From contig JAICXJ010000001.1 in assembly GCA_025980465.1 (NCBI GenBank), positions 65,705-129,704 on the forward strand: a stretch of 64,000 nt of DNA, in the 5' to 3' direction. The notes beneath the pieces are model-generated. The model ran no database searches. It was given only the letters and a program-made list of their open reading frames with translations, and had not been told where the DNA came from. The translations under genes were made by a program, and so were the position numbers. This stretch comes from Frankiales bacterium (lineage in GTDB: Bacteria; Actinomycetota; Actinomycetes; JAFAQI01). This document shows positions 1-64,000 of the stretch, in pieces (position 1 is the first letter of the stretch; each line of letters opens with the position of its first letter).

Positions 1-361
1 CGAAGTCGCCGCCGTACAAGGTCGGCAATGGCCAATGAATGAGGAACAGGTCGACGTGGTCGAAACCCAGCCGCTTCAACGACGAGTCGAACGCGCGTCG
101 TGCGTCGTCCGGCAAGTGGTAGCCGTTGTTGAGCTTGGTGGTGACGAACACCTCCTCGCGAGCCAGTCCGGAACGCGCGATGGCCTCGCCGACGCCGGCT
201 TCGTTCTCATACATCTGCGCGGTGTCGATGTGGCGGTAGCCGAGCTCGAGGGCTCGTGCCGTCGCCGCCGCGGTCTGTTCCGGGGGCACCAGGAACACGC
301 CGAAGCCGAACTGCGGGATCGTCACGCCGTTGTTCAGCGCGATGTCGGGAATCGAACTCAT
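1..361 (-). CDS. aldo/keto reductase, partial (ATG at 361; C-terminus lies beyond window start)
   Basis: Reverse-strand translation from 361 gives MSSIPDIALNNGVTIPQFGFGVF...IDTAQMYENE...LFLIHWP, typical of 2,5-diketo-D-gluconate-reductase-like AKRs. Not in the ORF track because it is truncated by the window edge. Confidence 0.8.
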   Translation of the reverse strand, partial: MSSIPDIALNNGVTIPQFGFGVFLVPPEQTAAATARALELGYRHIDTAQMYENEAGVGEAIARSGLAREEVFVTTKLNNGYHLPDDARRAFDSSLKRLGFDHVDLFLIHWPLPTLYGGDF

Positions 362-371
362 GACGAACGTT

Positions 372-1358
372 CTACCCGGCGAGAGCGGGTAGGACCTTCT
401 CGGTGTAGAGGTTGACGGTGTCCCAGCCCGCCTCGATCGGCACGCCGCCGCAGAGCGGGTGCAACACCATCGTGGCGAAGTCACCCTCTGCTTTGCAGAT
501 CTCGACCGCCTGCTGCGGCGCGAGGATGCGGTAGATGCCTTCTGCGCGCAGCTCCTCGACGTTGCTGGCATGGGAAGCAACGGCCGAGTGGATGTCGCCG
601 GTCTGCCAGCTCTGGTAGGTCAGGGCCTCGTGCAGGAGATGATCGCCGAGCTCGGCCCACGCCTTGTCCGGGTCCTCCGCGATCAGGGTCAGCGTGGTCT
701 TCTCCGGCGGCATGATCATGAACGGGGTCGTACCGTGCTCCTTGCACTGCTCCTCGTAGTACGCCTGCAGTTCCGGCAGGTTCGCCGCCGGCAGCAAGCC
801 CAGTCCCAAGCGGGCGGCGCGGCGGGCAGCCGGCTTGCCGCTTCCGCCGACGAACACGATGCCGGCGGCCGGTGTCTTCGGTGTCGGCGTCACCCGCACC
901 GTCCGGTCCTGGAAGGTGAACTCCTCGCCGGACCAGGCGTTGACAAGCGCCTCGAGGGAGGAATCCATCAAGGCGCCGCGACCCTTCCAGTCGGCTCCCG
1001 CCATGGCGTACTCGTCCGGCCGGTAACCGAGGCCAGCAACGACGTTGATCCGACCACCGCTGGCCAGATCGAGTACGGCGACTGCTTCCGCTACCCGGAT
1101 CGGATCGTTCAGGGGCAGCAGCAGCGCCTGGATCATCACCCGCAGCTGCTTGGTGCGTCCGAGCACCATCCCGGCGAAGGTCAACGGCGCTGGGCTCCAG
1201 GCGTTGTCCACGCCGTGATGCTCCTCGAGGGTCACCGCCATGAAGTGGTGCCGGTCGGCGACCTCGGCCATCTCGACGCCGGCCTGGTACATCTGCGCCA
1301 ACGTCGCCGGAGCGCGGCCGGGCAGCACGAAGTTGAAGCGCATGATCGAGATCGGCAT
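372..1358 (-). CDS. LLM-class (luciferase-like) flavin/F420-dependent oxidoreductase
   Basis: The 328-aa ORF has a luciferase-like monooxygenase fold signature (AVTLEEHHG, GGRINVVAGLGY). It appears co-transcribed with the downstream AKR. Confidence 0.8.
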   Translation of the reverse strand: MPISIMRFNFVLPGRAPATLAQMYQAGVEMAEVADRHHFMAVTLEEHHGVDNAWSPAPLTFAGMVLGRTKQLRVMIQALLLPLNDPIRVAEAVAVLDLASGGRINVVAGLGYRPDEYAMAGADWKGRGALMDSSLEALVNAWSGEEFTFQDRTVRVTPTPKTPAAGIVFVGGSGKPAARRAARLGLGLLPAANLPELQAYYEEQCKEHGTTPFMIMPPEKTTLTLIAEDPDKAWAELGDHLLHEALTYQSWQTGDIHSAVASHASNVEELRAEGIYRILAPQQAVEICKAEGDFATMVLHPLCGGVPIEAGWDTVNLYTEKVLPALAG

Positions 1359-1372
1359 GGCCGCTACGTTAT

Positions 1373-1387
1373 CTGACGGCCCGTCAG
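1373..1387. promoter_or_regulatory. Palindromic operator CTGACGGcCCGTCAG (copy 1 of the recurrent CTGACG-N3-CGTCAG motif)
   Basis: Perfect 7-1-7 inverted repeat located 14 bp upstream of the LLM oxidoreductase start. The same 15-mer occurs at 21660. Confidence 0.6.
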
Positions 1388-1407
1388 AAACTCGCGCCAG
1401 TTCCTGG

Positions 1408-1938
1408 TCAGCGGTCGTTGATGACGATGCCGGCTTCGAAGGCGAGCGCAGTCGCCATCGCCGCCAGGTCGCTGGCGTCGAGATGCGCGCGCTTCAGCCC
1501 CGCGGTGCCCGAGATACCCGACAGATCACAGTTGGTGATCGACAGGCACTTCACGTCGGCCGCGTCGAACTGGGCCCGCTGCAGGTCGCAGTCGGCGATC
1601 GTCACGTGCTCGAACGCCGTGTGGTAGAAGTCCGTGCCGGACAGGTCGCAGTCGCGAAACACGACATGCCGCAGCCGGCTGAAGCGCAACGACAGCTCGC
1701 TCGTCGCGCATCCCTCGATCAGCACGTCGTCGAGTTGGCCCTTCGCCAATGTCACGCCCCGGACCCTGGTGCGAAGGACCTCCGCGCGGCGTACGACGTA
1801 GCCGGTTGCGACAACGCCTGAGACATCGCAGTCCTCGAGCTTGAGGTCAAGCCACTCGGGCCGGTCGAGGTCGAGCTCGAGCAGCCGGGCGTCTTTCAGC
1901 CACACGTCGCGGACGTCGCCATCCTCGCAGTCCGGCAT
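1408..1938 (-). CDS. pentapeptide-repeat protein (MfpA/Qnr-like)
   Basis: Tandem A(D/N)LxX pentapeptide repeats run throughout. The ORF track extends to 2013, but that would leave only 11 bp to the divergent methyltransferase, so the internal Met at 1938 was chosen. Confidence 0.7.
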   Translation of the reverse strand: MPDCEDGDVRDVWLKDARLLELDLDRPEWLDLKLEDCDVSGVVATGYVVRRAEVLRTRVRGVTLAKGQLDDVLIEGCATSELSLRFSRLRHVVFRDCDLSGTDFYHTAFEHVTIADCDLQRAQFDAADVKCLSITNCDLSGISGTAGLKRAHLDASDLAAMATALAFEAGIVINDR

Positions 1939-2024
1939 CTCGGCAGCCGGGGTCTGCGCGCTCAGCGACGGCTCGGCGGTGCGATGGGGTCGGCCGCAGG
2001 GTGTGACCGGCATAGGTTGCAGGC

Positions 2025-2796
2025 TATGGCGACACGGGAAGAACGGGCGCGCTCGTTCGGCGCCATCGCCGAGGACTACGACCGGCTCCGTCCTTCGCCG
2101 GCCTCCGACGCAGTCGACTGGCTGGTCCCGCCGGGCTGCACGGTGGCGGTGGACGTCGCGGCCGGCACCGGCCTGTTGACGCGGCAGCTCGCGCAGCGGG
2201 TGCCGCGGGTGATCGCGGTCGAGCCCGATCCGCGGATGCGCGACGTACTCGTGGCCCGCTCGCCTGCGATCGAGGCCCTCGATGGCACCGGCGAGTCGAT
2301 CCCGCTACCGGACCGGTACGCCGACGCGCTGTTCGTCTCATCGGCGTGGCACTGGCTGGACCCCGAGCGTGCGCTTCCAGAAATCGCGCGGGTGCTCCGC
2401 GACGGCGGTCGGCTCGGGGTGCTCTGGACCAGCCGCGACCGCGACATCGAATGGGTGCGCGACCTCGATCGGGGACCGCATGACCCGCCGTGGGACAGCG
2501 ATTCGGAAGCCGCGCATCGGCAACGGCGGGCGATCGGGCTGGAAGACCTCCGCGACTTCGACCACGTCGAGCTGGCGTCGTTCGGGTTCACCCGCCGGAT
2601 GCGCCTCGACGACGTCGTCGAGATGATCGCGACTTACAGCGCCGTCATCACCTCGACCGGGCCGGAGCGAGACGAGCTGCTGGACGCGGCGGGTGCGAAG
2701 CTGACGGCGCGTTTCCCGGGCGAGGACGAGATCGAGGTCCCGATGCGGAGCTGGTGCCTGCGCGCGAGCCGGATCAACCGCCCACGGTGTCAGTAG
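2025..2796 (+). CDS. class I SAM-dependent methyltransferase
   Basis: VDVAAGTGLLTRQL SAM-binding motif I and a Methyltransf_11-like architecture. Confidence 0.75.
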
Positions 2797-3526
2797 TGCT
2801 ACTACGCAGCCGGTTGGCGGCGCGGCTGCCGGCGACGCGGCGGATCTCGGCGACCCGCTCGGCGGTCGGCAGGATGAACAGTCCGGTCGCCTCCGCGGTG
2901 ACCCTGCCGTCCACCGTGATCTCGCCGCTGGCGTGGACCCGCCGGCCGTTGACCGAGTCGGTGCGAGCTCGCAGGACCAGCGGTACGCCGTACGGTGTCC
3001 CGCGGCGATAGCGGATCGTCAGCTCACCTGTCATCGCCGGATGGCCGGACACGATGTTCGCCGAGCCGAGCAGCTGGTCGAGAAGTGCTGCGACCCAGCC
3101 GCCGTGGACGAACCCCGCCGGCCCCTCGTGGATCGCGCGCATCGTCAGCTCGCTCCTGACGCTGCCGTCCTCGCACACCGTGATCGGCATCGGCGGCGCC
3201 ATCGGGTGGGCCCGGCCCAGCACGGCGTTGTAAGGCCGGTCGCCGCGACGCATCCGCTCGACGGGTGGCCACGGCATTCCGGCGGCCAGCCGGCTGCCGT
3301 CGCCGCCACTGAGCCGCTCGGTGAGCTCGTCGACCGCCGCGGCGATCTCGAGCTGCTCGTCGCCGGTTGCATCACTGGTCACCGCCGCATCGAGCAGTGC
3401 CCGCAGCGATGCTGCGAGAAGTTCGGCCGGCCCGTCCTCCGGCTGATCGGTGTAGTCGATCAGTGGCATCAGCGCCGGCGACGACGTCGCGTCCTCGACG
3501 GCCCGGTCTTGGGACTGCGGGGTCAT
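2774..3526 (-). CDS. PaaI-family hotdog-fold thioesterase with N-terminal extension
   Basis: C-terminal hotdog domain (HGGWVAALLDQLLG...GELTIRY) after an acidic N-terminal region. Confidence 0.65.
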   Translation of the reverse strand: MTPQSQDRAVEDATSSPALMPLIDYTDQPEDGPAELLAASLRALLDAAVTSDATGDEQLEIAAAVDELTERLSGGDGSRLAAGMPWPPVERMRRGDRPYNAVLGRAHPMAPPMPITVCEDGSVRSELTMRAIHEGPAGFVHGGWVAALLDQLLGSANIVSGHPAMTGELTIRYRRGTPYGVPLVLRARTDSVNGRRVHASGEITVDGRVTAEATGLFILPTAERVAEIRRVAGSRAANRLRSSTTDTVGG

Positions 3527-4311
3527 GTGCCCGTGAAGTTCGGCGTGCGCTTCTCCTTGAACGCCAGCGTGCCTTCCTTGGCATCGTTGGTGCCGAAGAT
3601 CGTCACGCCGATCTCGAGCTCCTTCGCGAGGCCCTCCGCCTCAGGAAGCCCCTCGCTCTCCTGCACGGCTCGCTTGACCGCCTGCACCGACAGGGGCGCG
3701 TTGGCCGCGATCCGCTCCGCGATCTCCAGCGCGTGCTTGAGTGCCTCGCCGTCGGGCACGACCCGGCCGATCAGACCGATCCGTTCGGCCTCGGCAGCGG
3801 AGATCCGCTCGCCGATGAGCAGCATCTCCATCGCCTTCGTGAAACCGATCTGGCGCCGCAGCCGCACCGTCGATCCGCCGAGCGGGAACAGCCCGCGGGT
3901 CACCTCGGTGATGCCGAAGACAGCGCTCTCACCGGCAACCCGGATGTCGGTCGCCTGCAGGATCTCGGTGCCGCCGGCCAGGGCGTAGCCCTCGACGGCG
4001 GCGATGAGCGGCTTGGTCAGCCGGTGGCTGCGCAGCAGTGCCTTCCAGTGCAGTCCGGCGTCCTCCCGCATCCGCTCGGCCGCTTCCGACGTCGTACCGG
4101 AGGCGTTCATCGCCTTCAGGTCGGCGCCGGAGCAGAACGTTCCGCCGGCTCCGGTGAGTACGGCGCACCGGATCTCGGGATCGCTGTCGACCCGGTCCCA
4201 GGAGTCGGCCAGGCCGACCAGCATCTCCGCGGACAGCGCGTTGCGGGCCTCGGGACGGTTCATCGTCAGGACCAGGACATGGCCCTGCTGCTCGACGTCC
4301 AGATGAGCCAT
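3523..4311 (-). CDS. enoyl-CoA hydratase/isomerase (crotonase family)
   Basis: Crotonase motifs (LTGAGGTFCSGADLK, GYALAGGTEI). ATG at 4311. In operon with the thiolase. Confidence 0.85.
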   Translation of the reverse strand: MAHLDVEQQGHVLVLTMNRPEARNALSAEMLVGLADSWDRVDSDPEIRCAVLTGAGGTFCSGADLKAMNASGTTSEAAERMREDAGLHWKALLRSHRLTKPLIAAVEGYALAGGTEILQATDIRVAGESAVFGITEVTRGLFPLGGSTVRLRRQIGFTKAMEMLLIGERISAAEAERIGLIGRVVPDGEALKHALEIAERIAANAPLSVQAVKRAVQESEGLPEAEGLAKELEIGVTIFGTNDAKEGTLAFKEKRTPNFTGT

Positions 4312-4316
4312 CGCGA

Positions 4317-6853
<2,537 letters not shown>

Positions 6854-6864
<11 letters not shown>

Positions 6865-7294
6865 CGTCCTAACGGCTCCGCATTCGATCGAGTACACCTA
6901 CACCCGCTCCACCGGTCCGATGATCGGCGCCTTCATGACCGGGCTGCGCGACGGCAAGATCATCGGCGTGCGCGGTGCGGATGGCCGGGTGCACGTTCCG
7001 GCGATCGACTACGACCCGGTGACCAGCGAGGACCTCAGCGAGCTGGTCGAGGTCGCCGACACCGGCGTCGTGACGACGTGGTCCTGGAACGACCAGCCGC
7101 GATCGGGCCAGCCGCTCGAGCATCCGTTCGCTTGGGCGCTGGTGCGATGGGACGGCGCCGACACGGCCATGCTCGTGGCGGTCGACTGCGGCGACGCCTC
7201 GACGATCAGCACCGGCGCGAAGGTGAAGGCCCGCTGGGCCGATGAGCGCACCGGCACGATCCACGACCTTTGCTGCTGCGAGCTTCAGTCATGA
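6854..7294 (+). CDS. DUF35-like OB-fold protein lacking the N-terminal zinc ribbon
   Basis: OB-fold region resembling DUF35 (GVVTTWSWNDQ) but with no CxxC pairs. Overlaps the cyp125 stop and is coupled to the next gene. Confidence 0.55.
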
Positions 7295-7797
7295 GCGCCG
7301 ATGTAGTGGACGAGGCAGTGCCCCCGGTCACGGTCATCGAGTGCCCGACCCGGCTCGACTTCTCCTACACGCCGGGCGTGGCGCAGTCGCGGTTCCTGCG
7401 GGCACTCGAACGCGGCGAGATCACCGGACAGCGCTGCCCGAAGTGCAAGAAGGTCTACGTGCCGCCGCGGGGCGCCTGCTCGATGTGCGGCGTGGCGACC
7501 GAAGAGGAGCTGGTGCTGTCCGGCAAGGGCACCATCACCACGTTCTGTACGACGCAGATCCCCAGTCCGGGGCTGGTCCCGCCGTACGTGACGGCGTGGA
7601 TCCGGCTCGACGGCTCGGACATCACCTCGATGTTCCTGATCCAGGAATGCGACCCGGCCGAGGTGCGGCTGGGGATGCGGGTGGAGGCAGTCTGGGTCGA
7701 GGAGGCAGATCGCAAAGCCGACCTGGGAAACATCTCCTATTTCCGGCCGATCGACGAGCCCGACGCCGAGTACGAGACGTACAAGGACTACGTATGA
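7291..7797 (+). CDS. DUF35 protein (rubredoxin-like Zn ribbon + OB fold), Ltp/ChsH2-partner type
   Basis: CPKCKK...CSMCG zinc ribbon followed by an OB fold. ATGA overlaps at both ends. Confidence 0.75.
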   Translation: MSADVVDEAVPPVTVIECPTRLDFSYTPGVAQSRFLRALERGEITGQRCPKCKKVYVPPRGACSMCGVATEEELVLSGKGTITTFCTTQIPSPGLVPPYVTAWIRLDGSDITSMFLIQECDPAEVRLGMRVEAVWVEEADRKADLGNISYFRPIDEPDAEYETYKDYV

Positions 7798-8738
7798 GGA
7801 ACTTCAAGCGGCCGGTCGCGATCGTCGCGTCGGCGTCATTCGAGACGCCGTCGGAGCCGTCGCGCAACGAGGTCGAGCTGCTGCTGCCGGTCATCCATGA
7901 CGCGTTAGGGCAGGTCGGGCTGACCCAGCAGGACATCGGGTTCACCGTGTCCGGCTCGAGCGACTATCTGCAGGGCTTCCCGTTCGCCTTCGTCGGTGCC
8001 CTCGATGCGGTCGGTGCCTGGCCACCGATCCGGGAGTCGCACCTGGAGATGGACGGCGCGTTCGCGCTGGCCGAGGCGGTCGCGGTCCTGCAGCACGGGC
8101 ACGTCGACACCGCGCTGGTCTACGCCTTCGCCCGACCATCGCGGGGTGACCTCGACCGGACCCTGTCGATCCAGCTCGACCCGTACTCGGTGGCGCCGCT
8201 GTGGCCGGATGCGCGCGGCCTGGCCGGGCTCCAGGCGCAGGCGATGCGCGACTCCGGCCGGTTCGATTCGGTGCCCGAGGTGCCCCCAACCCACGTCGCA
8301 GACGGCTGCACCGCGGTGGTTCTCGCGGTCGGCGACCGAGCGCGGGAGCTGACCAAGACGCCGGTCTGGATCACTGGCATCGATCACCGCATCGAGGCGC
8401 CGGCGCTCGGGGTCCGCGACCTCGCCACGTCGGTCTCCACTCGCCTCGCAGCCGAGAGCGCCGGAGCGACTGACGTCGATGCGGCGTACCTACACGTGCT
8501 GTATCCGCATCAGGAGCTGCTGCTGCGGGATGCGCTGGGCCTGAACGGCCAGCCGGTGCACAGCTCGGCCGGGCCGATGATGGTCGGCGGCCTGGAGCGA
8601 ATCGCGGCGGCCGCGAAGGCGGTCGCGGCAGGTGACGCCAGGCGCGCCGTCGCCCACGCCACCAGCGGCCCCTGCCTGCAACAGAACCTCGTCGCCGTAT
8701 TAGACGCCACAGCCGTACTGGAAGGCGCTGCCGCATGA
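7794..8738 (+). CDS. ltp4: thiolase-like lipid-transfer protein, Ltp4-like partner subunit
   Basis: SCP-x/thiolase-like fold. The ORF-track 498-aa ORF from 7242 is a frame artefact; the in-frame start MRNFKRP at 7794 overlaps the upstream stop. Confidence 0.65.
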   Translation: MRNFKRPVAIVASASFETPSEPSRNEVELLLPVIHDALGQVGLTQQDIGFTVSGSSDYLQGFPFAFVGALDAVGAWPPIRESHLEMDGAFALAEAVAVLQHGHVDTALVYAFARPSRGDLDRTLSIQLDPYSVAPLWPDARGLAGLQAQAMRDSGRFDSVPEVPPTHVADGCTAVVLAVGDRARELTKTPVWITGIDHRIEAPALGVRDLATSVSTRLAAESAGATDVDAAYLHVLYPHQELLLRDALGLNGQPVHSSAGPMMVGGLERIAAAAKAVAAGDARRAVAHATSGPCLQQNLVAVLDATAVLEGAAA

Positions 8739-9892
8739 GCAACCGGGTAGCGGTCGTCGGAGTCGGCCAGACCAAGTACGCCGCCAAGCGACAGGACGTC
8801 TCGATCGCGGGGCTGCTGCGCGAGGCCGCGACGCGGGCGCTCGACGACGCCGGAATGACGTGGGCCGACATCGACGCGGTCGTGATCGGCAAGGCGCCGG
8901 ACATGTTCGAGGGCGTGATGATGCCGGAGCTCTACCTGGCCGATGCACTCGGCGCGGTGGGCAAGCCGATGCTTCGGGTGCACACCGCGGGCAGCGTGGG
9001 TGGCTCGACCGGCGTGATGGCGACCCACCTGGTGTCGAGCGGCGCGCACAAGCGGGTGCTCGTCGTCTGTTTCGAGAAGCAGAGTGAGTCGAACGCCACC
9101 TGGGCGCTGTCGATCCGGCTGCCGTTCACCGGCGGCTCGGTCACCGGCGCCGGCGGCTTCTTCGCGCCGGTCATCCGGGCGTACATGCGCCGCGCCAACG
9201 CGCCGGACGACATCGGGATCAAGGTCGCCGTGAAGGATCGACTCAACGCGCTGAACAACCCCTACGCCCACCTGAAGCTCCCTGACATCAGCGAGGAGAT
9301 GGTGCGCGAGTCGCCGATGCTGTGGGACCCGATCCGCTACCTCGAGACCTGCCCCTCCTCCGACGGTGCGTGCGCGATCGTGTTGGCGGATGAGGACAGC
9401 GCCAAGGGCACCCCGAACCCACCGGCCTGGATCCACGGCACCGCGGTCCGCTCGGAGCCGACCATGGGCGCCGGCCGCGACGTGGTCAACCCGCACGCCG
9501 GTCGCGATTGTGCGAAGGACGTCTACGCCCAGGCCGGCATCACCGATCCGCGCCGCGACATCGACTGCGCCGAGATCTACGTCCCGTTCTCCTGGTACGA
9601 GCCGATGTGGATGGAGAACCTCGGCTTCGCCGCTGAGGGCGAGGGTTGGAAGATGGTGGACGACGGTTCGACGTCGTTCACCGGTGACATGCCGATCAAC
9701 CCGTCGGGCGGGGTGCTCTCGTCCAACCCGATCGGCGCGTCCGGCATGTGCCGGTTCGCCGAGGCGGCATTGCAGGTGCGGGGCATGGCGGGTGACCATC
9801 AGGTCGACGGCGCGCGCACCGCGCTGGGCCACGCGTACGGCGGCGGCGCGCAGTTCTTCGCGATGTGGATCGTCGGAAGCGAACCCCGGTGA
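8735..9892 (+). CDS. ltp3: lipid-transfer protein / SCP-x-type thiolase (Ltp3-like, catalytic partner)
   Basis: MSNRVAVVGVGQTKY thiolase-like N-terminus. ATGA overlap with ltp4-like. Ltp3/Ltp4 are KstR-regulon members in Mtb. Confidence 0.7.
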   Translation: MSNRVAVVGVGQTKYAAKRQDVSIAGLLREAATRALDDAGMTWADIDAVVIGKAPDMFEGVMMPELYLADALGAVGKPMLRVHTAGSVGGSTGVMATHLVSSGAHKRVLVVCFEKQSESNATWALSIRLPFTGGSVTGAGGFFAPVIRAYMRRANAPDDIGIKVAVKDRLNALNNPYAHLKLPDISEEMVRESPMLWDPIRYLETCPSSDGACAIVLADEDSAKGTPNPPAWIHGTAVRSEPTMGAGRDVVNPHAGRDCAKDVYAQAGITDPRRDIDCAEIYVPFSWYEPMWMENLGFAAEGEGWKMVDDGSTSFTGDMPINPSGGVLSSNPIGASGMCRFAEAALQVRGMAGDHQVDGARTALGHAYGGGAQFFAMWIVGSEPR

Positions 9893-10653
9893 GCGCCGAC
9901 TACCTGCAGCTCGGCGGGAAGGTCTGCCTCGTCACCGGCGGCTCGCGGGGGATGGGCGAGTGCACGGTGCGCCGGCTACACGCCGAGGGCGCGACGGTCA
10001 TCGCGGCGGACGTGCTCGACGACGAGGGCAAGGCGCTCGCCGAGGAGCTCGGGGAGGGTGTCCGATACGTGCACCTCGACGTCAGCAAAGAGGCCGGCTG
10101 GATCGAGCTGATCGCCGAGATCGACCGCGACTTCGGCCGCCTCGACGTTCTGGTCAACAACGCCGGCATTCTGCGGTTCGCCGCCATCACGGACATCGAC
10201 GCCGAGGAGATGCAGCAGATCCTGGGCGTGAACCTGTTCGGCGTGACGTTCGGGATGAAGCACTCGATCCCGCTGATGAAGCGCGGCGGCGGCGGCTCGA
10301 TCGTGAACCTGTCCTCGACCGAGGGCCTCGGCGGGACGCTGTTCTGCGGCGCGTACACCGCCAGCAAGTTCGCGGTGCGCGGCATCACCAAGGTTGCCGC
10401 GATCGAGCACGGCCGGGAGGGCATCAGGGTCAACTCGGTGCATCCGGGCGGGATCGACACCCCGATGACCCGGGCGGTCGTGGATGACGAGGGCCGCAAG
10501 TACATCGCGAGCCGGGTGGCCGGATTGAAGCGGATGGGCACCGCCGACGAGGTCGCGAAGCTGATCGTCTTCCTGGCCAGCGACGCCTCGTCGTACAGCA
10601 CCGGAGCAGAGTTCGTCGTCGACGGTGGCGCGACCGCCAGCGCCGGTTTCTAG
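9889..10653 (+). CDS. SDR-family oxidoreductase (hydroxysteroid dehydrogenase-like)
   Basis: TGGSRGMG Rossmann motif, YTASK catalytic motif. GTGA overlap with ltp3-like stop. Confidence 0.8.
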   Translation: MSADYLQLGGKVCLVTGGSRGMGECTVRRLHAEGATVIAADVLDDEGKALAEELGEGVRYVHLDVSKEAGWIELIAEIDRDFGRLDVLVNNAGILRFAAITDIDAEEMQQILGVNLFGVTFGMKHSIPLMKRGGGGSIVNLSSTEGLGGTLFCGAYTASKFAVRGITKVAAIEHGREGIRVNSVHPGGIDTPMTRAVVDDEGRKYIASRVAGLKRMGTADEVAKLIVFLASDASSYSTGAEFVVDGGATASAGF

Positions 10654-10677
10654 ACCTCTTATATAAGGAGCGGGCCG

Positions 10678-11853
10678 ATGCGGATCGCCTACACCGACTC
10701 CCAGCTCTCGTTGCGCGAGGAGCTCCGGGAGTACTTCAAGACGATCGTCACCCCCGAGGTCACCAGTGCGATGTCGAACGGCGGTCTCGGTACGCCGGAG
10801 TGCATGGCCGCGGTACGCCAGATGGGCAAGGACGGCTGGCTGGGCGTCGGGTGGCCGAAGGAGTACGGCGGCCGCGGCTTCGGTCGGATGGAACAGTTCG
10901 TGTTTTACGACGAGGCGCAGCGCGCCGGCGCGCCGTTGCCGTTCCTGTCGATCAACACGATCGGTCCTGCCATCCAGCAGTTCGGGTCCGAGGAGATGAA
11001 GTCCGACATCCTGCCGCGGATCCTCGGCGGTGAGTGCTTCGTGTCGATCGGCTACTCCGAGCCGGGCGCCGGCACCGACCTGGCGGGTCTGAAGACCCGG
11101 GCGGTCCGTGACGGTGACGAGTGGGTGATCAACGGCCAGAAGATCTACACCAGCCTGACCGACCATGCCGACTACATCTGGCTGGCCTGCCGCACCAACC
11201 CGGATCTGGGCAAGCACAAGGGAATCTCGATCATCCTCGTGCCGACCGACTCCGAGGGCTTCTCCTACACCCCGATCAACACGATCGGCGACCACGCGAC
11301 GTACTCGACGTACTACCAGGACGTGCGGGTGCCGGTGTCGAACACGGTCGGTGAGATCGATGGCGGCTGGAAGATCATCACCACGCAGCTCAACTACGAG
11401 CGGATCTCCCTCGCCGTTCCGGCGCATCTCGAGCGCAACTACAGCGAGGTGCTGCGCTGGGCGCAGGAGACCAAGCTCCCCGACGGCCGCCGGGTCATCG
11501 ATCAGGAGTGGGTGCAGACGCACCTGGCGAAGGTGCGGGCCCGGCTCGAGGGGCTGCAGCTGCTGAACTGGAAGAACGTCTGGCAGGACAGTGTCGGACA
11601 GGTGTCGATCGCGGACTCTTCCGCGGTCAAGGTGTACGGCACCACCCAGTACTGCGAGTGCTACGACCTGCTGCTCGAGGTGTTGGGTGCGGCCGGCGTC
11701 CTCAAGGGTGACTCGCCAGGGTCGGTGCTTGCCGGACGGCTCGAGCGGTCCTACCGCGGCACGTTGATCCTCACCTTCGGCGGCGGCACGAACGAGATCC
11801 AGCGAGATCTCATCGCCATCTTCGGCCTCGGCATGCCACGGTCTTTGCGGTAG
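10678..11853 (+). CDS. acyl-CoA dehydrogenase, FadE26/ChsE4-like alpha subunit
   Basis: ACAD fold (YSEPGAGTDLAGLKT, C-terminal GGTNEIQRD). Precedes a second ACAD, consistent with an alpha2beta2 steroid ACAD pair. Confidence 0.8.
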   Translation: MRIAYTDSQLSLREELREYFKTIVTPEVTSAMSNGGLGTPECMAAVRQMGKDGWLGVGWPKEYGGRGFGRMEQFVFYDEAQRAGAPLPFLSINTIGPAIQQFGSEEMKSDILPRILGGECFVSIGYSEPGAGTDLAGLKTRAVRDGDEWVINGQKIYTSLTDHADYIWLACRTNPDLGKHKGISIILVPTDSEGFSYTPINTIGDHATYSTYYQDVRVPVSNTVGEIDGGWKIITTQLNYERISLAVPAHLERNYSEVLRWAQETKLPDGRRVIDQEWVQTHLAKVRARLEGLQLLNWKNVWQDSVGQVSIADSSAVKVYGTTQYCECYDLLLEVLGAAGVLKGDSPGSVLAGRLERSYRGTLILTFGGGTNEIQRDLIAIFGLGMPRSLR

Positions 11854-11868
11854 AGGAGCAGACATCTC

Positions 11869-12957
11869 ATGGACTTCTCGTTCTCTGAAGACCAGATCGC
11901 CCTTCAGGCGCTGGCGCATCAGATCCTCACCGAGCAGGCGACCCACGAGCGACTGAAGTCACTCGAGGCCGCCGGTGGATCGGTGTACGACGAGGCGCTG
12001 TGGAAGCAGCTCGCGGGAGCCGGGCTCACCGGCATCGCGGTGCCCGAGGAGTACGGCGGCGCCGGGCTGGGCTTCCTCGACCTCGCTGTCATCTTCGACG
12101 AGGTCGGCCGCACCGTCGCGCCGGTCCCGGCAGTCGCCACGCTGGCGACCGCCTACGTGCTCGCGACGTCAGCGCCTGACTCGGTCGCGGCACTCCTAGC
12201 GGGGGTGGCTGCCGGTGATGTGGTCCTCACGACCGCATTCGGTGAGGTCGCCGATGTGACGGCCCGCAAGGAGGGGGAGGACTGGATCCTCGATGGCGAG
12301 AAGGACTTTGTGCCCTACGGCGGGGTCGCCGACGTCGTCGTCGTACCCGCCTCGACCGAGACGGGCGTCGTCCTTGCATTGCTGCCCAAGGACACCGACG
12401 GCGTCAGCGTCACCGAGCAGCACACCACCAACCACGCCCCGCAGGCCGGGCTCGCGTTCACCGGCGTCCGGCTGCCGTCGAACGCTGTAGTCACGGACGC
12501 CGGCGAGATCGTGGCTGACCTCGAACGTCATCACACGGCGGCACTGTCGGTGGTGGCGGCCGGAGTGTGTACCGCGGCTCTCGCGATGACGGCGAAGCAC
12601 ACCTCCGAGCGGGAGCAGTTCGACAAGAAGATCGCGTCGTTCCAGGCCGTCGGCCAGCGCGCCGCTGACGCCTACATCGACACCGAGATGATCCGGCTGA
12701 CGGCGGTGCAGGCGGCCTGGCGGCTCTCGGAGGGCTGGCCGGCCGAGGAGGAGATCGCCATCGCGAAGTTCTGGGCCGGCGACGGTGGCACCCGCGTGCT
12801 GCACGCATGCCAGCACTTGCATGGCGGTCTCGGGGTCGATCTCGACTACCCGCTGCATCGCTATTTCATCTGGGGCAAGCAGATCGAGCACGAGCTGGGC
12901 ACGCCGCACCGGCAGCTGCTCAAGCTCGGCGCGATGCTCGCCAGTACGCCGGCTTAG
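11869..12957 (+). CDS. acyl-CoA dehydrogenase, FadE27/ChsE5-like beta subunit
   Basis: ACAD C-terminal domain conserved, but the N-terminal FAD-binding motifs are degenerate, as is typical of the non-catalytic partner. Confidence 0.75.
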   Translation: MDFSFSEDQIALQALAHQILTEQATHERLKSLEAAGGSVYDEALWKQLAGAGLTGIAVPEEYGGAGLGFLDLAVIFDEVGRTVAPVPAVATLATAYVLATSAPDSVAALLAGVAAGDVVLTTAFGEVADVTARKEGEDWILDGEKDFVPYGGVADVVVVPASTETGVVLALLPKDTDGVSVTEQHTTNHAPQAGLAFTGVRLPSNAVVTDAGEIVADLERHHTAALSVVAAGVCTAALAMTAKHTSEREQFDKKIASFQAVGQRAADAYIDTEMIRLTAVQAAWRLSEGWPAEEEIAIAKFWAGDGGTRVLHACQHLHGGLGVDLDYPLHRYFIWGKQIEHELGTPHRQLLKLGAMLASTPA

Positions 12958-12967
12958 GAGACGACGC

Positions 12968-14569
12968 GTGGAGTTCAACCTCGGCGACATCTTCGAGTCG
13001 CTGGTCGACGTGGTCGGTGACCGCGAGGCACTGATCTGCGGCGACCGTCGGCTGACCTTCGCCGATCTGGAGGCGCGAGCGAATCGGCTCGCGCACCATC
13101 TCCTGTCGATCGGCGTCCAGCCGGGCAACCACGTCGGCGTCCAGCTCTACAACTGCACCGAGTACGTCGAGACGATGGTTGCCTGCTTCAAGGTGCGGGC
13201 GGTCCCGGTGAACGTCAACTACCGCTACGTCGAGGAAGAGCTGCTGTACCTGTTCAACGACGCCGACCTGGTCGCACTCGTCGTCGACACCGAGTTCACG
13301 CCTCGCATCAACGCGGTCCGCGACAAGGCGCCGAAGCTCGCGGAGATCATCACGGTCGGTGAGGGCGAGCGTCCGGGCGGCGCGATTGACTACGAGGACG
13401 CGCTCGCGGCGCAGTCCGACGCGCGGGAGGGTTTCCCGAGCCGGTCGGCCGACGACCTCTACATCATCTACACCGGCGGCACCACCGGGATGCCGAAGGG
13501 CGTCATGTGGCGGCAGGAAGACATCTTCTTCGCCGGCATGGGCGGCGCCAACCCGACCGGCACACCGGTCTCCCGGCCCGACGAGGTTGCCGAGCTGGCT
13601 CCCGGCCGGCCGGCGATCACGATGTTTCCGGTCGCGCCCCTCATGCACGGGGCGGCACAGCTCGCGACCTGGATCGCGTTCCTGCAGGGATCGAAGGTGG
13701 TCCTGGTCCGCAAGTTCGATCCGATCGACGTGATCGAGACCGCCAACCGCGAGTCGGTCATCTCGATATCGATCGTCGGCGACGCGATGGCCCGCCCGAT
13801 CGCCGAGGCGCTGGAAGGACCGCTACAGGGTGTCGGCCTGCCGAGCGTCTTCGTTCTCAGCTCAGCCGGTGCGATCTTCTCGCAGGCGGTCAAGGACAAG
13901 CTCGCCGAACTCTTGCCCAATGTTGCGCTGATGGACAACTACGGCGCTTCAGAGACGGGGTTCCAGGGCACCGGCAAAGCGGGGTCGAGCCCGGACACCG
14001 GCTTGAAGTTCAGCGTCAACGACCGCACCGCCGTGCTCGACGACGACCTCAAGCCGATCGAGGCGGGATCCGGAAAGGTGGGAAGGGTCGCGCAGCGCGG
14101 CTACGTCCCGCTCGGCTATTACAAGGACGAGGTCAAGACCAAGGAGAGCTTCGTCACTGTCGACGGCGTGCGCTGGGTGTTGCTCGGCGACGCGGCGACG
14201 GTCGAAGAGGACGGCGGTATCGCCGTACTCGGTCGGCACTCGGTCTGCATCAACACCGGCGGGGAGAAGGTCTTTCCCGAGGAGGTCGAGGCCGCGCTCA
14301 AGGCCCACCCGGCGGTCTACGACGCCGTCGTCACCGGCGTCCCGGACGAGCGGTTCGGCGCGAGGGTGACCGCACTGCTGCAGATCCGCAGCGAGCACGT
14401 CGCGCCGAGCCAGGATGAGATCGCGGAGCACTGCAGCACTCGGGTCTCGCGCTACAAGGTGCCGCGACTGGTGTTCACCGTGCCGGAGATTCGGCGCAGC
14501 CCGAGCGGGAAGGCTGACTACCCGTGGGCGGCGAAGGTCGCCAAGGAACTGCTCGAAACCGGGAGCTGA
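12968..14569 (+). CDS. acyl-CoA synthetase (FadD17/FadD19-like steroid-CoA ligase)
   Basis: AMP-binding motif YTGGTTGMPKGV. GTG start at 12968. Position after the fadE26/27-like pair mirrors Mtb fadD17. Confidence 0.8.
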   Translation: MEFNLGDIFESLVDVVGDREALICGDRRLTFADLEARANRLAHHLLSIGVQPGNHVGVQLYNCTEYVETMVACFKVRAVPVNVNYRYVEEELLYLFNDADLVALVVDTEFTPRINAVRDKAPKLAEIITVGEGERPGGAIDYEDALAAQSDAREGFPSRSADDLYIIYTGGTTGMPKGVMWRQEDIFFAGMGGANPTGTPVSRPDEVAELAPGRPAITMFPVAPLMHGAAQLATWIAFLQGSKVVLVRKFDPIDVIETANRESVISISIVGDAMARPIAEALEGPLQGVGLPSVFVLSSAGAIFSQAVKDKLAELLPNVALMDNYGASETGFQGTGKAGSSPDTGLKFSVNDRTAVLDDDLKPIEAGSGKVGRVAQRGYVPLGYYKDEVKTKESFVTVDGVRWVLLGDAATVEEDGGIAVLGRHSVCINTGGEKVFPEEVEAALKAHPAVYDAVVTGVPDERFGARVTALLQIRSEHVAPSQDEIAEHCSTRVSRYKVPRLVFTVPEIRRSPSGKADYPWAAKVAKELLETGS

Positions 14570-14584
14570 GTTGGCAGGCCAGCG

Positions 14585-15190
14585 GTGACGCAGACCGACT
14601 CGAACCGGGAAGCGCCGGCGTCGCAGGTCGCGCGGCGGGAGCGGATCCTTGACGCGGCGGTGGAGCTCGCCAGCGAAGGCGGCTACGACGCGGTCCAAAT
14701 GCGCGAGGTCGCGGAACGCGCTGACGTTGCGCTCGGCACCCTTTACCGCTATTTCCCGTCGAAGGTGCACCTGCTGGTATCCGCATTGGGCCGGACGTTC
14801 GCCGAGTTGCGTGACGGTTTTCAGGGCAACGACGACAACGGTTCTCCCGAGGACCGGGTCTATCGGGTGGTTGCCGGGGTGACCCGGTTCCTCGCCAAGA
14901 ACCGGCGGCTGTCAGGAGCGATGGTGCGGGCGCTGATGAGCGCGGACGTCGAAGCGGCCAGAGATGTCGAGGCGGTCGACGACGTACTGGTTGGCTTCAT
15001 CGCCTCAGCGACCCATGCGCCGGACTCTCCACCGTCCGAAGAGGACATCCTGGTGGCCCACATCATCGGCAAGGTCTGGCTGATCGACGTGGTCACCCTG
15101 CTGTCCGGACGGATGACGGTGTCACAGCTGCTCGAGGATCTCGACGCCACCATCAAGCGGGTGATGTCCGCAAGCGGTTCCGCCGGCTGA
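14585..15190 (+). CDS. kstR: TetR-family repressor KstR
   Basis: ILDAA..GGYDAVQMREVAERADVALGTLYRYFPSKVHLLVSALGR is near-identical to the KstR (Rv3574) HTH region. Confidence 0.9.
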   Translation: MTQTDSNREAPASQVARRERILDAAVELASEGGYDAVQMREVAERADVALGTLYRYFPSKVHLLVSALGRTFAELRDGFQGNDDNGSPEDRVYRVVAGVTRFLAKNRRLSGAMVRALMSADVEAARDVEAVDDVLVGFIASATHAPDSPPSEEDILVAHIIGKVWLIDVVTLLSGRMTVSQLLEDLDATIKRVMSASGSAG

Positions 15191-15238
15191 TCCCCTTGCG
15201 CCCTCGCGCGGCGGGCCTGGCAGTGGTGGGATGGGCGG

Positions 15239-15982
15239 GTGGCGATGAGCGTGCCTGCCCGGCCCGGCAATGAGGTCGCCCGCGCGGTGTTCGCCGGGCT
15301 GCCCGATCGCTACGACCGGCTCGCCGCGCTGCTGTCGTTGGGACAGGACCGTCGGTGGCGCAGAGAACTGGTACGCCGGATCGCAACTGCCGGCCCGCAG
15401 TCGGTGCTCGACGTGGCGACCGGCCCGGCCGGGATAGCGATCGCGGTGACCCGCTCCACCGGCGCCGCCGTCGTCGGCGTCGATCTCAACGAGCCGATGC
15501 TGCGGGAAGGGCTCGCGAACGTCCGGCGGAGCGACCTGACCGGACGGGTACGGCTGGCGGTCGCTGCCGGCGAGCGATTGCCGTTTCGCGACGGCGCGTT
15601 CGACGCGGTGTGCTTCTCCTACCTGCTCCGCTACGTCGACGACCCCGCTGCCACGGTCAGCGAGCTCACCCGATGCCTTCGGCCCGGCGGAGTGCTGGGC
15701 TGCCTGGAGTTCCACGTGCCACCGATGTGGTGGTGGCGCTGGCTGTGGCGGCTCTACACCCGCGTTGTGCTGCCGAGCCTCGGCGCGCTGACCGGCGGCC
15801 GCGCGTGGTACCGCGTCGGGCGCTTCCTCGGCCCGAGCATCGACGGGTTCTACGCGCGCCTTCCGATCGAGGCGCAGGCAGCGATGTGGCACCGTGCCGG
15901 GTTGGTTGATGTCGAGTGGCGGGTGATGAGCCTCGGCGGGGGCGTGGTGATGTGGGGCCGCCGGGCGCTGAGCGAGCCGTGA
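15239..15982 (+). CDS. class I SAM-dependent methyltransferase, UbiE/MenG-like
   Basis: LDVATGPAG motif I and UbiE-like length. GTG start. Confidence 0.7.
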   Translation: MAMSVPARPGNEVARAVFAGLPDRYDRLAALLSLGQDRRWRRELVRRIATAGPQSVLDVATGPAGIAIAVTRSTGAAVVGVDLNEPMLREGLANVRRSDLTGRVRLAVAAGERLPFRDGAFDAVCFSYLLRYVDDPAATVSELTRCLRPGGVLGCLEFHVPPMWWWRWLWRLYTRVVLPSLGALTGGRAWYRVGRFLGPSIDGFYARLPIEAQAAMWHRAGLVDVEWRVMSLGGGVVMWGRRALSEP

Positions 15983-16707
15983 CCGGCACTGCCGAGCGGC
16001 CTGCCTTCTACGCCACCGGCCGCGGCACTGGCGGGCTGCGCGATTGGATCACGCTGCTGCACCCGCCGTACACGATGTGGCACCTGTCCTACGTAGCGAT
16101 CGGCGCCGCGCTCGTCTCGCACCCGTCGCTGTTTCGGCTTGCCGGAACCCTCGTCGCGTTTCTGCTCGCCGTCGGGGTCGGGGCGCATGCGCTCGATGAG
16201 TTGAACGGTCATCCGTTGCGAACCGGAATCTCCGCGCCGCTTCTGCTGACGGCCGCGATCGTCAGCGTCGCCACTGCGGTGATCGCCGGTCTGGTCGTCG
16301 GCGGCTGGCGGCTGCTGCCGTTCGTCGTCGTTGGTGCGGCCCTCGTGACGTCCTACAACCTCGAGCTATTTGGCGGCATCGTGCACACCACGGCAGGTTT
16401 CGCGGCTGCGTGGGGTGCGTTTCCGGTGCTGACCGGTTACTACGCACAACACTGGACGCTTGCGCCGTCGGCCGGCCTCGCCGCGGCCGCGGCGGTCCTG
16501 CTGTCATGGGGGCAGCGAGCGCTGAGCACGCCGGTTCGCCAACTGCGCCGGCACACCCGCTCCGCCTCAGCCCACGTCGTTCGCGACGACGGCGCGGAGC
16601 TCCAGCTCGACCGGGCGCAACTGATCCGGCCGTTCGAGGTCGCGTTGCACTCCTTTGCCTGGGCGCTCGCCCTGCTGGCGGCCGCGCTGGTCGTCGCACG
16701 GACATGA
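15979..16707 (+). CDS. integral membrane protein (multi-TM, function unknown)
   Basis: Hydrophobic throughout. GTGA overlap with the methyltransferase and ATGA-type overlap with the reductase. Confidence 0.5.
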   Translation: MTGTAERPAFYATGRGTGGLRDWITLLHPPYTMWHLSYVAIGAALVSHPSLFRLAGTLVAFLLAVGVGAHALDELNGHPLRTGISAPLLLTAAIVSVATAVIAGLVVGGWRLLPFVVVGAALVTSYNLELFGGIVHTTAGFAAAWGAFPVLTGYYAQHWTLAPSAGLAAAAAVLLSWGQRALSTPVRQLRRHTRSASAHVVRDDGAELQLDRAQLIRPFEVALHSFAWALALLAAALVVART

Positions 16708-17948
16708 CGGCGACCTACGACGTCGCGGTCGTCGGCGCCGGTCCGGCTGGCAGCTCGGCGGCGCTCGTGCTCGCCCGCGCCGGCGCTCGGGTGGCGTTGC
16801 TGGACAAGGCGAGCTTCCCCCGCGACAAGGCATGCGGCGACCTGCTCGGGCCGCGAGGAGTGCGGCTGCTCGCTGACCTCGACGTCAAGGTCCGGGACGC
16901 CGGCAGCGGCAGCGACATGCTGGTACAGGGACCCAGTGGCGGGCGGCTGCGGCTACCGGCGTACCCGGGACTCACCTACGCCGATCACGGGGTGATCGTG
17001 CCCCGCACCCGGTTCGACGCCGATCTGCGCGAGGCTGCGCTTGAAGCCGGCGCGGAGCCGATCATCGGTCGGGTCACCCGAGTCTCCGGCAACGTGGCTG
17101 ACCGTCCGGTGGAGCTGGACACCTCGGCCGGACGACGGATCACCGCTGCGTTGGTGGTCGGCGCGGACGGCGCGCTCAGCACCGTCGGCAAGTCGTGCGG
17201 GCTCGTCGATGACGGCAACGTGCTGTGGGGATTCGCGCTTCGTGGCTACGTCACCGCCGACGTACCGATCCCGCTGATCGCGCTGCTCGACCAGCGACCG
17301 GGCGTCATCTTCCCGGGCTACGGCTGGCTGTTTCCCGGCGATGCCGGCTGCGCCAACGTCGGCATCGGGGTGGGAACCGGCCATGGTCGCAACGTCCCGC
17401 CGCTGCGGCCCGCGCTCGCCGCCTTCGTAGACCGGCTGCGTACGACTGGCGATCTCGAGACGGCTGAGGTCGGGCGGCTGACCGGCGGCTGGCTGAAGAT
17501 GGGGTTGGTCGGGACTGTCCCGGCCCGGAACCGAGTGCTCCTGGTCGGAGACGCGGCCGGCCTGGTCAACCCGCTGCAGGGCGAAGGCATCGCGCCGGCG
17601 ATCACCAGCGGTGTCCTCGCTGCCCGCGCGATCCTCGATGCTCCAGCGGCCGCGGCCGAGGTGTATCGAGCCGCCCTGAGCGACACCTACCGCCGGTTCG
17701 CGGCGTTCGCTGCCCCGCTGCAAGCGACGCTCCTCAACCACCCGCGGCTGACCTCGGTAGGCGTTCGAGCGCTCACCACCCGGCCGTTGCGGTTCGTGGG
17801 CGGCACTTGGTCGCTGCTGTGGAACGATCTCGTTGACGGCGCGACACCGCGCCCCGCCCGCACCGCGGCGCGGATCCTCACCTCGGCTGCCGCCCGGGTC
17901 AGCGCGCGCAGCGTGAGCGCCCAGATTCTGGAACGGTCGCTGCGCTAG
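16704..17948 (+). CDS. FAD-dependent geranylgeranyl-reductase-family oxidoreductase (MenJ-like menaquinone reductase)
   Basis: VAVVGAGPAGSSAAL dinucleotide-binding motif and a GG-reductase-family architecture. Confidence 0.75.
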   Translation: MTATYDVAVVGAGPAGSSAALVLARAGARVALLDKASFPRDKACGDLLGPRGVRLLADLDVKVRDAGSGSDMLVQGPSGGRLRLPAYPGLTYADHGVIVPRTRFDADLREAALEAGAEPIIGRVTRVSGNVADRPVELDTSAGRRITAALVVGADGALSTVGKSCGLVDDGNVLWGFALRGYVTADVPIPLIALLDQRPGVIFPGYGWLFPGDAGCANVGIGVGTGHGRNVPPLRPALAAFVDRLRTTGDLETAEVGRLTGGWLKMGLVGTVPARNRVLLVGDAAGLVNPLQGEGIAPAITSGVLAARAILDAPAAAAEVYRAALSDTYRRFAAFAAPLQATLLNHPRLTSVGVRALTTRPLRFVGGTWSLLWNDLVDGATPRPARTAARILTSAAARVSARSVSAQILERSLR

Positions 17949-19201
17949 GACAGGCTGATCGCGGCGGCGGCCGACTCCCACTGCACTGCCTTGAGGAACC
18001 GCTCGACGCCGCGGATCACGTGCGCGCCACGCACCGATGCGAAGACGTCGAAGGCGTGCTGACCGCCGGGAAGCTCGGCGTACACGACGTGCGCCTTGCT
18101 CTTCTCACGTAGCAGCCGGTTGAGCTCCCGCGCCTCGTCGACGTTGATCAGCGAGTCGTGGGAGCCGTGAATGAGGAAGAACGGCGGGGCATCCTCGCGC
18201 ACCAAGGTGAGCGGTGAGGCGGAACGGGCGACCTCGCGGTCGGCGGTCTTGAACAGCACCGGCCGCAGGAATTGGCGGTACTCGCGCTCGCCGGTCTTGG
18301 TGTCGAGGACGTTCGCCATGTCGTAGGCGCCGTAGAACGGAACGCACGCCGCCACCGAGGTGTCTACGTCCTCGAATCCGGGCTGGTACTGCGGGTCGTT
18401 GGCGGTGAGACCGACCATTGCGGCGAGGTGGCCGCCTGCCGATCCGCCGGTCACCGCGATGAAGTGGGGGTCACCGCCGTACTCGGCGATGTTCTCGCGG
18501 ATCCACTTCATCGCCTGTTTGCAGGCGATCAGCTGGGCCGGCCACGGCGACCTGGGCGCGAGCGGATAGTTGATGGCGACGCAGATCCAGCCGCGCGCCG
18601 CGAGGTGGTTCATCAGCGGGATGCCCTGGTCCTCCTTGCGGCCGAGGATCCAGGCACCGCCGTGGATCTGAAGCAGCACCGGCAGCTTCTCGCCGCCCTC
18701 GCGGGGGAGCACGATGTCGAGCTTCTGGCGGCGAGAAGCTCTCTCACCGCCGGTATAGACGATGTTGCGGATCCGCTTCACCTCAGGATGGGTGAGCTTC
18801 CAGGGCTGCAGCACCTGCCGCCATGGAGTGGTGAGGTCGGCCTTGGTCGGCGCCGGGTCGAGGTGAGCGAGGTAGTCCGACCCGAGCCCGTCGGCGAGGG
18901 CGTCCTCGATGACCTTCCGCACCCGCAGGCTCTGCCCGATCAGGCCGATCAGGCCGGCCGCGGTGAAGGCGTTCAGGCCCAGCGCGAGCGTGTCGTCGCG
19001 GCTGAACCGGCCTCGCTTCGCGGCGACCAGCGCTCCGCTCGTCGCCGCGGTCAGCGCCAGGCTCTGGGGGGCGGTCTCCGTTGTCGCCCAGCTCGCGAAG
19101 AAGCTGGGGATCGCAAACGGATTGGAGTTGGGGAACGGACGCCACGCGTTGAGCGTGAGCGCGGCGCCGATCGTCGAGAGCTGGCGAAATCGCTTCCCCA
19201 T
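17945..19201 (-). CDS. alpha/beta-hydrolase esterase/lipase (HSL family) with N-terminal membrane region
   Basis: HGGAW oxyanion motif and GGSAGG nucleophile elbow. Confidence 0.8.
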   Translation of the reverse strand: MGKRFRQLSTIGAALTLNAWRPFPNSNPFAIPSFFASWATTETAPQSLALTAATSGALVAAKRGRFSRDDTLALGLNAFTAAGLIGLIGQSLRVRKVIEDALADGLGSDYLAHLDPAPTKADLTTPWRQVLQPWKLTHPEVKRIRNIVYTGGERASRRQKLDIVLPREGGEKLPVLLQIHGGAWILGRKEDQGIPLMNHLAARGWICVAINYPLAPRSPWPAQLIACKQAMKWIRENIAEYGGDPHFIAVTGGSAGGHLAAMVGLTANDPQYQPGFEDVDTSVAACVPFYGAYDMANVLDTKTGEREYRQFLRPVLFKTADREVARSASPLTLVREDAPPFFLIHGSHDSLINVDEARELNRLLREKSKAHVVYAELPGGQHAFDVFASVRGAHVIRGVERFLKAVQWESAAAAISLS

Positions 19202-19244
19202 GGAAATAGTTTGCCACCCCTGCGGGCGCCCCTCATCAGGGCAT

Positions 19245-19259
19245 CTGACGCGGCGTCAG
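19245..19259. promoter_or_regulatory. Palindromic operator CTGACGCgGCGTCAG (copy 3)
   Basis: Perfect 7-1-7 inverted repeat in the divergent hydrolase/WS-DGAT intergenic region. Confidence 0.55.
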
Positions 19260-19281
19260 AATCGCCGTAGGATCCGCGGTT

Positions 19282-20757
19282 ATGCAGCGACTGGGTGGCT
19301 TGGACTCCGCATTCCTGTATTTCGAGACCCCGACGATGCACATGCATGTCGGCGGTCTGATGCTGGTCGACCCATCGACCGCGCCTAAGCCGTACTCCTT
19401 CGCCGACTATCGCGATTACGTTGCACGACGGCTGCCGCGGGTGCCGGCGTTTCGCCGCAAGCTGGCGACCGTCCCGCTGAACCTCGGAAAGCCGGCGTGG
19501 GTCGAGGACCCCGACTTCGACCTCGACTACCACCTGCATCGGATCACGGTGCCCGCACCGGGTGGTGACCGGGAGACCGCCGACGTCGTCGGCGACATCC
19601 TGTCGCGGCAGATGGACCGAAGCCGGCCGCTGTGGGAGATGTGGGTTGTCGAGGGCCGCGCGGACGGTCTGATCGGCGTCGTCAGCAAGGTGCATCACTC
19701 GTCGATCGACGGCATCACCGGCGCCAACATGATGGCCGAGCTGTTCGACTTCGAGGCTGACGTCGAGAGCGCATCGCCAGCGACGGATGGTTGGGAACCA
19801 GAGCGCAAACCGAGCGACCTGGAAATGGTCGGCCGGGCCTTGGTCGACTGGGCGAAGCGGCCGGCCAGCATCGTGAAGCTGATGCCGGGCACCGTGATGA
19901 GCGTCGGCAAGCTTGCCAACCGCCGGGGTCGCGGCGCCCCGGGAATGCCGGCGCCGTTCAGAGCTCCTCGTACGTCGTTCAACGCGACGGTCACCGCGCA
20001 TCGCACCGTCGCTTACACCGACGTGAAGCTCGACGACATCAAGACGATCAAGAATGTGTTCGGGGTGAAGGTCAACGACGTCGTGATGGCCGTCTGTTCC
20101 GGCGCGCTTCGGAAATACCTCAGCGCTCGCGACGAGCTGCCGGACCGCTCGCTCATCGCCGCGATCCCGATCTCGGTGCACGACCGGAGCGAGGGTGTCG
20201 AGGGCACGACGAAGGTCTCGATCATGTTCTCGTCACTCGCCAGTGACATCGACGATGCGGGGGAGCGGTTGCGCTACATCGCCGAGGTCAACGAGGGCGC
20301 GAAAGAGGACCACGAGCTGGTCGGCGCCAACATGCTGCAGGACTGGGCCGAGCACGCCGCGCCCAACACGTTCTCGCTTGCGGCCCGGATGTATTCCAGC
20401 CTGCGCCTGGCCAATCGCCACCCGGTGGTGCACAACCTGGTCATCTCCAACATCCCTGGGCCGCCGATCCCGTTGTACTTCAACGGCGCGAAGCTGAAGG
20501 TGCTGCACCCGCTCGGTCCGGTGATGGACGGCGCCGGGCTCAACGTCACGGTGCTGTCCAACATGGACTCGATCGGCTTCGGATTCATCGCCTGCAAGGA
20601 GCTCATGCCCGAGCTATGGGATCTCGCCGAGGCCATTCCCGGCGCCGTGGACGAGCTACTTGCGGCGGCGAAGCAGGAAACCGCGCCGAAGCAGAGCACT
20701 AAGAAGCCTGCTGCCTCGACGAAGGCGAGCGCCGCTGCCGCTCGATCCGGCGGCTGA
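19282..20757 (+). CDS. wax-ester synthase / diacylglycerol acyltransferase (WS/DGAT, Tgs)
   Basis: HHSSIDG active-site motif and N-terminal LDSAFLYFE. Confidence 0.85.
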   Translation: MQRLGGLDSAFLYFETPTMHMHVGGLMLVDPSTAPKPYSFADYRDYVARRLPRVPAFRRKLATVPLNLGKPAWVEDPDFDLDYHLHRITVPAPGGDRETADVVGDILSRQMDRSRPLWEMWVVEGRADGLIGVVSKVHHSSIDGITGANMMAELFDFEADVESASPATDGWEPERKPSDLEMVGRALVDWAKRPASIVKLMPGTVMSVGKLANRRGRGAPGMPAPFRAPRTSFNATVTAHRTVAYTDVKLDDIKTIKNVFGVKVNDVVMAVCSGALRKYLSARDELPDRSLIAAIPISVHDRSEGVEGTTKVSIMFSSLASDIDDAGERLRYIAEVNEGAKEDHELVGANMLQDWAEHAAPNTFSLAARMYSSLRLANRHPVVHNLVISNIPGPPIPLYFNGAKLKVLHPLGPVMDGAGLNVTVLSNMDSIGFGFIACKELMPELWDLAEAIPGAVDELLAAAKQETAPKQSTKKPAASTKASAAAARSGG

Positions 20758-21649
20758 CCGACGAGCACGCTTCGAGTAGCACCGGGACGAACTCTTCCGC
20801 GCCGAGCACCAATGCCGCGTGGTGGCCGTCGACCTCGTAGCAGACCGCGCCGGGGATCGCCTCAGCCAGTGCGTGCTGGCGGCGGGTCGGAATGAACCGG
20901 TCGCGGGTCGCGACGATGACCGACGTGGGGACGTCCACCCGGCGGATCCAGGCCGACGAGTCGAACTTGCCGACCGCGTCGATCGCGGCGAGCAGCGACC
21001 ACATGCTGGTGCTGCGGAACTCCGCCATTGCCCAGGGCCCCACCGCCGCGAGGTCCGCGGTCAGCGCCGCCGGGGTGTCGGCCAACCGCGCCGCGAGCCT
21101 CTCCATGCCACTTCGGGCACGGTCGCCGAAGCGCGCCATCGCCGCATTCGTCAGCAGGAACCACAGCCGCTCGGCCGGCTTGCCGCGGTAGTTGCGGGCG
21201 GTTGCGGCGAGCACCAGGCCCTCGACCCGTTCGCGATGGCGGCGCCACACGAGCTGCGCGATCGCGCCGCCCATCGAATAGCCAACGACGGTGAACGTCT
21301 CGACCCCGAGCGCGTCGGCGACGGCGACCACGTCGTCGGCGCAGTCCTCGAGGGAGAACTGGTCGGATTTGATGCCGCGGCCGTGCCAGCGTTGATCGAA
21401 GGTGATGACCCGGTAGCGCTCGGCCAGGGCCGGCATCGAGGGGTACCAGGACAGCGCCGCGGTCGTCGCGAGCGCGTGCACCAGGATCAGCGTCGGCGCG
21501 CCCGGCGGCCCGGGCAGGTCGATCACGCAAGTGCGGCCTCGCTCGCCGAGGTCCACCGGCACGCCGGGCGCGAGGTCGAACGGTCGGGCAGCCTTCGCGA
21601 ACCGACCCAGAGCCCGTCCCACGGACGGCGAGATGCTAGCCATCAGCAA
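20699..21649 (-). CDS. alpha/beta hydrolase
   Basis: GYSMGG nucleophile elbow. The 3' end overlaps the tgs 3' end by about 58 bp (convergent). Confidence 0.75.
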   Translation of the reverse strand: MLMASISPSVGRALGRFAKAARPFDLAPGVPVDLGERGRTCVIDLPGPPGAPTLILVHALATTAALSWYPSMPALAERYRVITFDQRWHGRGIKSDQFSLEDCADDVVAVADALGVETFTVVGYSMGGAIAQLVWRRHRERVEGLVLAATARNYRGKPAERLWFLLTNAAMARFGDRARSGMERLAARLADTPAALTADLAAVGPWAMAEFRSTSMWSLLAAIDAVGKFDSSAWIRRVDVPTSVIVATRDRFIPTRRQHALAEAIPGAVCYEVDGHHAALVLGAEEFVPVLLEACSSVSRRIERQRRSPSSRQQAS

Positions 21650-21659
21650 GCACGGTACC

Positions 21660-21674
21660 CTGACGGCCCGTCAG
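21660..21674. promoter_or_regulatory. Palindromic operator CTGACGGcCCGTCAG (copy 4; identical to copy 1)
   Basis: Lies 11 bp upstream of the hydrolase start, in the divergent region shared with the fadE34-like gene. Confidence 0.6.
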
Positions 21675-21736
21675 AAACAGTGACCGGCACTGCGACGCGC
21701 AGGCGTGGGGATCGACGGTCGGGCCTGTCGCAAAAC

Positions 21737-21750
21737 TGGAACATGTTCTA
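21737..21750. promoter_or_regulatory. KstR operator TGGAACATGTTCTA
   Basis: Perfect match to TnnAACnnGTTnnA, 11 bp upstream of the fadE34-like start. Confidence 0.7.
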
Positions 21751-21760
21751 GTATTTCGGG

Positions 21761-23935
21761 ATGCGCCCGTCGGCCCTCGCCGTTTCCGAGGAGCAGCGCG
21801 CGCTCGCCGATGCGGTCCGCGGTTTCGCCGAGCAGGCCGGACTCACCGCGGCGGCGAAGGCCGCACTCGACAGCGCCGAGGACACCCTGCCCGAGAGCTG
21901 GAAGGCGCTCGCGGTTCAGGAGCTGCTGGCGCTTCCATTCGATGCCACGGTCGCGGATCTCTGCGTCGCGGTCGAGGAACTAGGCCGGGTGGTCGCCCCC
22001 GGGCCGATCGTGCCCACCCTGCTGGCCGGGCTCATCGCGAGGCGGTACGGCGACGAGACGTTCCGCCGCAACGTCGAGACCTGGCTGCGAGACGGCACCC
22101 TCTCGGCCGCCGTACAGATCAACGGGCAGCTGGTGGGTGGCGCCGCGGCGCACACCGTCATCTGTTCGGGCAAGGACGATGAGTGGTGGGCCTGCTTCGG
22201 TGCCGATCTCGCGCTGACCTCCAGTCCGGGGCTCGACCCGTCGCGCCGGATCGCGACGGCCGGTGCCACGACCGAGCGGCGGCATCGCATCGATGGACTC
22301 ACCGACACCGACGTACTGGACTTCGCCGTGGTGCTGCTTGCGGCGGAGTCGGTCGGGTTGGCGAACTACTGCCTCGACACCGCCGTCGAGTACGCCAAGG
22401 TGCGCGAGCAGTTCGGGCAGCCGATCGGCGGATTCCAGGCCGTCAAGCACCGTTGCGCCGACATGTTGTGCGAGCTGGAGATCGCCGGCGCGGCGGTCTG
22501 GGACGCCGCTCATGCGGTTGACGACCTCGATTCCGGTGATCCGGCGCGCTCGCTCGCCGTCGCGGTCGCTGCCGCCGTCGCGCCGCAGGCGGCCGTGGAA
22601 GTCGCGAAGAGTCTGATCCAGATCCTCGGCGGGATCGGGTTCACGTGGGAGCACGACGCACACCTCTACCTGAAGCGGGCACTCGCGAATCGGCAGCTGC
22701 TCGGTGGTGCCGGTCGGTGGCGCCGCTCGGCGGTGGAGCTTGCGCGAGCCGGCGCCCGCCGGGCTCGCGACCTCGACCTGGGCCCGGCCGCGGAGTCGGC
22801 GCGTGCCGAGGTGAGGGAATTCCTCACCAGCCTCGACGGGCTTGACGACAAGGCGCGACGGGTCGCGATCGCCGACGCCGGTTACCTGGTGCCGCACTGG
22901 CCGGCGCCGTACGGCCGGTCGGCGGGACCGATCGAGCAGCTCGTGATTGATGAGGAGTTCGCACACGCCGACGTGAAGCGGCCGGACCTCGTCATCGGCA
23001 ACTGGGCGCTGCCGACGATCCTGCAGCACGGCTCCGACGAGCAGCGGGCTCGCTTCGCGCCGCCGACGCTGCACGGCGACATCCGCTGGTGCCAGATGTT
23101 CTCCGAGCCAGGAGCCGGATCTGACCTCGCGTCGCTGACGACCAAGGCGGTGAGGGTGGACGGTGGCTGGTCGCTGTCCGGCCAGAAGGTCTGGACCTCA
23201 TCCGCGAAGACCGCGGACTGGGCGATCTGCCTGGCGCGCACGTCGAGCGGTGCCCGCCGCCACAGTGTTGATGGCGTGCAGAAGCACAGTATTGATGGCG
23301 TGCAGAAGCGCAGTATTGATGGCGTGCAGAAGCACGACGGCATTACCTACTTCCTGCTCGACATGACGTCGCCGGGTATCGACATCCGGCCGCTGCGTGA
23401 GCTCACCGGCGAGGCGTTGTTCAACGAGATCTTCCTCACCGATGTCGTCGTCCCGGACGACTGCGTCGTCGGCGAGGTCGACCAGGGTTGGAAGCTGGCG
23501 CGTACGACGCTCGCCAATGAGCGGGTGGCGATGAGCAGCGGCTCCGCCTTCTCCTCGGGAGTGGAGGAGCTGCTTGCTGCACTCGACCATGGGCCGGCAG
23601 CCAACGACGAGGTCGCGGTTGACGCGGTGGGCGCGCTGGTCTGCCGAGCGCAGGCCGACGCGATGCTCGGAGTCCGCGCGACCCTGGCGCGGGTGTCGGG
23701 CACCGATCCCGGCGCGGCCTCGAGCGTGCGCAAGTTGGTCGGCATGCACCTTCGGCAAGACGCCGCCGAACTCTCGCTCGAGCTGCTCGGCCCGGCCGCG
23801 ATCACCGTGCCGGACGACCTCACCGCCGGCGCGCTTCGCCGTACCTTGTCGACTCGTTCGCTGACGATCGCCGGTGGGACGAGCGAGGTGCTGCACAACG
23901 TGATCGGCGAGCGGATTTTGGGCCTCCCTCGATGA
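21761..23935 (+). CDS. fused two-domain acyl-CoA dehydrogenase (FadE34/ChsE3-like)
   Basis: The 724-aa product has two ACAD units. The second carries YSEPGAGSDLASL and GGTSEVLHN. A KstR box is upstream. Confidence 0.8.
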   Translation: MRPSALAVSEEQRALADAVRGFAEQAGLTAAAKAALDSAEDTLPESWKALAVQELLALPFDATVADLCVAVEELGRVVAPGPIVPTLLAGLIARRYGDETFRRNVETWLRDGTLSAAVQINGQLVGGAAAHTVICSGKDDEWWACFGADLALTSSPGLDPSRRIATAGATTERRHRIDGLTDTDVLDFAVVLLAAESVGLANYCLDTAVEYAKVREQFGQPIGGFQAVKHRCADMLCELEIAGAAVWDAAHAVDDLDSGDPARSLAVAVAAAVAPQAAVEVAKSLIQILGGIGFTWEHDAHLYLKRALANRQLLGGAGRWRRSAVELARAGARRARDLDLGPAAESARAEVREFLTSLDGLDDKARRVAIADAGYLVPHWPAPYGRSAGPIEQLVIDEEFAHADVKRPDLVIGNWALPTILQHGSDEQRARFAPPTLHGDIRWCQMFSEPGAGSDLASLTTKAVRVDGGWSLSGQKVWTSSAKTADWAICLARTSSGARRHSVDGVQKHSIDGVQKRSIDGVQKHDGITYFLLDMTSPGIDIRPLRELTGEALFNEIFLTDVVVPDDCVVGEVDQGWKLARTTLANERVAMSSGSAFSSGVEELLAALDHGPAANDEVAVDAVGALVCRAQADAMLGVRATLARVSGTDPGAASSVRKLVGMHLRQDAAELSLELLGPAAITVPDDLTAGALRRTLSTRSLTIAGGTSEVLHNVIGERILGLPR
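23261..23335 (+). repeat. In-frame 24-bp tandem repeat (3.1 copies) inside the fadE34-like CDS
   Basis: cacagtgttgatggcgtgcagaag / cacagtattgatggcgtgcagaag / cgcagtattgatggcgtgcagaag / cac..., encoding (H/R)S(V/I)DGVQK three times. Confidence 0.9.
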
Positions 23936-23945
23936 AAGAGTCACG

Positions 23946-24959
23946 ATGACCGCTGACCTCAAGCTCGGGCTGATGCTCGGCTACTGGACGTCCGGCCCGG
24001 ACGATGCCACCGACGCCGTGCTCGCGGCTGAAGATGTCGGGTTCGACTCGGTGTGGACGGCGGAGGCCTATGGCTCCGACGCGTTCACGACGTTGAGCTG
24101 GTACGCGGCGCGAACCACACGTATCAAGCTCGCGACCGGCATCGTGCAGCTGTCGGCGCGGACCCCGGCAGCGACCGCGATGAGTGCGGCGACCCTCGAC
24201 GGCCTGTCGGGCGGTCGGCTGAGCCTCGGGCTCGGGGTGTCCGGGCCGCAGGTCGTGGAGGGCTGGTACGGCGTACCGTTCCCGAAGCCGTTGGAGCGGA
24301 CCCGCGACTACGTCGACATCGTGCGGCGGGTCTGGACCCGCGAGGTCATCACCAGCGACAGCGCGCACTACCCGCTGCCGTATCCAGGTGGCACCAAGCT
24401 CGGCAAGCCGATCAAGCTGCTCATGCATCCGGTCCGGGACCGGATCCCGATCCTGCTCGGTGCCGAAGGGCCGAAGAACGTCGAGCTGGCGACGGAGATC
24501 GCGGACGGCTGGCTGCCGATCTTCTACCACGTCGAGCGGGGCGCCGAGCTCTACCGGGAGGCGCTCGCCGGCGCCAAGACCGGCTTCCAGGTCTGCTGCC
24601 CGGTGACCGTCTGTATCAACGACGATGTGCCGACCGCGTTGGAGTACGTGAAGTGGTCGCTCGCCTTCTACATCGGTGGCATGGGCGCGGCGAGCATGAA
24701 CTTCCACCTCAACGTGATCGGGCGTTTCGGCTTCGCCGAGCAGGCGGAGGTCGTCCAGAGCCACTTCCTTTCCGGCGATCGCGAGGCGGCGATGCGGGCT
24801 GTCCCGGACGAGCTCGCCGACGGCATTGCACTGTGCGGTCCGCTCGACCGGATACGCGAGCGGATGCAACTGTGGCGAGACTCACCGGTGACCTCGATGC
24901 TCGTCGGCGGGGTGCGCAACCCCGACCACCTCAAGGCACTCGCCGAGATGGTGGGCTAG
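23946..24959 (+). CDS. LLM-class F420-dependent oxidoreductase
   Basis: Luciferase-like fold (WTAEAYGSDAF, LGLGVSGPQV). Confidence 0.8.
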   Translation: MTADLKLGLMLGYWTSGPDDATDAVLAAEDVGFDSVWTAEAYGSDAFTTLSWYAARTTRIKLATGIVQLSARTPAATAMSAATLDGLSGGRLSLGLGVSGPQVVEGWYGVPFPKPLERTRDYVDIVRRVWTREVITSDSAHYPLPYPGGTKLGKPIKLLMHPVRDRIPILLGAEGPKNVELATEIADGWLPIFYHVERGAELYREALAGAKTGFQVCCPVTVCINDDVPTALEYVKWSLAFYIGGMGAASMNFHLNVIGRFGFAEQAEVVQSHFLSGDREAAMRAVPDELADGIALCGPLDRIRERMQLWRDSPVTSMLVGGVRNPDHLKALAEMVG

Positions 24960-24964
24960 GAAAG

Positions 24965-25009
24965 TTGTCAGGAAACCCACGCGCGCGCCGGCGCCGACAA
25001 CCCTGACAA
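24965..25009. other. Stem-loop: 8-bp arms TTGTCAGG / CCTGACAA around a 29-nt GC-rich loop that itself contains the palindrome GCGCCGGCGC
   Basis: Sits between the LLM stop (24959) and the GTG start of the hydrolase (25010). The right arm abuts the start codon. Confidence 0.5.
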
Positions 25010-26092
25010 GTGATCGATACGACCGCGCTGGTGGCGCGAGCTCGGCGCGACGTCGACGATGGCACGTTGCCCTCCTGTCAGCTCGCGCTCGCTCGCGACG
25101 GCGAGCTGCTGGTCAACGAGACGTTCGGCGTACCGGCTGACGCCCGATACGTGACGTTCAGCGTCACCAAGGCATTCAGCGCCGCGCTGGCGTGGCTGCT
25201 GATCGGCGACGGCGCACTGAGTGACCAGACCAGGGTCGCCGAGGTGGTGCCGGAGTTCGGCTCGAATGGCAAGCAGAACGTCACGATCGAGCACCTGCTG
25301 ACTCACACTTCGGGTTTCGCTCGGGCTCCGATGCGGCCCGAGGAAGGCTTCGACCGGGAGCTGCGGGTGAAGCGGTTTACCTCGTGGCGGCTGGACTGGG
25401 AGCCAGGCTCCCGGACCGAGTACCACGCCACCTCGGCGTACTGGGTGCTGGTGGAGGTGATCGAGCGGCTTGCCGGTGACTACCGGGAGCTGTTCGCGAA
25501 GCGGGTTGCGGGTCCGCTCGGCCTGCCCGGTCTGACCCTCGGTACGCCGATCGAGGCTCAGGGCGACGTCGTACCGGTCGAGGTGTGCGGCCAGCCCGCC
25601 GACGACCAGGAAGGTCTCGGGGAGCGGGTTGCCGAGACCGGCGAGAACTTCTTGCTGCGCTTCAACGAGCCGGCGATCCTCGCGATCGGAGTGCCGGGTG
25701 CCGGCGCGGTTGCCTCGGCGGCTGACATCGCGCTGTTCTACCAAGCGCTGCTTCACAATCCCGACCGGCTCATCGACCCGGACGTGCTGCATGACGTGAC
25801 CGCCAACATCCGTAACGCCCATGCCGATCCACTCTTCGGTTGCCCGGCGAACCGCACCCTCGGCCTGGTGGTCGCCGGTGACGACGGCAAGTCGATTTCA
25901 CGCGGATTCGGGCGAAGCGTCGGACCACGATCATTCGGGGCGATGGGGGTCGGTGGTCAGGTCGCGTGGGCCGACCCGGACAGCGGACTGTCGTTCGGCT
26001 ATCTGACCAATGGTCTCGACGTCGACGTTGTCGGGTCATTCATGCGTTCGGCGAAGATCTCGGGCCTCGCTGCTCGCACTGTGTCGGACTAG
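25010..26092 (+). CDS. serine hydrolase, beta-lactamase/transpeptidase-like family (EstB-type esterase)
   Basis: SVTK (SxxK) active-site motif. Confidence 0.75.
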   Translation: MIDTTALVARARRDVDDGTLPSCQLALARDGELLVNETFGVPADARYVTFSVTKAFSAALAWLLIGDGALSDQTRVAEVVPEFGSNGKQNVTIEHLLTHTSGFARAPMRPEEGFDRELRVKRFTSWRLDWEPGSRTEYHATSAYWVLVEVIERLAGDYRELFAKRVAGPLGLPGLTLGTPIEAQGDVVPVEVCGQPADDQEGLGERVAETGENFLLRFNEPAILAIGVPGAGAVASAADIALFYQALLHNPDRLIDPDVLHDVTANIRNAHADPLFGCPANRTLGLVVAGDDGKSISRGFGRSVGPRSFGAMGVGGQVAWADPDSGLSFGYLTNGLDVDVVGSFMRSAKISGLAARTVSD

Positions 26093-26103
26093 CGTCACAG
26101 AGC

Positions 26104-26607
26104 GTGACGGAATCACAACGTGAACCGGTCCCTCGCAACGACGACGGCGAGCTCGACACCGCAGTCGCCTTCCTTCGTTTTCAGCGGCGCAGTCTTCTGA
26201 AGAAGCTCGACGGGCTCGACGACGAGCAGGTCCGGCGGGTGCTGGTTGGAAGCGGGACCTCGCTGCTCGGGCTGGTGCAGCATTCGGCCGTGGGGGAGCG
26301 GTACTGGTTCGGCTACCACTTGCTTGGTCACCACCGCAGCGTGCCGGATCCCGATTGGAACTTCACGATGGAGGTGTCGGCCGAGCGCACCACGGCCGAG
26401 GTCGTCGCGGACTATCAGCGTGCCATTGCCGCGAGTGACGCGGCGATCCAGCAGATCGCCGACCCTGGCGCGCTGTCCGCCTTGCCGGTGGATGGCTCGC
26501 CCAAGTCATTGCGGTGGATCCTTGCTCATTTCACCAGCGAGACGGCGCGCCATGCCGGCCACGCCGACATCCTGCGCGAACAGGTCGACGGCGTCACCGG
26601 CCGCTGA
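26104..26607 (+). CDS. DinB/DUF664-family (mycothiol-transferase-like) protein
   Basis: DinB_2-like four-helix bundle with the usual histidine positions. GTG start chosen after the upstream stop. Confidence 0.6.
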   Translation: MTESQREPVPRNDDGELDTAVAFLRFQRRSLLKKLDGLDDEQVRRVLVGSGTSLLGLVQHSAVGERYWFGYHLLGHHRSVPDPDWNFTMEVSAERTTAEVVADYQRAIAASDAAIQQIADPGALSALPVDGSPKSLRWILAHFTSETARHAGHADILREQVDGVTGR

Positions 26608-26637
26608 CTGTTGCCGCGGCTGCAGTAGGTTCGCGAT

Positions 26638-26947
26638 CGTGTACGCCGTGGTGAACCGACTCCGTCTCAAATCAGCCATTCCACCGGAGGTCTGGGAGCG
26701 CGCCCAAGCCGAGCTCCCGGCGCGAGCGAGAGAGGTTCCGGGGTTCGAGGCGTTGTACGTGATCGAGGTGGCGGACGATGAGGTTGTCCTGCTGGTCGTG
26801 GGCGACACGGCCGAAACGTTGGATCGAGTCGCCAGTGAAGTCGGCAACGACTGGATGACGGACAACGTGATCCCGCACCTGGCCGCGCCACCTGACCGTC
26901 AGATCGGAAAGGTCGTCGCCTCAGCTGCCTCGACGGGTTCGTCGTAA
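26638..26947 (+). CDS. small hypothetical protein, possibly ABM/Dabb-like
   Basis: About 103 aa. Weak resemblance to an antibiotic-biosynthesis-monooxygenase fold. Start is uncertain. Confidence 0.4.
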
Positions 26948-27039
26948 CGAGCGGACCGAGTGGTGGGGAGGATCCTGCGAGGAATTTGCGGTGACCAGTG
27001 GCTGCAAAGCTCCCGTTCGTGCCGTGGTAGGCACTGTCC

Positions 27040-27819
27040 ATGCCGAAGCTGACAAACGGAAGCCGATCTGTGGCAGGCAAGACGGTGCTCGTCACGGGTG
27101 CGGCGAGCGGGATGGGCCGAGCGACGGCCCACCTGTTCGCGGACGAGGGCGCGATGGTCGCTGTCACCGACCTGGTCGCGGGGGCGGTGCAGGCGGTCGT
27201 CGACGAGATCAACGGGGCCGGTGGGGTCGCGCGCGGCTGGACACTCGACGTGACCGACCAAGCCGCCGTGGACCGGGTCGTCGGCGAGATCGTCGCCGTT
27301 TTCGGCTCGCTCGACATCCTCGTGAACAACGCGGGGATGGTCGCCGGCGGACCCGTGGACGGACCGTCGTACCTCGACGACTTGCTGCGCACGCTCGACG
27401 TTGACCTCATCGCTCATGTGCGCACGATCCGGGCCGCGCTTGCACATCTCAAGCGCAGCGGCGAGGGTCGCATCGTCAACATCGCCTCCACCGAAGGCTC
27501 CGGCGCGACGAAATACAACTCCGGGTACGTCGCCGCCAAGCACGGAGTCATCGGTCTCACCCGCGCGTTGGCGATGGAACTCGGCGAGTTCGGCATCACC
27601 GTCAACTGCGTACAGCCAGGCCCGATCCGAACGGGCATGACCGCGGGGATCCCGGAGGAGGCCAAGACGAAGTTCGCGCGCCGCCGGGTCCCGCTTCGCC
27701 GGTACGGCGAGCCGGAGGAGGTGGCTCAGATGACCGTGTCGCTCTGCTTGCCGGCAATGTCCTACGTCACCGGCGTGAACGTCCCGGTCGATGGCGGCCT
27801 GCTGATACAGAACACCTAG
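27040..27819 (+). CDS. SDR-family oxidoreductase
   Basis: TGAASGMG and YVAAK motifs. Confidence 0.85.
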   Translation: MPKLTNGSRSVAGKTVLVTGAASGMGRATAHLFADEGAMVAVTDLVAGAVQAVVDEINGAGGVARGWTLDVTDQAAVDRVVGEIVAVFGSLDILVNNAGMVAGGPVDGPSYLDDLLRTLDVDLIAHVRTIRAALAHLKRSGEGRIVNIASTEGSGATKYNSGYVAAKHGVIGLTRALAMELGEFGITVNCVQPGPIRTGMTAGIPEEAKTKFARRRVPLRRYGEPEEVAQMTVSLCLPAMSYVTGVNVPVDGGLLIQNT

Positions 27820-28196
27820 CCCAGAGGATGACGCGAGCACTGCTCGACGCCGTCCAACAAGCCGCGATGGTCCTGACGGTGTACATGCGGGAACGGATTT
27901 GCATGAACGCGACAGCGTCGTACTCCGCTTGCTGACCGCACTCTGCCGACCCACGCCGACTACGGCTAGGTGGAATGTGGCGTGACTCGCGCCGAACTCG
28001 GCGGCAGGAAGGGTCACGTTCCGCGGATGTGCGGGCAGTCGGGCTGTGAAGTCGGTGGCGGTCGACGACCTGAACCAGCCGCTGGTGTCGACGATGATTC
28101 GCAGATGCACCCGCCAGGCGAGACAACATGCCGACGAATTCGGAAGATGGAGCGCGTCAGCGGTAGCCCATCCCCGCGAATGGCGGCCCGTTGGGC

Positions 28197-28703
28197 TTAC
28201 TGGCCGGCCGGTATGTTGCCTTCCTGAGCAACGTAGCGGGCGCGTCGGATCCACACGGGGGTGTGATAGACAACCGTTCCGTCGTGGAAGGTGAGCTGCC
28301 CGCGACGAATGATGCGCGGCAACCAATGTCCGCTGTCGCTGCCGATCCGCACCACGCCCGGGCCGCGTTGGTATTCGGCGAGGCGCTTTCCGGGATAGTG
28401 GAAGGGCCAGTCGCGATACAGGTAGATGCGGTTGTTGGTGACGATGACGATGCGATGGAAGTAGAAGCTGAACAGTGAGATCCCGAGCTCCAGCAGTCCG
28501 CCGATCGTCGGAATGAGTCTCGCGACATCCTCCACGAATCCGAAGATGCACATGGTGACCAGGTTGTTGTAGGTGAAGGCGACGGCCACCGCTGGTTCGT
28601 TCAGGTGTGCTCTTCGCGCCACCCGGTTTGCCATGCGCTGGTTGTAGCGAGTGATCGTCACGTGCCGGGGTGGACCAGCGGTCTGATTGGTCGGTGCGTC
28701 CAT
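28197..28703 (-). CDS. membrane protein with bacterial PH-like (bPH_2/YdbS-type) domain; lower GC than surroundings
   Basis: Predicted TM hairpin followed by a PH-like beta-rich region (IVIVTNNRIYLY). GC is about 58% against a local 68-70%. Confidence 0.45.
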   Translation of the reverse strand: MDAPTNQTAGPPRHVTITRYNQRMANRVARRAHLNEPAVAVAFTYNNLVTMCIFGFVEDVARLIPTIGGLLELGISLFSFYFHRIVIVTNNRIYLYRDWPFHYPGKRLAEYQRGPGVVRIGSDSGHWLPRIIRRGQLTFHDGTVVYHTPVWIRRARYVAQEGNIPAGQ

Positions 28704-28786
28704 GACGCGAAATTACTCCGGCTGGCCTCGCTACGCCGTAAAGAACGCAGTACCGGCTGCTGTCACCACAGCAGCTATCACCGCAT

Positions 28787-29227
28787 TCAGTCGATGCGCT
28801 CGGCTAGGGCGACGATGATCCCGTCCGGACCGCGAACGTAGGCCATCCGCCACATGCTCTCGTACTGACCGATCCCGCCGACCAGGCCGTAACCGTCCGC
28901 AGCCAGTCGGTCGACGATCGCCTGAAGGTCGTCCACCTGGAAGGCGATGTTCCGCAGCCCCAGTTCGTTGGACATGGCAGCGGGCGATCCCGGTTTGTGC
29001 TCGGGATGGGTGAAGCTCGATAGCTCCAGGCCGACTCCGCCGTCTGGTGCCCGCAGCATGACGATCTCGCTGCGCGAGTCGGGCAGGCCGATGACGGTGT
29101 CCACGAATTCGCCCGACATGGACATCCGGCCCTCGACTTCGCACCCGAGCCCGACGAAGAACGCAGTCGCCACATCGAGGTCCGCGACCGTGATGCCGAC
29201 ATGGTCGAGCCGCTGAATACCTGGCAT
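28787..29227 (-). CDS. VOC-family (glyoxalase/bleomycin-resistance/dioxygenase) protein
   Basis: LDHVGITVADLD N-terminal VOC motif. Confidence 0.8.
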   Translation of the reverse strand: MPGIQRLDHVGITVADLDVATAFFVGLGCEVEGRMSMSGEFVDTVIGLPDSRSEIVMLRAPDGGVGLELSSFTHPEHKPGSPAAMSNELGLRNIAFQVDDLQAIVDRLAADGYGLVGGIGQYESMWRMAYVRGPDGIIVALAERID

Positions 29228-29436
29228 AGGACCGATTCTGCCGTGCTCGTTCGAGCACGCGGGCGCGGTACCTCCGTCGACCGTTGACTAAGGCCGGTCA
29301 GATTCAAGGCTGAGGCCCGCCGGCCAGCAATGCCACATCGCTATCGACGGTTCACGAGCGGCGACTTCGGGCGGTGGCGAGGTCGGCTCGGTTGCGATTG
29401 TTCCGTCGACCGCACCCGGCGTGCGTCAATACCGGT

Positions 29437-29955
29437 ATGGCCGACCCTGTCAGTACCAAGCTGGATACCCGCTTCTCCAACCCTCGCGCCGAGGCCACAA
29501 GCTGGGGCGAGGCGCTTCAGGCTCTGGAGCAGGCCGAGCTGTTCTGGGTGACAACCGTGCGAGCAGACGGCCGTCCGCATACGACGCCCCTCGTCGCGGT
29601 GTGGTCGGACGGAGCGCTCTACTTCAGTACGGGACTGGGGGAGCAGAAGGAGATCAACCTGCGCAACAACCACCGGGTCATCCTCATGACCGGCCGTAAC
29701 GAGTGGGACCAAGGGCTCGACATCGTCGTCGAAGGCGACGCCCGACGGGTCGAGGACCGCAGCCAGCTCGAGCGGGCGGCCACGGTGTGGAGCGCAAAGT
29801 GGGACGGGCGGTGGAGCTACGTCGTCACTGAGACGGGTTTCGAGCACCCCAACGACCCCGACCACACCCAGGTCCTGGTGTTCGCGGTCCGGCCCGAGCG
29901 GATCCTGGCCTTCGGCAAGGGCGAGTTCTCCCACACCAGTCACCGCTTCAGTTAG
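29437..29955 (+). CDS. pyridoxamine 5'-phosphate oxidase-family (PPOX / F420-binding) protein
   Basis: Split-barrel PNPOx-like signature (LFWVTTVRADGRPHTTPL). Confidence 0.7.
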   Translation: MADPVSTKLDTRFSNPRAEATSWGEALQALEQAELFWVTTVRADGRPHTTPLVAVWSDGALYFSTGLGEQKEINLRNNHRVILMTGRNEWDQGLDIVVEGDARRVEDRSQLERAATVWSAKWDGRWSYVVTETGFEHPNDPDHTQVLVFAVRPERILAFGKGEFSHTSHRFS

Positions 29956-30116
29956 TCACCAATGCAGCTCGCGTGATGCCAGGGTCCCGCCGGCTCGACG
30001 ACAGTGTGAGATCCCAAGCAACGGTAATTCTGCTCGTCAAGCCGAGTGACTCCGGCCGGCATTGCCGGGCATGGCTACGCCTCTGAAGCGGGCCGTCTAG
30101 TCGGGGCCGCAGACAA

Positions 30117-30740
30117 GTGCGCGGCGGCGGTGGCGAGAATCGTGACGTGCGCGAGACACCTGAGCTGCTCGTCGCCGGCGTCGCCCAGTGGCGCGCCTGG
30201 CTGGCGGACAACCACGCGACATCAACTGGCGTACGGCTCGTGCTCGCGAAAAAGGGCGTGGCCGGACCGACGACGCTGACTTATGTCGACGCGCTGCCCG
30301 AGGCGCTCTGCTACGGCTGGATCGACGGTCATCTCACCCGCGGTGACCGTGCCACCTACTACGTCCGGTTCACTCCCCGTCGCGCCCGCAGCCCTTGGTC
30401 GCAGCGAAACGTCCAGACAGCCGAACGTCTGATTGCCCAGGGGCGCATGCAGCCAGCCGGCCTTGCCGAAGTCGAGCGGGCAAAGGCCGACGGGCGGTGG
30501 CAGAGCGCGTACAGCGGATCTGCGTCGCTCGTCATTCCGGACGACCTGCTCGATGCGCTCGCCGCGTCCCCTGGTGCGCAGCGAATGTGGGAGGTGCTGA
30601 CGCGGACCAACAAGTACGCCGTCGTATACCGGGTGCGGGAGGCCAAGCGCGCGGAGACGCGTGCTCGCCGGATCCAGCAGTACGTCGACATGCTCGCTCG
30701 CGGCGACACGCCGCATCCCCAGAAGCGCAAGCCGGAATGA
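30117..30740 (+). CDS. YdeI/OmpD-associated family protein (DUF1801/DUF1905-like)
   Basis: Conserved C-terminal YVDMLARGDTP...KRK motif. Start uncertain (alternative at 30147). Confidence 0.6.
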   Translation: MRGGGGENRDVRETPELLVAGVAQWRAWLADNHATSTGVRLVLAKKGVAGPTTLTYVDALPEALCYGWIDGHLTRGDRATYYVRFTPRRARSPWSQRNVQTAERLIAQGRMQPAGLAEVERAKADGRWQSAYSGSASLVIPDDLLDALAASPGAQRMWEVLTRTNKYAVVYRVREAKRAETRARRIQQYVDMLARGDTPHPQKRKPE

Positions 30741-30854
30741 GGGGCGTCGGGACTCGCGAGGCTGATGTGGTCAGGCGCCGTCACGATTATGAGCACCGCC
30801 GGTTTCGGCCCGACGCCGGTGAACGCCGGTGAACGGCACCTAGGTTCGGCGCTC

Positions 30855-30958
30855 AAGCAATGTGACATTGGTTGAGCGATGTGACGGCATGGCGCCGGAT
30901 TCGCCATAGCAATGTGGCATTGCTTGGTGGGAGGGCATAGCAATGCCACATTGCTTGG
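30855..30958. repeat. Cluster of three AT-richer palindromic units (CAAGCAATGTgACATTGgTTG; CATAGCAATGtggCATTGCTTGG; CATAGCAATGccaCATTGCTTGG)
   Basis: Units B and C are 23-bp near-identical direct repeats 31 bp apart. Each contains GCAATG-N3-CATTGC. An upstream direct repeat CGCCGGTGAA occurs twice. Confidence 0.7.
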
Positions 30959-31019
30959 ACCGGTCGGTAGTTCGGTGGGATCGTCGGCTGAGGGGTAGCT
31001 CAGTCGCTCCGAGAGTCGG

Positions 31020-32153
31020 TCAGGTCAGGACGGCGTCGGCGATGAGGTCGTTGAGGTAGCGCTCGTCCCAGTTGTTCAGTTGCAATGACTTCGCGCGGCG
31101 GAAGAAGAGCTGGATGTCGAACTCCACGGTGAATCCATTGCCACCGAAGATCTGTACGCCGGTCGCGGTCACCTTGCGGTAGGTCTGACAGGCGTAGCTC
31201 TTCGCCATCGGAGCGAGGGTCACGATCGAGCGACCTTCCGATCGCGCCCAGGCTGCTTCCCAGGCCAGTGTTTGCGCGCCGTCGACAGCAGTCGCCGCAT
31301 CGGCGAGATAGTGCGACAGAGCCTGGAAGGCGGCGAGCGGCTTGTCGAACTGCTCACGTGTCTTCGCGTAGTCGACCGTGAGTTCGAGCGCGGCGCGGGC
31401 TCCGCCGGCCGCCTGGGCGGCGATCAAGACAATTGCGTCGAGCATCGTCTCTCGCCAGGCGGTCCACGCCGCACCGGACGCGTGCACGATGGCATCGGCG
31501 CCGACCGCGACGTTGTCGAACTCGACCCGGAACTGCGTGTCGGAGGCAACGGTCAGTTGTTGGGTCAGCGTCACCCCGGGCGCCGCGCTGTCCACGATGA
31601 CCGCGATGACGCCGTCACCCTCCCGTCCGGAGTCGGTCCGGGCGAGCACGATCAGCGCGCCGGCAGCCGCCGCAAACGGCACGTGCTGCTTCGTGCCGGA
31701 CAGCCGCCAGCCGTCGCCATCGGCAGTTGCGCGCAGCGAGATACCAGACGCCGAGAAGCTGCCGCCCGGCTCGAGTGAAGCGACCGAGAGGACGGCCTCG
31801 CCGTTGGCGATCTTGGGAAGCCAACTGCGCTTCAGTGATTCATCGCTCGATCGACCGATCAGACCTGCGGCGAGCACCGCACTGACGAAGTGCGGGCTGG
31901 CGACAAGACTGCGGCCGAACTCTTCATAGACCACTGCGGCGTCGATCATCGACATGCCGCTCCCGCCGTACTCCTCGTCGATGAGCAAGCCCAGCAGGCC
32001 CTGCTCGGCGAACTGGGTCCACAGCGACGGTGGGTAGCCGATCGGATCGTTCTCGAGCTTGCGTACGACGTCGAGGCCACAGTGGCGCTCACAGGTACGT
32101 CGCACGGTGTCGCGCAGGAGATCCTGCTCGGAGGTGAAGTCCAGATCCATCAA
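31020..32153 (-). CDS. acyl-CoA dehydrogenase (ChsE-type subunit)
   Basis: ACAD fold. Last gene of the ACAD-CoA-transferase-hydratase operon. Confidence 0.8.
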   Translation of the reverse strand: MMDLDFTSEQDLLRDTVRRTCERHCGLDVVRKLENDPIGYPPSLWTQFAEQGLLGLLIDEEYGGSGMSMIDAAVVYEEFGRSLVASPHFVSAVLAAGLIGRSSDESLKRSWLPKIANGEAVLSVASLEPGGSFSASGISLRATADGDGWRLSGTKQHVPFAAAAGALIVLARTDSGREGDGVIAVIVDSAAPGVTLTQQLTVASDTQFRVEFDNVAVGADAIVHASGAAWTAWRETMLDAIVLIAAQAAGGARAALELTVDYAKTREQFDKPLAAFQALSHYLADAATAVDGAQTLAWEAAWARSEGRSIVTLAPMAKSYACQTYRKVTATGVQIFGGNGFTVEFDIQLFFRRAKSLQLNNWDERYLNDLIADAVLT

Positions 32154-32162
32154 TGATCTCCG

Positions 32163-32654
32163 TTACGGTTTCCAGGCTTCGCCACGGCGAGACCAGGGAT
32201 TGTCGTCGGGTGACACCGGCACCGCGATCCGACCGGTGCAGGTGGTGCACAGCTTCTCGCCGACCTTCAGGGCGATGTCGACGCCCACCCAGCCGCAGCC
32301 GACATCGTCGGTGTCGGCTGACGTCACGGCGGCGGTGAACACCATCGTGTCGCCGGGGAAGATCGAGTCGATCATCCGGAACGAGAGCCGACCGAGCCGA
32401 CCGGTCGGCCCCGTCCAATCGGTGAGGTAGCGCTCGAACCAGGCGAGCTGATTGGGCGAGTTCAAGAAGATGTCCTTGACGCCGTTGCGCTGGGTGGCGA
32501 ATTGGTAGTCGTGGTGCTGCGGCCGGGTGTCGCGCGTCGCGAGTGCCCCGACCACCACCGTCGTCGCCGTCACGTCGTAGGACAACGGCGGCAGCTCGTC
32601 ACCGACCGCGATGTCGGAGAGGACGAGCCGCTTTGCAATCGTCGGCGCGCTCAC
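32163..32654 (-). CDS. MaoC-like (R)-specific enoyl-CoA hydratase, ChsH1-like
   Basis: Hotdog MaoC dehydratase motifs. GTG start at 32654 chosen; the ORF track extends to 32774 through a Gly-rich low-complexity region. Confidence 0.65.
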   Translation of the reverse strand: MSAPTIAKRLVLSDIAVGDELPPLSYDVTATTVVVGALATRDTRPQHHDYQFATQRNGVKDIFLNSPNQLAWFERYLTDWTGPTGRLGRLSFRMIDSIFPGDTMVFTAAVTSADTDDVGCGWVGVDIALKVGEKLCTTCTGRIAVPVSPDDNPWSRRGEAWKP

Positions 32655-32691
32655 ACGTCCACCGCCGTACCCGCCACCCACATTCGGACTT

Positions 32692-33213
32692 TCATTCCTG
32701 GCCCTTCCGGTAGCCAAAGCCGGTCCACGATTCGACCCCGACCAGATCACCGCGCTGGTTGCGGTACTCGACATCGATGACCCAGAACCGGCCGGTGCCC
32801 AGCTTGGTCTTCTTCTCCGAACTCACCGACCGCAGTCGTTGGCAGGTCGAGAGCAGATCACCGGGGCGGACCGGCTCGTGGAAGATCGTGGTGTTGTCGC
32901 TCATGACGGCCTCAGGCAGGTTGAGCTTCTCCTTCAAGTCGAAATGCACCTGCAGCGGCAGCTTCTGCTTGTCCAGGCCAGGTTGCCAGTGGTGCGGCCG
33001 GAACCAGGTCGAGAGCATCGAGGGCGCAGCGATCGGTCCATCGGTCAGCTCCGCGGCAACCTCGTCGTCCCAGAACAGCGGGTTGCCGTTCTCGACCGAG
33101 GCGCATGCGGTCCAGATGTAGCCGCGCTCGACCGGGAAGTCACCGGTCTCGTCGTACTGCGGTACGTCGATCAGCGCGCTGATCTCTCCCGGCAGATCAT
33201 CGCTCACGTCCAC
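32692..33213 (-). CDS. hotdog-fold protein, ChsH2-like N-terminal domain (no fused DUF35)
   Basis: Resembles the N-terminal MaoC-like half of ChsH2. The DUF35 module is encoded separately near cyp125. Confidence 0.6.
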   Translation of the reverse strand: MDVSDDLPGEISALIDVPQYDETGDFPVERGYIWTACASVENGNPLFWDDEVAAELTDGPIAAPSMLSTWFRPHHWQPGLDKQKLPLQVHFDLKEKLNLPEAVMSDNTTIFHEPVRPGDLLSTCQRLRSVSSEKKTKLGTGRFWVIDVEYRNQRGDLVGVESWTGFGYRKGQE

Positions 33214-33259
33214 CTCCGCACCCAGAACTCAACGGCGGTGCGAGCGCCGGCGCTCGTTG

Positions 33260-34420
33260 TCAATTGATGACTCCCTCGTGACGCAATCCAGCGATCTCGT
33301 CGGTGGTGAGGCCGGCCGCCGCAAGGACCTCGTCGGTGTCGGTCCGCGAGCGGTCCGGCAGGTGGTACGTGTCGGCGCGCTCGGCTCCGGCGAGCAAGGG
33401 CGCAAGCTGCCGGAACGGCTCAGCGTCAGCAGGGCAACCGGTCGCGAGCAGACCGCGATCGGCGAGCGCGGGATCGGCGGCAGCCTCCGCCGCTGTCAGC
33501 ACCGCGGAGACACAGGTGTCGGCCGGCGCGAGCTCGGCAACCCACTGATCGCGAGGCTTGGTGGCGATGACCGCGGCGACCTTGCGGCGTACCTCGTCCT
33601 GAACAGCCCGGTCCATCTGTACCTCGATGTAGTCGGGGAGGCCGATCAGGTTGCAGAAGTTCGCCCAGAACTTCGCCTCGATCGCGGCCACCGCGATCCA
33701 GCCGCCGTCGCTGCAGCGATAGGTGTCGTAGCAGGCGTAGCTGCCCTCGAGCGGCGCACTTCCCGGCGCCTGTTCGTTGCCGGTCGCGAGGACGTCGTCG
33801 ATCTGCAGCGACATCAGCGCGAGGATGCCATCGGCGACGGCGACGTCGAGGTAGGCGCCTTCACCGGTGCGACTGCGCGCCACGAGTGCGGCGAGGATCG
33901 ACATCACGGCCTGCATGCCGCCACCTGCGCTGTCGGCGATGGTCGCGCCCGGCAGTGCGGGCTTACCGTCCTCGGCGCGCTCGCCAGTTGCCAGGAATCC
34001 GCTGACCGCCAGGTAGTTGAGGTCGTGACCGGCCCACTGGCCGCGAGGTCCGCTCTGGCCGTAGCCGCTCGTCGAGCAGTAGATGATTCCGGCGTTGCGA
34101 CCTTTCACGTCGTCGTAGCCGATGCCCAGCCTGCCGACGACGCCGGGACGGAAGCTTTCGATGATCACGTCCGCCGTCTCGGCAAGGCGCAAGAACGTCT
34201 CACGTCCAGCAGCCGCCTTCAGATCGAGTTGGATCCGGCGGGTGCCGCGACCACCGCTGTAGAGATGTGGCTTCGGCGTGATCTGGGTGGCGGCGTCGCG
34301 CGGCATCGGCGAGATCTTGATCACCGTCGCGCCGTAGTCGGCGAGCCAACCCGACGCCCGCACCGCCGGCCCGACACTTGCCAGGTCGAGCACGGTGACG
34401 CCGTCGAGGAGTCCAGGCAT
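33260..34420 (-). CDS. CaiB/BaiF family III CoA-transferase
   Basis: Family III CoA-transferase signature with GxxGP region and catalytic Asp context. Confidence 0.85.
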   Translation of the reverse strand: MPGLLDGVTVLDLASVGPAVRASGWLADYGATVIKISPMPRDAATQITPKPHLYSGGRGTRRIQLDLKAAAGRETFLRLAETADVIIESFRPGVVGRLGIGYDDVKGRNAGIIYCSTSGYGQSGPRGQWAGHDLNYLAVSGFLATGERAEDGKPALPGATIADSAGGGMQAVMSILAALVARSRTGEGAYLDVAVADGILALMSLQIDDVLATGNEQAPGSAPLEGSYACYDTYRCSDGGWIAVAAIEAKFWANFCNLIGLPDYIEVQMDRAVQDEVRRKVAAVIATKPRDQWVAELAPADTCVSAVLTAAEAAADPALADRGLLATGCPADAEPFRQLAPLLAGAERADTYHLPDRSRTDTDEVLAAAGLTTDEIAGLRHEGVIN

Positions 34421-34457
34421 CGGTCAGAAGTTCTCCGTCATCAGAAGCTCTCTGTCT

Positions 34458-35639
34458 TCAGAAGTTCTTGGGCAGCCCGAGCTTGCGCCGGGCGATGATG
34501 TTCTTCTGCACTTCCGACGTACCACCGCCGATGGTGTCGAGCACGGTATAGCGGTACGTCGACTCGGCGCGGCCATTCATCGGCGCGTCTTTGGTGCCGA
34601 CCCGCAGCTGCGTGCCCGGCCCGGGCAGGTCCATCGAGGCGTCGGCGAGCACCTTCGAGAACTCCGTCGCGAACAGCTTGTACTCGCTCGCCTCCGCGGT
34701 CGGCGCCGCGCCGCCCTTCTGCGACTTCGCCAGGAACCGGAAGCCCAGCATGCGTGCCACCTCGGCCTGGGTGACGAGTGCGGCGATGCGCGAGCGCACA
34801 AGCGGGTCGTCGCGTAGTGGCTGACCGTCGATGGTTGCGGTCTTGACGTGATTGATCAGCAGGTCGAGCCGGGCCAGCATCGGCGAGATCGTGAACATCG
34901 TGAACCGTTCGAGGTCGAGTGCCTCGGAGATGTACTGGAAGCCGCGCCCCGGCTCGCCGACGATGTAGTCGTTCGACACCCGGACGTCGTCGAAGAACAC
35001 CGAGTTCGTCCGCTCGTCGCCCATGGTCCAGATTTCCTGGATCGTCAGACCTGGGTGATCCATCGGGATCAGGAACAGCGTGATGCCGCTGTGCTTCGGC
35101 AGCTCCGGGTGGGTGCGGGCGCCGACCCAGTACCAGTCGGCGAAGTGCGCTGAGGTGGTCCAGATCTTCTGCCCGTTGAGCACCCACTCGTCGCCGTCGC
35201 GAACCGCCTGGAGCTGCATCGCCGCGGCGTCGCTGCCCGCCCCTGGCTCGCTGTATCCGACCGCGAACTCGATCTCGGCGTTGAGGATCTTGGGCAGGAA
35301 CTCGGCCTTCAGCTTCTCGCTGCCGTGGCGCAGGATCGTCTTGCCGACGATGCCGACACCCTTGCCGATCTGCGGTCCCCCTCGCTTTGCGAGGGCCTCG
35401 TTGAGCAGATATTCGTAGACGCCGTCGCTGTCCTTGCCGCCGTACTCGACCGGCCAGGTGATGCCGAACCAGCCCTTCTCGGCCATCTTCTTCATGAAGG
35501 CGCGCCGCTCGGGAGTGTCGACGATCTGGGCCATGTTCTCGCGAGTCGGATCGAACACGTCGGGGTCGTGATTGGCGTCGAGGAACTCCTCGACCTCGGC
35601 GAGAAAGGCCCGCTGATCGGCGGTGAACTCGAAGTCCAT
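34458..35639 (-). CDS. acyl-CoA dehydrogenase (ChsE1/ChsE4-like)
   Basis: YSEPGAGSDAAAM and GGGTSEVQKN. Confidence 0.85.
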   Translation of the reverse strand: MDFEFTADQRAFLAEVEEFLDANHDPDVFDPTRENMAQIVDTPERRAFMKKMAEKGWFGITWPVEYGGKDSDGVYEYLLNEALAKRGGPQIGKGVGIVGKTILRHGSEKLKAEFLPKILNAEIEFAVGYSEPGAGSDAAAMQLQAVRDGDEWVLNGQKIWTTSAHFADWYWVGARTHPELPKHSGITLFLIPMDHPGLTIQEIWTMGDERTNSVFFDDVRVSNDYIVGEPGRGFQYISEALDLERFTMFTISPMLARLDLLINHVKTATIDGQPLRDDPLVRSRIAALVTQAEVARMLGFRFLAKSQKGGAAPTAEASEYKLFATEFSKVLADASMDLPGPGTQLRVGTKDAPMNGRAESTYRYTVLDTIGGGTSEVQKNIIARRKLGLPKNF

Positions 35640-35659
35640 GGACCCACTGTAGCCAGAAT

Positions 35660-35674
35660 CTGACGGGTCGTCAG
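35660..35674. promoter_or_regulatory. Palindromic operator CTGACGGgTCGTCAG (copy 5)
   Basis: In the divergent ACAD/ACAD intergenic region. Shares the extended flank CGTCAGATTTGGCC with the copy at 41018. Confidence 0.55.
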
Positions 35675-35729
35675 ATTTGGCCTCCGGGCCGACGAGAGGC
35701 GACCCCCGGCGCCGCTACGATCGCGCTCG

Positions 35730-36740
35730 ATGGACTTCACCTTCACGCCCGACCAGCAGGATCTGCGGCGGATGTTGCGCGACATCGCCGAGGATCACTG
35801 CACTCCGGAACGGGTCAGGTCGGCGATCGACTCGAGCGACGGGTACGACGCCGCGCTGTGGCGGCTGGTTTGCGAAGACGTCGGTCTGGTCTCGATTGCG
35901 GTGCCCGAATCCGCTGGGGGAGCGGGCGGATCGTTCGTCGACGCCGCGATCGTCCTGGAGGAGTCCGGCCGTGGCCTGTGGCCGGTGCCGCTGCTGGTGA
36001 ACCTCGTCGTGGCGGCGGTGGCGCCGGGCAGCGGTAGCGCTGCGCTCGTGGTCGGCACGGACGTTGCGGCGAGGGGAAATTCCCTCGCCGGGATCGGGTC
36101 GCACGTCATCGACGGCCACCGGGCGCAACGGTTGGTCGTCGCCACCTCGGGCGGGCTGTGGTCGGTGGCTGCCGATGCACGCGGCGTGTCCGTGGCGGGG
36201 TCTCGAAGCCTCGACCTGACTCGCTGGCTCGCGACCGTCGAGTTCGCTGATGCCGAGGCGGAGCGGATCGGCGACGCCGCTGCCGCGGCACGCGCTGTCG
36301 ACGTGTGTCGAGTCGCGCTCGCCGTCGAGGCAGTCGGTGCGGCGCGGCACTGCCTGGAGGCGACGGTGGACTATCTCAAGACTCGCGAACAGTTCGGCAA
36401 GCCGATCGGGTCGTTCCAGGCGCTCGCTCACCGGGCTGCTGATCTCGCCGTGATGGTGGAGGCAGCCACGTCCACGGCGTACTACGCCGCATGGGCGGTC
36501 GCGGACTCGCCAGCCGAGCTTCCGGTCGTCGCGCCGCTAGCCAAGTCGGTGTGCGCTGACGCGTTCGTCCGCATTGCCGGCGAGACCATCCAGATGCACG
36601 GCGGGATCGGGTTCACCTGGGAGCACGACGCCCACCTCTACTTCAAACGCGCAACCTTGACCCAGGCGCTGCTCGGCGACGCCCATGTCCAGCGACGGCT
36701 CGTCGCGACGCGGGCCGGGATCGCCGAGCCAAGCCGCTAG
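35730..36740 (+). CDS. acyl-CoA dehydrogenase (partner/beta-type subunit)
   Basis: ACAD C-terminal domain conserved (IQMHGGIGFTWEHDAHLYFKRA). N-terminal FAD motifs are degenerate. Confidence 0.75.
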   Translation: MDFTFTPDQQDLRRMLRDIAEDHCTPERVRSAIDSSDGYDAALWRLVCEDVGLVSIAVPESAGGAGGSFVDAAIVLEESGRGLWPVPLLVNLVVAAVAPGSGSAALVVGTDVAARGNSLAGIGSHVIDGHRAQRLVVATSGGLWSVAADARGVSVAGSRSLDLTRWLATVEFADAEAERIGDAAAAARAVDVCRVALAVEAVGAARHCLEATVDYLKTREQFGKPIGSFQALAHRAADLAVMVEAATSTAYYAAWAVADSPAELPVVAPLAKSVCADAFVRIAGETIQMHGGIGFTWEHDAHLYFKRATLTQALLGDAHVQRRLVATRAGIAEPSR

Positions 36741-36850
36741 CAGGTCGCGGCGACAGTTCTGGACCGGTGTCCACGGGGGCAGGCTGTGGATACTTTTCCT
36801 TATTTTCCAATGACTTTTCGCTCGATTCTGGCTGCGTAGGCGGCTATGAT

Positions 36851-36866
36851 TCGAACATACGTTCGA
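36851..36866. promoter_or_regulatory. LexA (SOS) box TCGAACATACGTTCGA
   Basis: Perfect match to the actinobacterial SOS box TCGAAC-N4-GTTCGA, 33 bp upstream of the DUF222-HNH gene. Confidence 0.75.
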
Positions 36867-36898
36867 TCCGCTGGTCGAGGGTGGGTTGACGGAAGTGG

Positions 36899-38116
36899 GT
36901 GAGGGAAGTGCGGGCAGCTCAGGCGGTGCTTGAAGCGGTCAGGGCTGCCTCGGCCGTTGACCCGCATGCCACCCCGGACGAGCCGCTTCTCGACGACCTC
37001 GAAGCCTTGCTGGAAGCTCGCCGTCGCCTCGACGGACATTTGGTGAGACTGCTTCAGTCCGCGCACAGCCGAGACGTGACCGCGGACCTTCGAGGCAAGA
37101 ACACCAAGTGGTGGTTGATCGCCGAGCAGCGGCTTGCCGGCGCCGATGCGTCCCGGCTGATGAAGGTCGCGACCGCGCTGCCCGCCCGCCCGGCCATCGC
37201 GGACGCCCTCGCCGAAGGCCACATCAGTGTCGACCACGCTGCCCCGATCGTTGCGACCGTGGCGAAGCTGCACCCGCAAGACAAGGACCTCTCCGAGAAG
37301 ATTCTTGTCGAGGCCTCGCACGGGTTGGACCCCGACCTGATCCGCAGATTGTGCGTGAAGACCCTCGATGCCGCTGCCGCTGGGGAGAGCGCGGAGGAAC
37401 GACGGGAACGTGTGCATGGCTCCCGGTACCTGAATCTGCTCGACACCTGGCAGGGCATGACTCGCATCGAGGGGATGCTCACGGCCGAGCAAGGTGCGTC
37501 GCTTCGCGCCGTTCTCGAACCACTCGCCCAGCATCTCGGCCCCGAAGACGACCGCAGCGGCGTCCAGCGCCGCGCCGACGCACTCGCTGCGCTTGCCGGC
37601 GCGGCACTCGGCTTCGACAACTTGCTTCCGGACTTCAACGGCGAGCAGCCACATGTCAACGCGGTCATGCAGTACGCCCCGCTCCTCGACGCGCTTCGCC
37701 CATTCGCCGACAAGCCGGTGACCGATGACGGCGGTTTCACCATCAACGGCACCGAGGTGTCGCCTGCGACTGCGCGGATGCTCGCGTGCGACGCGCAGGT
37801 CATCCCGGTGGTGATGCGCGGCGACAGCGAAGTCCTCGACATCGGCCGCGCCAGCCGGGTCTGGCCACGAGCGATCCGCAAAGCGCTGCAGCTTGAGGAC
37901 AACGGCTGCGGCTGGCCTGGCTGCCGACTGCCGTTGTGGGCTTGCCGGATCCATCACCTGGCGTGGTGGGAACGCGATCACGGACCTACCTCGAAGCACA
38001 ACGGCGTGCATCTTTGCCGCTTCCACCATTGGTTGGTCCACAACAAGCCGTGGATGATCTGGCGCAACGAGGCCGGACTAATCGAAGTCGCCCGCGGCCG
38101 GATCAGCCGAACGTGA
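36899..38116 (+). CDS. DUF222 + HNH endonuclease-domain protein (REP13E12-like family)
   Basis: C-terminal HNH motif (CGWPGC...HHLAWWERDHGPTSKHNGVHLCRFHH). N-terminal DUF222. AT-richer leader. Confidence 0.85.
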   Translation: MREVRAAQAVLEAVRAASAVDPHATPDEPLLDDLEALLEARRRLDGHLVRLLQSAHSRDVTADLRGKNTKWWLIAEQRLAGADASRLMKVATALPARPAIADALAEGHISVDHAAPIVATVAKLHPQDKDLSEKILVEASHGLDPDLIRRLCVKTLDAAAAGESAEERRERVHGSRYLNLLDTWQGMTRIEGMLTAEQGASLRAVLEPLAQHLGPEDDRSGVQRRADALAALAGAALGFDNLLPDFNGEQPHVNAVMQYAPLLDALRPFADKPVTDDGGFTINGTEVSPATARMLACDAQVIPVVMRGDSEVLDIGRASRVWPRAIRKALQLEDNGCGWPGCRLPLWACRIHHLAWWERDHGPTSKHNGVHLCRFHHWLVHNKPWMIWRNEAGLIEVARGRISRT

Positions 38117-38210
38117 AGGCTTTGCTCCTTCGAATCGTGCGGACTACAGCTCGCGACACAGCACGCTCACGCGGACGGATGCCCATACGCCGGCGCTAAC
38201 CCCAGGTTCG

Positions 38211-39872
38211 TCAGCGGCGGCGGATTCTTCGGTCGCCGAGCACGATGCTGATCAGCAGGTAGGCGCCTCCGACCGCGGCGATGAGGAAGACGACGAACGC
38301 GAGGGCTGGGTATCCAGCGACCCTCGCCGACGTGTGCACCCGCGTGAGCAGAGCCGCACCGATGATGAGGGCGGCAAGGATCAGCCCGGTCGCCATGCGA
38401 TTCGCGACTCGATGCAGTCCGCGCAGTAACTCGCCCTCGTCGAACGCGTCGACCTTGATCTCGAATCGGCCGTCGCTGAGCACGTCCATCACGCGGTTGA
38501 CTCGGCCGGGCAGCTTCTCGGCGAACTCCTTGGCGTCCATCGCGGCGCTGACCATGCCGGACAGCGTCGGTCGGCTGGCTTGGCCGAGCAGGACCATCCC
38601 GCGCTCGCGCACGACCTCCACCGGTGCGATCTGTGGGTCGAGCTTGCGCGCCACCATGTCGAGGTTCAGCAGCGCCTTGCCCACCATCGACAGCTCCGGC
38701 GGCGGCCGGAGGCCCGCCGCCGCGCACGCGCGGGTCAGGTCGAGTACGACGTGGCCGACGTCGAGCTGTTCCAATGTGTTGTCGCCGGCGCGGTCGACCA
38801 GCTCAGCAATGTCCGCATCGAACGACCGCTCGTCGACCTCCCCGGGCGGGCTCTCGCACATGCTGCGCGCGGACTTCGCGACGTCATCGGATCTGCCATC
38901 GCTCAATGCCACGAGCAGCCGGATCAGCTGGTCTCGAAGCGCCGGTGGCACCCGGGCCACCATGCCGAGGTCGATGATGCCGATCCGGCCGTCGGGAGTG
39001 AGGATGAGGTTTCCGGGATGCGGGTCGGCATGGAAGAAGCCCTCGACCAGGATCTGATCCAGATACAGATCGAACAGCGCGCGGGCCAACCCCGCTCCGT
39101 CGACGTCGAGGAGTGCGACCGGCGAGACGGCGGTGATCTTCTGCCCGGCGATGTAGTCCATCGTGAGCACGCGGCCGCTGGTCAGGTCATCGAACGGCCG
39201 GGGCACGATCAGGGCGGGATAGCCGGCGGCGATCTCGCTCAGTCGGGTGAGGTGGGCGGCCTCGCGGCGGTAGTCGAGCTCACCGATGAGGGACCGGCGA
39301 AACTGGGCCAGGATGTCGGTGAACCCGAGCAGGCTGCCGGTCCGGGTGTGGCGCTCGAGCCGCTCCGCGATCGACTCGAGCACCTCTAGGTCGTTGAAGA
39401 CCTGCTGCCGGACGCCCGGTCGCTGCACCTTGACGGCGACCCGGGCGCCGTCGCGGGTTACCGCACGATGCACCTGCCCGATCGACGCGGTCGCAAGCGG
39501 CAGCTCGTCGAACTCCGGGAAGATGCGCGGCAGCCGCACGCACAGCTCTTCTTCGACGGTCTGTCTGATCTCCTCGAAGGGGACCGGCTCAAGCGAGTCC
39601 TGCAGCCGGGCGAGCGCGTCGAGATAGGGGGCCGGCAGCAGATCCGCGCGGGTCGAGAGCAGCTGACCGAGCTTGATGAACGTCGGTCCGAGCCGTTCCA
39701 GATCAGCGGCGAGCTCGTCGGCCTCAGCGCGGGTGGCCGGGGTTTCGGCGTCCCGCGCGAGCGTCGTGTCGAGTCCTGCCTGGCGGACGAGATCAGAACG
39801 GCCGTGCTTGATCAGCAGGCGTCCGATCTCGGCGTAGCGCCGCAGATGCGTCGGCGCGGAGGACGCAGTCAT
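38211..39872 (-). CDS. ABC1/UbiB/AarF-family atypical kinase with C-terminal TM segments
   Basis: ABC1 kinase motifs (ASIGQVHRA, HADPHPGN, IIDLG). Confidence 0.85.
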   Translation of the reverse strand: MTASSAPTHLRRYAEIGRLLIKHGRSDLVRQAGLDTTLARDAETPATRAEADELAADLERLGPTFIKLGQLLSTRADLLPAPYLDALARLQDSLEPVPFEEIRQTVEEELCVRLPRIFPEFDELPLATASIGQVHRAVTRDGARVAVKVQRPGVRQQVFNDLEVLESIAERLERHTRTGSLLGFTDILAQFRRSLIGELDYRREAAHLTRLSEIAAGYPALIVPRPFDDLTSGRVLTMDYIAGQKITAVSPVALLDVDGAGLARALFDLYLDQILVEGFFHADPHPGNLILTPDGRIGIIDLGMVARVPPALRDQLIRLLVALSDGRSDDVAKSARSMCESPPGEVDERSFDADIAELVDRAGDNTLEQLDVGHVVLDLTRACAAAGLRPPPELSMVGKALLNLDMVARKLDPQIAPVEVVRERGMVLLGQASRPTLSGMVSAAMDAKEFAEKLPGRVNRVMDVLSDGRFEIKVDAFDEGELLRGLHRVANRMATGLILAALIIGAALLTRVHTSARVAGYPALAFVVFLIAAVGGAYLLISIVLGDRRIRRR

Positions 39873-40017
39873 GCCAGGCACATTCCCCGGCTGACCGGCA
39901 ATTAGCCGTGACCGATCTTCTCATGACGCAGGCACGGTCGCGGCGGCGCTCCGACCAACTTCAAGGCGCGCGCCAGGCAGCGCCCCCGCTCGTGATCTTG
40001 CGCCTACGCTTCGGACG

Positions 40018-40320
40018 ATGAGTACGTATGTCTTCCGGCTCAAAGCCCCTCGGCCGACCTTCGCTCTCGACATGACGGACGAGGAGCGGGAGATCATGGG
40101 TCGCCACGCGGCTCATTGGCGCCCGCGCGTCGAGTCCGGCGAGATGGTGGTGTTCGGCCCGGTGCTCGACAGCACCGGATCGTGGGGGCTCGGGGTCATC
40201 GAAGCCGAGGACGAAGACGAGCTACGCGCATTCGCCGCGGCCGATCCGGTCGTCACAACCAAGACGGCCGAGATCGAGCTGGGCAAGATGCTGGCCGGGT
40301 TCGTGCGCCCGCGCCAATAG
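40018..40320 (+). CDS. YciI-like protein
   Basis: About 100 aa, Dabb/YciI fold signature. Confidence 0.6.
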   Translation: MSTYVFRLKAPRPTFALDMTDEEREIMGRHAAHWRPRVESGEMVVFGPVLDSTGSWGLGVIEAEDEDELRAFAAADPVVTTKTAEIELGKMLAGFVRPRQ

Positions 40321-40364
40321 CCGGCACCACGTCGACGGCTTTCTCGACCAGCTGACCAACCGGC

Positions 40365-40973
40365 TCAGCGTTTCGGCACCTTCGGCCCGGTGACGCCCCA
40401 GTAGATGAGCCGGATCATCGCTTCGCGGACCTCGGCGAAGGAGATGTCCCACGCCTCGAAGCCCATCTGATGCCCGGCCATCTGAGGCAGCATCCCGATC
40501 AGCGCGCCCGCCATCGCCATCGGCTCGACCTCGGCGGCGTCGCCCTGCACCGTCGTGATCTCCGCGGCCAGAGCTTTCGTCATGCCGTTGAGGATCAGGG
40601 TGCGGAGGTGGCGGAACCGCTTGTCGCCCTCGGTCGAGAGCAGGTCGACAACGCGCAGTGTCGGCCGGTGGGTTCGGTAGAAGTCCAGGAAGCCGTCGAC
40701 CAGCGCTTCGGCGCTGTCGACCCCGGCCGGACCGCTCCACGCTCGCTGCGAGATCAACTCGACGAGCCGCTGGCCTTCCTCGACGGTCTGTTCGGCCACT
40801 GCCAGAAGGACGGTCTCGAGATCGACGAAGTACTGGTAGAACGTCGCCGGCGAGGTGCCGGCGGCACGGGTGATGTCGGTGACCTTCAGGTCGCGGTACG
40901 ACGAGGACCCGAGCAGGCCGATCGTGCATTCGACGAGCCGTTGGCGGGTGGCCAGACCGCGACGGCCGGGCAC
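40365..40973 (-). CDS. TetR-family transcriptional regulator (not KstR; candidate binder of the CTGACG-N3-CGTCAG motif)
   Basis: HTH region LKVTDITRAAGTSPATFYQYFVDLETVLL. GTG at 40973 chosen; the ORF track extends to 41627, and an alternative ATG at 41090 overlaps the SDR stop. Confidence 0.7.
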   Translation of the reverse strand: MPGRRGLATRQRLVECTIGLLGSSSYRDLKVTDITRAAGTSPATFYQYFVDLETVLLAVAEQTVEEGQRLVELISQRAWSGPAGVDSAEALVDGFLDFYRTHRPTLRVVDLLSTEGDKRFRHLRTLILNGMTKALAAEITTVQGDAAEVEPMAMAGALIGMLPQMAGHQMGFEAWDISFAEVREAMIRLIYWGVTGPKVPKR

Positions 40974-41017
40974 GCGGCCGTCGACCGCGCGCAGCGCAGC
41001 AACGTCGTGGGGAGTTC

Positions 41018-41032
41018 TTGACGCCCCGTCAG
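41018..41032. promoter_or_regulatory. Palindromic operator TTGACGCcCCGTCAG (copy 6) upstream of the TetR gene
   Basis: Lies 45-59 bp upstream of the proposed TetR GTG start. Identical to the copy at 5546. Confidence 0.55.
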
Positions 41033-41086
41033 ATTTGGCCACGATCGCGATCGTAACGGGTGGTCCCGCCAGGCATGTGATGACGC

Positions 41087-41836
41087 TCATTCGTGAGCCG
41101 CGACGGACAGGAACGGCGGCGGTTCGCCACCGCCGTGGACCGCAAGGTCGGCACCGGTGACGAACCCGGCCTCCGGCGAAGCGAGGAACAGGCAGGCGCC
41201 GAGCACATCGGCCGGCCGTGCCATCCGCTTCATCGGTATCGTCTGCCCGACCCGAGCGATCCCGGCCTCGTCGCCGTAGAACAGCGCAGCCTGCTCGGTC
41301 TCGAGGTAGCCGACGGTCACCATGTTCACCCTCACCGCGGGCGCCCACTCCATCGCCAGCGATCGGGTGAGGTTGCCCAGCCCCGCCTTTGCCGCGCCGT
41401 ACGCCGCACTCCCGGGTGAGGGCCGGGCGCCGGACAGGCTTCCGATGTTGATGATCACGCCGCCGCCGTCCTGGTCCTTCATGACGGCATACGCGGCCTG
41501 GGCGACGTAGAACGGCGCGAGCAGGTTGAGCGCGACGATTTTCTGGATCAGATTGGGGGATGCCTCGGCAGCGGGAGTCGGGGGCGTCCCGCCCGCGTTG
41601 TTGATCACGACGTCGAGCCGGCCCCATCGTTGCAACGCAGCGTCGACGACGGTCGAAGCCGACTCCGGATCGCGCAGATCCGCTGCGACGAAGTCATCGA
41701 CCGCCGGCTCCGGCGCCGATCGCGCGCAGATCAGCACCTGTGCACCGGCATCGCGGAAGCCTTGCGCCAGGCCACGTCCGAGCCCCTTGGTGCCGCCGGT
41801 GACGAGGGCGACTCGGCCGGTCAGGTCGACACTCAC
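41087..41836 (-). CDS. SDR-family oxidoreductase (Rv3549c/IpdF-neighbourhood type)
   Basis: TGGTKGLG and YGAAK motifs. Divergent from the echA20-like gene. Confidence 0.8.
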   Translation of the reverse strand: MSVDLTGRVALVTGGTKGLGRGLAQGFRDAGAQVLICARSAPEPAVDDFVAADLRDPESASTVVDAALQRWGRLDVVINNAGGTPPTPAAEASPNLIQKIVALNLLAPFYVAQAAYAVMKDQDGGGVIINIGSLSGARPSPGSAAYGAAKAGLGNLTRSLAMEWAPAVRVNMVTVGYLETEQAALFYGDEAGIARVGQTIPMKRMARPADVLGACLFLASPEAGFVTGADLAVHGGGEPPPFLSVAAHE

Positions 41837-41858
41837 CCGTATATGGTGACACCGAAAT

Positions 41859-41873
41859 CTGACGGTGTGTCAG
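41859..41873. promoter_or_regulatory. Palindromic operator CTGACGGtGTGTCAG (copy 7, degenerate right arm)
   Basis: In the divergent SDR / echA20-like intergenic region. Confidence 0.45.
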
Positions 41874-41907
41874 ATCGGCGCGAACGGGCCGGATCAGGAA
41901 GGCATTC

Positions 41908-42675
41908 GTGAGCATCACCACCTCGGTCAGCGAGCACGTCGCCGAGATCGTCGTTGACGCCCCGCCGGTCAACGCGCTGACGGTTGCCGGCTGGTTCTCA
42001 CTTGCCGAGGCGCTGATCGCCGCCGGCGAGAATCCCGACGTCCACGTCGTGGTGCTGGCGGCCGAAGGCAAGGGCTTCAACGCCGGTGTCGACATCAAGG
42101 AGATGCAGTCGACCGAGGGTTTCACCGCGCTCGTCGGCGCCAACCGAGGTTGTGCAGCAGCGTTCGCAGCCGTGTACGACTGCGCGGTGCCGGTGATCGC
42201 GGCGGTCCACGGCTTCTGCCTCGGCGGCGGCATCGGGCTCGTCGGCAACGCCGACGTGGTCATCGCCTCGGATGACGCGACCTTCGGCTTGCCGGAGGTG
42301 AAGCAGGGCGCGCTCGGCGCGGCCACCCATCTCGCTCGGCTGGTGCCGCAGCATCGGATGCGGCAGATGGTCTACACCGCAGAACGCGCAACCGCGCAGG
42401 AGCTGGCGGCGTACGGGTCGGTGTTGAAGGTCGTGCGGCGCGACGAGCTCCGGTCGGCCGCGCGTGAGGTCGCACTGCAGATCGCCGCGATAAACCCGGT
42501 CGTGATCCGCGCCGCGAAGGCGTCGCTCAACGGAATCGACCCGGTCGATGTCAAGCGGTCGTACCGTTTCGAACAAGGCTTCACCTTCGAGCTCAACCTC
42601 ACCGGCGTCTCCGACGAGGCGCGCGACTCGTTCGTCGAGCGGCGCGACGGCTGGGAGAAGACTCCCGATGCCTGA
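41908..42675 (+). CDS. echA20: enoyl-CoA hydratase EchA20-like (HIP degradation)
   Basis: Crotonase fold. Immediately followed by the ipdAB CoA-transferase subunits, as in Mtb Rv3550-Rv3552. Confidence 0.75.
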   Translation: MSITTSVSEHVAEIVVDAPPVNALTVAGWFSLAEALIAAGENPDVHVVVLAAEGKGFNAGVDIKEMQSTEGFTALVGANRGCAAAFAAVYDCAVPVIAAVHGFCLGGGIGLVGNADVVIASDDATFGLPEVKQGALGAATHLARLVPQHRMRQMVYTAERATAQELAAYGSVLKVVRRDELRSAAREVALQIAAINPVVIRAAKASLNGIDPVDVKRSYRFEQGFTFELNLTGVSDEARDSFVERRDGWEKTPDA

Positions 42676-43549
42676 CAAGCGAATGACCGTCGAGGACATT
42701 GTCGGTGAGCTGCGGGACGGCATGACGATCGGAATCGGCGGCTGGGGTTCCCGCCGCAAACCGATGGCGGTGGTCCGCGCCATGCTGCGATCGTCGCTGA
42801 AAGACCTGACCGTCGTGTCGTACGGCGGACCCGACGTCGGGCTGCTCTGCGCGGCCCGGATGGTGCGCAAGGTCGTCTTCGCGTTTGTCTCGCTCGACTC
42901 CATCGCGCTCGAGCCGCATTTCCGGATCGCGAAGCAAAACGGCGCCGTCGCCACCCTCGAGCTGGACGAGGGGATGTTCCTGCTCGGGTTGCAGGCGGCG
43001 GCCTGGCGGGTTCCGTTCCTGCCGACCCGAGTCGGCCTCGGATCGGACGCGCTCGAGAAGCAGGATGAGATCCGCACCGTCACCTCGCCGTACGAATCTG
43101 CCGATGGTGGGCCGGGCGAGGAGTTCGTCGCGATGCCGGCTCTGCCGCTCGACGTCGCGCTCGTCCATCAGAACCGCGCCGACATCGGTGGCAACGCGCA
43201 GTTCCTCGGCCCGGACCTGTACTTCGACGACCTGATGTGCCAGGCGGCGGCGACGTCGTTCGTCACGTGCGAGCAGCTCGTCGACACCGCCGACTTCGCG
43301 AAGCTCGGCTCCCCCCACACGCAGCGGATCAGCCGGCTGTGGACCGATGGCGTCGCCGAGACTCCCAACGGCGCGCACTTCACGTCATGTACGCCGGACT
43401 ACGAGCGCGACGAGGCATTTCAGAAGGAGTACGCCGCAGCCGCTGCATCACCGGAGGCCTGGCAGCAGTGGCGCGCCAACTGGATCGACATCTCGGAGGC
43501 CGACTACCAGGCTCGGTTGGATTCACGACGAGGGCTGGCGGCGCGGTAA
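42668..43549 (+). CDS. ipdA: CoA-transferase alpha subunit IpdA
   Basis: 3-oxoacid CoA-transferase A-subunit-like. 8-nt overlap with echA20. Confidence 0.8.
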   Translation: MPDKRMTVEDIVGELRDGMTIGIGGWGSRRKPMAVVRAMLRSSLKDLTVVSYGGPDVGLLCAARMVRKVVFAFVSLDSIALEPHFRIAKQNGAVATLELDEGMFLLGLQAAAWRVPFLPTRVGLGSDALEKQDEIRTVTSPYESADGGPGEEFVAMPALPLDVALVHQNRADIGGNAQFLGPDLYFDDLMCQAAATSFVTCEQLVDTADFAKLGSPHTQRISRLWTDGVAETPNGAHFTSCTPDYERDEAFQKEYAAAAASPEAWQQWRANWIDISEADYQARLDSRRGLAAR

Positions 43550-44280
43550 TGACGACTCGGGCGGATGTCTGCGTGATCGCGGTCGCGGAGTGTTTTCGCG
43601 GTGACGGCGAGATCGTCGCGAACCCGATCGGCACGATCCCGCGGATCGGTGGCCTGCTGGCCCGGCGGTCGTTCGAACCTGACTTGGTCATGACCGACGG
43701 CGAGGCGATGTTCACCGACGCGGCAGGTGCGATCGAGGCGTGGAACCCCTACCGCACGATGTTCGACGTCGTCTGGTCCGGTCGACGTCACGTGATGATG
43801 GGCGGCTCGCAGCTCGACCCGATGGGCAATCACAACTTCGCCGCGATCGGCGACATGAAGCGCCCGAAGTCGCAGCTTCTCGGCTTCCGCGGCGCGCCCG
43901 GCAACACCGTGAACAACGTGACGTCGTACTGGGTCCCCAACCATTCGCCGCGGGTGTTCGTCGAGACGGTCGACGTCGTCACCGGGGTGGGCTACGACCG
44001 GGCGGCCGCGGCCGGGCCCGCAGCGACCCGCTTCCACGCACTCCGCCGGGTGGTGACGAACCTGTGCGTGCTCGACTTCGAGACCCCAGATCACCGGATG
44101 CGCCTTCGGTCGGTGCATCCGGGGGTGGCGGTCGAGGAGGTCGTCGCAGCCACCGGTTTCGCGCTCGCCGTGCCGGCCGATGTCCCGACCACCCGCGAGC
44201 CGACCGAGGCTGAGTTCGTGATCCTGGCCGAACTCGATCCGAAGAACACTCGCGGCAAAGAGGTCCCCGAGCCCGAATGA
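43549..44280 (+). CDS. ipdB: CoA-transferase beta subunit IpdB
   Basis: Beta-subunit-like. Start MTTRADV overlaps the ipdA stop. Confidence 0.8.
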   Translation: MTTRADVCVIAVAECFRGDGEIVANPIGTIPRIGGLLARRSFEPDLVMTDGEAMFTDAAGAIEAWNPYRTMFDVVWSGRRHVMMGGSQLDPMGNHNFAAIGDMKRPKSQLLGFRGAPGNTVNNVTSYWVPNHSPRVFVETVDVVTGVGYDRAAAAGPAATRFHALRRVVTNLCVLDFETPDHRMRLRSVHPGVAVEEVVAATGFALAVPADVPTTREPTEAEFVILAELDPKNTRGKEVPEPE

Positions 44281-45341
44281 CTCATCCCGCGCTGTCCACG
44301 CGGTTCACCGACCTGGTCGGTGTCCGTTACCCGATCGTGCAGACCGGGATGGGCTGGGTCGCCACCCCGCAGCTCGCGGCAGCGACATCCGCCGCGGGCG
44401 GCCTCGGCATCCTCGCCGCCGCGACCATGACGTACGACGAGCTGGCGACCGCGATCCGCGACGTCCGGTCTCGTACCGACGCGCCGTTCGGCGTGAACAT
44501 GCGGGCCGACCAGCCCGACGTCGCCAACCGGATCGAGCTGCTGATCCGCGAGGGCGTGCGGGTCGCGTCGTTCGCGATGGCGCCGAAGCAGGACCTCATC
44601 ACCCGGTTGCATGACGGCGGCGTCCTCGTGATGCCGTCGATCGGTGCGAAGCGCCACGCCGAGAAGGTCGCGGCCTGGGGCGTCGACGCGGTCCTGGTGC
44701 AGGGCGGCGAGGGCGGCGGCCACACCGGCGCCGTACCCACCTCACTGCTGCTCCCGCAGGTGGTTGATGCCGTCGGCGCCGACGTCCCGGTCGTTGCCGC
44801 GGGGGGCTACTTCGACGGGCGCGGACTGGTGGCAGCGCTCGCCTACGGCGCAACCGGCATCGCAATGGGCACGAGGTTCCTGCTGACCAGCGACTCACCG
44901 GTGCCGCAACAGGTCAAGGAGCTCTACCTGTCGAAGTCGGTCACCGACACGGTCGTGACGAAGCAGGTCGACGGCGTACCGCACCGGGTACTGCGCAGCG
45001 AGCTCGTCGAGACCCTCGAAGACGCCTCCACCCCTCGTCGGTTCGCCGGGGCCGCCCGTAACGCGATGCGCTTCGGCAAGGACGCCGGACTGTCCTGGCG
45101 CGACATGGTCCGCGAGGGGCTCGCCATGCGCAAGACCCAGGAGCTGTCGTGGAGCCAGGTGATGATGGCCGGCAACACCCCGATGTTGTTGCGTGCCGCG
45201 ATGGTGGATGGTCGCGTCGACCTCGGTGTGATGGCGAGTGGTCAGGTTGTCGGCGTCATCGATGATCTGCCGAGCTGTGCCGATCTCATCGACCGCATCA
45301 TCGCTGAGGCGGAGAAGGTGCTGACCGGCCTCGTCGGCTGA
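44277..45341 (+). CDS. ipdC: nitronate-monooxygenase-family FMN enoyl reductase (IpdC-like)
   Basis: NMO/2-nitropropane-dioxygenase fold. ATGA overlap with ipdB. Confidence 0.8.
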   Translation: MTHPALSTRFTDLVGVRYPIVQTGMGWVATPQLAAATSAAGGLGILAAATMTYDELATAIRDVRSRTDAPFGVNMRADQPDVANRIELLIREGVRVASFAMAPKQDLITRLHDGGVLVMPSIGAKRHAEKVAAWGVDAVLVQGGEGGGHTGAVPTSLLLPQVVDAVGADVPVVAAGGYFDGRGLVAALAYGATGIAMGTRFLLTSDSPVPQQVKELYLSKSVTDTVVTKQVDGVPHRVLRSELVETLEDASTPRRFAGAARNAMRFGKDAGLSWRDMVREGLAMRKTQELSWSQVMMAGNTPMLLRAAMVDGRVDLGVMASGQVVGVIDDLPSCADLIDRIIAEAEKVLTGLVG

Positions 45342-45377
45342 AGTGATTCATCAGGATTAGCGGGCAGGATCACGCTC

Positions 45378-46106
45378 GTGAGATCAGCGCGCCTCATCAG
45401 TGTCGTCCTTGCCGCCGGCGTATCGGTGGTCGCCGCCGGCTGCAGCAGTGGATCGTCGGCCCCCAAGGCGACCGGTACGACGCCCGCAGCGAGCCCGTCG
45501 TCCTCGCCGGGTAACTCATCGAAGCTCGACCTGCAACTCTCGCGGATGCTGCTGACCTCGAGCCAGGTCGCCGCGATCGGGACGCCCGTCATCACCCGGC
45601 TCTACAAGGGCGGCAACCAGGTCGCGAACCAGGTCACCCTCGACGCCTGCAACGGGCACTTCGCAAGCGAGTCGAAGCGGGTGGCGAGGATCCAGGTCGG
45701 CTACCTCGCCATCACCGGTCCGCTGGCCGGCCGTCAGGTCGCCAGCAATGAGGTCGTTCGCTACGCACCTGGGGGGACGATCGCCGCGTTCAGCGAGCTG
45801 CAGCAGGTCGCCCGCAACTGTCCGGCCCGGGTGCGGTTCAGCAAGACCGAGATCCAGACCAACTTCGTGATCCAGCCCAGCGCGCCGGGGCTCGGCAGCC
45901 GGCAGCTGACCGTGACCTCGTTGCTTCACGTCCAGCAGCAGCAGCTGTGGTCAGCCGCGGCGTACCTCTACAACGGCAATCTCTTCGACGGGGTCTACGT
46001 GTTCGGGCGGACCCAGGCTCAGGCGCTGAAGGCGGTCCGGCAGCTCGGACGTGCGGCGTACCAGCGGATGACCAGCGCGGCGGTGGCCGGCGGCCTCACC
46101 GTCTGA
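45378..46106 (+). CDS. putative lipoprotein
   Basis: Signal peptide with lipobox LAAGC, followed by a Ser/Pro-rich linker. Confidence 0.6.
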   Translation: MRSARLISVVLAAGVSVVAAGCSSGSSAPKATGTTPAASPSSSPGNSSKLDLQLSRMLLTSSQVAAIGTPVITRLYKGGNQVANQVTLDACNGHFASESKRVARIQVGYLAITGPLAGRQVASNEVVRYAPGGTIAAFSELQQVARNCPARVRFSKTEIQTNFVIQPSAPGLGSRQLTVTSLLHVQQQQLWSAAAYLYNGNLFDGVYVFGRTQAQALKAVRQLGRAAYQRMTSAAVAGGLTV

Positions 46107-46154
46107 ACCGCTGAAGGGCTTTACCCACCGGTTGGACAGGCCGATCTATCCAAG

Positions 46155-46505
46155 ATGAACCGGATGATCGTTGCTGCCCTCGGGCTCGCCGCCGTGGGGC
46201 TGACCGGGTGTGGCCACAGCGCCCCGGTCGCCGGAAAGGCGCTCGCCCAGCAGGCTTGCCTCGGCTCAGGCGCACAGGCTGCCGCCGACGCGGCGCAGGC
46301 CGCCAGGCTCAACCCGGCCTACGCCACGCTCGCCAGCGACGAGGCATCGCTCGCCGGCAACGAGTCGCAGCAAAACGCTGAGCTCTCCGACGGCACCTCT
46401 TCAGACAACAGCGGCTTGACCAGCACCACTGCGATCGGCACCAGCGGTGGCATCAAGGTGCTGACCGACTGCGTTTCGCTCGGTCTGTCCGTCACCCACC
46501 ACTAG
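46155..46505 (+). CDS. small putative lipoprotein
   Basis: Lipobox LTGC. Low-complexity Ala/Ser-rich body. Confidence 0.5.
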   Translation: MNRMIVAALGLAAVGLTGCGHSAPVAGKALAQQACLGSGAQAAADAAQAARLNPAYATLASDEASLAGNESQQNAELSDGTSSDNSGLTSTTAIGTSGGIKVLTDCVSLGLSVTHH

Positions 46506-46516
46506 AGCGGTCGAGG

Positions 46517-47137
46517 TCAGGTACGCCGGCCCGCCAGTGAGAGGAACTCGGCGCGGGTGCGCTCGTCGCGTCGTACCAATCCGGTGAGCGCACTGGTCAC
46601 GGTTGTCGCGCCTCGAGCCTGTACGCCGCGAAGCGTCATGCAGGAATGCTCGGCCTCGATGACGACGCCGACACCGCGCGGGCCGAGCTGCTCGTCGAGC
46701 CAGTTGGCGATCTGTTTCGTCATCCGCTCCTGCACCTGCGGCCGGCGCGCGAACATGTCCACGACACGGGCGAGTTTCGACAGGCCGAGGATCCGCTTGG
46801 CCGGTAGGTAGCCGACCGAGGCGAAGCCGGTGAACGGCAGCAGGTGGTGCTCGCACAACGAGGTGAACGGGATGTCGCGGGCGAGCACCAGCTCGTCGTA
46901 GTTTTCATCGTTGGCAAATGTCGTCAGCGAAAACTCGCGCGGAGTGAGCAATTCGGCGTAGGCGCGGGCGACCCGCCTCGGCGTCGCGGCGAGCGACGCC
47001 TCGGACGGATCCATGCCGAGGGCCCGAAGCAGGTCCGCGACCGCGGTCTCTGCCGCGACGAGGTCAATCCCGCCTTGCGGAGCGTGAAGCAGCGCTTCGT
47101 CGCCGGGCAGTCGGTCGAGTTCGGTGGTTGTTGTCAT
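46517..47137 (-). CDS. folE: GTP cyclohydrolase I
   Basis: FolE type I signature including the zinc-binding CEHHLLPF. Confidence 0.9.
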   Translation of the reverse strand: MTTTTELDRLPGDEALLHAPQGGIDLVAAETAVADLLRALGMDPSEASLAATPRRVARAYAELLTPREFSLTTFANDENYDELVLARDIPFTSLCEHHLLPFTGFASVGYLPAKRILGLSKLARVVDMFARRPQVQERMTKQIANWLDEQLGPRGVGVVIEAEHSCMTLRGVQARGATTVTSALTGLVRRDERTRAEFLSLAGRRT

Positions 47138-47709
47138 CAGTGCGGCTGCCCCGGAAGCACGTCGGTTTCGCTCTTGTGCCAGACCGGATGGTCACCCGCG
47201 GTCTCGACGTTGAACCCGTAGTCGTAGACCAGGCTGCCGCCGTAGGTCGCGCCGATGCTGACCAGCACGCCTGCCACGACCGACAGCACGACGATCAGTG
47301 CCGGTGCATACGGACGATGGTGGTAGCCGGTGAACCGCACGATCACGTCGACCAGCACGATCACGGTGACCGTGATCATCGTGATCGCGTGAGCGTTGAT
47401 CGTCCGGCGTGCCTGCGTCCCGGCTTCGCTGGACTTCCACCAGTCGATCGTTCCGGTGAGTGCGGCGAGCACCGACACGGCAGCGCCACCGAGCAGCGTC
47501 CAACTGCCGGCGAGGTACATCTGGCGGCCGAGCGCGTGGTGGCCGCCGTGCACCGCGACCGAGATGACGTCGAACACCGCCACGAACAGGTACGCCGTGA
47601 TCGGGATATCGGTCAGGGGCGGATGCAGCGGCTTGCCTGCCAGTCCGCGGAGGCCTTTGAACTTCCGCCCCTTCATCGTCAGGGCGGGTCGGAACGAGAA
47701 GTGCCGCAT
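47137..47709 (-). CDS. DUF2231-family membrane protein
   Basis: Multi-TM protein. The stop overlaps the folE start by 1 nt. Confidence 0.55.
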   Translation of the reverse strand: MRHFSFRPALTMKGRKFKGLRGLAGKPLHPPLTDIPITAYLFVAVFDVISVAVHGGHHALGRQMYLAGSWTLLGGAAVSVLAALTGTIDWWKSSEAGTQARRTINAHAITMITVTVIVLVDVIVRFTGYHHRPYAPALIVVLSVVAGVLVSIGATYGGSLVYDYGFNVETAGDHPVWHKSETDVLPGQPH

Positions 47710-47727
47710 GATGCGCTCCGGTGCTAG

Positions 47728-47751
47728 TATCGACAGTATTCGCTGTTGATA
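47728..47751. promoter_or_regulatory. Inverted repeat TATCGACAG-N6-CTGTTGATA (putative operator)
   Basis: In the 65-bp divergent region between the DUF2231-folE operon and the HTH regulator gene. An overlapping second IR is GTATTC-N10-GAATAC. Confidence 0.55.
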
Positions 47752-47774
47752 GAATACGAGGAGCCACCCGGGAG

Positions 47775-48458
47775 ATGTCAACGCCGACGGAGTGGGACGT
47801 CGCACATGTCCTCTCTGAGCCGACTCGGCGGGCGGTCTACGACGCGGTGCGCCGTTCCCGCGGATCGCTGACGCGCGACGAGGTGGCGAAGGCGACCGGG
47901 ATCAACCGACGACTCGCGACCTTCCACCTCGACCGGCTCGCCGAAACCGGCTTGCTGACCACCGACTACGCCCGGCCAACGGGCCGCCGGGGGCCGGGGG
48001 CGGGCCGGCCGGCGAAACGCTATGCGGCCGCGGCCCTCGAGTTGGAGCTGTCAGTCCCGCCACGGCACTACGTCTTCGCGGCGCGATTGCTGGCTCAGGC
48101 AATTGCCGGTGAGCCGACTGACGCCGTCGCCGGGTCGATGCAGGTTGCCCGCGCCGAGGGCGAGCGGATCGGGGCGGCCAGACGCAGCCCCGGCCGGCAC
48201 ACGGGCCGGCGCGACCGCAACGCCGCTCTCGCCGTCCTCGCCGACCTTGGATACGAGCCGGCCACGGACTCCGCTGGCACGCTCCGGTTGCGCAACTGCC
48301 CGTTCCGGGCGGTCGCCGACGTCGCGCCCGAGCTCGTCTGCGGGATGAACTGCGAACTGGTCGGTGGTGTTTTCGCCGGTCTCGGCATCGACACCGCCGA
48401 GGTGACGCTCGGCGGCGCACCGGGCGATTGCTGCGTCGTCGCGACCATCGCCCACTGA
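47775..48458 (+). CDS. winged-HTH transcriptional regulator (ArsR/SmtB-like) with Cys-rich C-terminal domain
   Basis: N-terminal wHTH (PTRRAVYDAVRRS...LTRDEVAKATGINRRLATFHLDRLAETGLL). The C-terminus has CPF...CGMNC...DCC. Confidence 0.65.
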   Translation: MSTPTEWDVAHVLSEPTRRAVYDAVRRSRGSLTRDEVAKATGINRRLATFHLDRLAETGLLTTDYARPTGRRGPGAGRPAKRYAAAALELELSVPPRHYVFAARLLAQAIAGEPTDAVAGSMQVARAEGERIGAARRSPGRHTGRRDRNAALAVLADLGYEPATDSAGTLRLRNCPFRAVADVAPELVCGMNCELVGGVFAGLGIDTAEVTLGGAPGDCCVVATIAH

Positions 48459-48512
48459 CCTCCTCCCCGCATGGATCAGCCGCATCGCCCTACCGCGTGA
48501 GAAAGTGCATCG

Positions 48513-49139
48513 GTGACAACCGAGACGCACTCGGACGTGAGACGAGCCAGCCGAAAGGACGCGCCGATTCTCGGCGATGCTCTCGCGGATGCGTTCGCCG
48601 ACGACCCGGTCTTCGAATGGCTGATCCCTGGCGGCGTACGAGATCGTCACGCCCGGTTACGCACCTTCTTCACCAGCATGAGCCGGGCCTACCTTCGCGA
48701 GGACAAGCCCTGCTACGTCGCCGGCGACGGCTCGGCTGCCGCACTGTGGGCGGCGCCTGGGAAGTGGGCGTTGCCCATCCGCGAGATGGCGATCGAGTCG
48801 CTACCGCAGGCGCTTGCCTTTCGCGGGCGCCTCCCGCGCGCGTTGCGTACCCAGTTGCAGGTCGAGGGACTTCACCCCAAGACACCGCCGCACTGGTATC
48901 TGGGCTACCTCGGTGCGCGCCAGCAATGGCAGGGTCAGGGTCTCGGCAGCCAGTTGCTCCGTGAGGTGCTCACGGAGGCAGACGCCGACGGCGCTGCTGC
49001 CTACCTCGAATCCTCCAATGAGCGAAACCTCTCGCTCTACCGGCGGCATGGCTTCACCGTTGTCGGTGAACACCGAGCTCTCGGCAGCGGACCCACGATC
49101 TGGCGAATGTGGCGCGATCCCGCGCCGGCTGAACGCTAG
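48513..49139 (+). CDS. GNAT-family N-acetyltransferase
   Basis: Acetyl-CoA-binding motif QGQGLGSQLL. Confidence 0.8.
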   Translation: MTTETHSDVRRASRKDAPILGDALADAFADDPVFEWLIPGGVRDRHARLRTFFTSMSRAYLREDKPCYVAGDGSAAALWAAPGKWALPIREMAIESLPQALAFRGRLPRALRTQLQVEGLHPKTPPHWYLGYLGARQQWQGQGLGSQLLREVLTEADADGAAAYLESSNERNLSLYRRHGFTVVGEHRALGSGPTIWRMWRDPAPAER

Positions 49140-50062
49140 GAGCCGGCCGGCCCGACGTACGGCGTCGGTGCCGCCCCTGACCGTTGCGCGGCGATCTCGG
49201 AGTTGATCCACGCCCGCATCCACGCCACATCGTCACCGACGACGCTGCCGGCGAGCCGGTACTGCCCGGCGTGTCCTTCCAGGAACGACGCGAGCTCCGC
49301 GACGCCAGTCATCTCACTCAGCGTCGCGGTCAGTGCCACGTCGTAGTGAGGTCGTCCCTCGGCGGCGGCCTTGAACGCTTCCTGCCGACCGATCAGCCGC
49401 GGTCGTGCGCTCCGCTCGAGCAACACCGCGAAGGCTGCCTGGTCGGCGGCACTCAACTGGTTCTGGTTGAGCTGCGCCTCACGCACCAGCTCATCGATCT
49501 GGACTCCGCTGGCGAGCGCGAGGCGGACCGGCACCCCGAGCAGCTTCACCTCGATGCCGAGCGCCGACTCGGGTCGGTCGGCGACCTCGACTTCGGGGAC
49601 GGTCGGCCCATTCCTGAGATCCCCGGGCGCCAGCTCCACCCACACCGTCTTCGCTACGTCGGTCGTGAAGTAGCCCCAGCGGTCGGCGAGTGCTGCGACC
49701 ATCATCAGCCCGCGCCCGGTCGTCCCCATGGCGAGCGGGTCCAGGATCTCGGGAACCGTCAGCGGCAACTGGTGCGGCCGGCCATCAAGTACGTCGAGCC
49801 GGGCGCCGTGCACACTGCAACGGACCGCGACCGTGAACGGCTCGCGTGAGTGCAGAATCGCGTTGGTTGCCAGCTCGGCCGTGCACACTGCGGCTTCCTC
49901 GCAGAACTCGGACCGACCCCACTCACTGAGAGCAGCCGTCACGAACCGACGCGCCACGCTCGCGCTGCTCGGCTCGGCCGGCAACGTGACCGCGCGCACA
50001 GTCTCGGCGAGCGCGTCCGACGAGGGCGAGTGGTACTCCCGCTCCGGGTGGCTGCTGCTCAT
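49136..50062 (-). CDS. ATP-binding protein with anti-sigma-factor-like (RsbW/HATPase_c) N-domain and uncharacterised C-domain
   Basis: ELATNAILHS...GRGLMMVAALADRWG is typical of RsbW-like HATPase regulators. Confidence 0.55.
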   Translation of the reverse strand: MSSSHPEREYHSPSSDALAETVRAVTLPAEPSSASVARRFVTAALSEWGRSEFCEEAAVCTAELATNAILHSREPFTVAVRCSVHGARLDVLDGRPHQLPLTVPEILDPLAMGTTGRGLMMVAALADRWGYFTTDVAKTVWVELAPGDLRNGPTVPEVEVADRPESALGIEVKLLGVPVRLALASGVQIDELVREAQLNQNQLSAADQAAFAVLLERSARPRLIGRQEAFKAAAEGRPHYDVALTATLSEMTGVAELASFLEGHAGQYRLAGSVVGDDVAWMRAWINSEIAAQRSGAAPTPYVGPAGS

Positions 50063-50183
50063 CGGCCACTAGCATGCCCTCTCGCGCGGCAGCCGGCACG
50101 GCAGGCGCGCCATACGGACGACCCACGATGCCCATCGCCGTTGCCGGCTACGACCTCGAGGACCACGGCTCCGGGCAGCGTGC

Positions 50184-51107
50184 TCAGTTCTTGAGGAGGT
50201 CCGGCCGCTGCGCCGCGACCATGCGGCGCATGCCGTCCTTCCAATCAACCGTCGAGTGACCCACCAGCTCGTGCATCCGGTCGAGGTTGAGCTCGACGCT
50301 TTGCAGCGTGTTCTCGGAGACCACTAGCTTCGCCGGGATTCCGGTGAGTTCCGACAGGTACGCCGTCCAGTCCTCGACGCTGACCTTGTCATCACCGCCC
50401 CAGTTGACGAGGGTTGCCGGAACGCCGGCGATCTCGAGCAGCCGCGGGACGGTCGCCACGATGTCGTCGGAGTGCAGCGGCTGGAAGACGCTCGGCGCAT
50501 CCTCGTTGACCGCCACTTCCTGACCGGCCGCCATCTGCGCGAGATGGAACATCGGCCAGCCACCACCATCGCCGTACGGCACGTTCAGCCGGGCGATCGT
50601 CGTCGGCAGGTTGTACCGGCGAGCACCGTGTCGGGCGACCGCTTCAGCGGCGATCTTCGAGATCGAGTACGTCTCCATGAAGTACTTGCGATGGTTGTCG
50701 CCGAGCGGCGAGTCCTCGCTGAACTCGGTGTGTCCGTCTGGCTGGTAGACCGCGGTCGTCGAGCAATGGAAGAACGCCTTCACGTTCTGGTAGCGCTCCA
50801 TGAGTAACGCGAGGCCGGCCACATTGCCGTCCAGGTCGACTGACCACTTGTTGCTCTTCACCACCGCGAAGTGGCAGACGTAGTCGATGCCGTCGGGCAG
50901 GTCGTCCAGCTCGGCCTTGACCAGGTCGAACCGTACCGGCGTGACGCCGTTCTCCTCGAACACCGACCGAGCGGCAGCGTTTTTCCAGCGTGCGCCACCG
51001 AAGACCTCGTTCTCCTTGGCCAGTGCGAAGGCGACCGGCTTCGCCACCACCTCACTGGTGACGCCGGTCACGAGAATCCGCGCCCCGCTGATGGAAGTGG
51101 TCACGGC
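50184..51107 (-). CDS. NAD-dependent epimerase/dehydratase-family protein
   Basis: Rossmann ILVTGVTSEV and catalytic YSISK. GTG start at 51107. Confidence 0.75.
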   Translation of the reverse strand, partial: AVTTSISGARILVTGVTSEVVAKPVAFALAKENEVFGGARWKNAAARSVFEENGVTPVRFDLVKAELDDLPDGIDYVCHFAVVKSNKWSVDLDGNVAGLALLMERYQNVKAFFHCSTTAVYQPDGHTEFSEDSPLGDNHRKYFMETYSISKIAAEAVARHGARRYNLPTTIARLNVPYGDGGGWPMFHLAQMAAGQEVAVNEDAPSVFQPLHSDDIVATVPRLLEIAGVPATLVNWGGDDKVSVEDWTAYLSELTGIPAKLVVSENTLQSVELNLDRMHELVGHSTVDWKDGMRRMVAAQRPDLLKN

Positions 51108-52207
51108 GCCACCGCTCCGAAGTCGGTGAAGCCGCTCGGGGTGTGCCGGCCGAACGTGCCGTGCTCGAACAGCCCCCACCCGACCTGTCCGTTCATGGTC
51201 GCGCGGCCGACGTGGTCGATGACGCCGAACGGGACCCGGGCCCGGATGTGGGGGTCGTTGAAGTCGTACGACGCGCCCTCGATCCAGTCGCGGCCCTTCC
51301 AGGCGCCGTGCACCCACTCCGGATCACCGCCGTACCCACATCCGACATGCAGCGGCACGAAACCGAGCGTCTCGACCTCCATGACCACCGGCGAGCCGTC
51401 CGGCTCGGTCATCTCGATCCGGGCGTGTTCGGGATGCCGGGACGCGGGCCGGTAGGAGATCTTCGTGCGCGGCCAGCCGAGCTGGTCGATCCGGCCGTCG
51501 GGATGGATCCGGACCGCATCGTTGAGGGTGCGGTGGCCATTGCCGTCCTCCTGTGCGATGAGCACGACGGCGAAGTCATCGAACTTCACCGGCACGTACA
51601 GCCACCAGAAGCCGAAGTCGGCGGCGTTGTCCTGGGGTCGGCCGGACGGCTCCGGCTCGCCGATCGGGCGGATGCCCCAGGACCGGTCACGCGATCCCAC
51701 CCAGGTGTCGGGGGACACCGCGATGGTGTCGCCGTCGACCCGGATCTCGCCCTCCCACGTGCCGAGCTGCGCGAACCGCCAGGTGTCGAGGATCGGCCGG
51801 ATCCCAGTGCGGAGCAGGTGTCGCTCCTCGTCGACGGCCGGGAACGCGCCTCGCCAGGTCAGGTCAAACCCGATGCCATGGGCATCGGCGTCGCACACCA
51901 GGTGGATCTGTTCCAGGGGCTTCTCGACGTCGATCGAGTAGGGCCCGACCTTCATGGTGATTCGTTCGTCGTCGAGCGCGTCCGACATCCGCACGACGTG
52001 CTGTCCGACCCCACGACGGACGACGACGTAGGCATCCTTCACGCCGAGCTGCGGATAGACCCCGAGGCCGGTGATCAGGAAGATGTCGCCGGTGCGATCG
52101 TGCGCGTTGAAGTAGCACCGGTCGTAAAAGTTGCGGTCGCTGCTTGCGACGTACCGCATCGACAGCGGTGTCTGGTGCAGTGGGTATTCATCGAGTGAGA
52201 CCGGCAC
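51101..52207 (-). CDS. conserved hypothetical protein
   Basis: The 368-aa product has no motif I recognise confidently. Co-operonic with the phosphotransferase and the epimerase. Confidence 0.4.
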   Translation of the reverse strand: MPVSLDEYPLHQTPLSMRYVASSDRNFYDRCYFNAHDRTGDIFLITGLGVYPQLGVKDAYVVVRRGVGQHVVRMSDALDDERITMKVGPYSIDVEKPLEQIHLVCDADAHGIGFDLTWRGAFPAVDEERHLLRTGIRPILDTWRFAQLGTWEGEIRVDGDTIAVSPDTWVGSRDRSWGIRPIGEPEPSGRPQDNAADFGFWWLYVPVKFDDFAVVLIAQEDGNGHRTLNDAVRIHPDGRIDQLGWPRTKISYRPASRHPEHARIEMTEPDGSPVVMEVETLGFVPLHVGCGYGGDPEWVHGAWKGRDWIEGASYDFNDPHIRARVPFGVIDHVGRATMNGQVGWGLFEHGTFGRHTPSGFTDFGAVAP

Positions 52208-52216
52208 TGGTGTCCT

Positions 52217-53317
52217 CTAGATTCCGTCGAGCTCGGAGAGCAGCGTCTCCAGGTGCATCTTGTTGTGGATCAGGTCCTCGGGGTTCGCCGGCATCTTCTG
52301 CTCGCCGAAGTGCGCGCGCCGGGCGCCGGTGCGAAGGAAGACGATGCCCCATTGGATCGCGGCATAGACCATGAAGAACCGCAGGTCGCGTACCGCGTAA
52401 CCGCGCCGCGACTCGTACTGCGCCGCGACCTCGGCCGGCTGCATGAACTGTGGCATCCCTGGCAGCTCGAGCATGGTGGCGAGCGACTGGAACACCTGGT
52501 GGGCATAGACGATCCAGCCGATGTCGAGCTCGGCCGGGCCGAGGCCCGCCATCTCCCAGTCGAGCAGCGCTGCGGGGACGAAGTCCTGATAGAGAACATT
52601 GCCGATGCGTGAGTCACCCCACGAAAGCACTGTCGGCCCCTCGTGCTTCGGCCAATTGTCGGTGAGCCAGTCGAAGCCGCGCTCCACCAGTGCAGACGGT
52701 GCTCCCTCGCGAGCGACCATGTCGTACCAGGCCCGGGTGTTGGCAACGTGTCGCTGCAGATGGCTGTCGCCTGAGACCGACTTCTCCAGGAACCCGAACC
52801 GCTTGGCCGGCTCCGAGATGTCGTGCAGCATCGCGATCGCGTCGACCGTCGACGTCTGAAGCGTGCGCTGCTCCTCGGGTGTCGCGTCGTACAGCCAGTT
52901 GCCGCCGAAGGTGTAGGGCATCACGTCCGGCGGCACGATCCCGTCGACGCGGCTCATCACGAAGAACGGCGCACCCATCGGCGCAGGGTCGGTCTCGCAC
53001 CACCACATGCGCGGAACGGGCGCGAGGGTGAGCTCAGCGACGGTGCGGATGGTGTCGAACTGACCCTGGAGGTCGTACGTCGGGAAGACCGGCACGTCGG
53101 CCTGGTCCGGCGCGACCCGAGCAACGAGGCGCTCGTCGTGGCGGCCTTCGGCATCGGTCCAGCTGGCGCGGAACAGCATCGTGTCGCTGGACATCCCGTT
53201 GGCCTCGGTGCTCTCGAGATCGGCCACACTTGGCTTCGCCTCGGCGCCCAGGGTGGCTGCGAGCCATTGCTCGAGTCGCGTCCGGGCCTGTTCCGGATCG
53301 CGGCTCGAACGCTGCAT
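52217..53317 (-). CDS. phosphotransferase-family (APH/CHK kinase-like) protein
   Basis: APH-like catalytic region (LSWGDSRIGNVLY, DWEMAG). ATG at 53317; an alternative GTG at 53335 overlaps the TetR stop. Confidence 0.75.
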   Translation of the reverse strand: MQRSSRDPEQARTRLEQWLAATLGAEAKPSVADLESTEANGMSSDTMLFRASWTDAEGRHDERLVARVAPDQADVPVFPTYDLQGQFDTIRTVAELTLAPVPRMWWCETDPAPMGAPFFVMSRVDGIVPPDVMPYTFGGNWLYDATPEEQRTLQTSTVDAIAMLHDISEPAKRFGFLEKSVSGDSHLQRHVANTRAWYDMVAREGAPSALVERGFDWLTDNWPKHEGPTVLSWGDSRIGNVLYQDFVPAALLDWEMAGLGPAELDIGWIVYAHQVFQSLATMLELPGMPQFMQPAEVAAQYESRRGYAVRDLRFFMVYAAIQWGIVFLRTGARRAHFGEQKMPANPEDLIHNKMHLETLLSELDGI

Positions 53318-53331
53318 CTTGATCGGCTCGG

Positions 53332-53922
53332 TCACTGCTGCAGGACCACCGTGATGACCTTGGCGACGGCCCGGGCGAACTCCTTCGCGCCGGCCGCACC
53401 GTCGTTGAGCGCCCGGGTGAACAGCGCACCGAGCATCACGTCGAACAACGCGTCGATCGGCACCGCCGGCTCGCGTCCGGTCTTCGCGAGGTAGGCCCGG
53501 AACGACGAGCGCATTGGGGTGACACTGCGCTCGACGACCCGCTGCCACATCTCGGGATCGTTCTGATACTCGACGAGCAGCCCGGGGATCGCGGCCCGGA
53601 TCGGCGGCTCGGAGAGATAGGTGAGGATCTGCTCGCAGTAGGGCTGCAGGTCGGTGATGACGTCGCCGCTGAGTGCTTCGGGCGCCAGCAGACCGCTGGG
53701 AAACACCGCCTCCTCGATCAGCTCCGCCTTGCTCGACCACCGTCGGTAGACACTCGGAGCGCTGACGCCGGCACGGCGAGCGATCGCCTGGATGGTCGTG
53801 GCCTGGTAGCCGTCTTCGACGAGCAACTCGAGCGTGGCGCGGTGGATTGCGACGTCGACGCGAGGGTCGCGGGGGCGGCCGACCCGAGGTGACTCCTCGA
53901 ACGCGGGAGCCGGCTCGGTCAT
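53332..53922 (-). CDS. TetR-family transcriptional regulator
   Basis: HTH region TTIQAIARRAGVSAPSVYRRWSSKAELI. Confidence 0.85.
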   Translation of the reverse strand: MTEPAPAFEESPRVGRPRDPRVDVAIHRATLELLVEDGYQATTIQAIARRAGVSAPSVYRRWSSKAELIEEAVFPSGLLAPEALSGDVITDLQPYCEQILTYLSEPPIRAAIPGLLVEYQNDPEMWQRVVERSVTPMRSSFRAYLAKTGREPAVPIDALFDVMLGALFTRALNDGAAGAKEFARAVAKVITVVLQQ

Positions 53923-53972
53923 GGCGCCGACCATAAAACGTTTCGCGCTGTAACGCAATTAGCTGTGGTGAT

Positions 53973-54518
53973 CTAGAACAAGGCAGTCTGGCCTTCGGGT
54001 GTTGCCGCGCCCTCGATGCTCAACAGCCGGAGCTTGGTCGCAATGCCACCGGGAGCGGAGAAGCCGCCAAGCTTGTTGTCGGCGGCGAGCACCCGATGAC
54101 ACGGAACGATCAGTGGCACCGGGTTCGACCCCATGGCCTGGCCGACCTCGCGTGAGGCATGCGGGTTGCCGAGCCGCCTCGCGATCTCGCCGTAGGTGAT
54201 GGTGGCGCCGGGCTCGACGCCGCGAGCGACGTCGTACACGTCGCGACGGAACTGGCTGGCGTGGTCGAGATCAATCTCGATGTCACGCATCGGATCGAGT
54301 GCGCCACCGACATGAGCGCGGATCCGCGCGATCGCGGCGGCCACCTGAGGTGGTGGATCGGTCTGTTCGGCGTCGGGACAATTTCGGCGAAGTCGGCGGC
54401 GCGCAGCATCGGCATCGGGCTCAGCCATCACGACGCTGCAGATGCCCCGCGGGGTCCAGGCGAGCCCGGTTACCCCGATGGCGCTGTCGAAGACTGCGAT
54501 GCCCGCTTCGTTGCGCAC
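53973..54518 (-). CDS. ogt: methylated-DNA-[protein]-cysteine S-methyltransferase
   Basis: PCHRV active site and HTH-like C-domain. GTG at 54518 chosen because the ORF-track ATG at 54602 is back-to-back with the divergent VOC ATG. Confidence 0.75.
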   Translation of the reverse strand: MRNEAGIAVFDSAIGVTGLAWTPRGICSVVMAEPDADAARRRLRRNCPDAEQTDPPPQVAAAIARIRAHVGGALDPMRDIEIDLDHASQFRRDVYDVARGVEPGATITYGEIARRLGNPHASREVGQAMGSNPVPLIVPCHRVLAADNKLGGFSAPGGIATKLRLLSIEGAATPEGQTALF

Positions 54519-54600
54519 CGCCTCATTGTGTCCGTCCCGGCCGACAGTTTGCTTTCCAACTCGACCGCTTTTCGGGAGGATCCAGTTGAGAGGTGGCGCC

Positions 54601-55050
54601 ATGGAGCAACGGATCGACATCGTGACGCTGGGGGTTTCCGACGTCGAGGTCGCCCGCAAGTTCTACGTCGATGGTCTCGGCTGGGAGGTCGCGCTGGAGG
54701 TCCCGGGCGACGTGGTGTTCATCCAGGTCAACCACGGGCTGCTGCTGGCCTTCTACGGCGAGCACGACCTCGAGGCCGACGTGAAGCCGCACGCGCCGGA
54801 GAAGCCCGGTGACCACCCGGCGCCGATGAGCCTGGCGCAGGTTGTCGGCAGCGAGGACGAGGTGATCGCCGTCTGTGACCGGGCGCGCGACGCGGGTGGC
54901 GACATCCTCAAAGAGCCACAGCCGGCCGACTTCGGCGGTTTCCACTGCTACTTCGCCGACCCGAACGGTTTCCGCTGGGAGATCGCAACCAATCCGGGGT
55001 GGGCGGTAGCGCTCGACGGTCGAGTGACGATCGGCGTCGTCGACGACTAG
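54601..55050 (+). CDS. VOC-family (glyoxalase-like) protein
   Basis: VOC N-terminal motif in MEQRIDIVTLGVSDVEVARKFY. Confidence 0.8.
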   Translation: MEQRIDIVTLGVSDVEVARKFYVDGLGWEVALEVPGDVVFIQVNHGLLLAFYGEHDLEADVKPHAPEKPGDHPAPMSLAQVVGSEDEVIAVCDRARDAGGDILKEPQPADFGGFHCYFADPNGFRWEIATNPGWAVALDGRVTIGVVDD

Positions 55051-55081
55051 CGCCCACGCCCGGTCTCTCGCGACTACGGCT

Positions 55082-55200
55082 TGAAGGCGTCCTTGACCTT
55101 CTCGCCCGCGTCTTTGAGGTTGCCCTTCGTCTAGTCGGCTTTGCCCTCAGCCCATACGTCGGAGTTGTCAGGACGCTCGGCGCCGCGTGAGCGCGCGATT
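55082..55200 (-). pseudogene. CsbD-family stress-protein remnant with in-frame TAG
   Basis: Reverse-strand translation gives ...SDVWAEGKAD*TKGNLKDAGEKVKDAFKP*. The CsbD consensus has Q where the TAG lies. Confidence 0.55.
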
Positions 55201-55225
55201 TCCTGACAGGTCGACCGGGCGTCGG

Positions 55226-56410
55226 CTAGCTTTCAGCCCGGTCGGCTTGCAACCGTCGCAATCGCGTCCGCAAGTCGTCGATCTCGACCTCGTTGCTCGT
55301 CATCGTGATCGCGTCCTCGAACGCCGCCACTGCATCGTCGTACCGGTCGAGGCGGGCCAGCATGTGGGCGCGGGCGGCCGGCAGGTAGCTGTATCCGGCC
55401 AGCTCTGGCTCCGCGGCGACGGCATCAAGTGCATCGAGGCCGGCCTTCGGGCCCTGCGCCATGCTGACCGCCACCGCCCGGTTGAGGGCCACGACCGGCG
55501 ACGGCCAGATCTCGCACAGCTGGTCATAGAGCGACACGACCTCGTCCCAGTCGGTGTCCTCCCAGCTGGGCGCAGCGGCGTGCACCGCTGCGATCGCGGC
55601 TTGCAAGGCATAGCGACCCGGCGGACCCACCGCGATCGCCTGTCGGACGAGTGCGAGACCTTCGGCGATCGCGGCTCGGTTCCACTGGCTGCGGTCCTGT
55701 TCGTCGAGGCGCAGCATCCGTCCGGTGCGGTCGACGCGGGTCGCGTGCCGTGCATCGGTGAGCAGGATCAGTGCGAGTAGGCCGGCGACGTCGGGATTGG
55801 CCGGAAGCAACTGCCGCAGCATCCGGGCCAGATCAGTGGCCCGCTCGACGAGGTCGCGGCGTACCAGGTCAGATCCGACCGGCGCAGTGTGCCCGGTCGT
55901 GAATAGCAGATGTACGACGCCCAGCACCGCGGTAAGCCGCTCCGGCAGCTCGGCGGCGGGAGGCACCCGGTAGGGGATCTTGGCCGCCGCAATCTTCTTC
56001 TTCGACCTGGTGAGGCGCGCCGCCATTGCCTGCTCGGTCACCAGGAACGCCCGGGCCACCTCGGTGGTGGTGAGGCCGCAGAGCAACCGCAATGTCAGGG
56101 CCATCTGGGCCGGTTGCGCCAGTGCCGGGTGGCAGCAGGTGCAGATCAGCCGGAGCCGGTCGTCGGGGATCTCCCCGTCGGAGACCAGGTCTGCCGGGTC
56201 CGCGTCGACCGAGTCGTCGACGAGGAAGGGCAGCGCCCGCTTGAAGGTGGCGTCCCGCCGCAACAGGTCGAGAGCCTTACGCCGTGCGACTGTGGTGAGC
56301 CAGGCGCCGGGCCGGTCCGGAACCCCGGAGGACTGCCAGTTCGTCAACGCCTGGGCGTAGGCGTCCTGCACACACTCCTCGGCGAGATCGAGGTCGCGCG
56401 TCACGCGCAC
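55226..56410 (-). CDS. ECF-type RNA polymerase sigma factor with long C-terminal (TPR/SnoaL-like) extension
   Basis: Sigma2 region (DAYAQALTNW, TTVARRKALDLLRR), sigma4 HTH (LCGLTTTEVARAFLVTEQAMAARLTRSKKKIA) and a C-terminal extension of about 200 aa. Homology continues about 25 codons upstream (AHRREWG) with no canonical start codon. Confidence 0.75.
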   Translation of the reverse strand: MRVTRDLDLAEECVQDAYAQALTNWQSSGVPDRPGAWLTTVARRKALDLLRRDATFKRALPFLVDDSVDADPADLVSDGEIPDDRLRLICTCCHPALAQPAQMALTLRLLCGLTTTEVARAFLVTEQAMAARLTRSKKKIAAAKIPYRVPPAAELPERLTAVLGVVHLLFTTGHTAPVGSDLVRRDLVERATDLARMLRQLLPANPDVAGLLALILLTDARHATRVDRTGRMLRLDEQDRSQWNRAAIAEGLALVRQAIAVGPPGRYALQAAIAAVHAAAPSWEDTDWDEVVSLYDQLCEIWPSPVVALNRAVAVSMAQGPKAGLDALDAVAAEPELAGYSYLPAARAHMLARLDRYDDAVAAFEDAITMTSNEVEIDDLRTRLRRLQADRAES

Positions 56411-56484
56411 CGTCGCGGCGAGGACGAATCCCCACTCGCGACGGTGCGCGTCGGCGACCGCGGCCGCGACCTCGGCGGCGTCGA

Positions 56485-56832
56485 TCAGTCGAAGACCCGG
56501 ATCGGGCGGACCTCGACGCCACCGGAGGGCGCCGGGACCTGCTTGGCGATGGCGATCGCCTCGTCAAGGTCGGCCGCCTCGATCAGGTAGTAACCACCGA
56601 GGGCTTCCTTGGTCTCAGCGAACGGCCCGTCGGTGACGACGAAGTCGCCCTTGCCGTTGCTACGGATCGAGGTCGCCGTCGACACCGACTGCAGCGCGTT
56701 GCCGCCTGCGAGCGCCTTCTCGTTCTTTGCACCGAACTCCATGTGTCCGGTCATCAGCTCGTTGTAGCCCTGCTCGCCCGCGGCCTCGAGCGCACTCTCG
56801 TCCCCGTAGATCAGTACCAGGTACTGCGCCAT
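56485..56832 (-). CDS. YciI/DGPF-domain protein
   Basis: DGPFAETKE motif. The classic partner encoded upstream of ECF sigma genes. Confidence 0.75.
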   Translation of the reverse strand: MAQYLVLIYGDESALEAAGEQGYNELMTGHMEFGAKNEKALAGGNALQSVSTATSIRSNGKGDFVVTDGPFAETKEALGGYYLIEAADLDEAIAIAKQVPAPSGGVEVRPIRVFD

Positions 56833-56977
56833 GATCTGGTCCTCCCGCTGTGGCCCCGCCGATCGGGTCCGTCTTGTGTACGACGAGCCAACTCGCCGCA
56901 GTTCGACACTTTCGCACCCGAGATTGTTGACCGCTGGGCTAGCGTCGCGCCATTGGTCGTGAGTCCCACAGTGAAGG

Positions 56978-59900
56978 TTGGCGCAGGTGAGCGGAAGCCC
57001 GGGCGGGCCGGTCGGGGGATCGCGTCGGGGCGGGCCCCGCGTCGCGGGCTACCGGCGCAGTCGGGCGGTGGCGGTAGCGGCCTCGCTGGCGGTGGTCGCC
57101 GGCGCGCTCGCCGGAGGGGCCGCGGTGGCCTCGCCGGCCGCCGCTCACGCTCGGGCCTACGCAGCGGTGGGCCGGGCACCCCGGGTACCGGCCGGCGCGC
57201 GGATGATCGGCGCGACCGACCCCGGCCGGGTCATCTCCGCAGCGATCGCCCTCAAGCCACGTCATCCGCAGGCGCTCGCCGCCGCCGCGGCGGCGGTGTC
57301 CAGTCCGCGATCGCCGAGCTTCCATCACTTCCTGGCCAAAGGCGACTTCGCCGCTGCGTACGGCGCCTCGCCGGAAACGATCAAGGCGGTCTCCGCCGCC
57401 CTTACCGCCTCCCATCTCACCGTCACGAACGTCGCCCGGGACAACCTGCTGGTGCGCTTTCGCGGCACGGTCGGGGCGGCCGAGCGCGCCTTCCGTACGC
57501 GGGTCGCCGACTATCGGCTGCGCTCCGGGCGGATCGGTCGGGAGACGACCTCCGCTGCGTCGCTGCCGGCGTCGATCGCCGGTCAGGTCGAGGCGGTCGT
57601 CGGTCTCGACACGTTGCTGACGCCGACCGCCGCGCTGCGGCACGGCACCCACCCGGCGAGTCAGCAGGCAAGCGGGCCCACCCACCCGCTCGCGAACGTC
57701 ACGGCCGGCCCGCATGCGTGCGGCGCGGCGACCGATGTCGCGAAACAGCTGGGAGGTCTCACCGACGAGCAGATCGCTAATGCCTACGGGGTCACCAACC
57801 TGTACCAGGCGGGCGACGTTGCGAGCGGACAGCACATCGGCGTGTTCGAACTCGAGCCATTTTCCACGGCCGACCTGACCGCCTTCGACCGTTGCTTCTT
57901 CCCGTCGCAGTACACCGCGATGCTCGGCCGCACCCATGTCGTGACCGTCGACGGCGGCCCCGGCACCGGCCCGGGCAGCGGTGAGTCGATCCTCGACATC
58001 GAGGACGTTGAGGGGATCGCGCCGGGCGCTTCTGTCGATGTCTACGAGGCACCGAACACCTCCGTGGGCTCGCTCGACGAGTACGCCCAGATGATCAACG
58101 ACGATCAGGACAGCGTCATCTCGACGAGCTGGGGCGTGTGTGAGCTCGACGAATCACAGCTGGAGCCGGGATACATCAACATCGAGAACGAGCTGTTCGA
58201 GCAGGCTGCGCTCCAGGGTCAGACCGTTTTCTCCTCCTCCGGCGACTCGGGAGCTGACACCTGCTCCAACCAGTCCCCGACGCCGGTCCAGCCGGATCTG
58301 TCGGTGGGCGACCCGTCGAGCCAGCCCTTCGTCGTCTCGGTCGGCGGTACGACGATGAGTAACGCGGGTGTCCCGCCGACGGAGCGGGTGTGGGACGACG
58401 GCAGCGTCGCCGGCAGCACCGGCGGCGGCGTCTCGGGCGTGTGGGGGGCGCCGTCGTGGCAGGTCGCTGTCGACAGCGCCGACCGCAGCGCGGTGACTCA
58501 GGCGGTCAACGACGGACTGACCCAGTGCGCCGAGGCGGCGAGCGGCGGGCTGTGCCGACAGCTGCCGGACGTCTCCGCGGCAGCAGACGAGTACACCGGC
58601 AGCATCACCTTGTACGCCTCCAGCTTCGGTGGCTGGAGCACGATCGGTGGCACCTCGTCGGCGACCCCGTTGTGGGCCGCGATGACGGCAGAGATCAACG
58701 CCTCGTCCCAGTGCGCCGGCTCGACGCAGCCGCACGGCGGTGTCGGCTTCCTTAGCCCGTCGCTCTACGCGATCGCCGCCGTACCGAGTGAGTACTCGGC
58801 ATCGTTCAACGACGTCACCGCCGGCAACAACGACCAGTACGACGTCAACGGTGGCCGCGACTACGCCGCGGCAAAGGGTTACGACATGGCCAGTGGCCTC
58901 GGCACCCCGATTCTGGCCCACCCCGGCGGCCGGGCCGGCCTGGCCAACTATCTCTGCACCCTCGGCGCTGCATCCGTCCGACCGGCGATCACCTCGGTGA
59001 GCCCGGACGTGATCCCGGTCCATCCGACGACCCCGAACCTGGTCATCACCGGGACCGGCTTCAGTGGTGTCACGGCGGTGTCGGTCGGCGGCTACGACGT
59101 TCCGAGGTCGCACATCACCGTGACCAACGCAGGCAAGGAGATCGACGTATCGCCGGTTCCCACCGGCCCCGAGGTCGGCACCGGGAGCGCCGGACCGCAG
59201 GACGGGTCCGGCCGCCATCTCGTGATGGTCACCGGCTCGAACGGCATGACGTCGATCCCGACCGCGAGCACATCGGTGCTCTACGTCGACACGAACGGCG
59301 GCACGATCCCGTCGGTGTCCGGCACGTCCCCGTTCGGTGGCCCGATCGACGCGCCGAGCATGTCGGTGACGGTGTACGGCTCCGGCTTCAACTCCGATGG
59401 CGGGGTGACCGGGGTGACCGTCGGCGGCGTCAGCGCACCGTCTTTCACGGTGCGGTCGGACACCCAGATGTCGGTCACGATCCCGCCGTACGTGCCTGCC
59501 CTGACCGTGTGCGCTCCCGGCGACGACCCCACCAATGATGTCTGTCAGGCGCAGGTCGTGGTCGGCAATGCCAACGGTGACAGCGAGGTCGCATCCATCC
59601 TGCCGCCGTTGACCGGGACGCCGTTCGTCGGGCAGTTCGGCGGCCCGCCTCCGCAGTGCGTCCGGAACTCGACGTGCGAGGCCACGCCGGCAACGACCGA
59701 GTACGACTATCTGGTGCGACCGCATATCGACACCTTCAGCCCGGACTTCGTCAGTGAAAATCCGGGCAACGCGTCGACCGGTACGATCACCGGCCGCGGG
59801 TTTGACTCCCTCGGCTTTGCCTGGGTCGACATCGGCTCGCCGTCCGACCCAAACTCCGCCGACATCAACCTGGTGTCGATCACGCCGACCAAGGTCCAGT

Positions 59901-60946
59901 TCACCGTCTCTGGTCACAGCGCGACGAGGCTGCCGGCTACCCGAAAACTGTTCGTACAGACCATCCAGGGACTGTCCAACCAGTCGCGGGTCACCTACGC
60001 CGGGATACCGAAGGTGACCGATGTGAGTCCGAACGCAGGCCCCGACAGCGGCGGTACGCCGGTGACCATCAGTGGCCAAGGATTCTTTGGTGTCGACGCC
60101 GCCGATGGCGGGGCGATCGTGTACGTCTATCCGGACTTCGGTCTAGGCAGCTCGCAGCTGTCCGGATACGCGGCAAGCTCGGCCGGGACCTCGATCAGCG
60201 AAACCACGCCTGCCAACAACCCGGGCCAGTTCGTTGTCGAGGTCTGCACCGTCACGGCATGCTCGTCGCCACCACTCAAGCAGTCTGCCTTCAAGGCGAT
60301 CCTGTTCGACTTCTTCGATCCCGGCGATCCGGTGGTGAAGTCGATGTCGGCCCATACCGGGCCTGCTGGCGGCGGCACTCACGTGCGCATCCACGGGTCG
60401 AACCTCTCCGACGTCACCTCGGTGACTTTCGGGGGCCGCAAGGCGAACGCCACGAACCCGGTGCAGCTGCTGACCAACGGCAGCAACACCGAGATCGATG
60501 CCATTGCGCCGCCCGGCCGGCCGGGGACCACCGTCGATGTCATCGTCCGGACGGCGGAAAGCGATCACGGTGGTCACGCGAGCGCGAAGACCCGGGCCGA
60601 CCGCTTCCACTATGTCCGCAGCCGGCCGTCGCCGCCGCGCACGATCACCGTGGTGCGCCACGGCACCTCACCGACCGTTCATTGGTCAGCACCGCTGTCG
60701 AACGGCGGCTTCAAGATCCTTCGTTACCGCGTCACCGCGCACGCCTTGAAGAACAGCGACAAGAAGGGCGCGAAGTCGCCGAAGAACACGGTAGTCGTGG
60801 CTAGCGGTCGCGCCCGAAAGGCGACGCTGAGGGGTCTCAGGGCCGGCTGGTTCTACGAGTTCAAGGTGCAGGCGATCAACCAGAAGGGTGCCGGACGGGC
60901 CGGCCGTAACGGCAAGATCTATCTGATCTCACAACCGGCGCGATAG
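56978..60946 (+). CDS. secreted S53 (sedolisin/kumamolisin-type) peptidase with multiple IPT/TIG domains and C-terminal fibronectin-III domain
   Basis: Signal peptide (AVAVAASLAVVAGALA), pro-kumamolisin-like prodomain, catalytic Ser in GGTSSATP, repeated IPT-like units and a terminal FN3 (WSAPLSNGGFKILRYRV...FYEFKVQA). 1322 aa. Confidence 0.75.
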   Translation: MAQVSGSPGGPVGGSRRGGPRVAGYRRSRAVAVAASLAVVAGALAGGAAVASPAAAHARAYAAVGRAPRVPAGARMIGATDPGRVISAAIALKPRHPQALAAAAAAVSSPRSPSFHHFLAKGDFAAAYGASPETIKAVSAALTASHLTVTNVARDNLLVRFRGTVGAAERAFRTRVADYRLRSGRIGRETTSAASLPASIAGQVEAVVGLDTLLTPTAALRHGTHPASQQASGPTHPLANVTAGPHACGAATDVAKQLGGLTDEQIANAYGVTNLYQAGDVASGQHIGVFELEPFSTADLTAFDRCFFPSQYTAMLGRTHVVTVDGGPGTGPGSGESILDIEDVEGIAPGASVDVYEAPNTSVGSLDEYAQMINDDQDSVISTSWGVCELDESQLEPGYINIENELFEQAALQGQTVFSSSGDSGADTCSNQSPTPVQPDLSVGDPSSQPFVVSVGGTTMSNAGVPPTERVWDDGSVAGSTGGGVSGVWGAPSWQVAVDSADRSAVTQAVNDGLTQCAEAASGGLCRQLPDVSAAADEYTGSITLYASSFGGWSTIGGTSSATPLWAAMTAEINASSQCAGSTQPHGGVGFLSPSLYAIAAVPSEYSASFNDVTAGNNDQYDVNGGRDYAAAKGYDMASGLGTPILAHPGGRAGLANYLCTLGAASVRPAITSVSPDVIPVHPTTPNLVITGTGFSGVTAVSVGGYDVPRSHITVTNAGKEIDVSPVPTGPEVGTGSAGPQDGSGRHLVMVTGSNGMTSIPTASTSVLYVDTNGGTIPSVSGTSPFGGPIDAPSMSVTVYGSGFNSDGGVTGVTVGGVSAPSFTVRSDTQMSVTIPPYVPALTVCAPGDDPTNDVCQAQVVVGNANGDSEVASILPPLTGTPFVGQFGGPPPQCVRNSTCEATPATTEYDYLVRPHIDTFSPDFVSENPGNASTGTITGRGFDSLGFAWVDIGSPSDPNSADINLVSITPTKVQFTVSGHSATRLPATRKLFVQTIQGLSNQSRVTYAGIPKVTDVSPNAGPDSGGTPVTISGQGFFGVDAADGGAIVYVYPDFGLGSSQLSGYAASSAGTSISETTPANNPGQFVVEVCTVTACSSPPLKQSAFKAILFDFFDPGDPVVKSMSAHTGPAGGGTHVRIHGSNLSDVTSVTFGGRKANATNPVQLLTNGSNTEIDAIAPPGRPGTTVDVIVRTAESDHGGHASAKTRADRFHYVRSRPSPPRTITVVRHGTSPTVHWSAPLSNGGFKILRYRVTAHALKNSDKKGAKSPKNTVVVASGRARKATLRGLRAGWFYEFKVQAINQKGAGRAGRNGKIYLISQPAR

Positions 60947-61845
60947 TGGTCTCAGAACTGTTCGATCCTGCCGCCTGGACCGAAGTTGCCGGCTTCGACT
61001 TCGCCGACATCACCTATCACCGGGCGCGGGAGTCCGGCACGGTGCGGGTGGCCTTCAACCGGCCCGAGGTACGCAACGCGTTCCGGCCGTCGACCGTCGA
61101 CGAGCTCGCGGCCGCGCTCGACCACGCCCGCTGCACCTCCGACGTCGGCTGCGTGCTGCTCACGGGCAACGGCCCATCTCCGAAGGACGGCGGCTGGGCG
61201 TTCTGCTCAGGCGGCGACCAGCGGATCCGCGGCAAGGACGGCTACCGGTACGCCGAAGGCGACACCTCCGCGACCATCGATCCAGCCCGTTCCGGCCGGC
61301 TGCACATCCTCGAGGTGCAGCGGCTGATCCGGTTCATGCCGAAGGTGGTGATCGCCGTCGTGCCCGGCTGGGCGGCCGGCGGCGGCCACAGCCTTCACGT
61401 CGTGTGCGACCTCACCCTCGCGAGCCGCCAGCACGCGCGGTTCAAGCAGACCGACGCCAAGGTGGCCAGTTTCGATGGCGGATTCGGCTCGGCGTACCTC
61501 GCTCGTCAGGTCGGCCAGAAGTTCGCCCGCGAGATCTTCTTCCTCGCCGAGCAGTACGACGCCGAGGCCGCTCACCGGATGGGCATGGTCAATGCGGTTG
61601 TCGACCATGGCGAGCTCGAGCGGGTCGCGCTCGAGTGGGGTGCGAAGGTCAACGCGATGAGCCCGATGGCGGTGCGGATGCTGAAGTACGCCTTCAATGC
61701 CATCGACGACGGGCTGGTCGGCCAGCAGCTCTTCGCGGGTGAGGCCACGCGCCTTGGCTACATGACGGAGGAAGCCGGCGAAGGCCGCGACGCGTTTCTC
61801 GAGCACCGTGACCCGGACTGGACGCCGTACCCGTACTACTTCTGA
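60946..61845 (+). CDS. menB: 1,4-dihydroxy-2-naphthoyl-CoA synthase
   Basis: Near-identical blocks to MenB (WAFCSGGDQRIRG, VCDLTLAS, GSFDGG-type region). GTG overlaps the peptidase TAG by 1 nt. Confidence 0.9.
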   Translation: MVSELFDPAAWTEVAGFDFADITYHRARESGTVRVAFNRPEVRNAFRPSTVDELAAALDHARCTSDVGCVLLTGNGPSPKDGGWAFCSGGDQRIRGKDGYRYAEGDTSATIDPARSGRLHILEVQRLIRFMPKVVIAVVPGWAAGGGHSLHVVCDLTLASRQHARFKQTDAKVASFDGGFGSAYLARQVGQKFAREIFFLAEQYDAEAAHRMGMVNAVVDHGELERVALEWGAKVNAMSPMAVRMLKYAFNAIDDGLVGQQLFAGEATRLGYMTEEAGEGRDAFLEHRDPDWTPYPYYF

Positions 61846-61860
61846 GGTCAGCGCGGCGAC

Positions 61861-62286
61861 CTAGCCCAGCTGGTATGTGCCGACGCCGTGGGCGACGAGT
61901 GTGCCCGATGAGTCGGTGACGCTGACCTCGGCGTGACAGATCTTGCGGCCGCGGCGAAGCACCCGCGCGGTCGCGGTGAGGTCGGTTGCTGACGCCGGCG
62001 CGAGGTAGTGCACGGTCAGATCGACCGTGCTGCCGCGGAGATTCTCGGGCGGAACGGCGCCGCACCAGCACGCTGCCATCACGGCGGTGTCGGCCAACGT
62101 GGCGATCGCGCCGCCATGCACGGTTTCGCCGATGGTCGTCAGTTCGGCGCGGTACGGCAGGTGGAGCACGGCCTCGCCGTCGCCAAGGCTGCCGACCTGG
62201 ATGCCCAACAGTGCAACCAGTGGCGAGGACGGGATGAATTCGGCCATCACGTCTCGGCCATCATCGGCACCGGTCGGCAGCGTCAT
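61861..62286 (-). CDS. PaaI-family hotdog thioesterase (candidate DHNA-CoA thioesterase)
   Basis: HGGAIATLADTA hotdog motif. Adjacent to menB. Confidence 0.65.
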   Translation of the reverse strand: MTLPTGADDGRDVMAEFIPSSPLVALLGIQVGSLGDGEAVLHLPYRAELTTIGETVHGGAIATLADTAVMAACWCGAVPPENLRGSTVDLTVHYLAPASATDLTATARVLRRGRKICHAEVSVTDSSGTLVAHGVGTYQLG

Positions 62287-63197
62287 CGCGGCTCCTCTTC
62301 AAGCCAGTCCGGAAGGGCGGTCACGCCGGCGGTGAGCAGCTGGTTGCGAAGTGCGTCATTCCACGGCCGGTACAGCGCCTCGATCTCGCGGCGCAACGTC
62401 TCGGGGACCTCGGTGTGCGGGTGCACCGGTGACTTGTTGAGAGCCTCGTAGCTGCGGCGGGCGGACTGGTAGATCGCCGGATAGCGATGCAGGACCGCGC
62501 GGCCGCGCCGCGCCGCGAATGCGGCGCCGCGCTGCAGCTTCGAGCTTCGATAGGAGGGCGCGCTGTTGTCGATGACCGCGACAGTCGGCAGGAGTTGCGG
62601 GTCGATGCCCAGGCGGCCGCACTGCTCGCGCATCACGGCCATCGCGTCAGCCTTCAGCTCGTCGTAGAAGAACACGTCGAAGCGGTCGGGAAACGCCGCC
62701 AGCCAGGCAGGCATGAAACGCGCGTACTGCCCGGCCCACAAGGCCGTGTAGTTGTTGCTCGCCCGGTCATTCATTGCCTCGGTCGGTACCGACTGGCAGC
62801 GATCCACGTACTCGCGCAACGTCATGGTCGCCGGGACCTGTAGCCGTCCCTGCATGAACTGGAAGAACGAAATCAGCCGGCTGGTGGGTTCCCGGAGAAT
62901 GACGGCGATCCGCGGATTGCAGATGTTCCTGATCGCTTCAGCTGTCGCCTCGGCGCCGTAGAAGTAGTCGGGGGTGCACTCCATCGTGACGGGCTCGCCG
63001 GAGTGGCGACGGAAGAACGCCTCGTACTCCGGCAGTGGCCGCAGCGGCTCGCCGTACCTCACCGCCTGGAAGTAGCGGGTCTCCTTCGTCGAGGAGCTCA
63101 GCACCTGCGGATGCCTCGCCAATGTGTTGAACACCATGGTCGTGCCCGCCCGGCTGACGCCGACGATGATGAAGTTGGGGAGCACTACGGTGACCAT
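62283..63197 (-). CDS. sulfotransferase (Stf0/Stf3-like, PAPS-dependent)
   Basis: N-terminal 5'-PSB P-loop FIIVGVSRAGTT, and a 3'-PB region. Confidence 0.75.
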   Translation of the reverse strand: MVTVVLPNFIIVGVSRAGTTMVFNTLARHPQVLSSSTKETRYFQAVRYGEPLRPLPEYEAFFRRHSGEPVTMECTPDYFYGAEATAEAIRNICNPRIAVILREPTSRLISFFQFMQGRLQVPATMTLREYVDRCQSVPTEAMNDRASNNYTALWAGQYARFMPAWLAAFPDRFDVFFYDELKADAMAVMREQCGRLGIDPQLLPTVAVIDNSAPSYRSSKLQRGAAFAARRGRAVLHRYPAIYQSARRSYEALNKSPVHPHTEVPETLRREIEALYRPWNDALRNQLLTAGVTALPDWLEEEPR

Positions 63198-63902
63198 ATG
63201 TCACTGGATCATCCGGCTCCGACCGAGGCGCAGGTCGTCCTTGTGATCCCGGCATACAACGAAGCAACCCGGTTGCCGGCGACGCTGTCCGCGGTGAAGC
63301 AGCTCTCCGATGTCGCCCTCGTCGTGGTCGCCGACGACGGCTCAACCGATGACACGGCGGCCATCGGCCGCGATCGCGGCGCCGTCGTGGTCAGCCACGA
63401 GCGGCGCCAGGGTAAGGCAGCGGCGATGCTCACCGGTGCCCATGCCGCGACGAGCTCAGGTCATTCCACCGCGCCGCTGCTGTTTCTCGACGCCGACCTC
63501 GGAGCTTCGGCAGCGCATGCTGGGCCGCTGATCGCACCGGTGCTGGCCGGGGACGCCGACCTGACGATCGGCGTCCTGCCGCCGGGCGAACCCGCCGGAG
63601 GACATGGCTTCGTCGTACGCCTAGCCGCGGGCGGGATCCGCCGCGCGACCGGCTGGACGCCGACCCAGCCGCTGTCTGGGCAACGGTGCATCACCCGGCC
63701 GCTGTTCGACCAGGTGCAACCGCTCGCCGACGGCTTCGGCGTCGAGACCGGTATGACGATCGACGCGCTGCGGCGCGGCGCGCGGGTCATCGAGTGCCCG
63801 GTGCCGTTCACGCACCGCGTCACCGGCGCCGGCTGGCGGGACCAGCGACATCGTGCCCGGCAGTACCGAGAGGTCCGGCGAGCCCTGGCGTCGCGCCGCT
63901 AG
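63198..63902 (+). CDS. glycosyltransferase family 2
   Basis: VVLVIPAYNEA and a DDGSTDDT (DxD-type) region. The start is uncertain because the ATG abuts the divergent sulfotransferase ATG. Confidence 0.65.
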   Translation: MSLDHPAPTEAQVVLVIPAYNEATRLPATLSAVKQLSDVALVVVADDGSTDDTAAIGRDRGAVVVSHERRQGKAAAMLTGAHAATSSGHSTAPLLFLDADLGASAAHAGPLIAPVLAGDADLTIGVLPPGEPAGGHGFVVRLAAGGIRRATGWTPTQPLSGQRCITRPLFDQVQPLADGFGVETGMTIDALRRGARVIECPVPFTHRVTGAGWRDQRHRARQYREVRRALASRR

Positions 63903-64000
63903 CGCGCCGAGTCGCTGCGCCGCAGCCAGTCGCGACGCAGGGTACGGCGGTCGCGCCGGGCGCCGAACTCGAACAGCAGCATCGCGCCCGCCACGGGCAG
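63899..64000 (-). CDS. hypothetical protein, C-terminal fragment (gene continues beyond window end)
   Basis: Reverse-strand ORF ...LPVAGAMLLFEFGARRDRRTLRRDWLRRSDSAR* ends at 63899. Confidence 0.3.
   Translation of the reverse strand: MPVAGAMLLFEFGARRDRRTLRRDWLRRSDSAR

Follow-up and report, generated by a model that had tools for sequence, protein, structure and literature searches.

A recurrent palindrome on core promoters of a steroid and lipid degradation gene cluster, probable operator of a TetR_C_38 regulator

The window analysed here is a stretch of 64,000 nt from a Frankiales bacterium that holds a steroid/lipid-degradation gene cluster. In this cluster, the palindrome aT-CTGACG-N3-CGTCAG-At (15–19 bp) lies on core promoters in seven copies (Table 1). 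Judging from the sequence, it is probably the operator of a TetR-family homodimeric repressor, for which a TetR_C_38 protein encoded in the cluster is the most likely candidate, and the sites would form a ligand-released regulon. The motif is non-random, is biased to promoters, co-occurs with the TetR gene across Actinomycetota, is conserved at orthologous promoters and lacks RNA-type covariation. We infer that the TetR_C_38 protein is the binder, that it acts as a repressor and what kind of ligand it responds to.

Table 1. Motif copies and genes discussed in the text (window coordinates).
Feature	Position	Strand	Sequence or description
Operator copy 1	1373..1387		CTGACGGCCCGTCAG; exact match; sequence reading
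Operator copy 2	5546..5560		TTGACGCCCCGTCAG; one mismatch; promoter scan
Operator copy 3	19245..19259		CTGACGCGGCGTCAG; exact match
Operator copy 4	21660..21674		CTGACGGCCCGTCAG; exact match
Operator copy 5	35660..35674		CTGACGGGTCGTCAG; exact match
Operator copy 6	41018..41032		TTGACGCCCCGTCAG; one mismatch; putative autoregulatory site
Operator copy 7	41859..41873		CTGACGGTGTGTCAG; one mismatch; divergent SDR / echA20-like promoter region
Luciferase-like (LLM) oxidoreductase	372..1358	-	predicted target of copy 1
cyp125-like cytochrome P450	5611..6864	+	GTG 5611 preceded by AGAAGGG; predicted target, copy-2 promoter
KstR homologue (context only)	14585-15190	+	E 1e-37 to M. tuberculosis KstR structures
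WS/DGAT acyltransferase	19282..20757	+	predicted target of copy 3
Alpha/beta hydrolase	20699..21643	-	predicted target of copy 4
Operon downstream of copy 5	31020..35639	-	ACAD, family-III CoA-transferase, two MaoC/hot-dog hydratase-like genes, second ACAD
Candidate TetR regulator	40365..41042	-	225 aa, TetR_N + TetR_C_38 (PF19352)
SDR gene	41087..41836	-	immediately upstream of TetR, co-directional
Ring-C/D block	41908..45341	+	echA20-like enoyl-CoA hydratase, two IpdAB-like CoA-transferase subunits, IpdC-like NMO-family reductase
Ms6564-like TetR gene	53332-53958		TetR family

The Motif in the Window

An earlier note on this DNA had listed seven copies, and all of them were found in the window scan, four as exact matches to CTGACG-N3-CGTCAG and three with one mismatch, copies 2 and 6 both beginning with TTGACG. 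The exact matches compare with an expectation of 0.02 and the total of seven with 0.69, and none of 100 shuffles reached four or seven, respectively. At the two-mismatch level the window holds 10 matches against 9.3 expected; the additional matches at 4710, 32318 and 45723 were rejected as noise, the total count being no better than expectation. The two mismatches once proposed for a genome-wide search are therefore too many, and at most one should be tolerated. The full consensus has 19 bp, and the symmetric a-T...A-t extension is genuine. A trailing ATTTGGCC, earlier noted as often following the motif, is at copy 6 the reverse complement of the TetR start codon and codons 2–3, and at copy 5 it is not kept in relatives.

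Placement is mostly divergent, as had been described, with copies 2, 3, 4, 5 and 7 between divergent genes. The claim that every copy precedes a start codon fails for copy 6, which lies within the TetR gene. Likewise, the statement that no copy occupies a 3' region does not apply to copies 1 and 6, which have co-directional neighbours on both sides and thus are also 3' of an upstream gene.

Predicted Promoters and Target Genes

A promoter called by the promoter scan, TTGACG-16-CAGAAT (5546-5573, + strand), takes its -35 hexamer from the left half of copy 2 and is predicted to drive the cyp125-like P450 gene. The strict sigma-70 scan called no promoter at the other copies, where promoters were read by eye from TANNNT and its spacing to the start codon. 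On the minus strand, copy 1 is followed by 1 nt, TAACGT (-10-like), 7 nt and the ATG (1358) of the LLM oxidoreductase gene, which appears to be leaderless; the stop codon of a pentapeptide-repeat gene (1408) lies 21 nt from the motif. Copy 3 is followed on the plus strand by 8 nt, TAGGAT, 8 nt and ATG 19282 (WS/DGAT), copy 4 on the minus strand by 2 nt, TACCGT, 8 nt and ATG 21643 (hydrolase), and copy 5 on the minus strand by 8 nt, TACAGT, 6 nt and ATG 35639 (ACAD operon). At copy 5, motif and -10 hexamer are kept in relative loci L001-L003 and L085-L087, and the central triplet is ACC in some cases and GGT in others, an inversion that is expected of symmetric recognition. Copy 7 is kept in L001, L003, L004 and L085-L087 and is lost or shifted in L002.

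The sites would overlap core promoters in three modes. In the first, the distal half-site falls on the -35 hexamer, and the outer half-site indeed often equals it (CTGACG/TTGACG, 16–18 nt spacer, TANNNT); in the second, the motif abuts the -10 hexamer; in the third, it lies just past the transcription start, as predicted for TetR (+10 to +24) and the echA20 leader. Because of this overlap, a bound repressor would block RNA polymerase binding or promoter clearance.

The regulon proposed in the earlier note stands as regards its dispersed promoters, but its membership is somewhat over-inclusive, since promoter geometry suggests that several sites serve one flanking gene only. This geometry suggests that copy 2 serves cyp125 and not fadA5, that copy 3 serves WS/DGAT and not the lipase (divergent start 19201, ~50 nt from copy 3, which lies upstream of it), that copy 4 serves the hydrolase and not the fadE34-like gene, and that copy 5 serves the minus-strand ACAD operon. 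The SDR gene is a probable target of copy 7; the SDR-TetR pair, from which the echA20-ipdABC-like block diverges, is syntenic in every close relative. The regulon would thereby comprise the TetR gene itself, the SDR gene, the echA20-ipdAB-ipdC-like block, the ACAD/CoA-transferase/hydratase operon, cyp125 (jointly with KstR), and the WS/DGAT, hydrolase and LLM oxidoreductase genes. Dual control with KstR had been suggested at two copies and is convincing at copy 2 only, where KstR-like boxes lie on both sides (5513-5526 and 5575-5588) and the KstR homologue is the second regulator. Near copy 4, a KstR-like box (21737-21750) overlaps the -10 that belongs to the divergent double-ACAD gene (ATG 21761).

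The Candidate Regulator

The start of the TetR gene, formerly placed at 40973 with copy 6 in front, was revised to GTG 41042, which puts copy 6 inside the coding sequence. This start follows from the conserved N-termini of the homologues (220–241 aa) and from the order kept in seven aligned loci, namely the -10 hexamer (TACGAT or TAGCAT), 7 nt, start codon, 9 nt and motif; the window has a -10-like TACGAT at 41055-41050. Copy 6 then covers codons 4–8 (S-D-G-A-S), at +10 to +24 counted from a start codon that would double as the transcription start, and the conserved promoter just upstream is presumably leaderless. In this part of the coding sequence the conserved bases track the motif and not codon degeneracy, and the Ser codons used are rare in this genome (TCT 3.0%, TCA 4.4%).

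In the AF2 model (pLDDT 87) the protein adopts a canonical TetR fold, preceded by a disordered tail at the N-terminus (residues 1–17). Its nearest solved structures are EthR and then the acyl-CoA sensors DesT, FasR and SaFadR (identity <=20%). The protein had been called clearly not KstR, which agrees with the absence of a PDB match to KstR at E <= 0.01 and with the presence of a KstR homologue elsewhere in the window. The protein is not KstR2 either, orthology to which had been named as a possible refutation, and KstR2 too gave no PDB match at E <= 0.01. No NCBIfam equivalog reaches its cutoff. The other two TetRs of the window are the KstR homologue and the Ms6564-like protein.

The recognition helix, AGTSPATFYQYF, is the same in the window and in Streptomyces despite 51% overall identity. 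Each helix-turn-helix would read one half-site, (a)(t)cTGAcg, in which T-G-A is essentially invariant, and an inducer would release the repressor. This inducer may well be an acyl-CoA or a steroid-derived CoA thioester, the ligand class being taken solely from the fold neighbours at <=20% identity.

Recurrence Across Actinomycetota

The sample consists of the best 80 of 590 TetR relatives, with identities down to 48%, at loci chosen for carrying the TetR gene (Mycobacteriales and Frankiales MAGs, Acidimicrobiia and ~59 Streptomyces loci). Around these orthologues, 274 motifs occur in 1.47 Mb against 11.3 expected from first-order Markov simulations (~24-fold), the counts not being independent events since orthologous Streptomyces regions account for many of the 80 loci. 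The motif was recovered in 77 of the 80 genomes, from two classes, with loci picked by TetR alone, a co-occurrence of motif and TetR orthologue that was measured within TetR-bearing loci. The flanking genes that recur are SCP-x-type thiolases, AMP-binding and ADP-forming acyl-CoA synthetases, ACADs, SDR, ECH, LLM and TetR itself.

At these TetR loci, divergent intergenic DNA holds 166 of 289 sites though it makes up 3.5% of the bases, and convergent regions hold 3 though they make up 10%. Other placements were tandem (54) and 'genic' by a crude longest-ORF caller (36), with 74% of the DNA genic. Placement at these loci is biased to promoters. A site at the TetR 5' end (<=2 mismatches; inside or ~100 nt upstream) occurs in 14 of 21 non-Streptomyces loci checked and is absent in one close relative, L003; all six Streptomyces loci checked have a degenerate two-mismatch copy over the TetR ATG. 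The idea of autoregulation is consistent with this putative site at or near the gene's own start in most lineages. Among relatives at 73–83% protein identity, motif and -10 hexamer are kept in otherwise diverged intergenic DNA. Outside Streptomyces, 20 of 116 unique oriented flanks have a TANNNT that follows the motif at 7–9 nt, and in Streptomyces 64 of 436 flanks have one at 8 nt. Taken together, the comparative data support a transcription-factor operator tied to the adjacent non-KstR TetR, as the earlier note had held, over a REP or MIRU element.

Among the single mismatches, half-site positions 0, 4 and 5 account for 59, 48 and 117 cases and T-G-A for 2, 0 and 3. Of 150 double mismatches, 16 are mirrored and 8 compensated, no more than chance. 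Mismatches that are position-specific and uncompensated point to protein recognition and not to an RNA stem.

Alternative Explanations

The palindrome could be the true operator of another factor encoded elsewhere, with the TetR_C_38 gene merely a member of its regulon. This is unlikely, although the link between the motif and TetR_C_38 binding is an inferred one, the window sites lie up to 40 kb from the TetR gene, the Streptomyces loci checked have a degenerate copy at the TetR start, and no motif occurs within 8.5 kb of a Streptomyces plasmid paralogue whose recognition helix is identical. Against it, selecting loci by TetR alone recovers the motif in nearly all genomes of a sample that spans two classes, no feature persists more widely across the phylogeny than a site at the 5' end of the TetR gene itself, and an invariant motif always goes with an invariant recognition helix. 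The 6-N3-6 palindrome with its invariant TGA core also has the layout of the footprinted operator of the TetR-family Ms6564, and the KstR homologue and Ms6564-like TetR of the window have different published operators.

It is quite improbable that the system has already been characterised under another name, for example with the TetR as orthologue of FdmR (Rv0238) and the motif as the ChIP-seq motif of FdmR. FdmR, a mycobacterial repressor of fatty-acid degradation that responds to long-chain acyl-CoA and is conserved genus-wide, likewise belongs to the TetR family and represses ACAD, thiolase and hydratase genes; it is an acyl-CoA-responsive repressor of beta-oxidation genes (PMC12403877) and has been linked with the breakdown of sterol side chains in M. 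neoaurum (PMC13520905). An orthologue shared by all mycobacteria should outrank Streptomyces, yet the best 80 of 590 relatives include Streptomyces and Acidimicrobiia and no Mycobacterium, Rhodococcus, Nocardia or Gordonia, which argues against FdmR orthology, a comparison made by taxonomic distribution only. The ten top-scoring 50%-identity clusters, from Streptomyces and MAGs, carry generic 'TetR/AcrR family' names, no NCBIfam equivalog fits, and the probable S. coelicolor orthologue, SCO4421, has no known function (PMC3878966). Full-text literature searches for the written consensus gave nothing, and no published description of the TetR/motif pair was found in them.

A role of the palindromes as RNA hairpins (elements of 5'-UTR stability or attenuation, or terminators without a U-tract) instead of DNA-binding sites is very improbable. 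All copies can be folded as a 6–9 bp hairpin (z-score down to -5), but such z-scores do not discriminate, since any palindrome folds. Copies 1 and 6 directly follow the stop codon of a co-directional gene upstream, and copies 6 and 7 would be transcribed; by contrast, copies 1–5 are upstream of the inferred transcription start, and five of the seven lie in divergent regions where no gene ends. The stem sequence is constant and without covariation, T-runs are absent from all copies, the terminator scan picked up none of them, and Rfam gave no match in the window. A dispersed repeat of REP or MIRU type without regulatory role, which a short GC-rich palindrome in several intergenic copies might recall, has next to no probability, as the shared stretch is only 15–19 bp with unrelated flanks, placement favours promoters over convergent regions, orthologous positions are kept across genera and classes, and the spacing to -10 hexamers is fixed.

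Comparison with Known Regulators

Like KstR2 (Rv3557c; HIP-CoA regulon, Mycobacterium/Rhodococcus), the TetR_C_38 protein is a TetR-family repressor, in its predicted role, encoded inside a steroid cluster, and a short palindrome would serve it, too, as operator between the divergent SDR and echA20-ipdAB genes and at ring-C/D ACAD genes. KstR2 is known to be autoregulated and to have a CoA-thioester inducer, and both are presumed here. Unlike KstR2, the window TetR has a TetR_C_38 C-terminal domain and orthologues conserved in Streptomyces and Acidimicrobiia in non-steroid, beta-oxidation-like contexts, and a sequence relationship beyond family level is undetectable (PDB, E <= 0.01). The motif was rightly said to match neither published box: the KstR2 box, AnCAAGnnCTTGnT as against CTGACG-N3-CGTCAG, has no match anywhere in the window, and the KstR motif, TnnAACnnGTTnnA, is separate. 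The mycobacterial equivalent of the echA20-ipdABC block is part of the KstR2 regulon; since the regulon predicted here includes the ring-C/D (ipd) block, the TetR_C_38 protein would fill the position that KstR2 has in mycobacteria. KstR (Rv3574) likewise belongs to the TetR family and represses genes of steroid and lipid catabolism, and the cyp125/fadA5 intergenic region holds both copy 2 and KstR boxes, but KstR has its own protein, motif and boxes (5513, 5575, 21737) in the window.

Ms6564 of M. smegmatis, a TetR-family protein described as an activator of DNA-repair genes, has the footprinted operator ACGAGACG-N3-CGTCTCGT. The 6-N3-6 layout and the inner GACG...CGTC bases are in common, whereas the outer bases differ (GAGACG against CTGACG), the invariant T-G-A is G-A-G in Ms6564, and the families are TetR_C_11 and TetR_C_38, respectively.

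SCO4421 of Streptomyces coelicolor is probably the orthologue of the window TetR, as judged by synteny. In the Streptomyces loci of the sample the TetR gene stands beside a PQQ-repeat Ser/Thr kinase gene (AfsK-like) and a glyoxalase-fold gene, and SCO4421 is likewise close to afsK. The published work reports sporulation-associated expression, no mutant phenotype and no known function (PMC3878966), and gives neither operator nor regulon. The EthR, DesT, FasR and FadR-type regulators share with the window TetR a long helical ligand domain, being its nearest solved folds, and acyl-CoA or long acyl chains are ligands of several of these regulators. They differ in identity (<=20%), operators and regulons; EthR binds a 55-bp region as an octamer.

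A Palindromic Motif in the Steroid Catabolic Cluster

The palindrome CTGACG-N3-CGTCAG is a real and highly non-random feature of the window, which has a G+C content of 65-70%. Pattern search returned four exact copies (1, 3, 4 and 5) against 0.02 expected, and copies 2, 6 and 7 were added when up to one mismatch was allowed, giving seven against 0.69 expected. This number was reached in none of 100 dinucleotide shuffles of the window, so the seven sites listed in an earlier note on this DNA stand. With two mismatches allowed, the 10 matches hardly differ from the 9.3 expected, and the additional ones are thus regarded as chance. The flanks carry the symmetry to about 19 bp, as a-T-CTGACG-(g/c)-n-(c/g)-CGTCAG-A-t.

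According to Pfam and NCBIfam, the copies are set in a steroid and lipid catabolic cluster. The fadA5 gene is an equivalog match to the steroid 3-ketoacyl-CoA thiolase (668 bits against an NCBIfam cutoff of 515) and is divergent from a cyp125-like P450 gene. Further flanking genes encode a WS/DGAT and a LipQ-like esterase, an alpha/beta hydrolase and a two-domain ACAD, and an ACAD/CoA-transferase-III/hydratase/ACAD operon. The SDR-TetR pair is divergent from an ECH/CoA-transferase alpha-beta/NMO block, which matches the echA20-ipdAB-ipdC arrangement. Copies 5 and 7 are located at the promoters of the putative ring-C/D ACAD and echA20-ipdAB-ipdC-like genes, whose identities come from Pfam and synteny, the IpdE2 score being under the NCBIfam cutoff. 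Three TetR genes are present in the window, and the one beside copies 6 and 7 is the candidate regulator.

Positions of the motif copies, promoter-related elements and genes in the window
Feature	Position	Strand	Arrangement or identity
Copy 1	1373		motif, 1 nt, TAACGT, 7 nt, ATG 1358 (LLM oxidoreductase)
Copy 2	5546		left half forms the -35 hexamer of the called promoter
Promoter at copy 2	5546-5573		TTGACG-16-CAGAAT
Copy 3	19245		motif, 8 nt, TAGGAT, 8 nt, ATG 19282 (WS/DGAT)
Copy 4	21660		motif, 2 nt, TACCGT, 8 nt, ATG 21643 (hydrolase)
Copy 5	35660		motif, 8 nt, TACAGT, 6 nt, ATG 35639 (ACAD operon)
Copy 6	41018		
Copy 7	41859		motif, 10 nt, CACCAT, 6 nt, GTG 41836 (SDR)
KstR-like box	5513-5526		separate from the palindrome
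KstR-like box	5575-5588		separate from the palindrome
KstR-like box	21737-21750		separate from the palindrome
TACGATCGCG	35716-35725	+	before ACAD 35730
TACGATCGCG	41046-41055	-	before TetR 41042
Candidate regulator	40365-41042	-	TetR_N + TetR_C_38 (PF19352), Pfam
KstR homologue	14585-15190	+	E 1e-37 to M. tuberculosis KstR
Ms6564-like TetR	53332-53958	-	
Ms6564-like TetR with adjoining gene	53332-54659	-	O6-methylguanine-DNA-methyltransferase-like gene
DUF222 gene	36899-38116	+	
ABC1/UbiB-type atypical kinase	38211-39881	-	
Very long ORF	56978-60946	+	1322 aa

Conservation of the Motif Around TetR Relatives

The TetR alignment was scanned against one genome per GTDB species with a requirement for exact peptide words, and the best 80 of the 590 relatives returned were analyzed. 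These best 80 comprise Mycobacteriales and Frankiales MAGs (62-83% identity), Acidimicrobiia and other Actinomycetota MAGs (about 49-55%) and about 59 Streptomyces loci (about 48-52%). In the 1.47 Mb around them, the motif occurs 274 times with at most one mismatch, against 11.3 expected from first-order Markov simulations.

The placement of the sites was classified with a crude GC3-based gene caller for 289 sites, drawn from the 80 loci, three more relatives and the window. Divergent intergenic DNA holds 166 of them in 3.5% of the bases, tandem intergenic DNA 54 in 12%, and convergent intergenic DNA only three in 10%. A further 36 sites are more than 45 nt inside a longest-ORF call (74% of the DNA), a class that contains false positives such as window copy 2 because longest ORFs over-extend, and 30 sites at locus edges were left unclassified. 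The genes adjoining the sites are SCP-x-type thiolases (92), AMP-binding acyl-CoA synthetases (44) and ACADs (42, three of them window genes), together with ADP-forming acyl-CoA synthetases, FMO, amidohydrolase_2, LLM, SDR, ECH and the TetR itself.

In close relatives, the gene order ipdC-ipdB-ipdA-echA20, SDR-TetR, then ACAD divergent from ACAD-CoA-transferase-hydratase-ACAD is kept, and so are the three sites that match it. In the copy 5 region, intergenic conservation is confined to two blocks, the motif and the -10 downstream of it; the site is found in either orientation (central ACC or GGT), which fits recognition by a symmetric dimer. Between the window and Streptomyces proteins, which share 51% identity overall, the recognition helix AGTSPATFYQYF does not differ. 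The earlier note had suggested that the non-KstR TetR next to the motif uses it as operator, regulates its own gene and governs a dispersed regulon; the comparative evidence supports this putative arrangement well.

In Streptomyces (L015, L016, L018 and other loci), tandem operator pairs spaced 27 bp centre to centre are found about 7.5 kb upstream of the TetR gene, with a -10-like TAGCCT or TAACCT between the two operators. They lie between a divergent AMP-binding acyl-CoA synthetase gene and a thiolase-like gene, which is followed by a DUF35 (ChsH2-type OB-fold) gene. Searching plasmids with the TetR by tblastn returned only Streptomyces paralogues of 32-40% identity. One of these, on a plasmid of Streptomyces sp. 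NBC_00582 (L088, 3971-4603; about 39% identity), keeps the AGTSPATFYQYF helix. It is the one plasmid paralogue inspected, and CTGACG-N3-CGTCAG is absent within 8.5 kb of it; this paralogue might act on chromosomal sites.

A Probable Operator Within the First Codons of the TetR Gene

The earlier note had placed copy 6 in front of a TetR gene at 40365-40973, and this point has to be corrected. The homologues are mostly 220-241 aa long and share the N-terminus M-(A/P)-(K/R)-S-(D/E)-x-x-S ... PLRAVDGRVPGRRG. When the window and six relatives were aligned at the DNA level, the order was a -10-like TACGAT/TAGCAT, 7 nt, a GTG/ATG start, 9 nt and TCT GAC Gnn nCG TCA. From this order across the seven loci it follows that the window TetR starts at GTG 41042 and has 225 aa, so that copy 6 occupies codons 4-8. 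The conserved bases in this stretch track the motif and not codon degeneracy: T, C, G and A are invariant at the third positions of the aligned starts, while the central triplet and the adjoining codons vary freely. Both Ser codons in copy 6 are rare in the genome (TCT 3.0% and TCA 4.4% of Ser codons). An operator in the first codons would mean that a DNA-binding constraint fixes the rare-codon 'S-D-x-x-S' peptide at the disordered N-terminus. Residues 1-17 are disordered in the AF2 model, and such a tail can plausibly tolerate an embedded DNA signal.

The site is at +10 to +24 of the TetR coding sequence in the window and in six related loci (L001, L002, L004 and L085-L087), and near the TetR start in most other lineages. 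In 14 of 21 non-Streptomyces loci, a site with at most two mismatches lies inside the 5' end of the TetR match or no more than about 100 nt upstream of it, and a degenerate CTGACGGCATGACAG lies over the TetR ATG in all six Streptomyces loci checked. The autoregulation proposed earlier is consistent with this placement.

Promoter Geometry

The palindrome, 15-19 bp long, is phased with -10 hexamers. A strict sigma-70 scan called a promoter at copy 2 and at none of the other six copies. At copy 2, the position where transcription should start is covered by a KstR-like box, and the Shine-Dalgarno sequence and the cyp125 GTG at 5611 follow downstream. The arrangements tabulated for copies 1, 3, 4, 5 and 7 were read from the sequence and not called by the scan; an SD-led echA20 is also downstream of copy 7. 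Outside Streptomyces, TANNNT starts 7-9 nt past the motif in 20 of 116 unique oriented flanks, and in Streptomyces it starts exactly 8 nt past the motif in 64 of 436 flanks; at other offsets it is near zero. With the spacing CTGACG-N17-TANNNT, the distal half-site mimics a -35 hexamer. All operator positions relative to promoters would be of the repressor type, the promoters other than that of copy 2 being predicted from the consensus and from how often actinobacterial genes are known to be leaderless.

The 10-mer TACGATCGCG occurs exactly twice in the window, each time as the predicted -10 hexamer and discriminator of a leaderless gene. As an enriched promoter element it was rejected, the count at one mismatch being 14 against 11.3 expected.

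The TetR_C_38 Protein

The regulator matches PF00440 (TetR_N) at 25.1 bits against a cutoff of 24. The AF2 model, built from 49 sequences (pLDDT 87, pTM 0.79), has nine helices in a canonical TetR fold, and the three N-terminal helices of the TetR-type helix-turn-helix are seen in it. Foldseek gave 146 PDB matches at E <= 0.001, and among the 50 listed almost all are TetR-family regulators. The nearest solved structure is EthR (TM about 0.8, normalised to target), followed by DesT-palmitoyl-CoA, FasR-C20-CoA and SaFadR, each with at most 20% identity. A lipid or acyl-CoA inducer would fit these structural neighbours. No NCBIfam equivalog scored above cutoff for the TetR. The family comprises 119 clusters (50% identity) at E <= 1e-30 and 629 at E <= 1e-10, and the top clusters carry only generic names and come from Streptomyces and MAGs. 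Roughly 15 of the 150 top-ranking family representatives (P0130, P0137, P0139, P0142 and others) measure 435-486 aa and contain two matched stretches; they are tandem-duplicated, Mce3R-like 'double TetR' versions of the TetR_C_38 family.

Alternative Regulators and Element Types

The main known alternative candidate, FdmR (Rv0238), is conserved in all mycobacteria, and the best 80 of the 590 TetR relatives included no Mycobacterium, Rhodococcus or Nocardia genome. This argues against the TetR being an FdmR orthologue, although indirectly, because the scan needed exact peptide words. The FdmR motif was not quoted in the open papers found. Another TetR, KstR3 of M. neoaurum (Mn_4965), shares its operon with genes for a thiolase-like aldolase, a DUF35 protein and an ACAD. 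Only its primer-derived termini were compared, and these (MTAADTE at the N-terminus, ...VAGRD at the C-terminus) are unlike the termini of the TetR_C_38 family (...GVTGPKVPKR), which is weak evidence against membership; no published operator for KstR3 was found.

The KstR2 regulon resembles the present arrangement, in which a TetR lies inside a steroid cluster, the promoters of the SDR/echA20-ipdAB-like and ACAD genes carry a palindrome as putative operator, and autoregulation is apparent. Unlike KstR2, however, the regulator here is not Rv3557c-like and the operator is not AnCAAGnnCTTGnT, which has no match in the 64 kb. The KstR2 regulon thus fails on both regulator orthology and operator, and so does the KstR regulon, the regulator not being Rv3574-like and the operator not being TnnAACnnGTTnnA. 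The closest PDB sequence match of the TetR_C_38 protein is Rv0078 (E 5.6e-5); KstR and KstR2 chains are absent from its matches at E <= 0.01, and the KstR2 chain is absent at E <= 1e-5 for the other two TetRs of the window. Another gene of the window matches KstR, and the KstR-like boxes are separate elements. Two further claims of the earlier note hold, that the adjacent TetR is not KstR and that the motif differs from the KstR and KstR2 boxes. The KstR-like box at 5575 (GAGAACACGTTCTC) is similar to the SAV_7471 site of S. avermitilis given in PMC11584518.

The Ms6564 operator (ACGAGACG-N3-CGTCTCGT) is similar in layout, but its discriminating bases and the protein family differ. Different motifs also set aside XNR_0706 (TGCGGGGCGC-N35-GCCCCGCGCT), SAV_7471 (GAGAACN3CGTTCTC), Nocardioides Lcin1 (TCCCGGT[C/G]ACCGGGA), MftR (T-N2-GGCA-N5-TGCC-N2-A), Rv0158 (YGGCGGBGMCGGCGG) and the motif of McGuire et al. 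(TAC...GTA). Written forms of the consensus gave nothing in the literature, and a search with CTGACG, CGTCAG and TetR gave only primer noise.

An intrinsic terminator or structured RNA was also considered. Hairpin folding is uninformative here, because any palindrome folds. Single mismatches number 59, 48 and 117 at half-site positions 0, 4 and 5, and 2, 0 and 3 at T-G-A. Among 150 two-mismatch matches, 16 were mirrored (9% expected) and eight complementary, without an excess of stem-preserving changes. The terminator scan called none of the seven copies, Rfam had no match in the window, and five of the seven copies are located where no gene ends. A REP- or MIRU-type repeat, which the earlier note had also argued against, is unlikely with so few convergent sites and a shared unit of only 15-19 bp; the motif looks operator-like.

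A Possible Lipid-Catabolic Regulon

We give an even chance to the following full reading. The TetR_C_38 protein and aT-CTGACG-N3-CGTCAG-At may form an undescribed ancient lipid-catabolic regulon common to Actinomycetes and Acidimicrobiia, which was recruited to steroid ring-C/D genes, replacing KstR2, in uncultured Mycobacteriales/Frankiales, with the autoregulatory operator in the first codons of a leaderless gene. The Actinomycetes member, a conserved Streptomyces gene adjoining an afsK-like, PQQ-repeat Ser/Thr kinase, is probably SCO4421, a correspondence assumed from synteny. SCO4421 has been described as a TetR gene close to afsK that is expressed in association with sporulation, gives no phenotype when mutated and lacks a known function.

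Conceptually, the system remains an ordinary TetR repressor-operator. Its specifics would be a regulator-operator pair conserved across two actinobacterial classes, a substitution for KstR2 at the ipd genes in the lineage of the Frankiales window, and an operator that lies within the opening codons of the gene for its own regulator. If true, this would assign a function and an operator to an orphan TetR, which is widely conserved among Streptomyces and also occurs in several further lineages of actinobacteria, and would add a third circuit beside KstR and KstR2 for actinobacterial steroid catabolism. It would mean that in uncultured soil lineages another repressor can take charge of the ring-C/D (HIP) genes, a point that bears on the prediction of steroid-degrading capacity and induction from metagenomes and on the engineering of sterol-converting strains. 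It would also illustrate cleanly how a constraint on DNA can shape the N-terminus of a protein.

Other Features of the Window

The DUF222 gene and the atypical kinase gene lie between the ACAD pair and the TetR. DUF222 is often associated with HNH endonucleases. In the relatives L085 and L086 this place is empty or taken by other genes, so the spacer between the TetR and the ACAD divergon is variable. The very long ORF has a high GC3. The Ms6564-like TetR (PDB 4jkz/4jl3, E 2e-12 and 2e-11) is paired with its methyltransferase-like neighbour also in L086 (885-2169), and this pairing fits the described DNA-repair regulatory role of Ms6564.

Follow-up and report, generated by a model that had tools for sequence, protein, structure and literature searches.

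KstR2 and its ligand HIP-CoA are regarded as the conserved switch by which actinobacteria control the final stages of steroid catabolism, and ipdAB serves as a virulence and vaccine target. In Mycobacterium tuberculosis, kstR2 (Rv3557c) is located a few genes from echA20 (Rv3550) (PMC3068626), and IpdB of RHA1 carries a glycine, Gly57β, the catalytic Glu of class I CoA-transferases being absent (PMC5380842). The 64-kb stretch of DNA analysed here (the window) belongs to an uncultured Mycobacteriales/Frankiales-type soil actinobacterium with KstR-controlled cholesterol side-chain genes. Its echA20-ipdABC cluster is probably, though by no means certainly, a genuine HIP operon that has been wired into the broad lipid-catabolism regulon of a TetR_C_38 regulator in place of the KstR2/HIP-CoA circuit.

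The preliminary description of this DNA placed an SDR gene divergent from an echA20-ipdA-ipdB-ipdC series with overlapping start and stop codons at 41087-45341 and likened this order to the mycobacterial block. Both points were borne out by family matches (Table 1) and by the gene junctions read directly, and the order agrees with Table 1 of PMC5380842 and Figure 1 of PMC3068626. The ipdA ATG at 42668 lies within echA20 by 8 nt, ipdA and ipdB meet at TAATG, and ipdB and ipdC meet at ATGA. The SDR gene occupies the position of Rv3549c, and this synteny was retained in the related loci L004-L007. The EchA20-type crotonase scored 407 bits against the PRK07938 equivalog model (cut-off 260). Matches of IpdA were at E 3e-93 to 6CO6_A (RHA1 IpdA) and 2.6e-87 to M. 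tuberculosis 6CON_A, and IpdB matched M. tuberculosis 6CON at E 1.2e-65; the matches to characterised IpdAB amounted to 315 bits over 278 aligned residues for IpdA and 260 bits over 238 for IpdB. As in the RHA1 protein, IpdB contains Gly where the CoA-transferase catalytic Glu would be (query tdGeam versus 6CO6_B tdGeal, chain residue 57). IpdC scored 247 bits against TIGR03151 FabK, which is under the cut-off of that model, and an identical-sequence look-up gave no database record of the exact IpdC protein. The matches to solved IpdAB, Gly57β, the families of the EchA20-type, SDR and NMO proteins, the order of the genes and their coupled start and stop codons identify the block as a genuine echA20-ipdABC steroid C/D-ring (HIP-pathway) module of predicted enzyme activity.

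Table 1. Features of the echA20-ipdABC locus, numbered from the first nucleotide of the window.
Feature	Position	Strand	Basis or remark
TetR-family regulator (Pfam TetR_C_38)	40365..41042	-	PF19352, 154 bits, cut-off 23.9
Putative autoregulatory operator, core TTGACGCCCCGTCAG at 41018-41032	41016..41034	.	covers TetR codons 3-9, approximately
Candidate -10 box TACGAT	41050..41055	-	7 nt upstream of TetR GTG; leaderless-type, function inferred
SDR oxidoreductase	41087..41836	-	NCBIfam PRK07856, 365 bits; Pfam adh_short
Candidate -10 box TATGGT, echA20-ipdABC operon	41842..41847	+	conserved pattern, function inferred
Operator ATCTGACGGTGTGTCAGAT, core at 41859-41873	41857..41875	.	divergent SDR/echA20 promoter
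EchA20-type crotonase (ring-D hydrolase homologue)	41908..42675	+	NCBIfam PRK07938 equivalog; Pfam ECH_1
IpdA (alpha subunit, COCHEA-CoA hydrolase)	42668..43549	+	6CO6_A and 6CON_A matches
IpdB (beta subunit)	43549..44280	+	E 2e-76 to 6CO6_B
IpdC (NMO/FabK-like flavoenzyme)	44277..45341	+	Pfam NMO, 284 bits

The divergent ipd promoter was said to carry a CTGACG-N3-CGTCAG motif, and the 71-bp SDR/echA20 intergenic region indeed contains ATCTGACGGTGTGTCAGAT, the core copy of which, CTGACGGTGTGTCAG, has one mismatch and is the sole palindrome in that spacer. A copy was kept at the equivalent position in L004-L008, with two mismatches in L008. A further claim, that the same motif precedes the TetR gene, held only in part: a copy with one mismatch in its core, TTGACGCCCCGTCAG, is present at the 5' end of the gene, but most likely overlaps codons 3-9 rather than preceding the coding sequence. 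The consensus operator measured approximately 19 bp, A(T)CTGACG-N3-CGTCAG(A)T. Seven sites at up to one mismatch were counted in the window against 0.69 expected, a number reached in none of 100 shuffles; six of the seven were intergenic though the window is 92% coding, and none of 179 permuted palindromes had more than one intergenic site. The seven sites were scattered across 40 kb.

Conserved sequences of promoter type were noted next to both operators. A conserved TANNNT box immediately precedes ATCTGACGGTGTGTCAGAT; here CGTATAT(G/C)GT was conserved in L004, L006 and L007 and TATTGT was found in L008, the TATGGT box being absent from L005. Upstream of the TetR GTG, TTACGATCGCG(A/G)(T/C)C-GTG was near-identical between the window and L004, while L005 retained CTACGATCGCGACC-GTG and L006 only TTACGATC. 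Both -10 boxes are candidates chosen solely by pattern and conservation; a scan for E. coli-type promoters and terminators found nothing, as expected at this GC content. Public annotation places the TetR start at ATG 41090. The likely start is GTG 41042, which would make the gene leaderless; homologue N-termini begin M/V-A-K/R-S-D, and residues 1-34 of a 241-residue TetR call had pLDDT values below 50.

Comparison of the adjacent TetR with KstR2 showed that they are different proteins. Alignment by BLASTP was confined to 60 residues of the N-terminal DNA-binding (HTH) domain (28% identity, 17/60), neither KstR2 nor KstR was among PDB sequence matches to the TetR at E ≤ 1, and KstR2 was not among its best 50 Foldseek matches. 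The AF2 model had an all-helical TetR fold (pLDDT 80), and PF00440 (TetR HTH) was precomputed on homologues of the regulator. EthR ranked first among Foldseek neighbours, which also included the acyl-CoA-binding regulators FasR, FadR and DesT, this likeness being generic (TM approximately 0.7-0.8, identity 18-19%). The gene was also considered as KstR (Rv3574), but by sequence this identity belongs instead to the gene at 14585-15190.

As stated in the preliminary description, no KstR2 gene or box was in view. The KstR2 box ANCAAGNNCTTGNT had no match at up to one mismatch in the whole 64-kb window, no CAAGNNCTTG core occurred within 40900-42000, and the KstR2 operator AnCAAGnnCTTGnT was absent from the SDR/echA20 spacers of L004-L008. 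A perfect KstR2 box at 6828 in L008 was located inside an acyl-CoA synthetase-like ORF (…TSKVLV…) and was dismissed as a chance match. In a tblastn search with validated M. tuberculosis KstR2, no hits at E ≤ 1e-3 were obtained in the window (64 of the contig's 152 kb) or in L001-L008, the fetched flanks of these relatives extending up to 10 kb on each side of the regulator. These absences, and the location of M. tuberculosis kstR2 so near echA20, argue against the leading alternative, according to which a kstR2 elsewhere in the genome runs fadD3, fadE30-33, fadA6 and ipdF while a global lipid TetR forms an added or alternative layer at ipd and replaces nothing. This alternative is rather unlikely but has substance: the search of this genome covered 64 kb, and the classical steroid regulators were not generally lost, since the window retains KstR and its boxes. 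A KstR homologue is encoded at 14585-15190 (132 bits, E 1e-37 to 5AQC), perfect KstR boxes (TnnAACnnGTTnnA operator) occur at 5513 and 21737, and FadA5 (549 bits to 4UBV) and CYP125 (383 bits to 5DQN) are also present. The CTGACG-N3-CGTCAG palindrome adjoins KstR boxes at fadA5/cyp125 and at a fused-ACAD promoter, a coexistence which suggests that layered control is normal here.

A second alternative takes the cluster for a HIP-module paralogue opening the rings of another alicyclic CoA thioester rather than those of steroids, in which case control by a general lipid TetR would be unremarkable. Similarity to IpdAB, at 315 and 260 bits, is strong yet far from identity, R. equi is known to carry ipdAB twice (PMC5380842), genes for the degradation of rings A and B (kshA, kstD, hsa) were not seen in the window, and the cluster has one SDR gene versus two in mycobacteria and no fdxB after ipdC. 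Set against these points are the mycobacterial gene order, the diagnostic Gly57β, an EchA20-type equivalog match far over the cut-off and the occurrence of bona fide FadA5, CYP125 and KstR on the same contig, 26-37 kb from the ipd cluster, all of which render a non-steroid role improbable. The ACAD beside the regulator was considered as a member of FadE30-33, but PDB and NCBIfam comparisons indicated only moderate kinship to the steroid-type ChsE4 and Tcur3483.

Gene order and operator were conserved in five related MAGs (L004-L008 compared), and the palindrome was found at the 5' end of the regulator gene itself in loci from Frankiales-like MAGs, Acidimicrobiia and Streptomyces. The loci of TetR orthologues in Streptomyces, Acidimicrobiia and Frankiaceae were without ipd genes, and in these the palindrome fronts acyl-CoA ligase, thiolase-like and ACAD genes, with 15-27 fold enrichment of the motif over permuted controls. 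CTGACG-N3-CGTCAG is proposed here, and not taken from a published definition, as an operator shared by the TetR_C_38 family, given that it occurs both beside the gene for the regulator itself and beside acyl-CoA genes. The HTH is near-invariant across the family, and its peptides DLKVTDIT and SPATFYQY were conserved across 588 relatives. That the palindrome is bound by some other regulator and lies beside this TetR by coincidence is highly improbable, for while seven sites over 40 kb mean that adjacency alone proves little, the site recurs at the 5' end of the TetR gene in three actinobacterial groups that are deeply separated, flanks of up to 10 kb on each side of TetR orthologues are strongly enriched in the motif, a 6-N3-6 palindrome is typical of a TetR dimer, and the HTH is near-invariant.

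Regulator and operator are ancient, widespread in Actinomycetota and apparently uncharacterised; a literature search for the literal motif gave nothing useful, and no characterised TetR_C_38 member was found. A plasmid tblastn search returned distant Streptomyces paralogues only. The suggestion that a different repressor controls HIP catabolism in this lineage survives insofar as the neighbouring TetR is not KstR2 and its palindrome is conserved, whereas the picture of a lineage-specific HIP repressor does not. Because the same operator elsewhere serves general acyl-CoA and lipid genes with no ipd genes nearby, HIP-CoA is not an obvious ligand.

In the reading favoured here, the ipd operon joined a broad lipid regulon, a conclusion drawn from the age, the wide distribution and the many acyl-CoA and lipid targets of regulator and operator. 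The adjacent TetR_C_38 regulator would repress echA20-ipdABC by binding the approximately 19-bp palindrome as a dimer. The site in the ipd promoter, just downstream of the candidate -10 box at about +5 to +25, would be in a roadblock position, and the other site, which covers the opening codons of the putatively leaderless TetR gene, would provide autoregulation. The regulator would control many acyl-CoA and lipid genes, as the seven sites in the window alone suggest, and would most likely be released by a ligand of acyl-CoA type. Both ipd-proximal copies of the palindrome are imperfect, which counts against this reading.

If the reading is correct, a different operator at the same promoter would be a clear example of one regulator replacing another while the promoter stays fixed, and sterol ring breakdown could be tied to general lipid metabolism. 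In Streptomyces, and in Acidimicrobiia from marine and soil settings, the pair also seems to point to a lipid regulon that is large and easy to predict, with a bearing on precursor-supply engineering. A bolder version is possible but doubtful, namely that TetR_C_38 and its operator define a pan-actinobacterial acyl-CoA/lipid regulon that displaced KstR2 in situ at the ipd promoter and overlays KstR-controlled cholesterol promoters; general lipid status, rather than HIP-CoA, would then govern the breakdown of steroid rings C and D.

Compared with the mycobacterial HIP block, the locus has the same enzyme families, order and translational coupling, an IpdB likewise without the transferase Glu, and a short divergent SDR spacer (71 bp versus 60 bp in M. 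smegmatis) containing one palindromic TetR operator. The operators differ, being CTGACG-N3-CGTCAG here and AnCAAGnnCTTGnT in mycobacteria, and a single SDR gene, followed by the TetR_C_38 regulator, takes the place of two. Unlike in mycobacteria, no kstR2, fdxB, fadA6, fadD3 or fadE30 was identifiable nearby by gene order. Regulon logic is shared with FdmR (Rv0238) of mycobacteria, FadR of Thermus, Bacillus and Sulfolobus, DesT and FasR, in that a single TetR has numerous palindromic sites ahead of genes for acyl-CoA dehydrogenase, thiolase, ligase, lipase and WS/DGAT. Deletion of fdmR in M. neoaurum raised expression of sterol side-chain genes (PMC13520905). FdmR, a candidate identity for the TetR, was not adopted, and 20 sampled TetR_C_38 clusters (Streptomyces, Acidimicrobiia and one Nocardia) included no member from Mycobacterium. 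SAV_7471 (GAGAACN3CGTTCTC) and XNR_0706 were rejected as matches since their published operators differ from the present palindrome (PMC11584518). With KstR2 (Rv3557c; PDB 4W97, 4W1U and 2IBD; HIP-CoA-responsive) the regulator shares TetR-family membership, position at the same promoter, a palindromic operator and, presumably, autoregulation, and differs from it in operator and in having no ligand-domain similarity; in contrast with KstR2, TetR_C_38 regulators also occur in Streptomyces that do not degrade steroids and are predicted to act at many general acyl-CoA genes.

Genes were called by GC3 scoring and annotated with Pfam and NCBIfam in a window with a G+C content of 68%, the proteins of which had nearest relatives labelled Mycobacteriales, Frankiales or Frankiaceae MAGs. 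Annotation and the junctions read on the sequence bore out the gene order given in the preliminary description, namely an SDR gene divergent from echA20, ipdA, ipdB and ipdC with overlapping start and stop codons. The ipdA start (ATG, 42668) lies 8 nt inside echA20, and the ipdA/ipdB and ipdB/ipdC junctions are TAATG and ATGA, respectively. Both CoA_trans proteins matched IpdAB, the COCHEA-CoA hydrolase, as crystallised from R. jostii RHA1 (6CO6; E 3e-93 and 2e-76) and M. tuberculosis (6CON; E 2.6e-87 and 1.2e-65), and alignment indicated that IpdB keeps Gly57beta, the residue found where true CoA transferases have their catalytic glutamate (PMC5380842). Judged from sequence, one diagnostic residue and gene order, the module belongs to the echA20-ipdABC family.

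Features of the echA20-ipdABC region, its palindrome sites and the surrounding lipid genes
Feature	Position	Strand	Remarks
TetR regulator	40365-41042	-	Pfam TetR_C_38, 154 bits
SDR	41087-41836	-	NCBIfam PRK07856, 365 bits
EchA20-type crotonase	41908-42675	+	passes PRK07938 equivalog, 407 bits (cut-off 260)
CoA_trans protein, IpdA	42668-43549	+	matches crystallised IpdA
CoA_trans protein, IpdB	43549-44280	+	matches crystallised IpdB
NMO/FabK-like flavoprotein (IpdC)	44277-45341	+	
Palindrome	1373		before luciferase-like monooxygenase
Palindrome	5546		before fadA5/cyp125 divergent pair
Palindrome	19245		before lipase/WS/DGAT divergent pair
Palindrome	21660		before alpha/beta hydrolase/724-aa fused ACAD divergent pair
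Palindrome	35660		before ACAD divergent from ACAD-CoA-transferase III-MaoC-MaoC-ACAD
Palindrome	41018-41032		at TetR gene itself
Palindrome CTGACGGTGTGTCAG	41859-41873		before SDR/echA20-ipdABC, in 71-bp divergent spacer
KstR box TAAAACACGTTCTA, perfect	5513-5526		fadA5/cyp125 promoter
KstR box TGGAACATGTTCTA, perfect	21737-21750		hydrolase/fused-ACAD promoter
Palindrome GAGAACACGTTCTC	5574-5587		fadA5/cyp125 promoter
Cholesterol side-chain cluster	4317-14569		
Thiolase, FadA5 homologue	4317-5480		549 bits to 4UBV
P450, CYP125	5623-6864		383 bits to M. smegmatis CYP125 (5DQN), 530 bits to reconstructed CYP125 ancestor
KstR homologue	14585-15190	+	E 1e-37 to 5AQC and to M. tuberculosis and M. 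smegmatis KstR structures

The box of KstR2, AnCAAGnnCTTGnT, has been defined and shown to bind this repressor in the Rv3549c/Rv3550 spacer (PMC3068626). No sequence within one mismatch of this box occurs in the 64-kb window, and the box was absent from the divergent spacers of the five closest related loci (L004-L008); the lone perfect box in L008 falls within a coding region. The sole palindrome of the SDR/echA20 spacer is a copy of CTGACG-N3-CGTCAG that extends to ATCTGAC-N5-GTCAGAT, and the divergent promoter was thus correctly described as carrying this motif instead of a KstR2 box. With M. tuberculosis KstR2 (100% identical to PDB 4W1U and 4W97) as query, tblastn found nothing in the window or in related loci L001-L008, and BLASTP against the TetR protein encoded downstream of the SDR aligned just 60 N-terminal residues at 28% identity, so that this protein is not KstR2. 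Neither KstR2 nor KstR appeared among its matches to all PDB sequences at E ≤ 1 (top match Rv0078, E 2.6e-5). Its AlphaFold model (pLDDT 80) has the standard TetR fold, with EthR, FasR, Sulfolobus FadR and DesT as nearest solved structures and KstR2 not among the best 50 structural matches. The two remaining TetR genes of the window encode the KstR homologue and a TetR_C_11 protein. From the box scan, these sequence, tblastn and structure comparisons and the identities of the other two TetR genes, the earlier statement that no KstR2 gene or box is in view holds for the 64-kb window.

Public annotation gives the TetR protein 241 aa (40365-41090, minus strand) from an ATG at 41090 that overlaps the SDR stop. 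This start is probably an over-extension of a gene that begins with GTG at 41042, since homologue N-termini read M/V-A-K/R-S-D, residues 1-34 of the long form are unstructured in the AlphaFold model and a -10 box is conserved. The DNA 5' of the GTG, TTACGATCGCGATC-GTG, is nearly identical in L004 (TTACGATCGCGGCC-GTG), while L005 retains CTACGATCGCGACC-GTG and L006 only TTACGATC. The TANNNT box lies 7 nt from the GTG, and leaderless genes of actinobacteria usually have such a box at approximately this distance from the start codon. Given a leaderless start, the operator copy would therefore span approximately +8 to +25 and overlap about codons 3-9; the motif said to precede the TetR gene is present at its 5' end but most probably within the coding sequence. 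The string TACGATCGCG lies before both the TetR gene (41040-41055) and the ACAD gene starting at 35730 (35716-35732), in each case with 3-4 nt between it and the start codon, which suggests a leaderless-promoter design common to the two.

With at most one mismatch allowed, the window holds 7 copies of the palindrome, whereas dinucleotide shuffling gave an expectation of 0.69 and none of 100 shuffles reached 7. As a real-sequence control, 179 other half-site permutations in the same 6-N3-6 palindromic format were counted in the window; CGATCG and GTCGAC were as frequent as CTGACG or more so, with every site coding. Although 92% of the window is coding, six of the seven CTGACG sites fall between genes, versus at most one intergenic site for every control; the seventh covers the opening codons of the TetR gene.

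A scan of the TetR alignment against 185,579 species genomes gave 588 relatives, and 80 loci were kept. In all five of the closest (L004-L008; TetR identity 62-83%), the order ipdC-ipdB-ipdA-echA20 divergent from (SDR)-TetR is kept and the spacer carries the palindrome (CTGACGACCCATCAG, CTGACGCCACATCAG, CTGACGCCACGTCAG, CTGACGGAGTGTCAG and CTGACTCTCTATCAG), which in four lies a few bases 3' of a conserved CGTATATGGT or TATTGT box, fitting TANNNT. Orthologues of 46-55% identity were noted in many Streptomyces, in Acidimicrobiia/Microthrixaceae/Iamia MAGs and in Frankiaceae, with no ipd genes near any of them. The palindrome was 15-27 times commoner at orthologue loci than permuted controls, none of which reached the observed count (Streptomyces, 78 versus a control mean of 2.9; Acidimicrobiia and others, 35 versus 2.1), and intergenic copies precede genes for acyl-CoA ligase, Ltp-type thiolase, ACAD, luciferase-like and similar proteins. 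In Acidimicrobiia, copies at the regulator's own 5' end fall between about -105 and -17 relative to the match start. In Streptomyces (L017-L083) the invariant CTGACGGCATGACAG, a two-mismatch variant containing ATG, lies about 20 nt before the match start, and paired sites 24-27 bp apart recur before acyl-CoA ligase and thiolase-like operons. Even in L080, a distant MAG, the ACAD-CoAT-MaoC-MaoC-ACAD operon adjoins the regulator with the motif in between. A position matrix from 272 sites reads A-(T/C)-CTGACG-NNN-CGTCAG-(A/G)-T, and the HTH is near-invariant across the family. Motif enrichment, own-gene copies and the near-invariant HTH are thus strong comparative evidence that the TetR_C_38 regulator binds the palindrome, and on such comparisons the pair is ancient and not HIP-specific. 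No characterised TetR_C_38 member and no published report of the palindrome as an operator were found in open-access text. Some relatives (e.g., P0135, P0140 and P0144), with 435-480 residues and two matched stretches, are predicted tandem double-TetR proteins, reminiscent of Mce3R architecture.

In the cholesterol side-chain cluster of the window, fadA5 is divergent from cyp125, and next come genes for two DUF35/ChsH2-C OB-fold proteins, two Ltp-type thiolase-like proteins, an SDR, two ACADs and a PRK07798-type acyl-CoA synthetase, with the KstR homologue ending the cyp125-...-fadD operon. Each KstR box, as well as GAGAACACGTTCTC, has a CTGACG-N3-CGTCAG copy within about 80 bp, which suggests dual control of these promoters by KstR and the TetR_C_38 regulator; the KstR circuit is therefore kept, and the new regulator would overlie it. 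Since this circuit and the side-chain genes share the window, the ipd genes likely serve steroid catabolism. Ring A/B degradation genes were not in view within the 64-kb window. Directly 3' of kstR (15239-17948), genes for a UbiE/MenG-type methyltransferase, an unknown 242-aa protein and an FAD-binding geranylgeranyl-reductase-like protein may concern menaquinone modification. A lipase/esterase (BD-FAE) gene and a gene for a WS/DGAT wax-ester/triacylglycerol synthase (17945-20757) are oriented divergently with a perfect palindrome between, and storage-lipid turnover seems part of the same regulon. Between the TetR gene and the ACAD operon, 36741-40364 encodes a DUF222 protein (probably HNH-type), a UbiB/ABC1 kinase and a YCII protein; this segment looks like an insertion because ACAD genes follow the TetR gene within 1-2 kb in L004 and L006. 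The very large ORF at 56978-60946 (plus strand; about 1250-1320 aa), with a pro-kumamolisin (sedolisin) activation domain, three TIG domains and one fn3 domain, bears no relation to the ipd finding.

We infer binding, repression, ligand and promoter assignments. A TetR_C_38 dimer would bind the palindrome 3' of the echA20-ipdABC -10 box and block transcription, the spacer site might also affect the divergent SDR-TetR transcript, and the second site, in the first codons of the regulator's own leaderless gene, would confer negative autoregulation. Release of the dimer by an acyl-CoA-type ligand is suggested by regulon make-up and by generic structural neighbours only, and HIP-CoA is disfavoured as the ancestral ligand because the family is widespread in organisms without ipd genes. 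The proposal that a different repressor controls HIP catabolism is partly supported in so far as the adjacent TetR is not KstR2 and the palindrome is kept in L004-L008, but the regulator is not specific to HIP. A possibly more interesting by-product is a putative, widespread and apparently unstudied actinobacterial lipid regulon. Compared with the mycobacterial KstR2 regulon, the window module lacks both regulatory features, operator and nearby kstR2 gene. The mode of action of the regulator is presumably similar to that of FdmR, FadR and DesT, global acyl-CoA-responsive TetR repressors.
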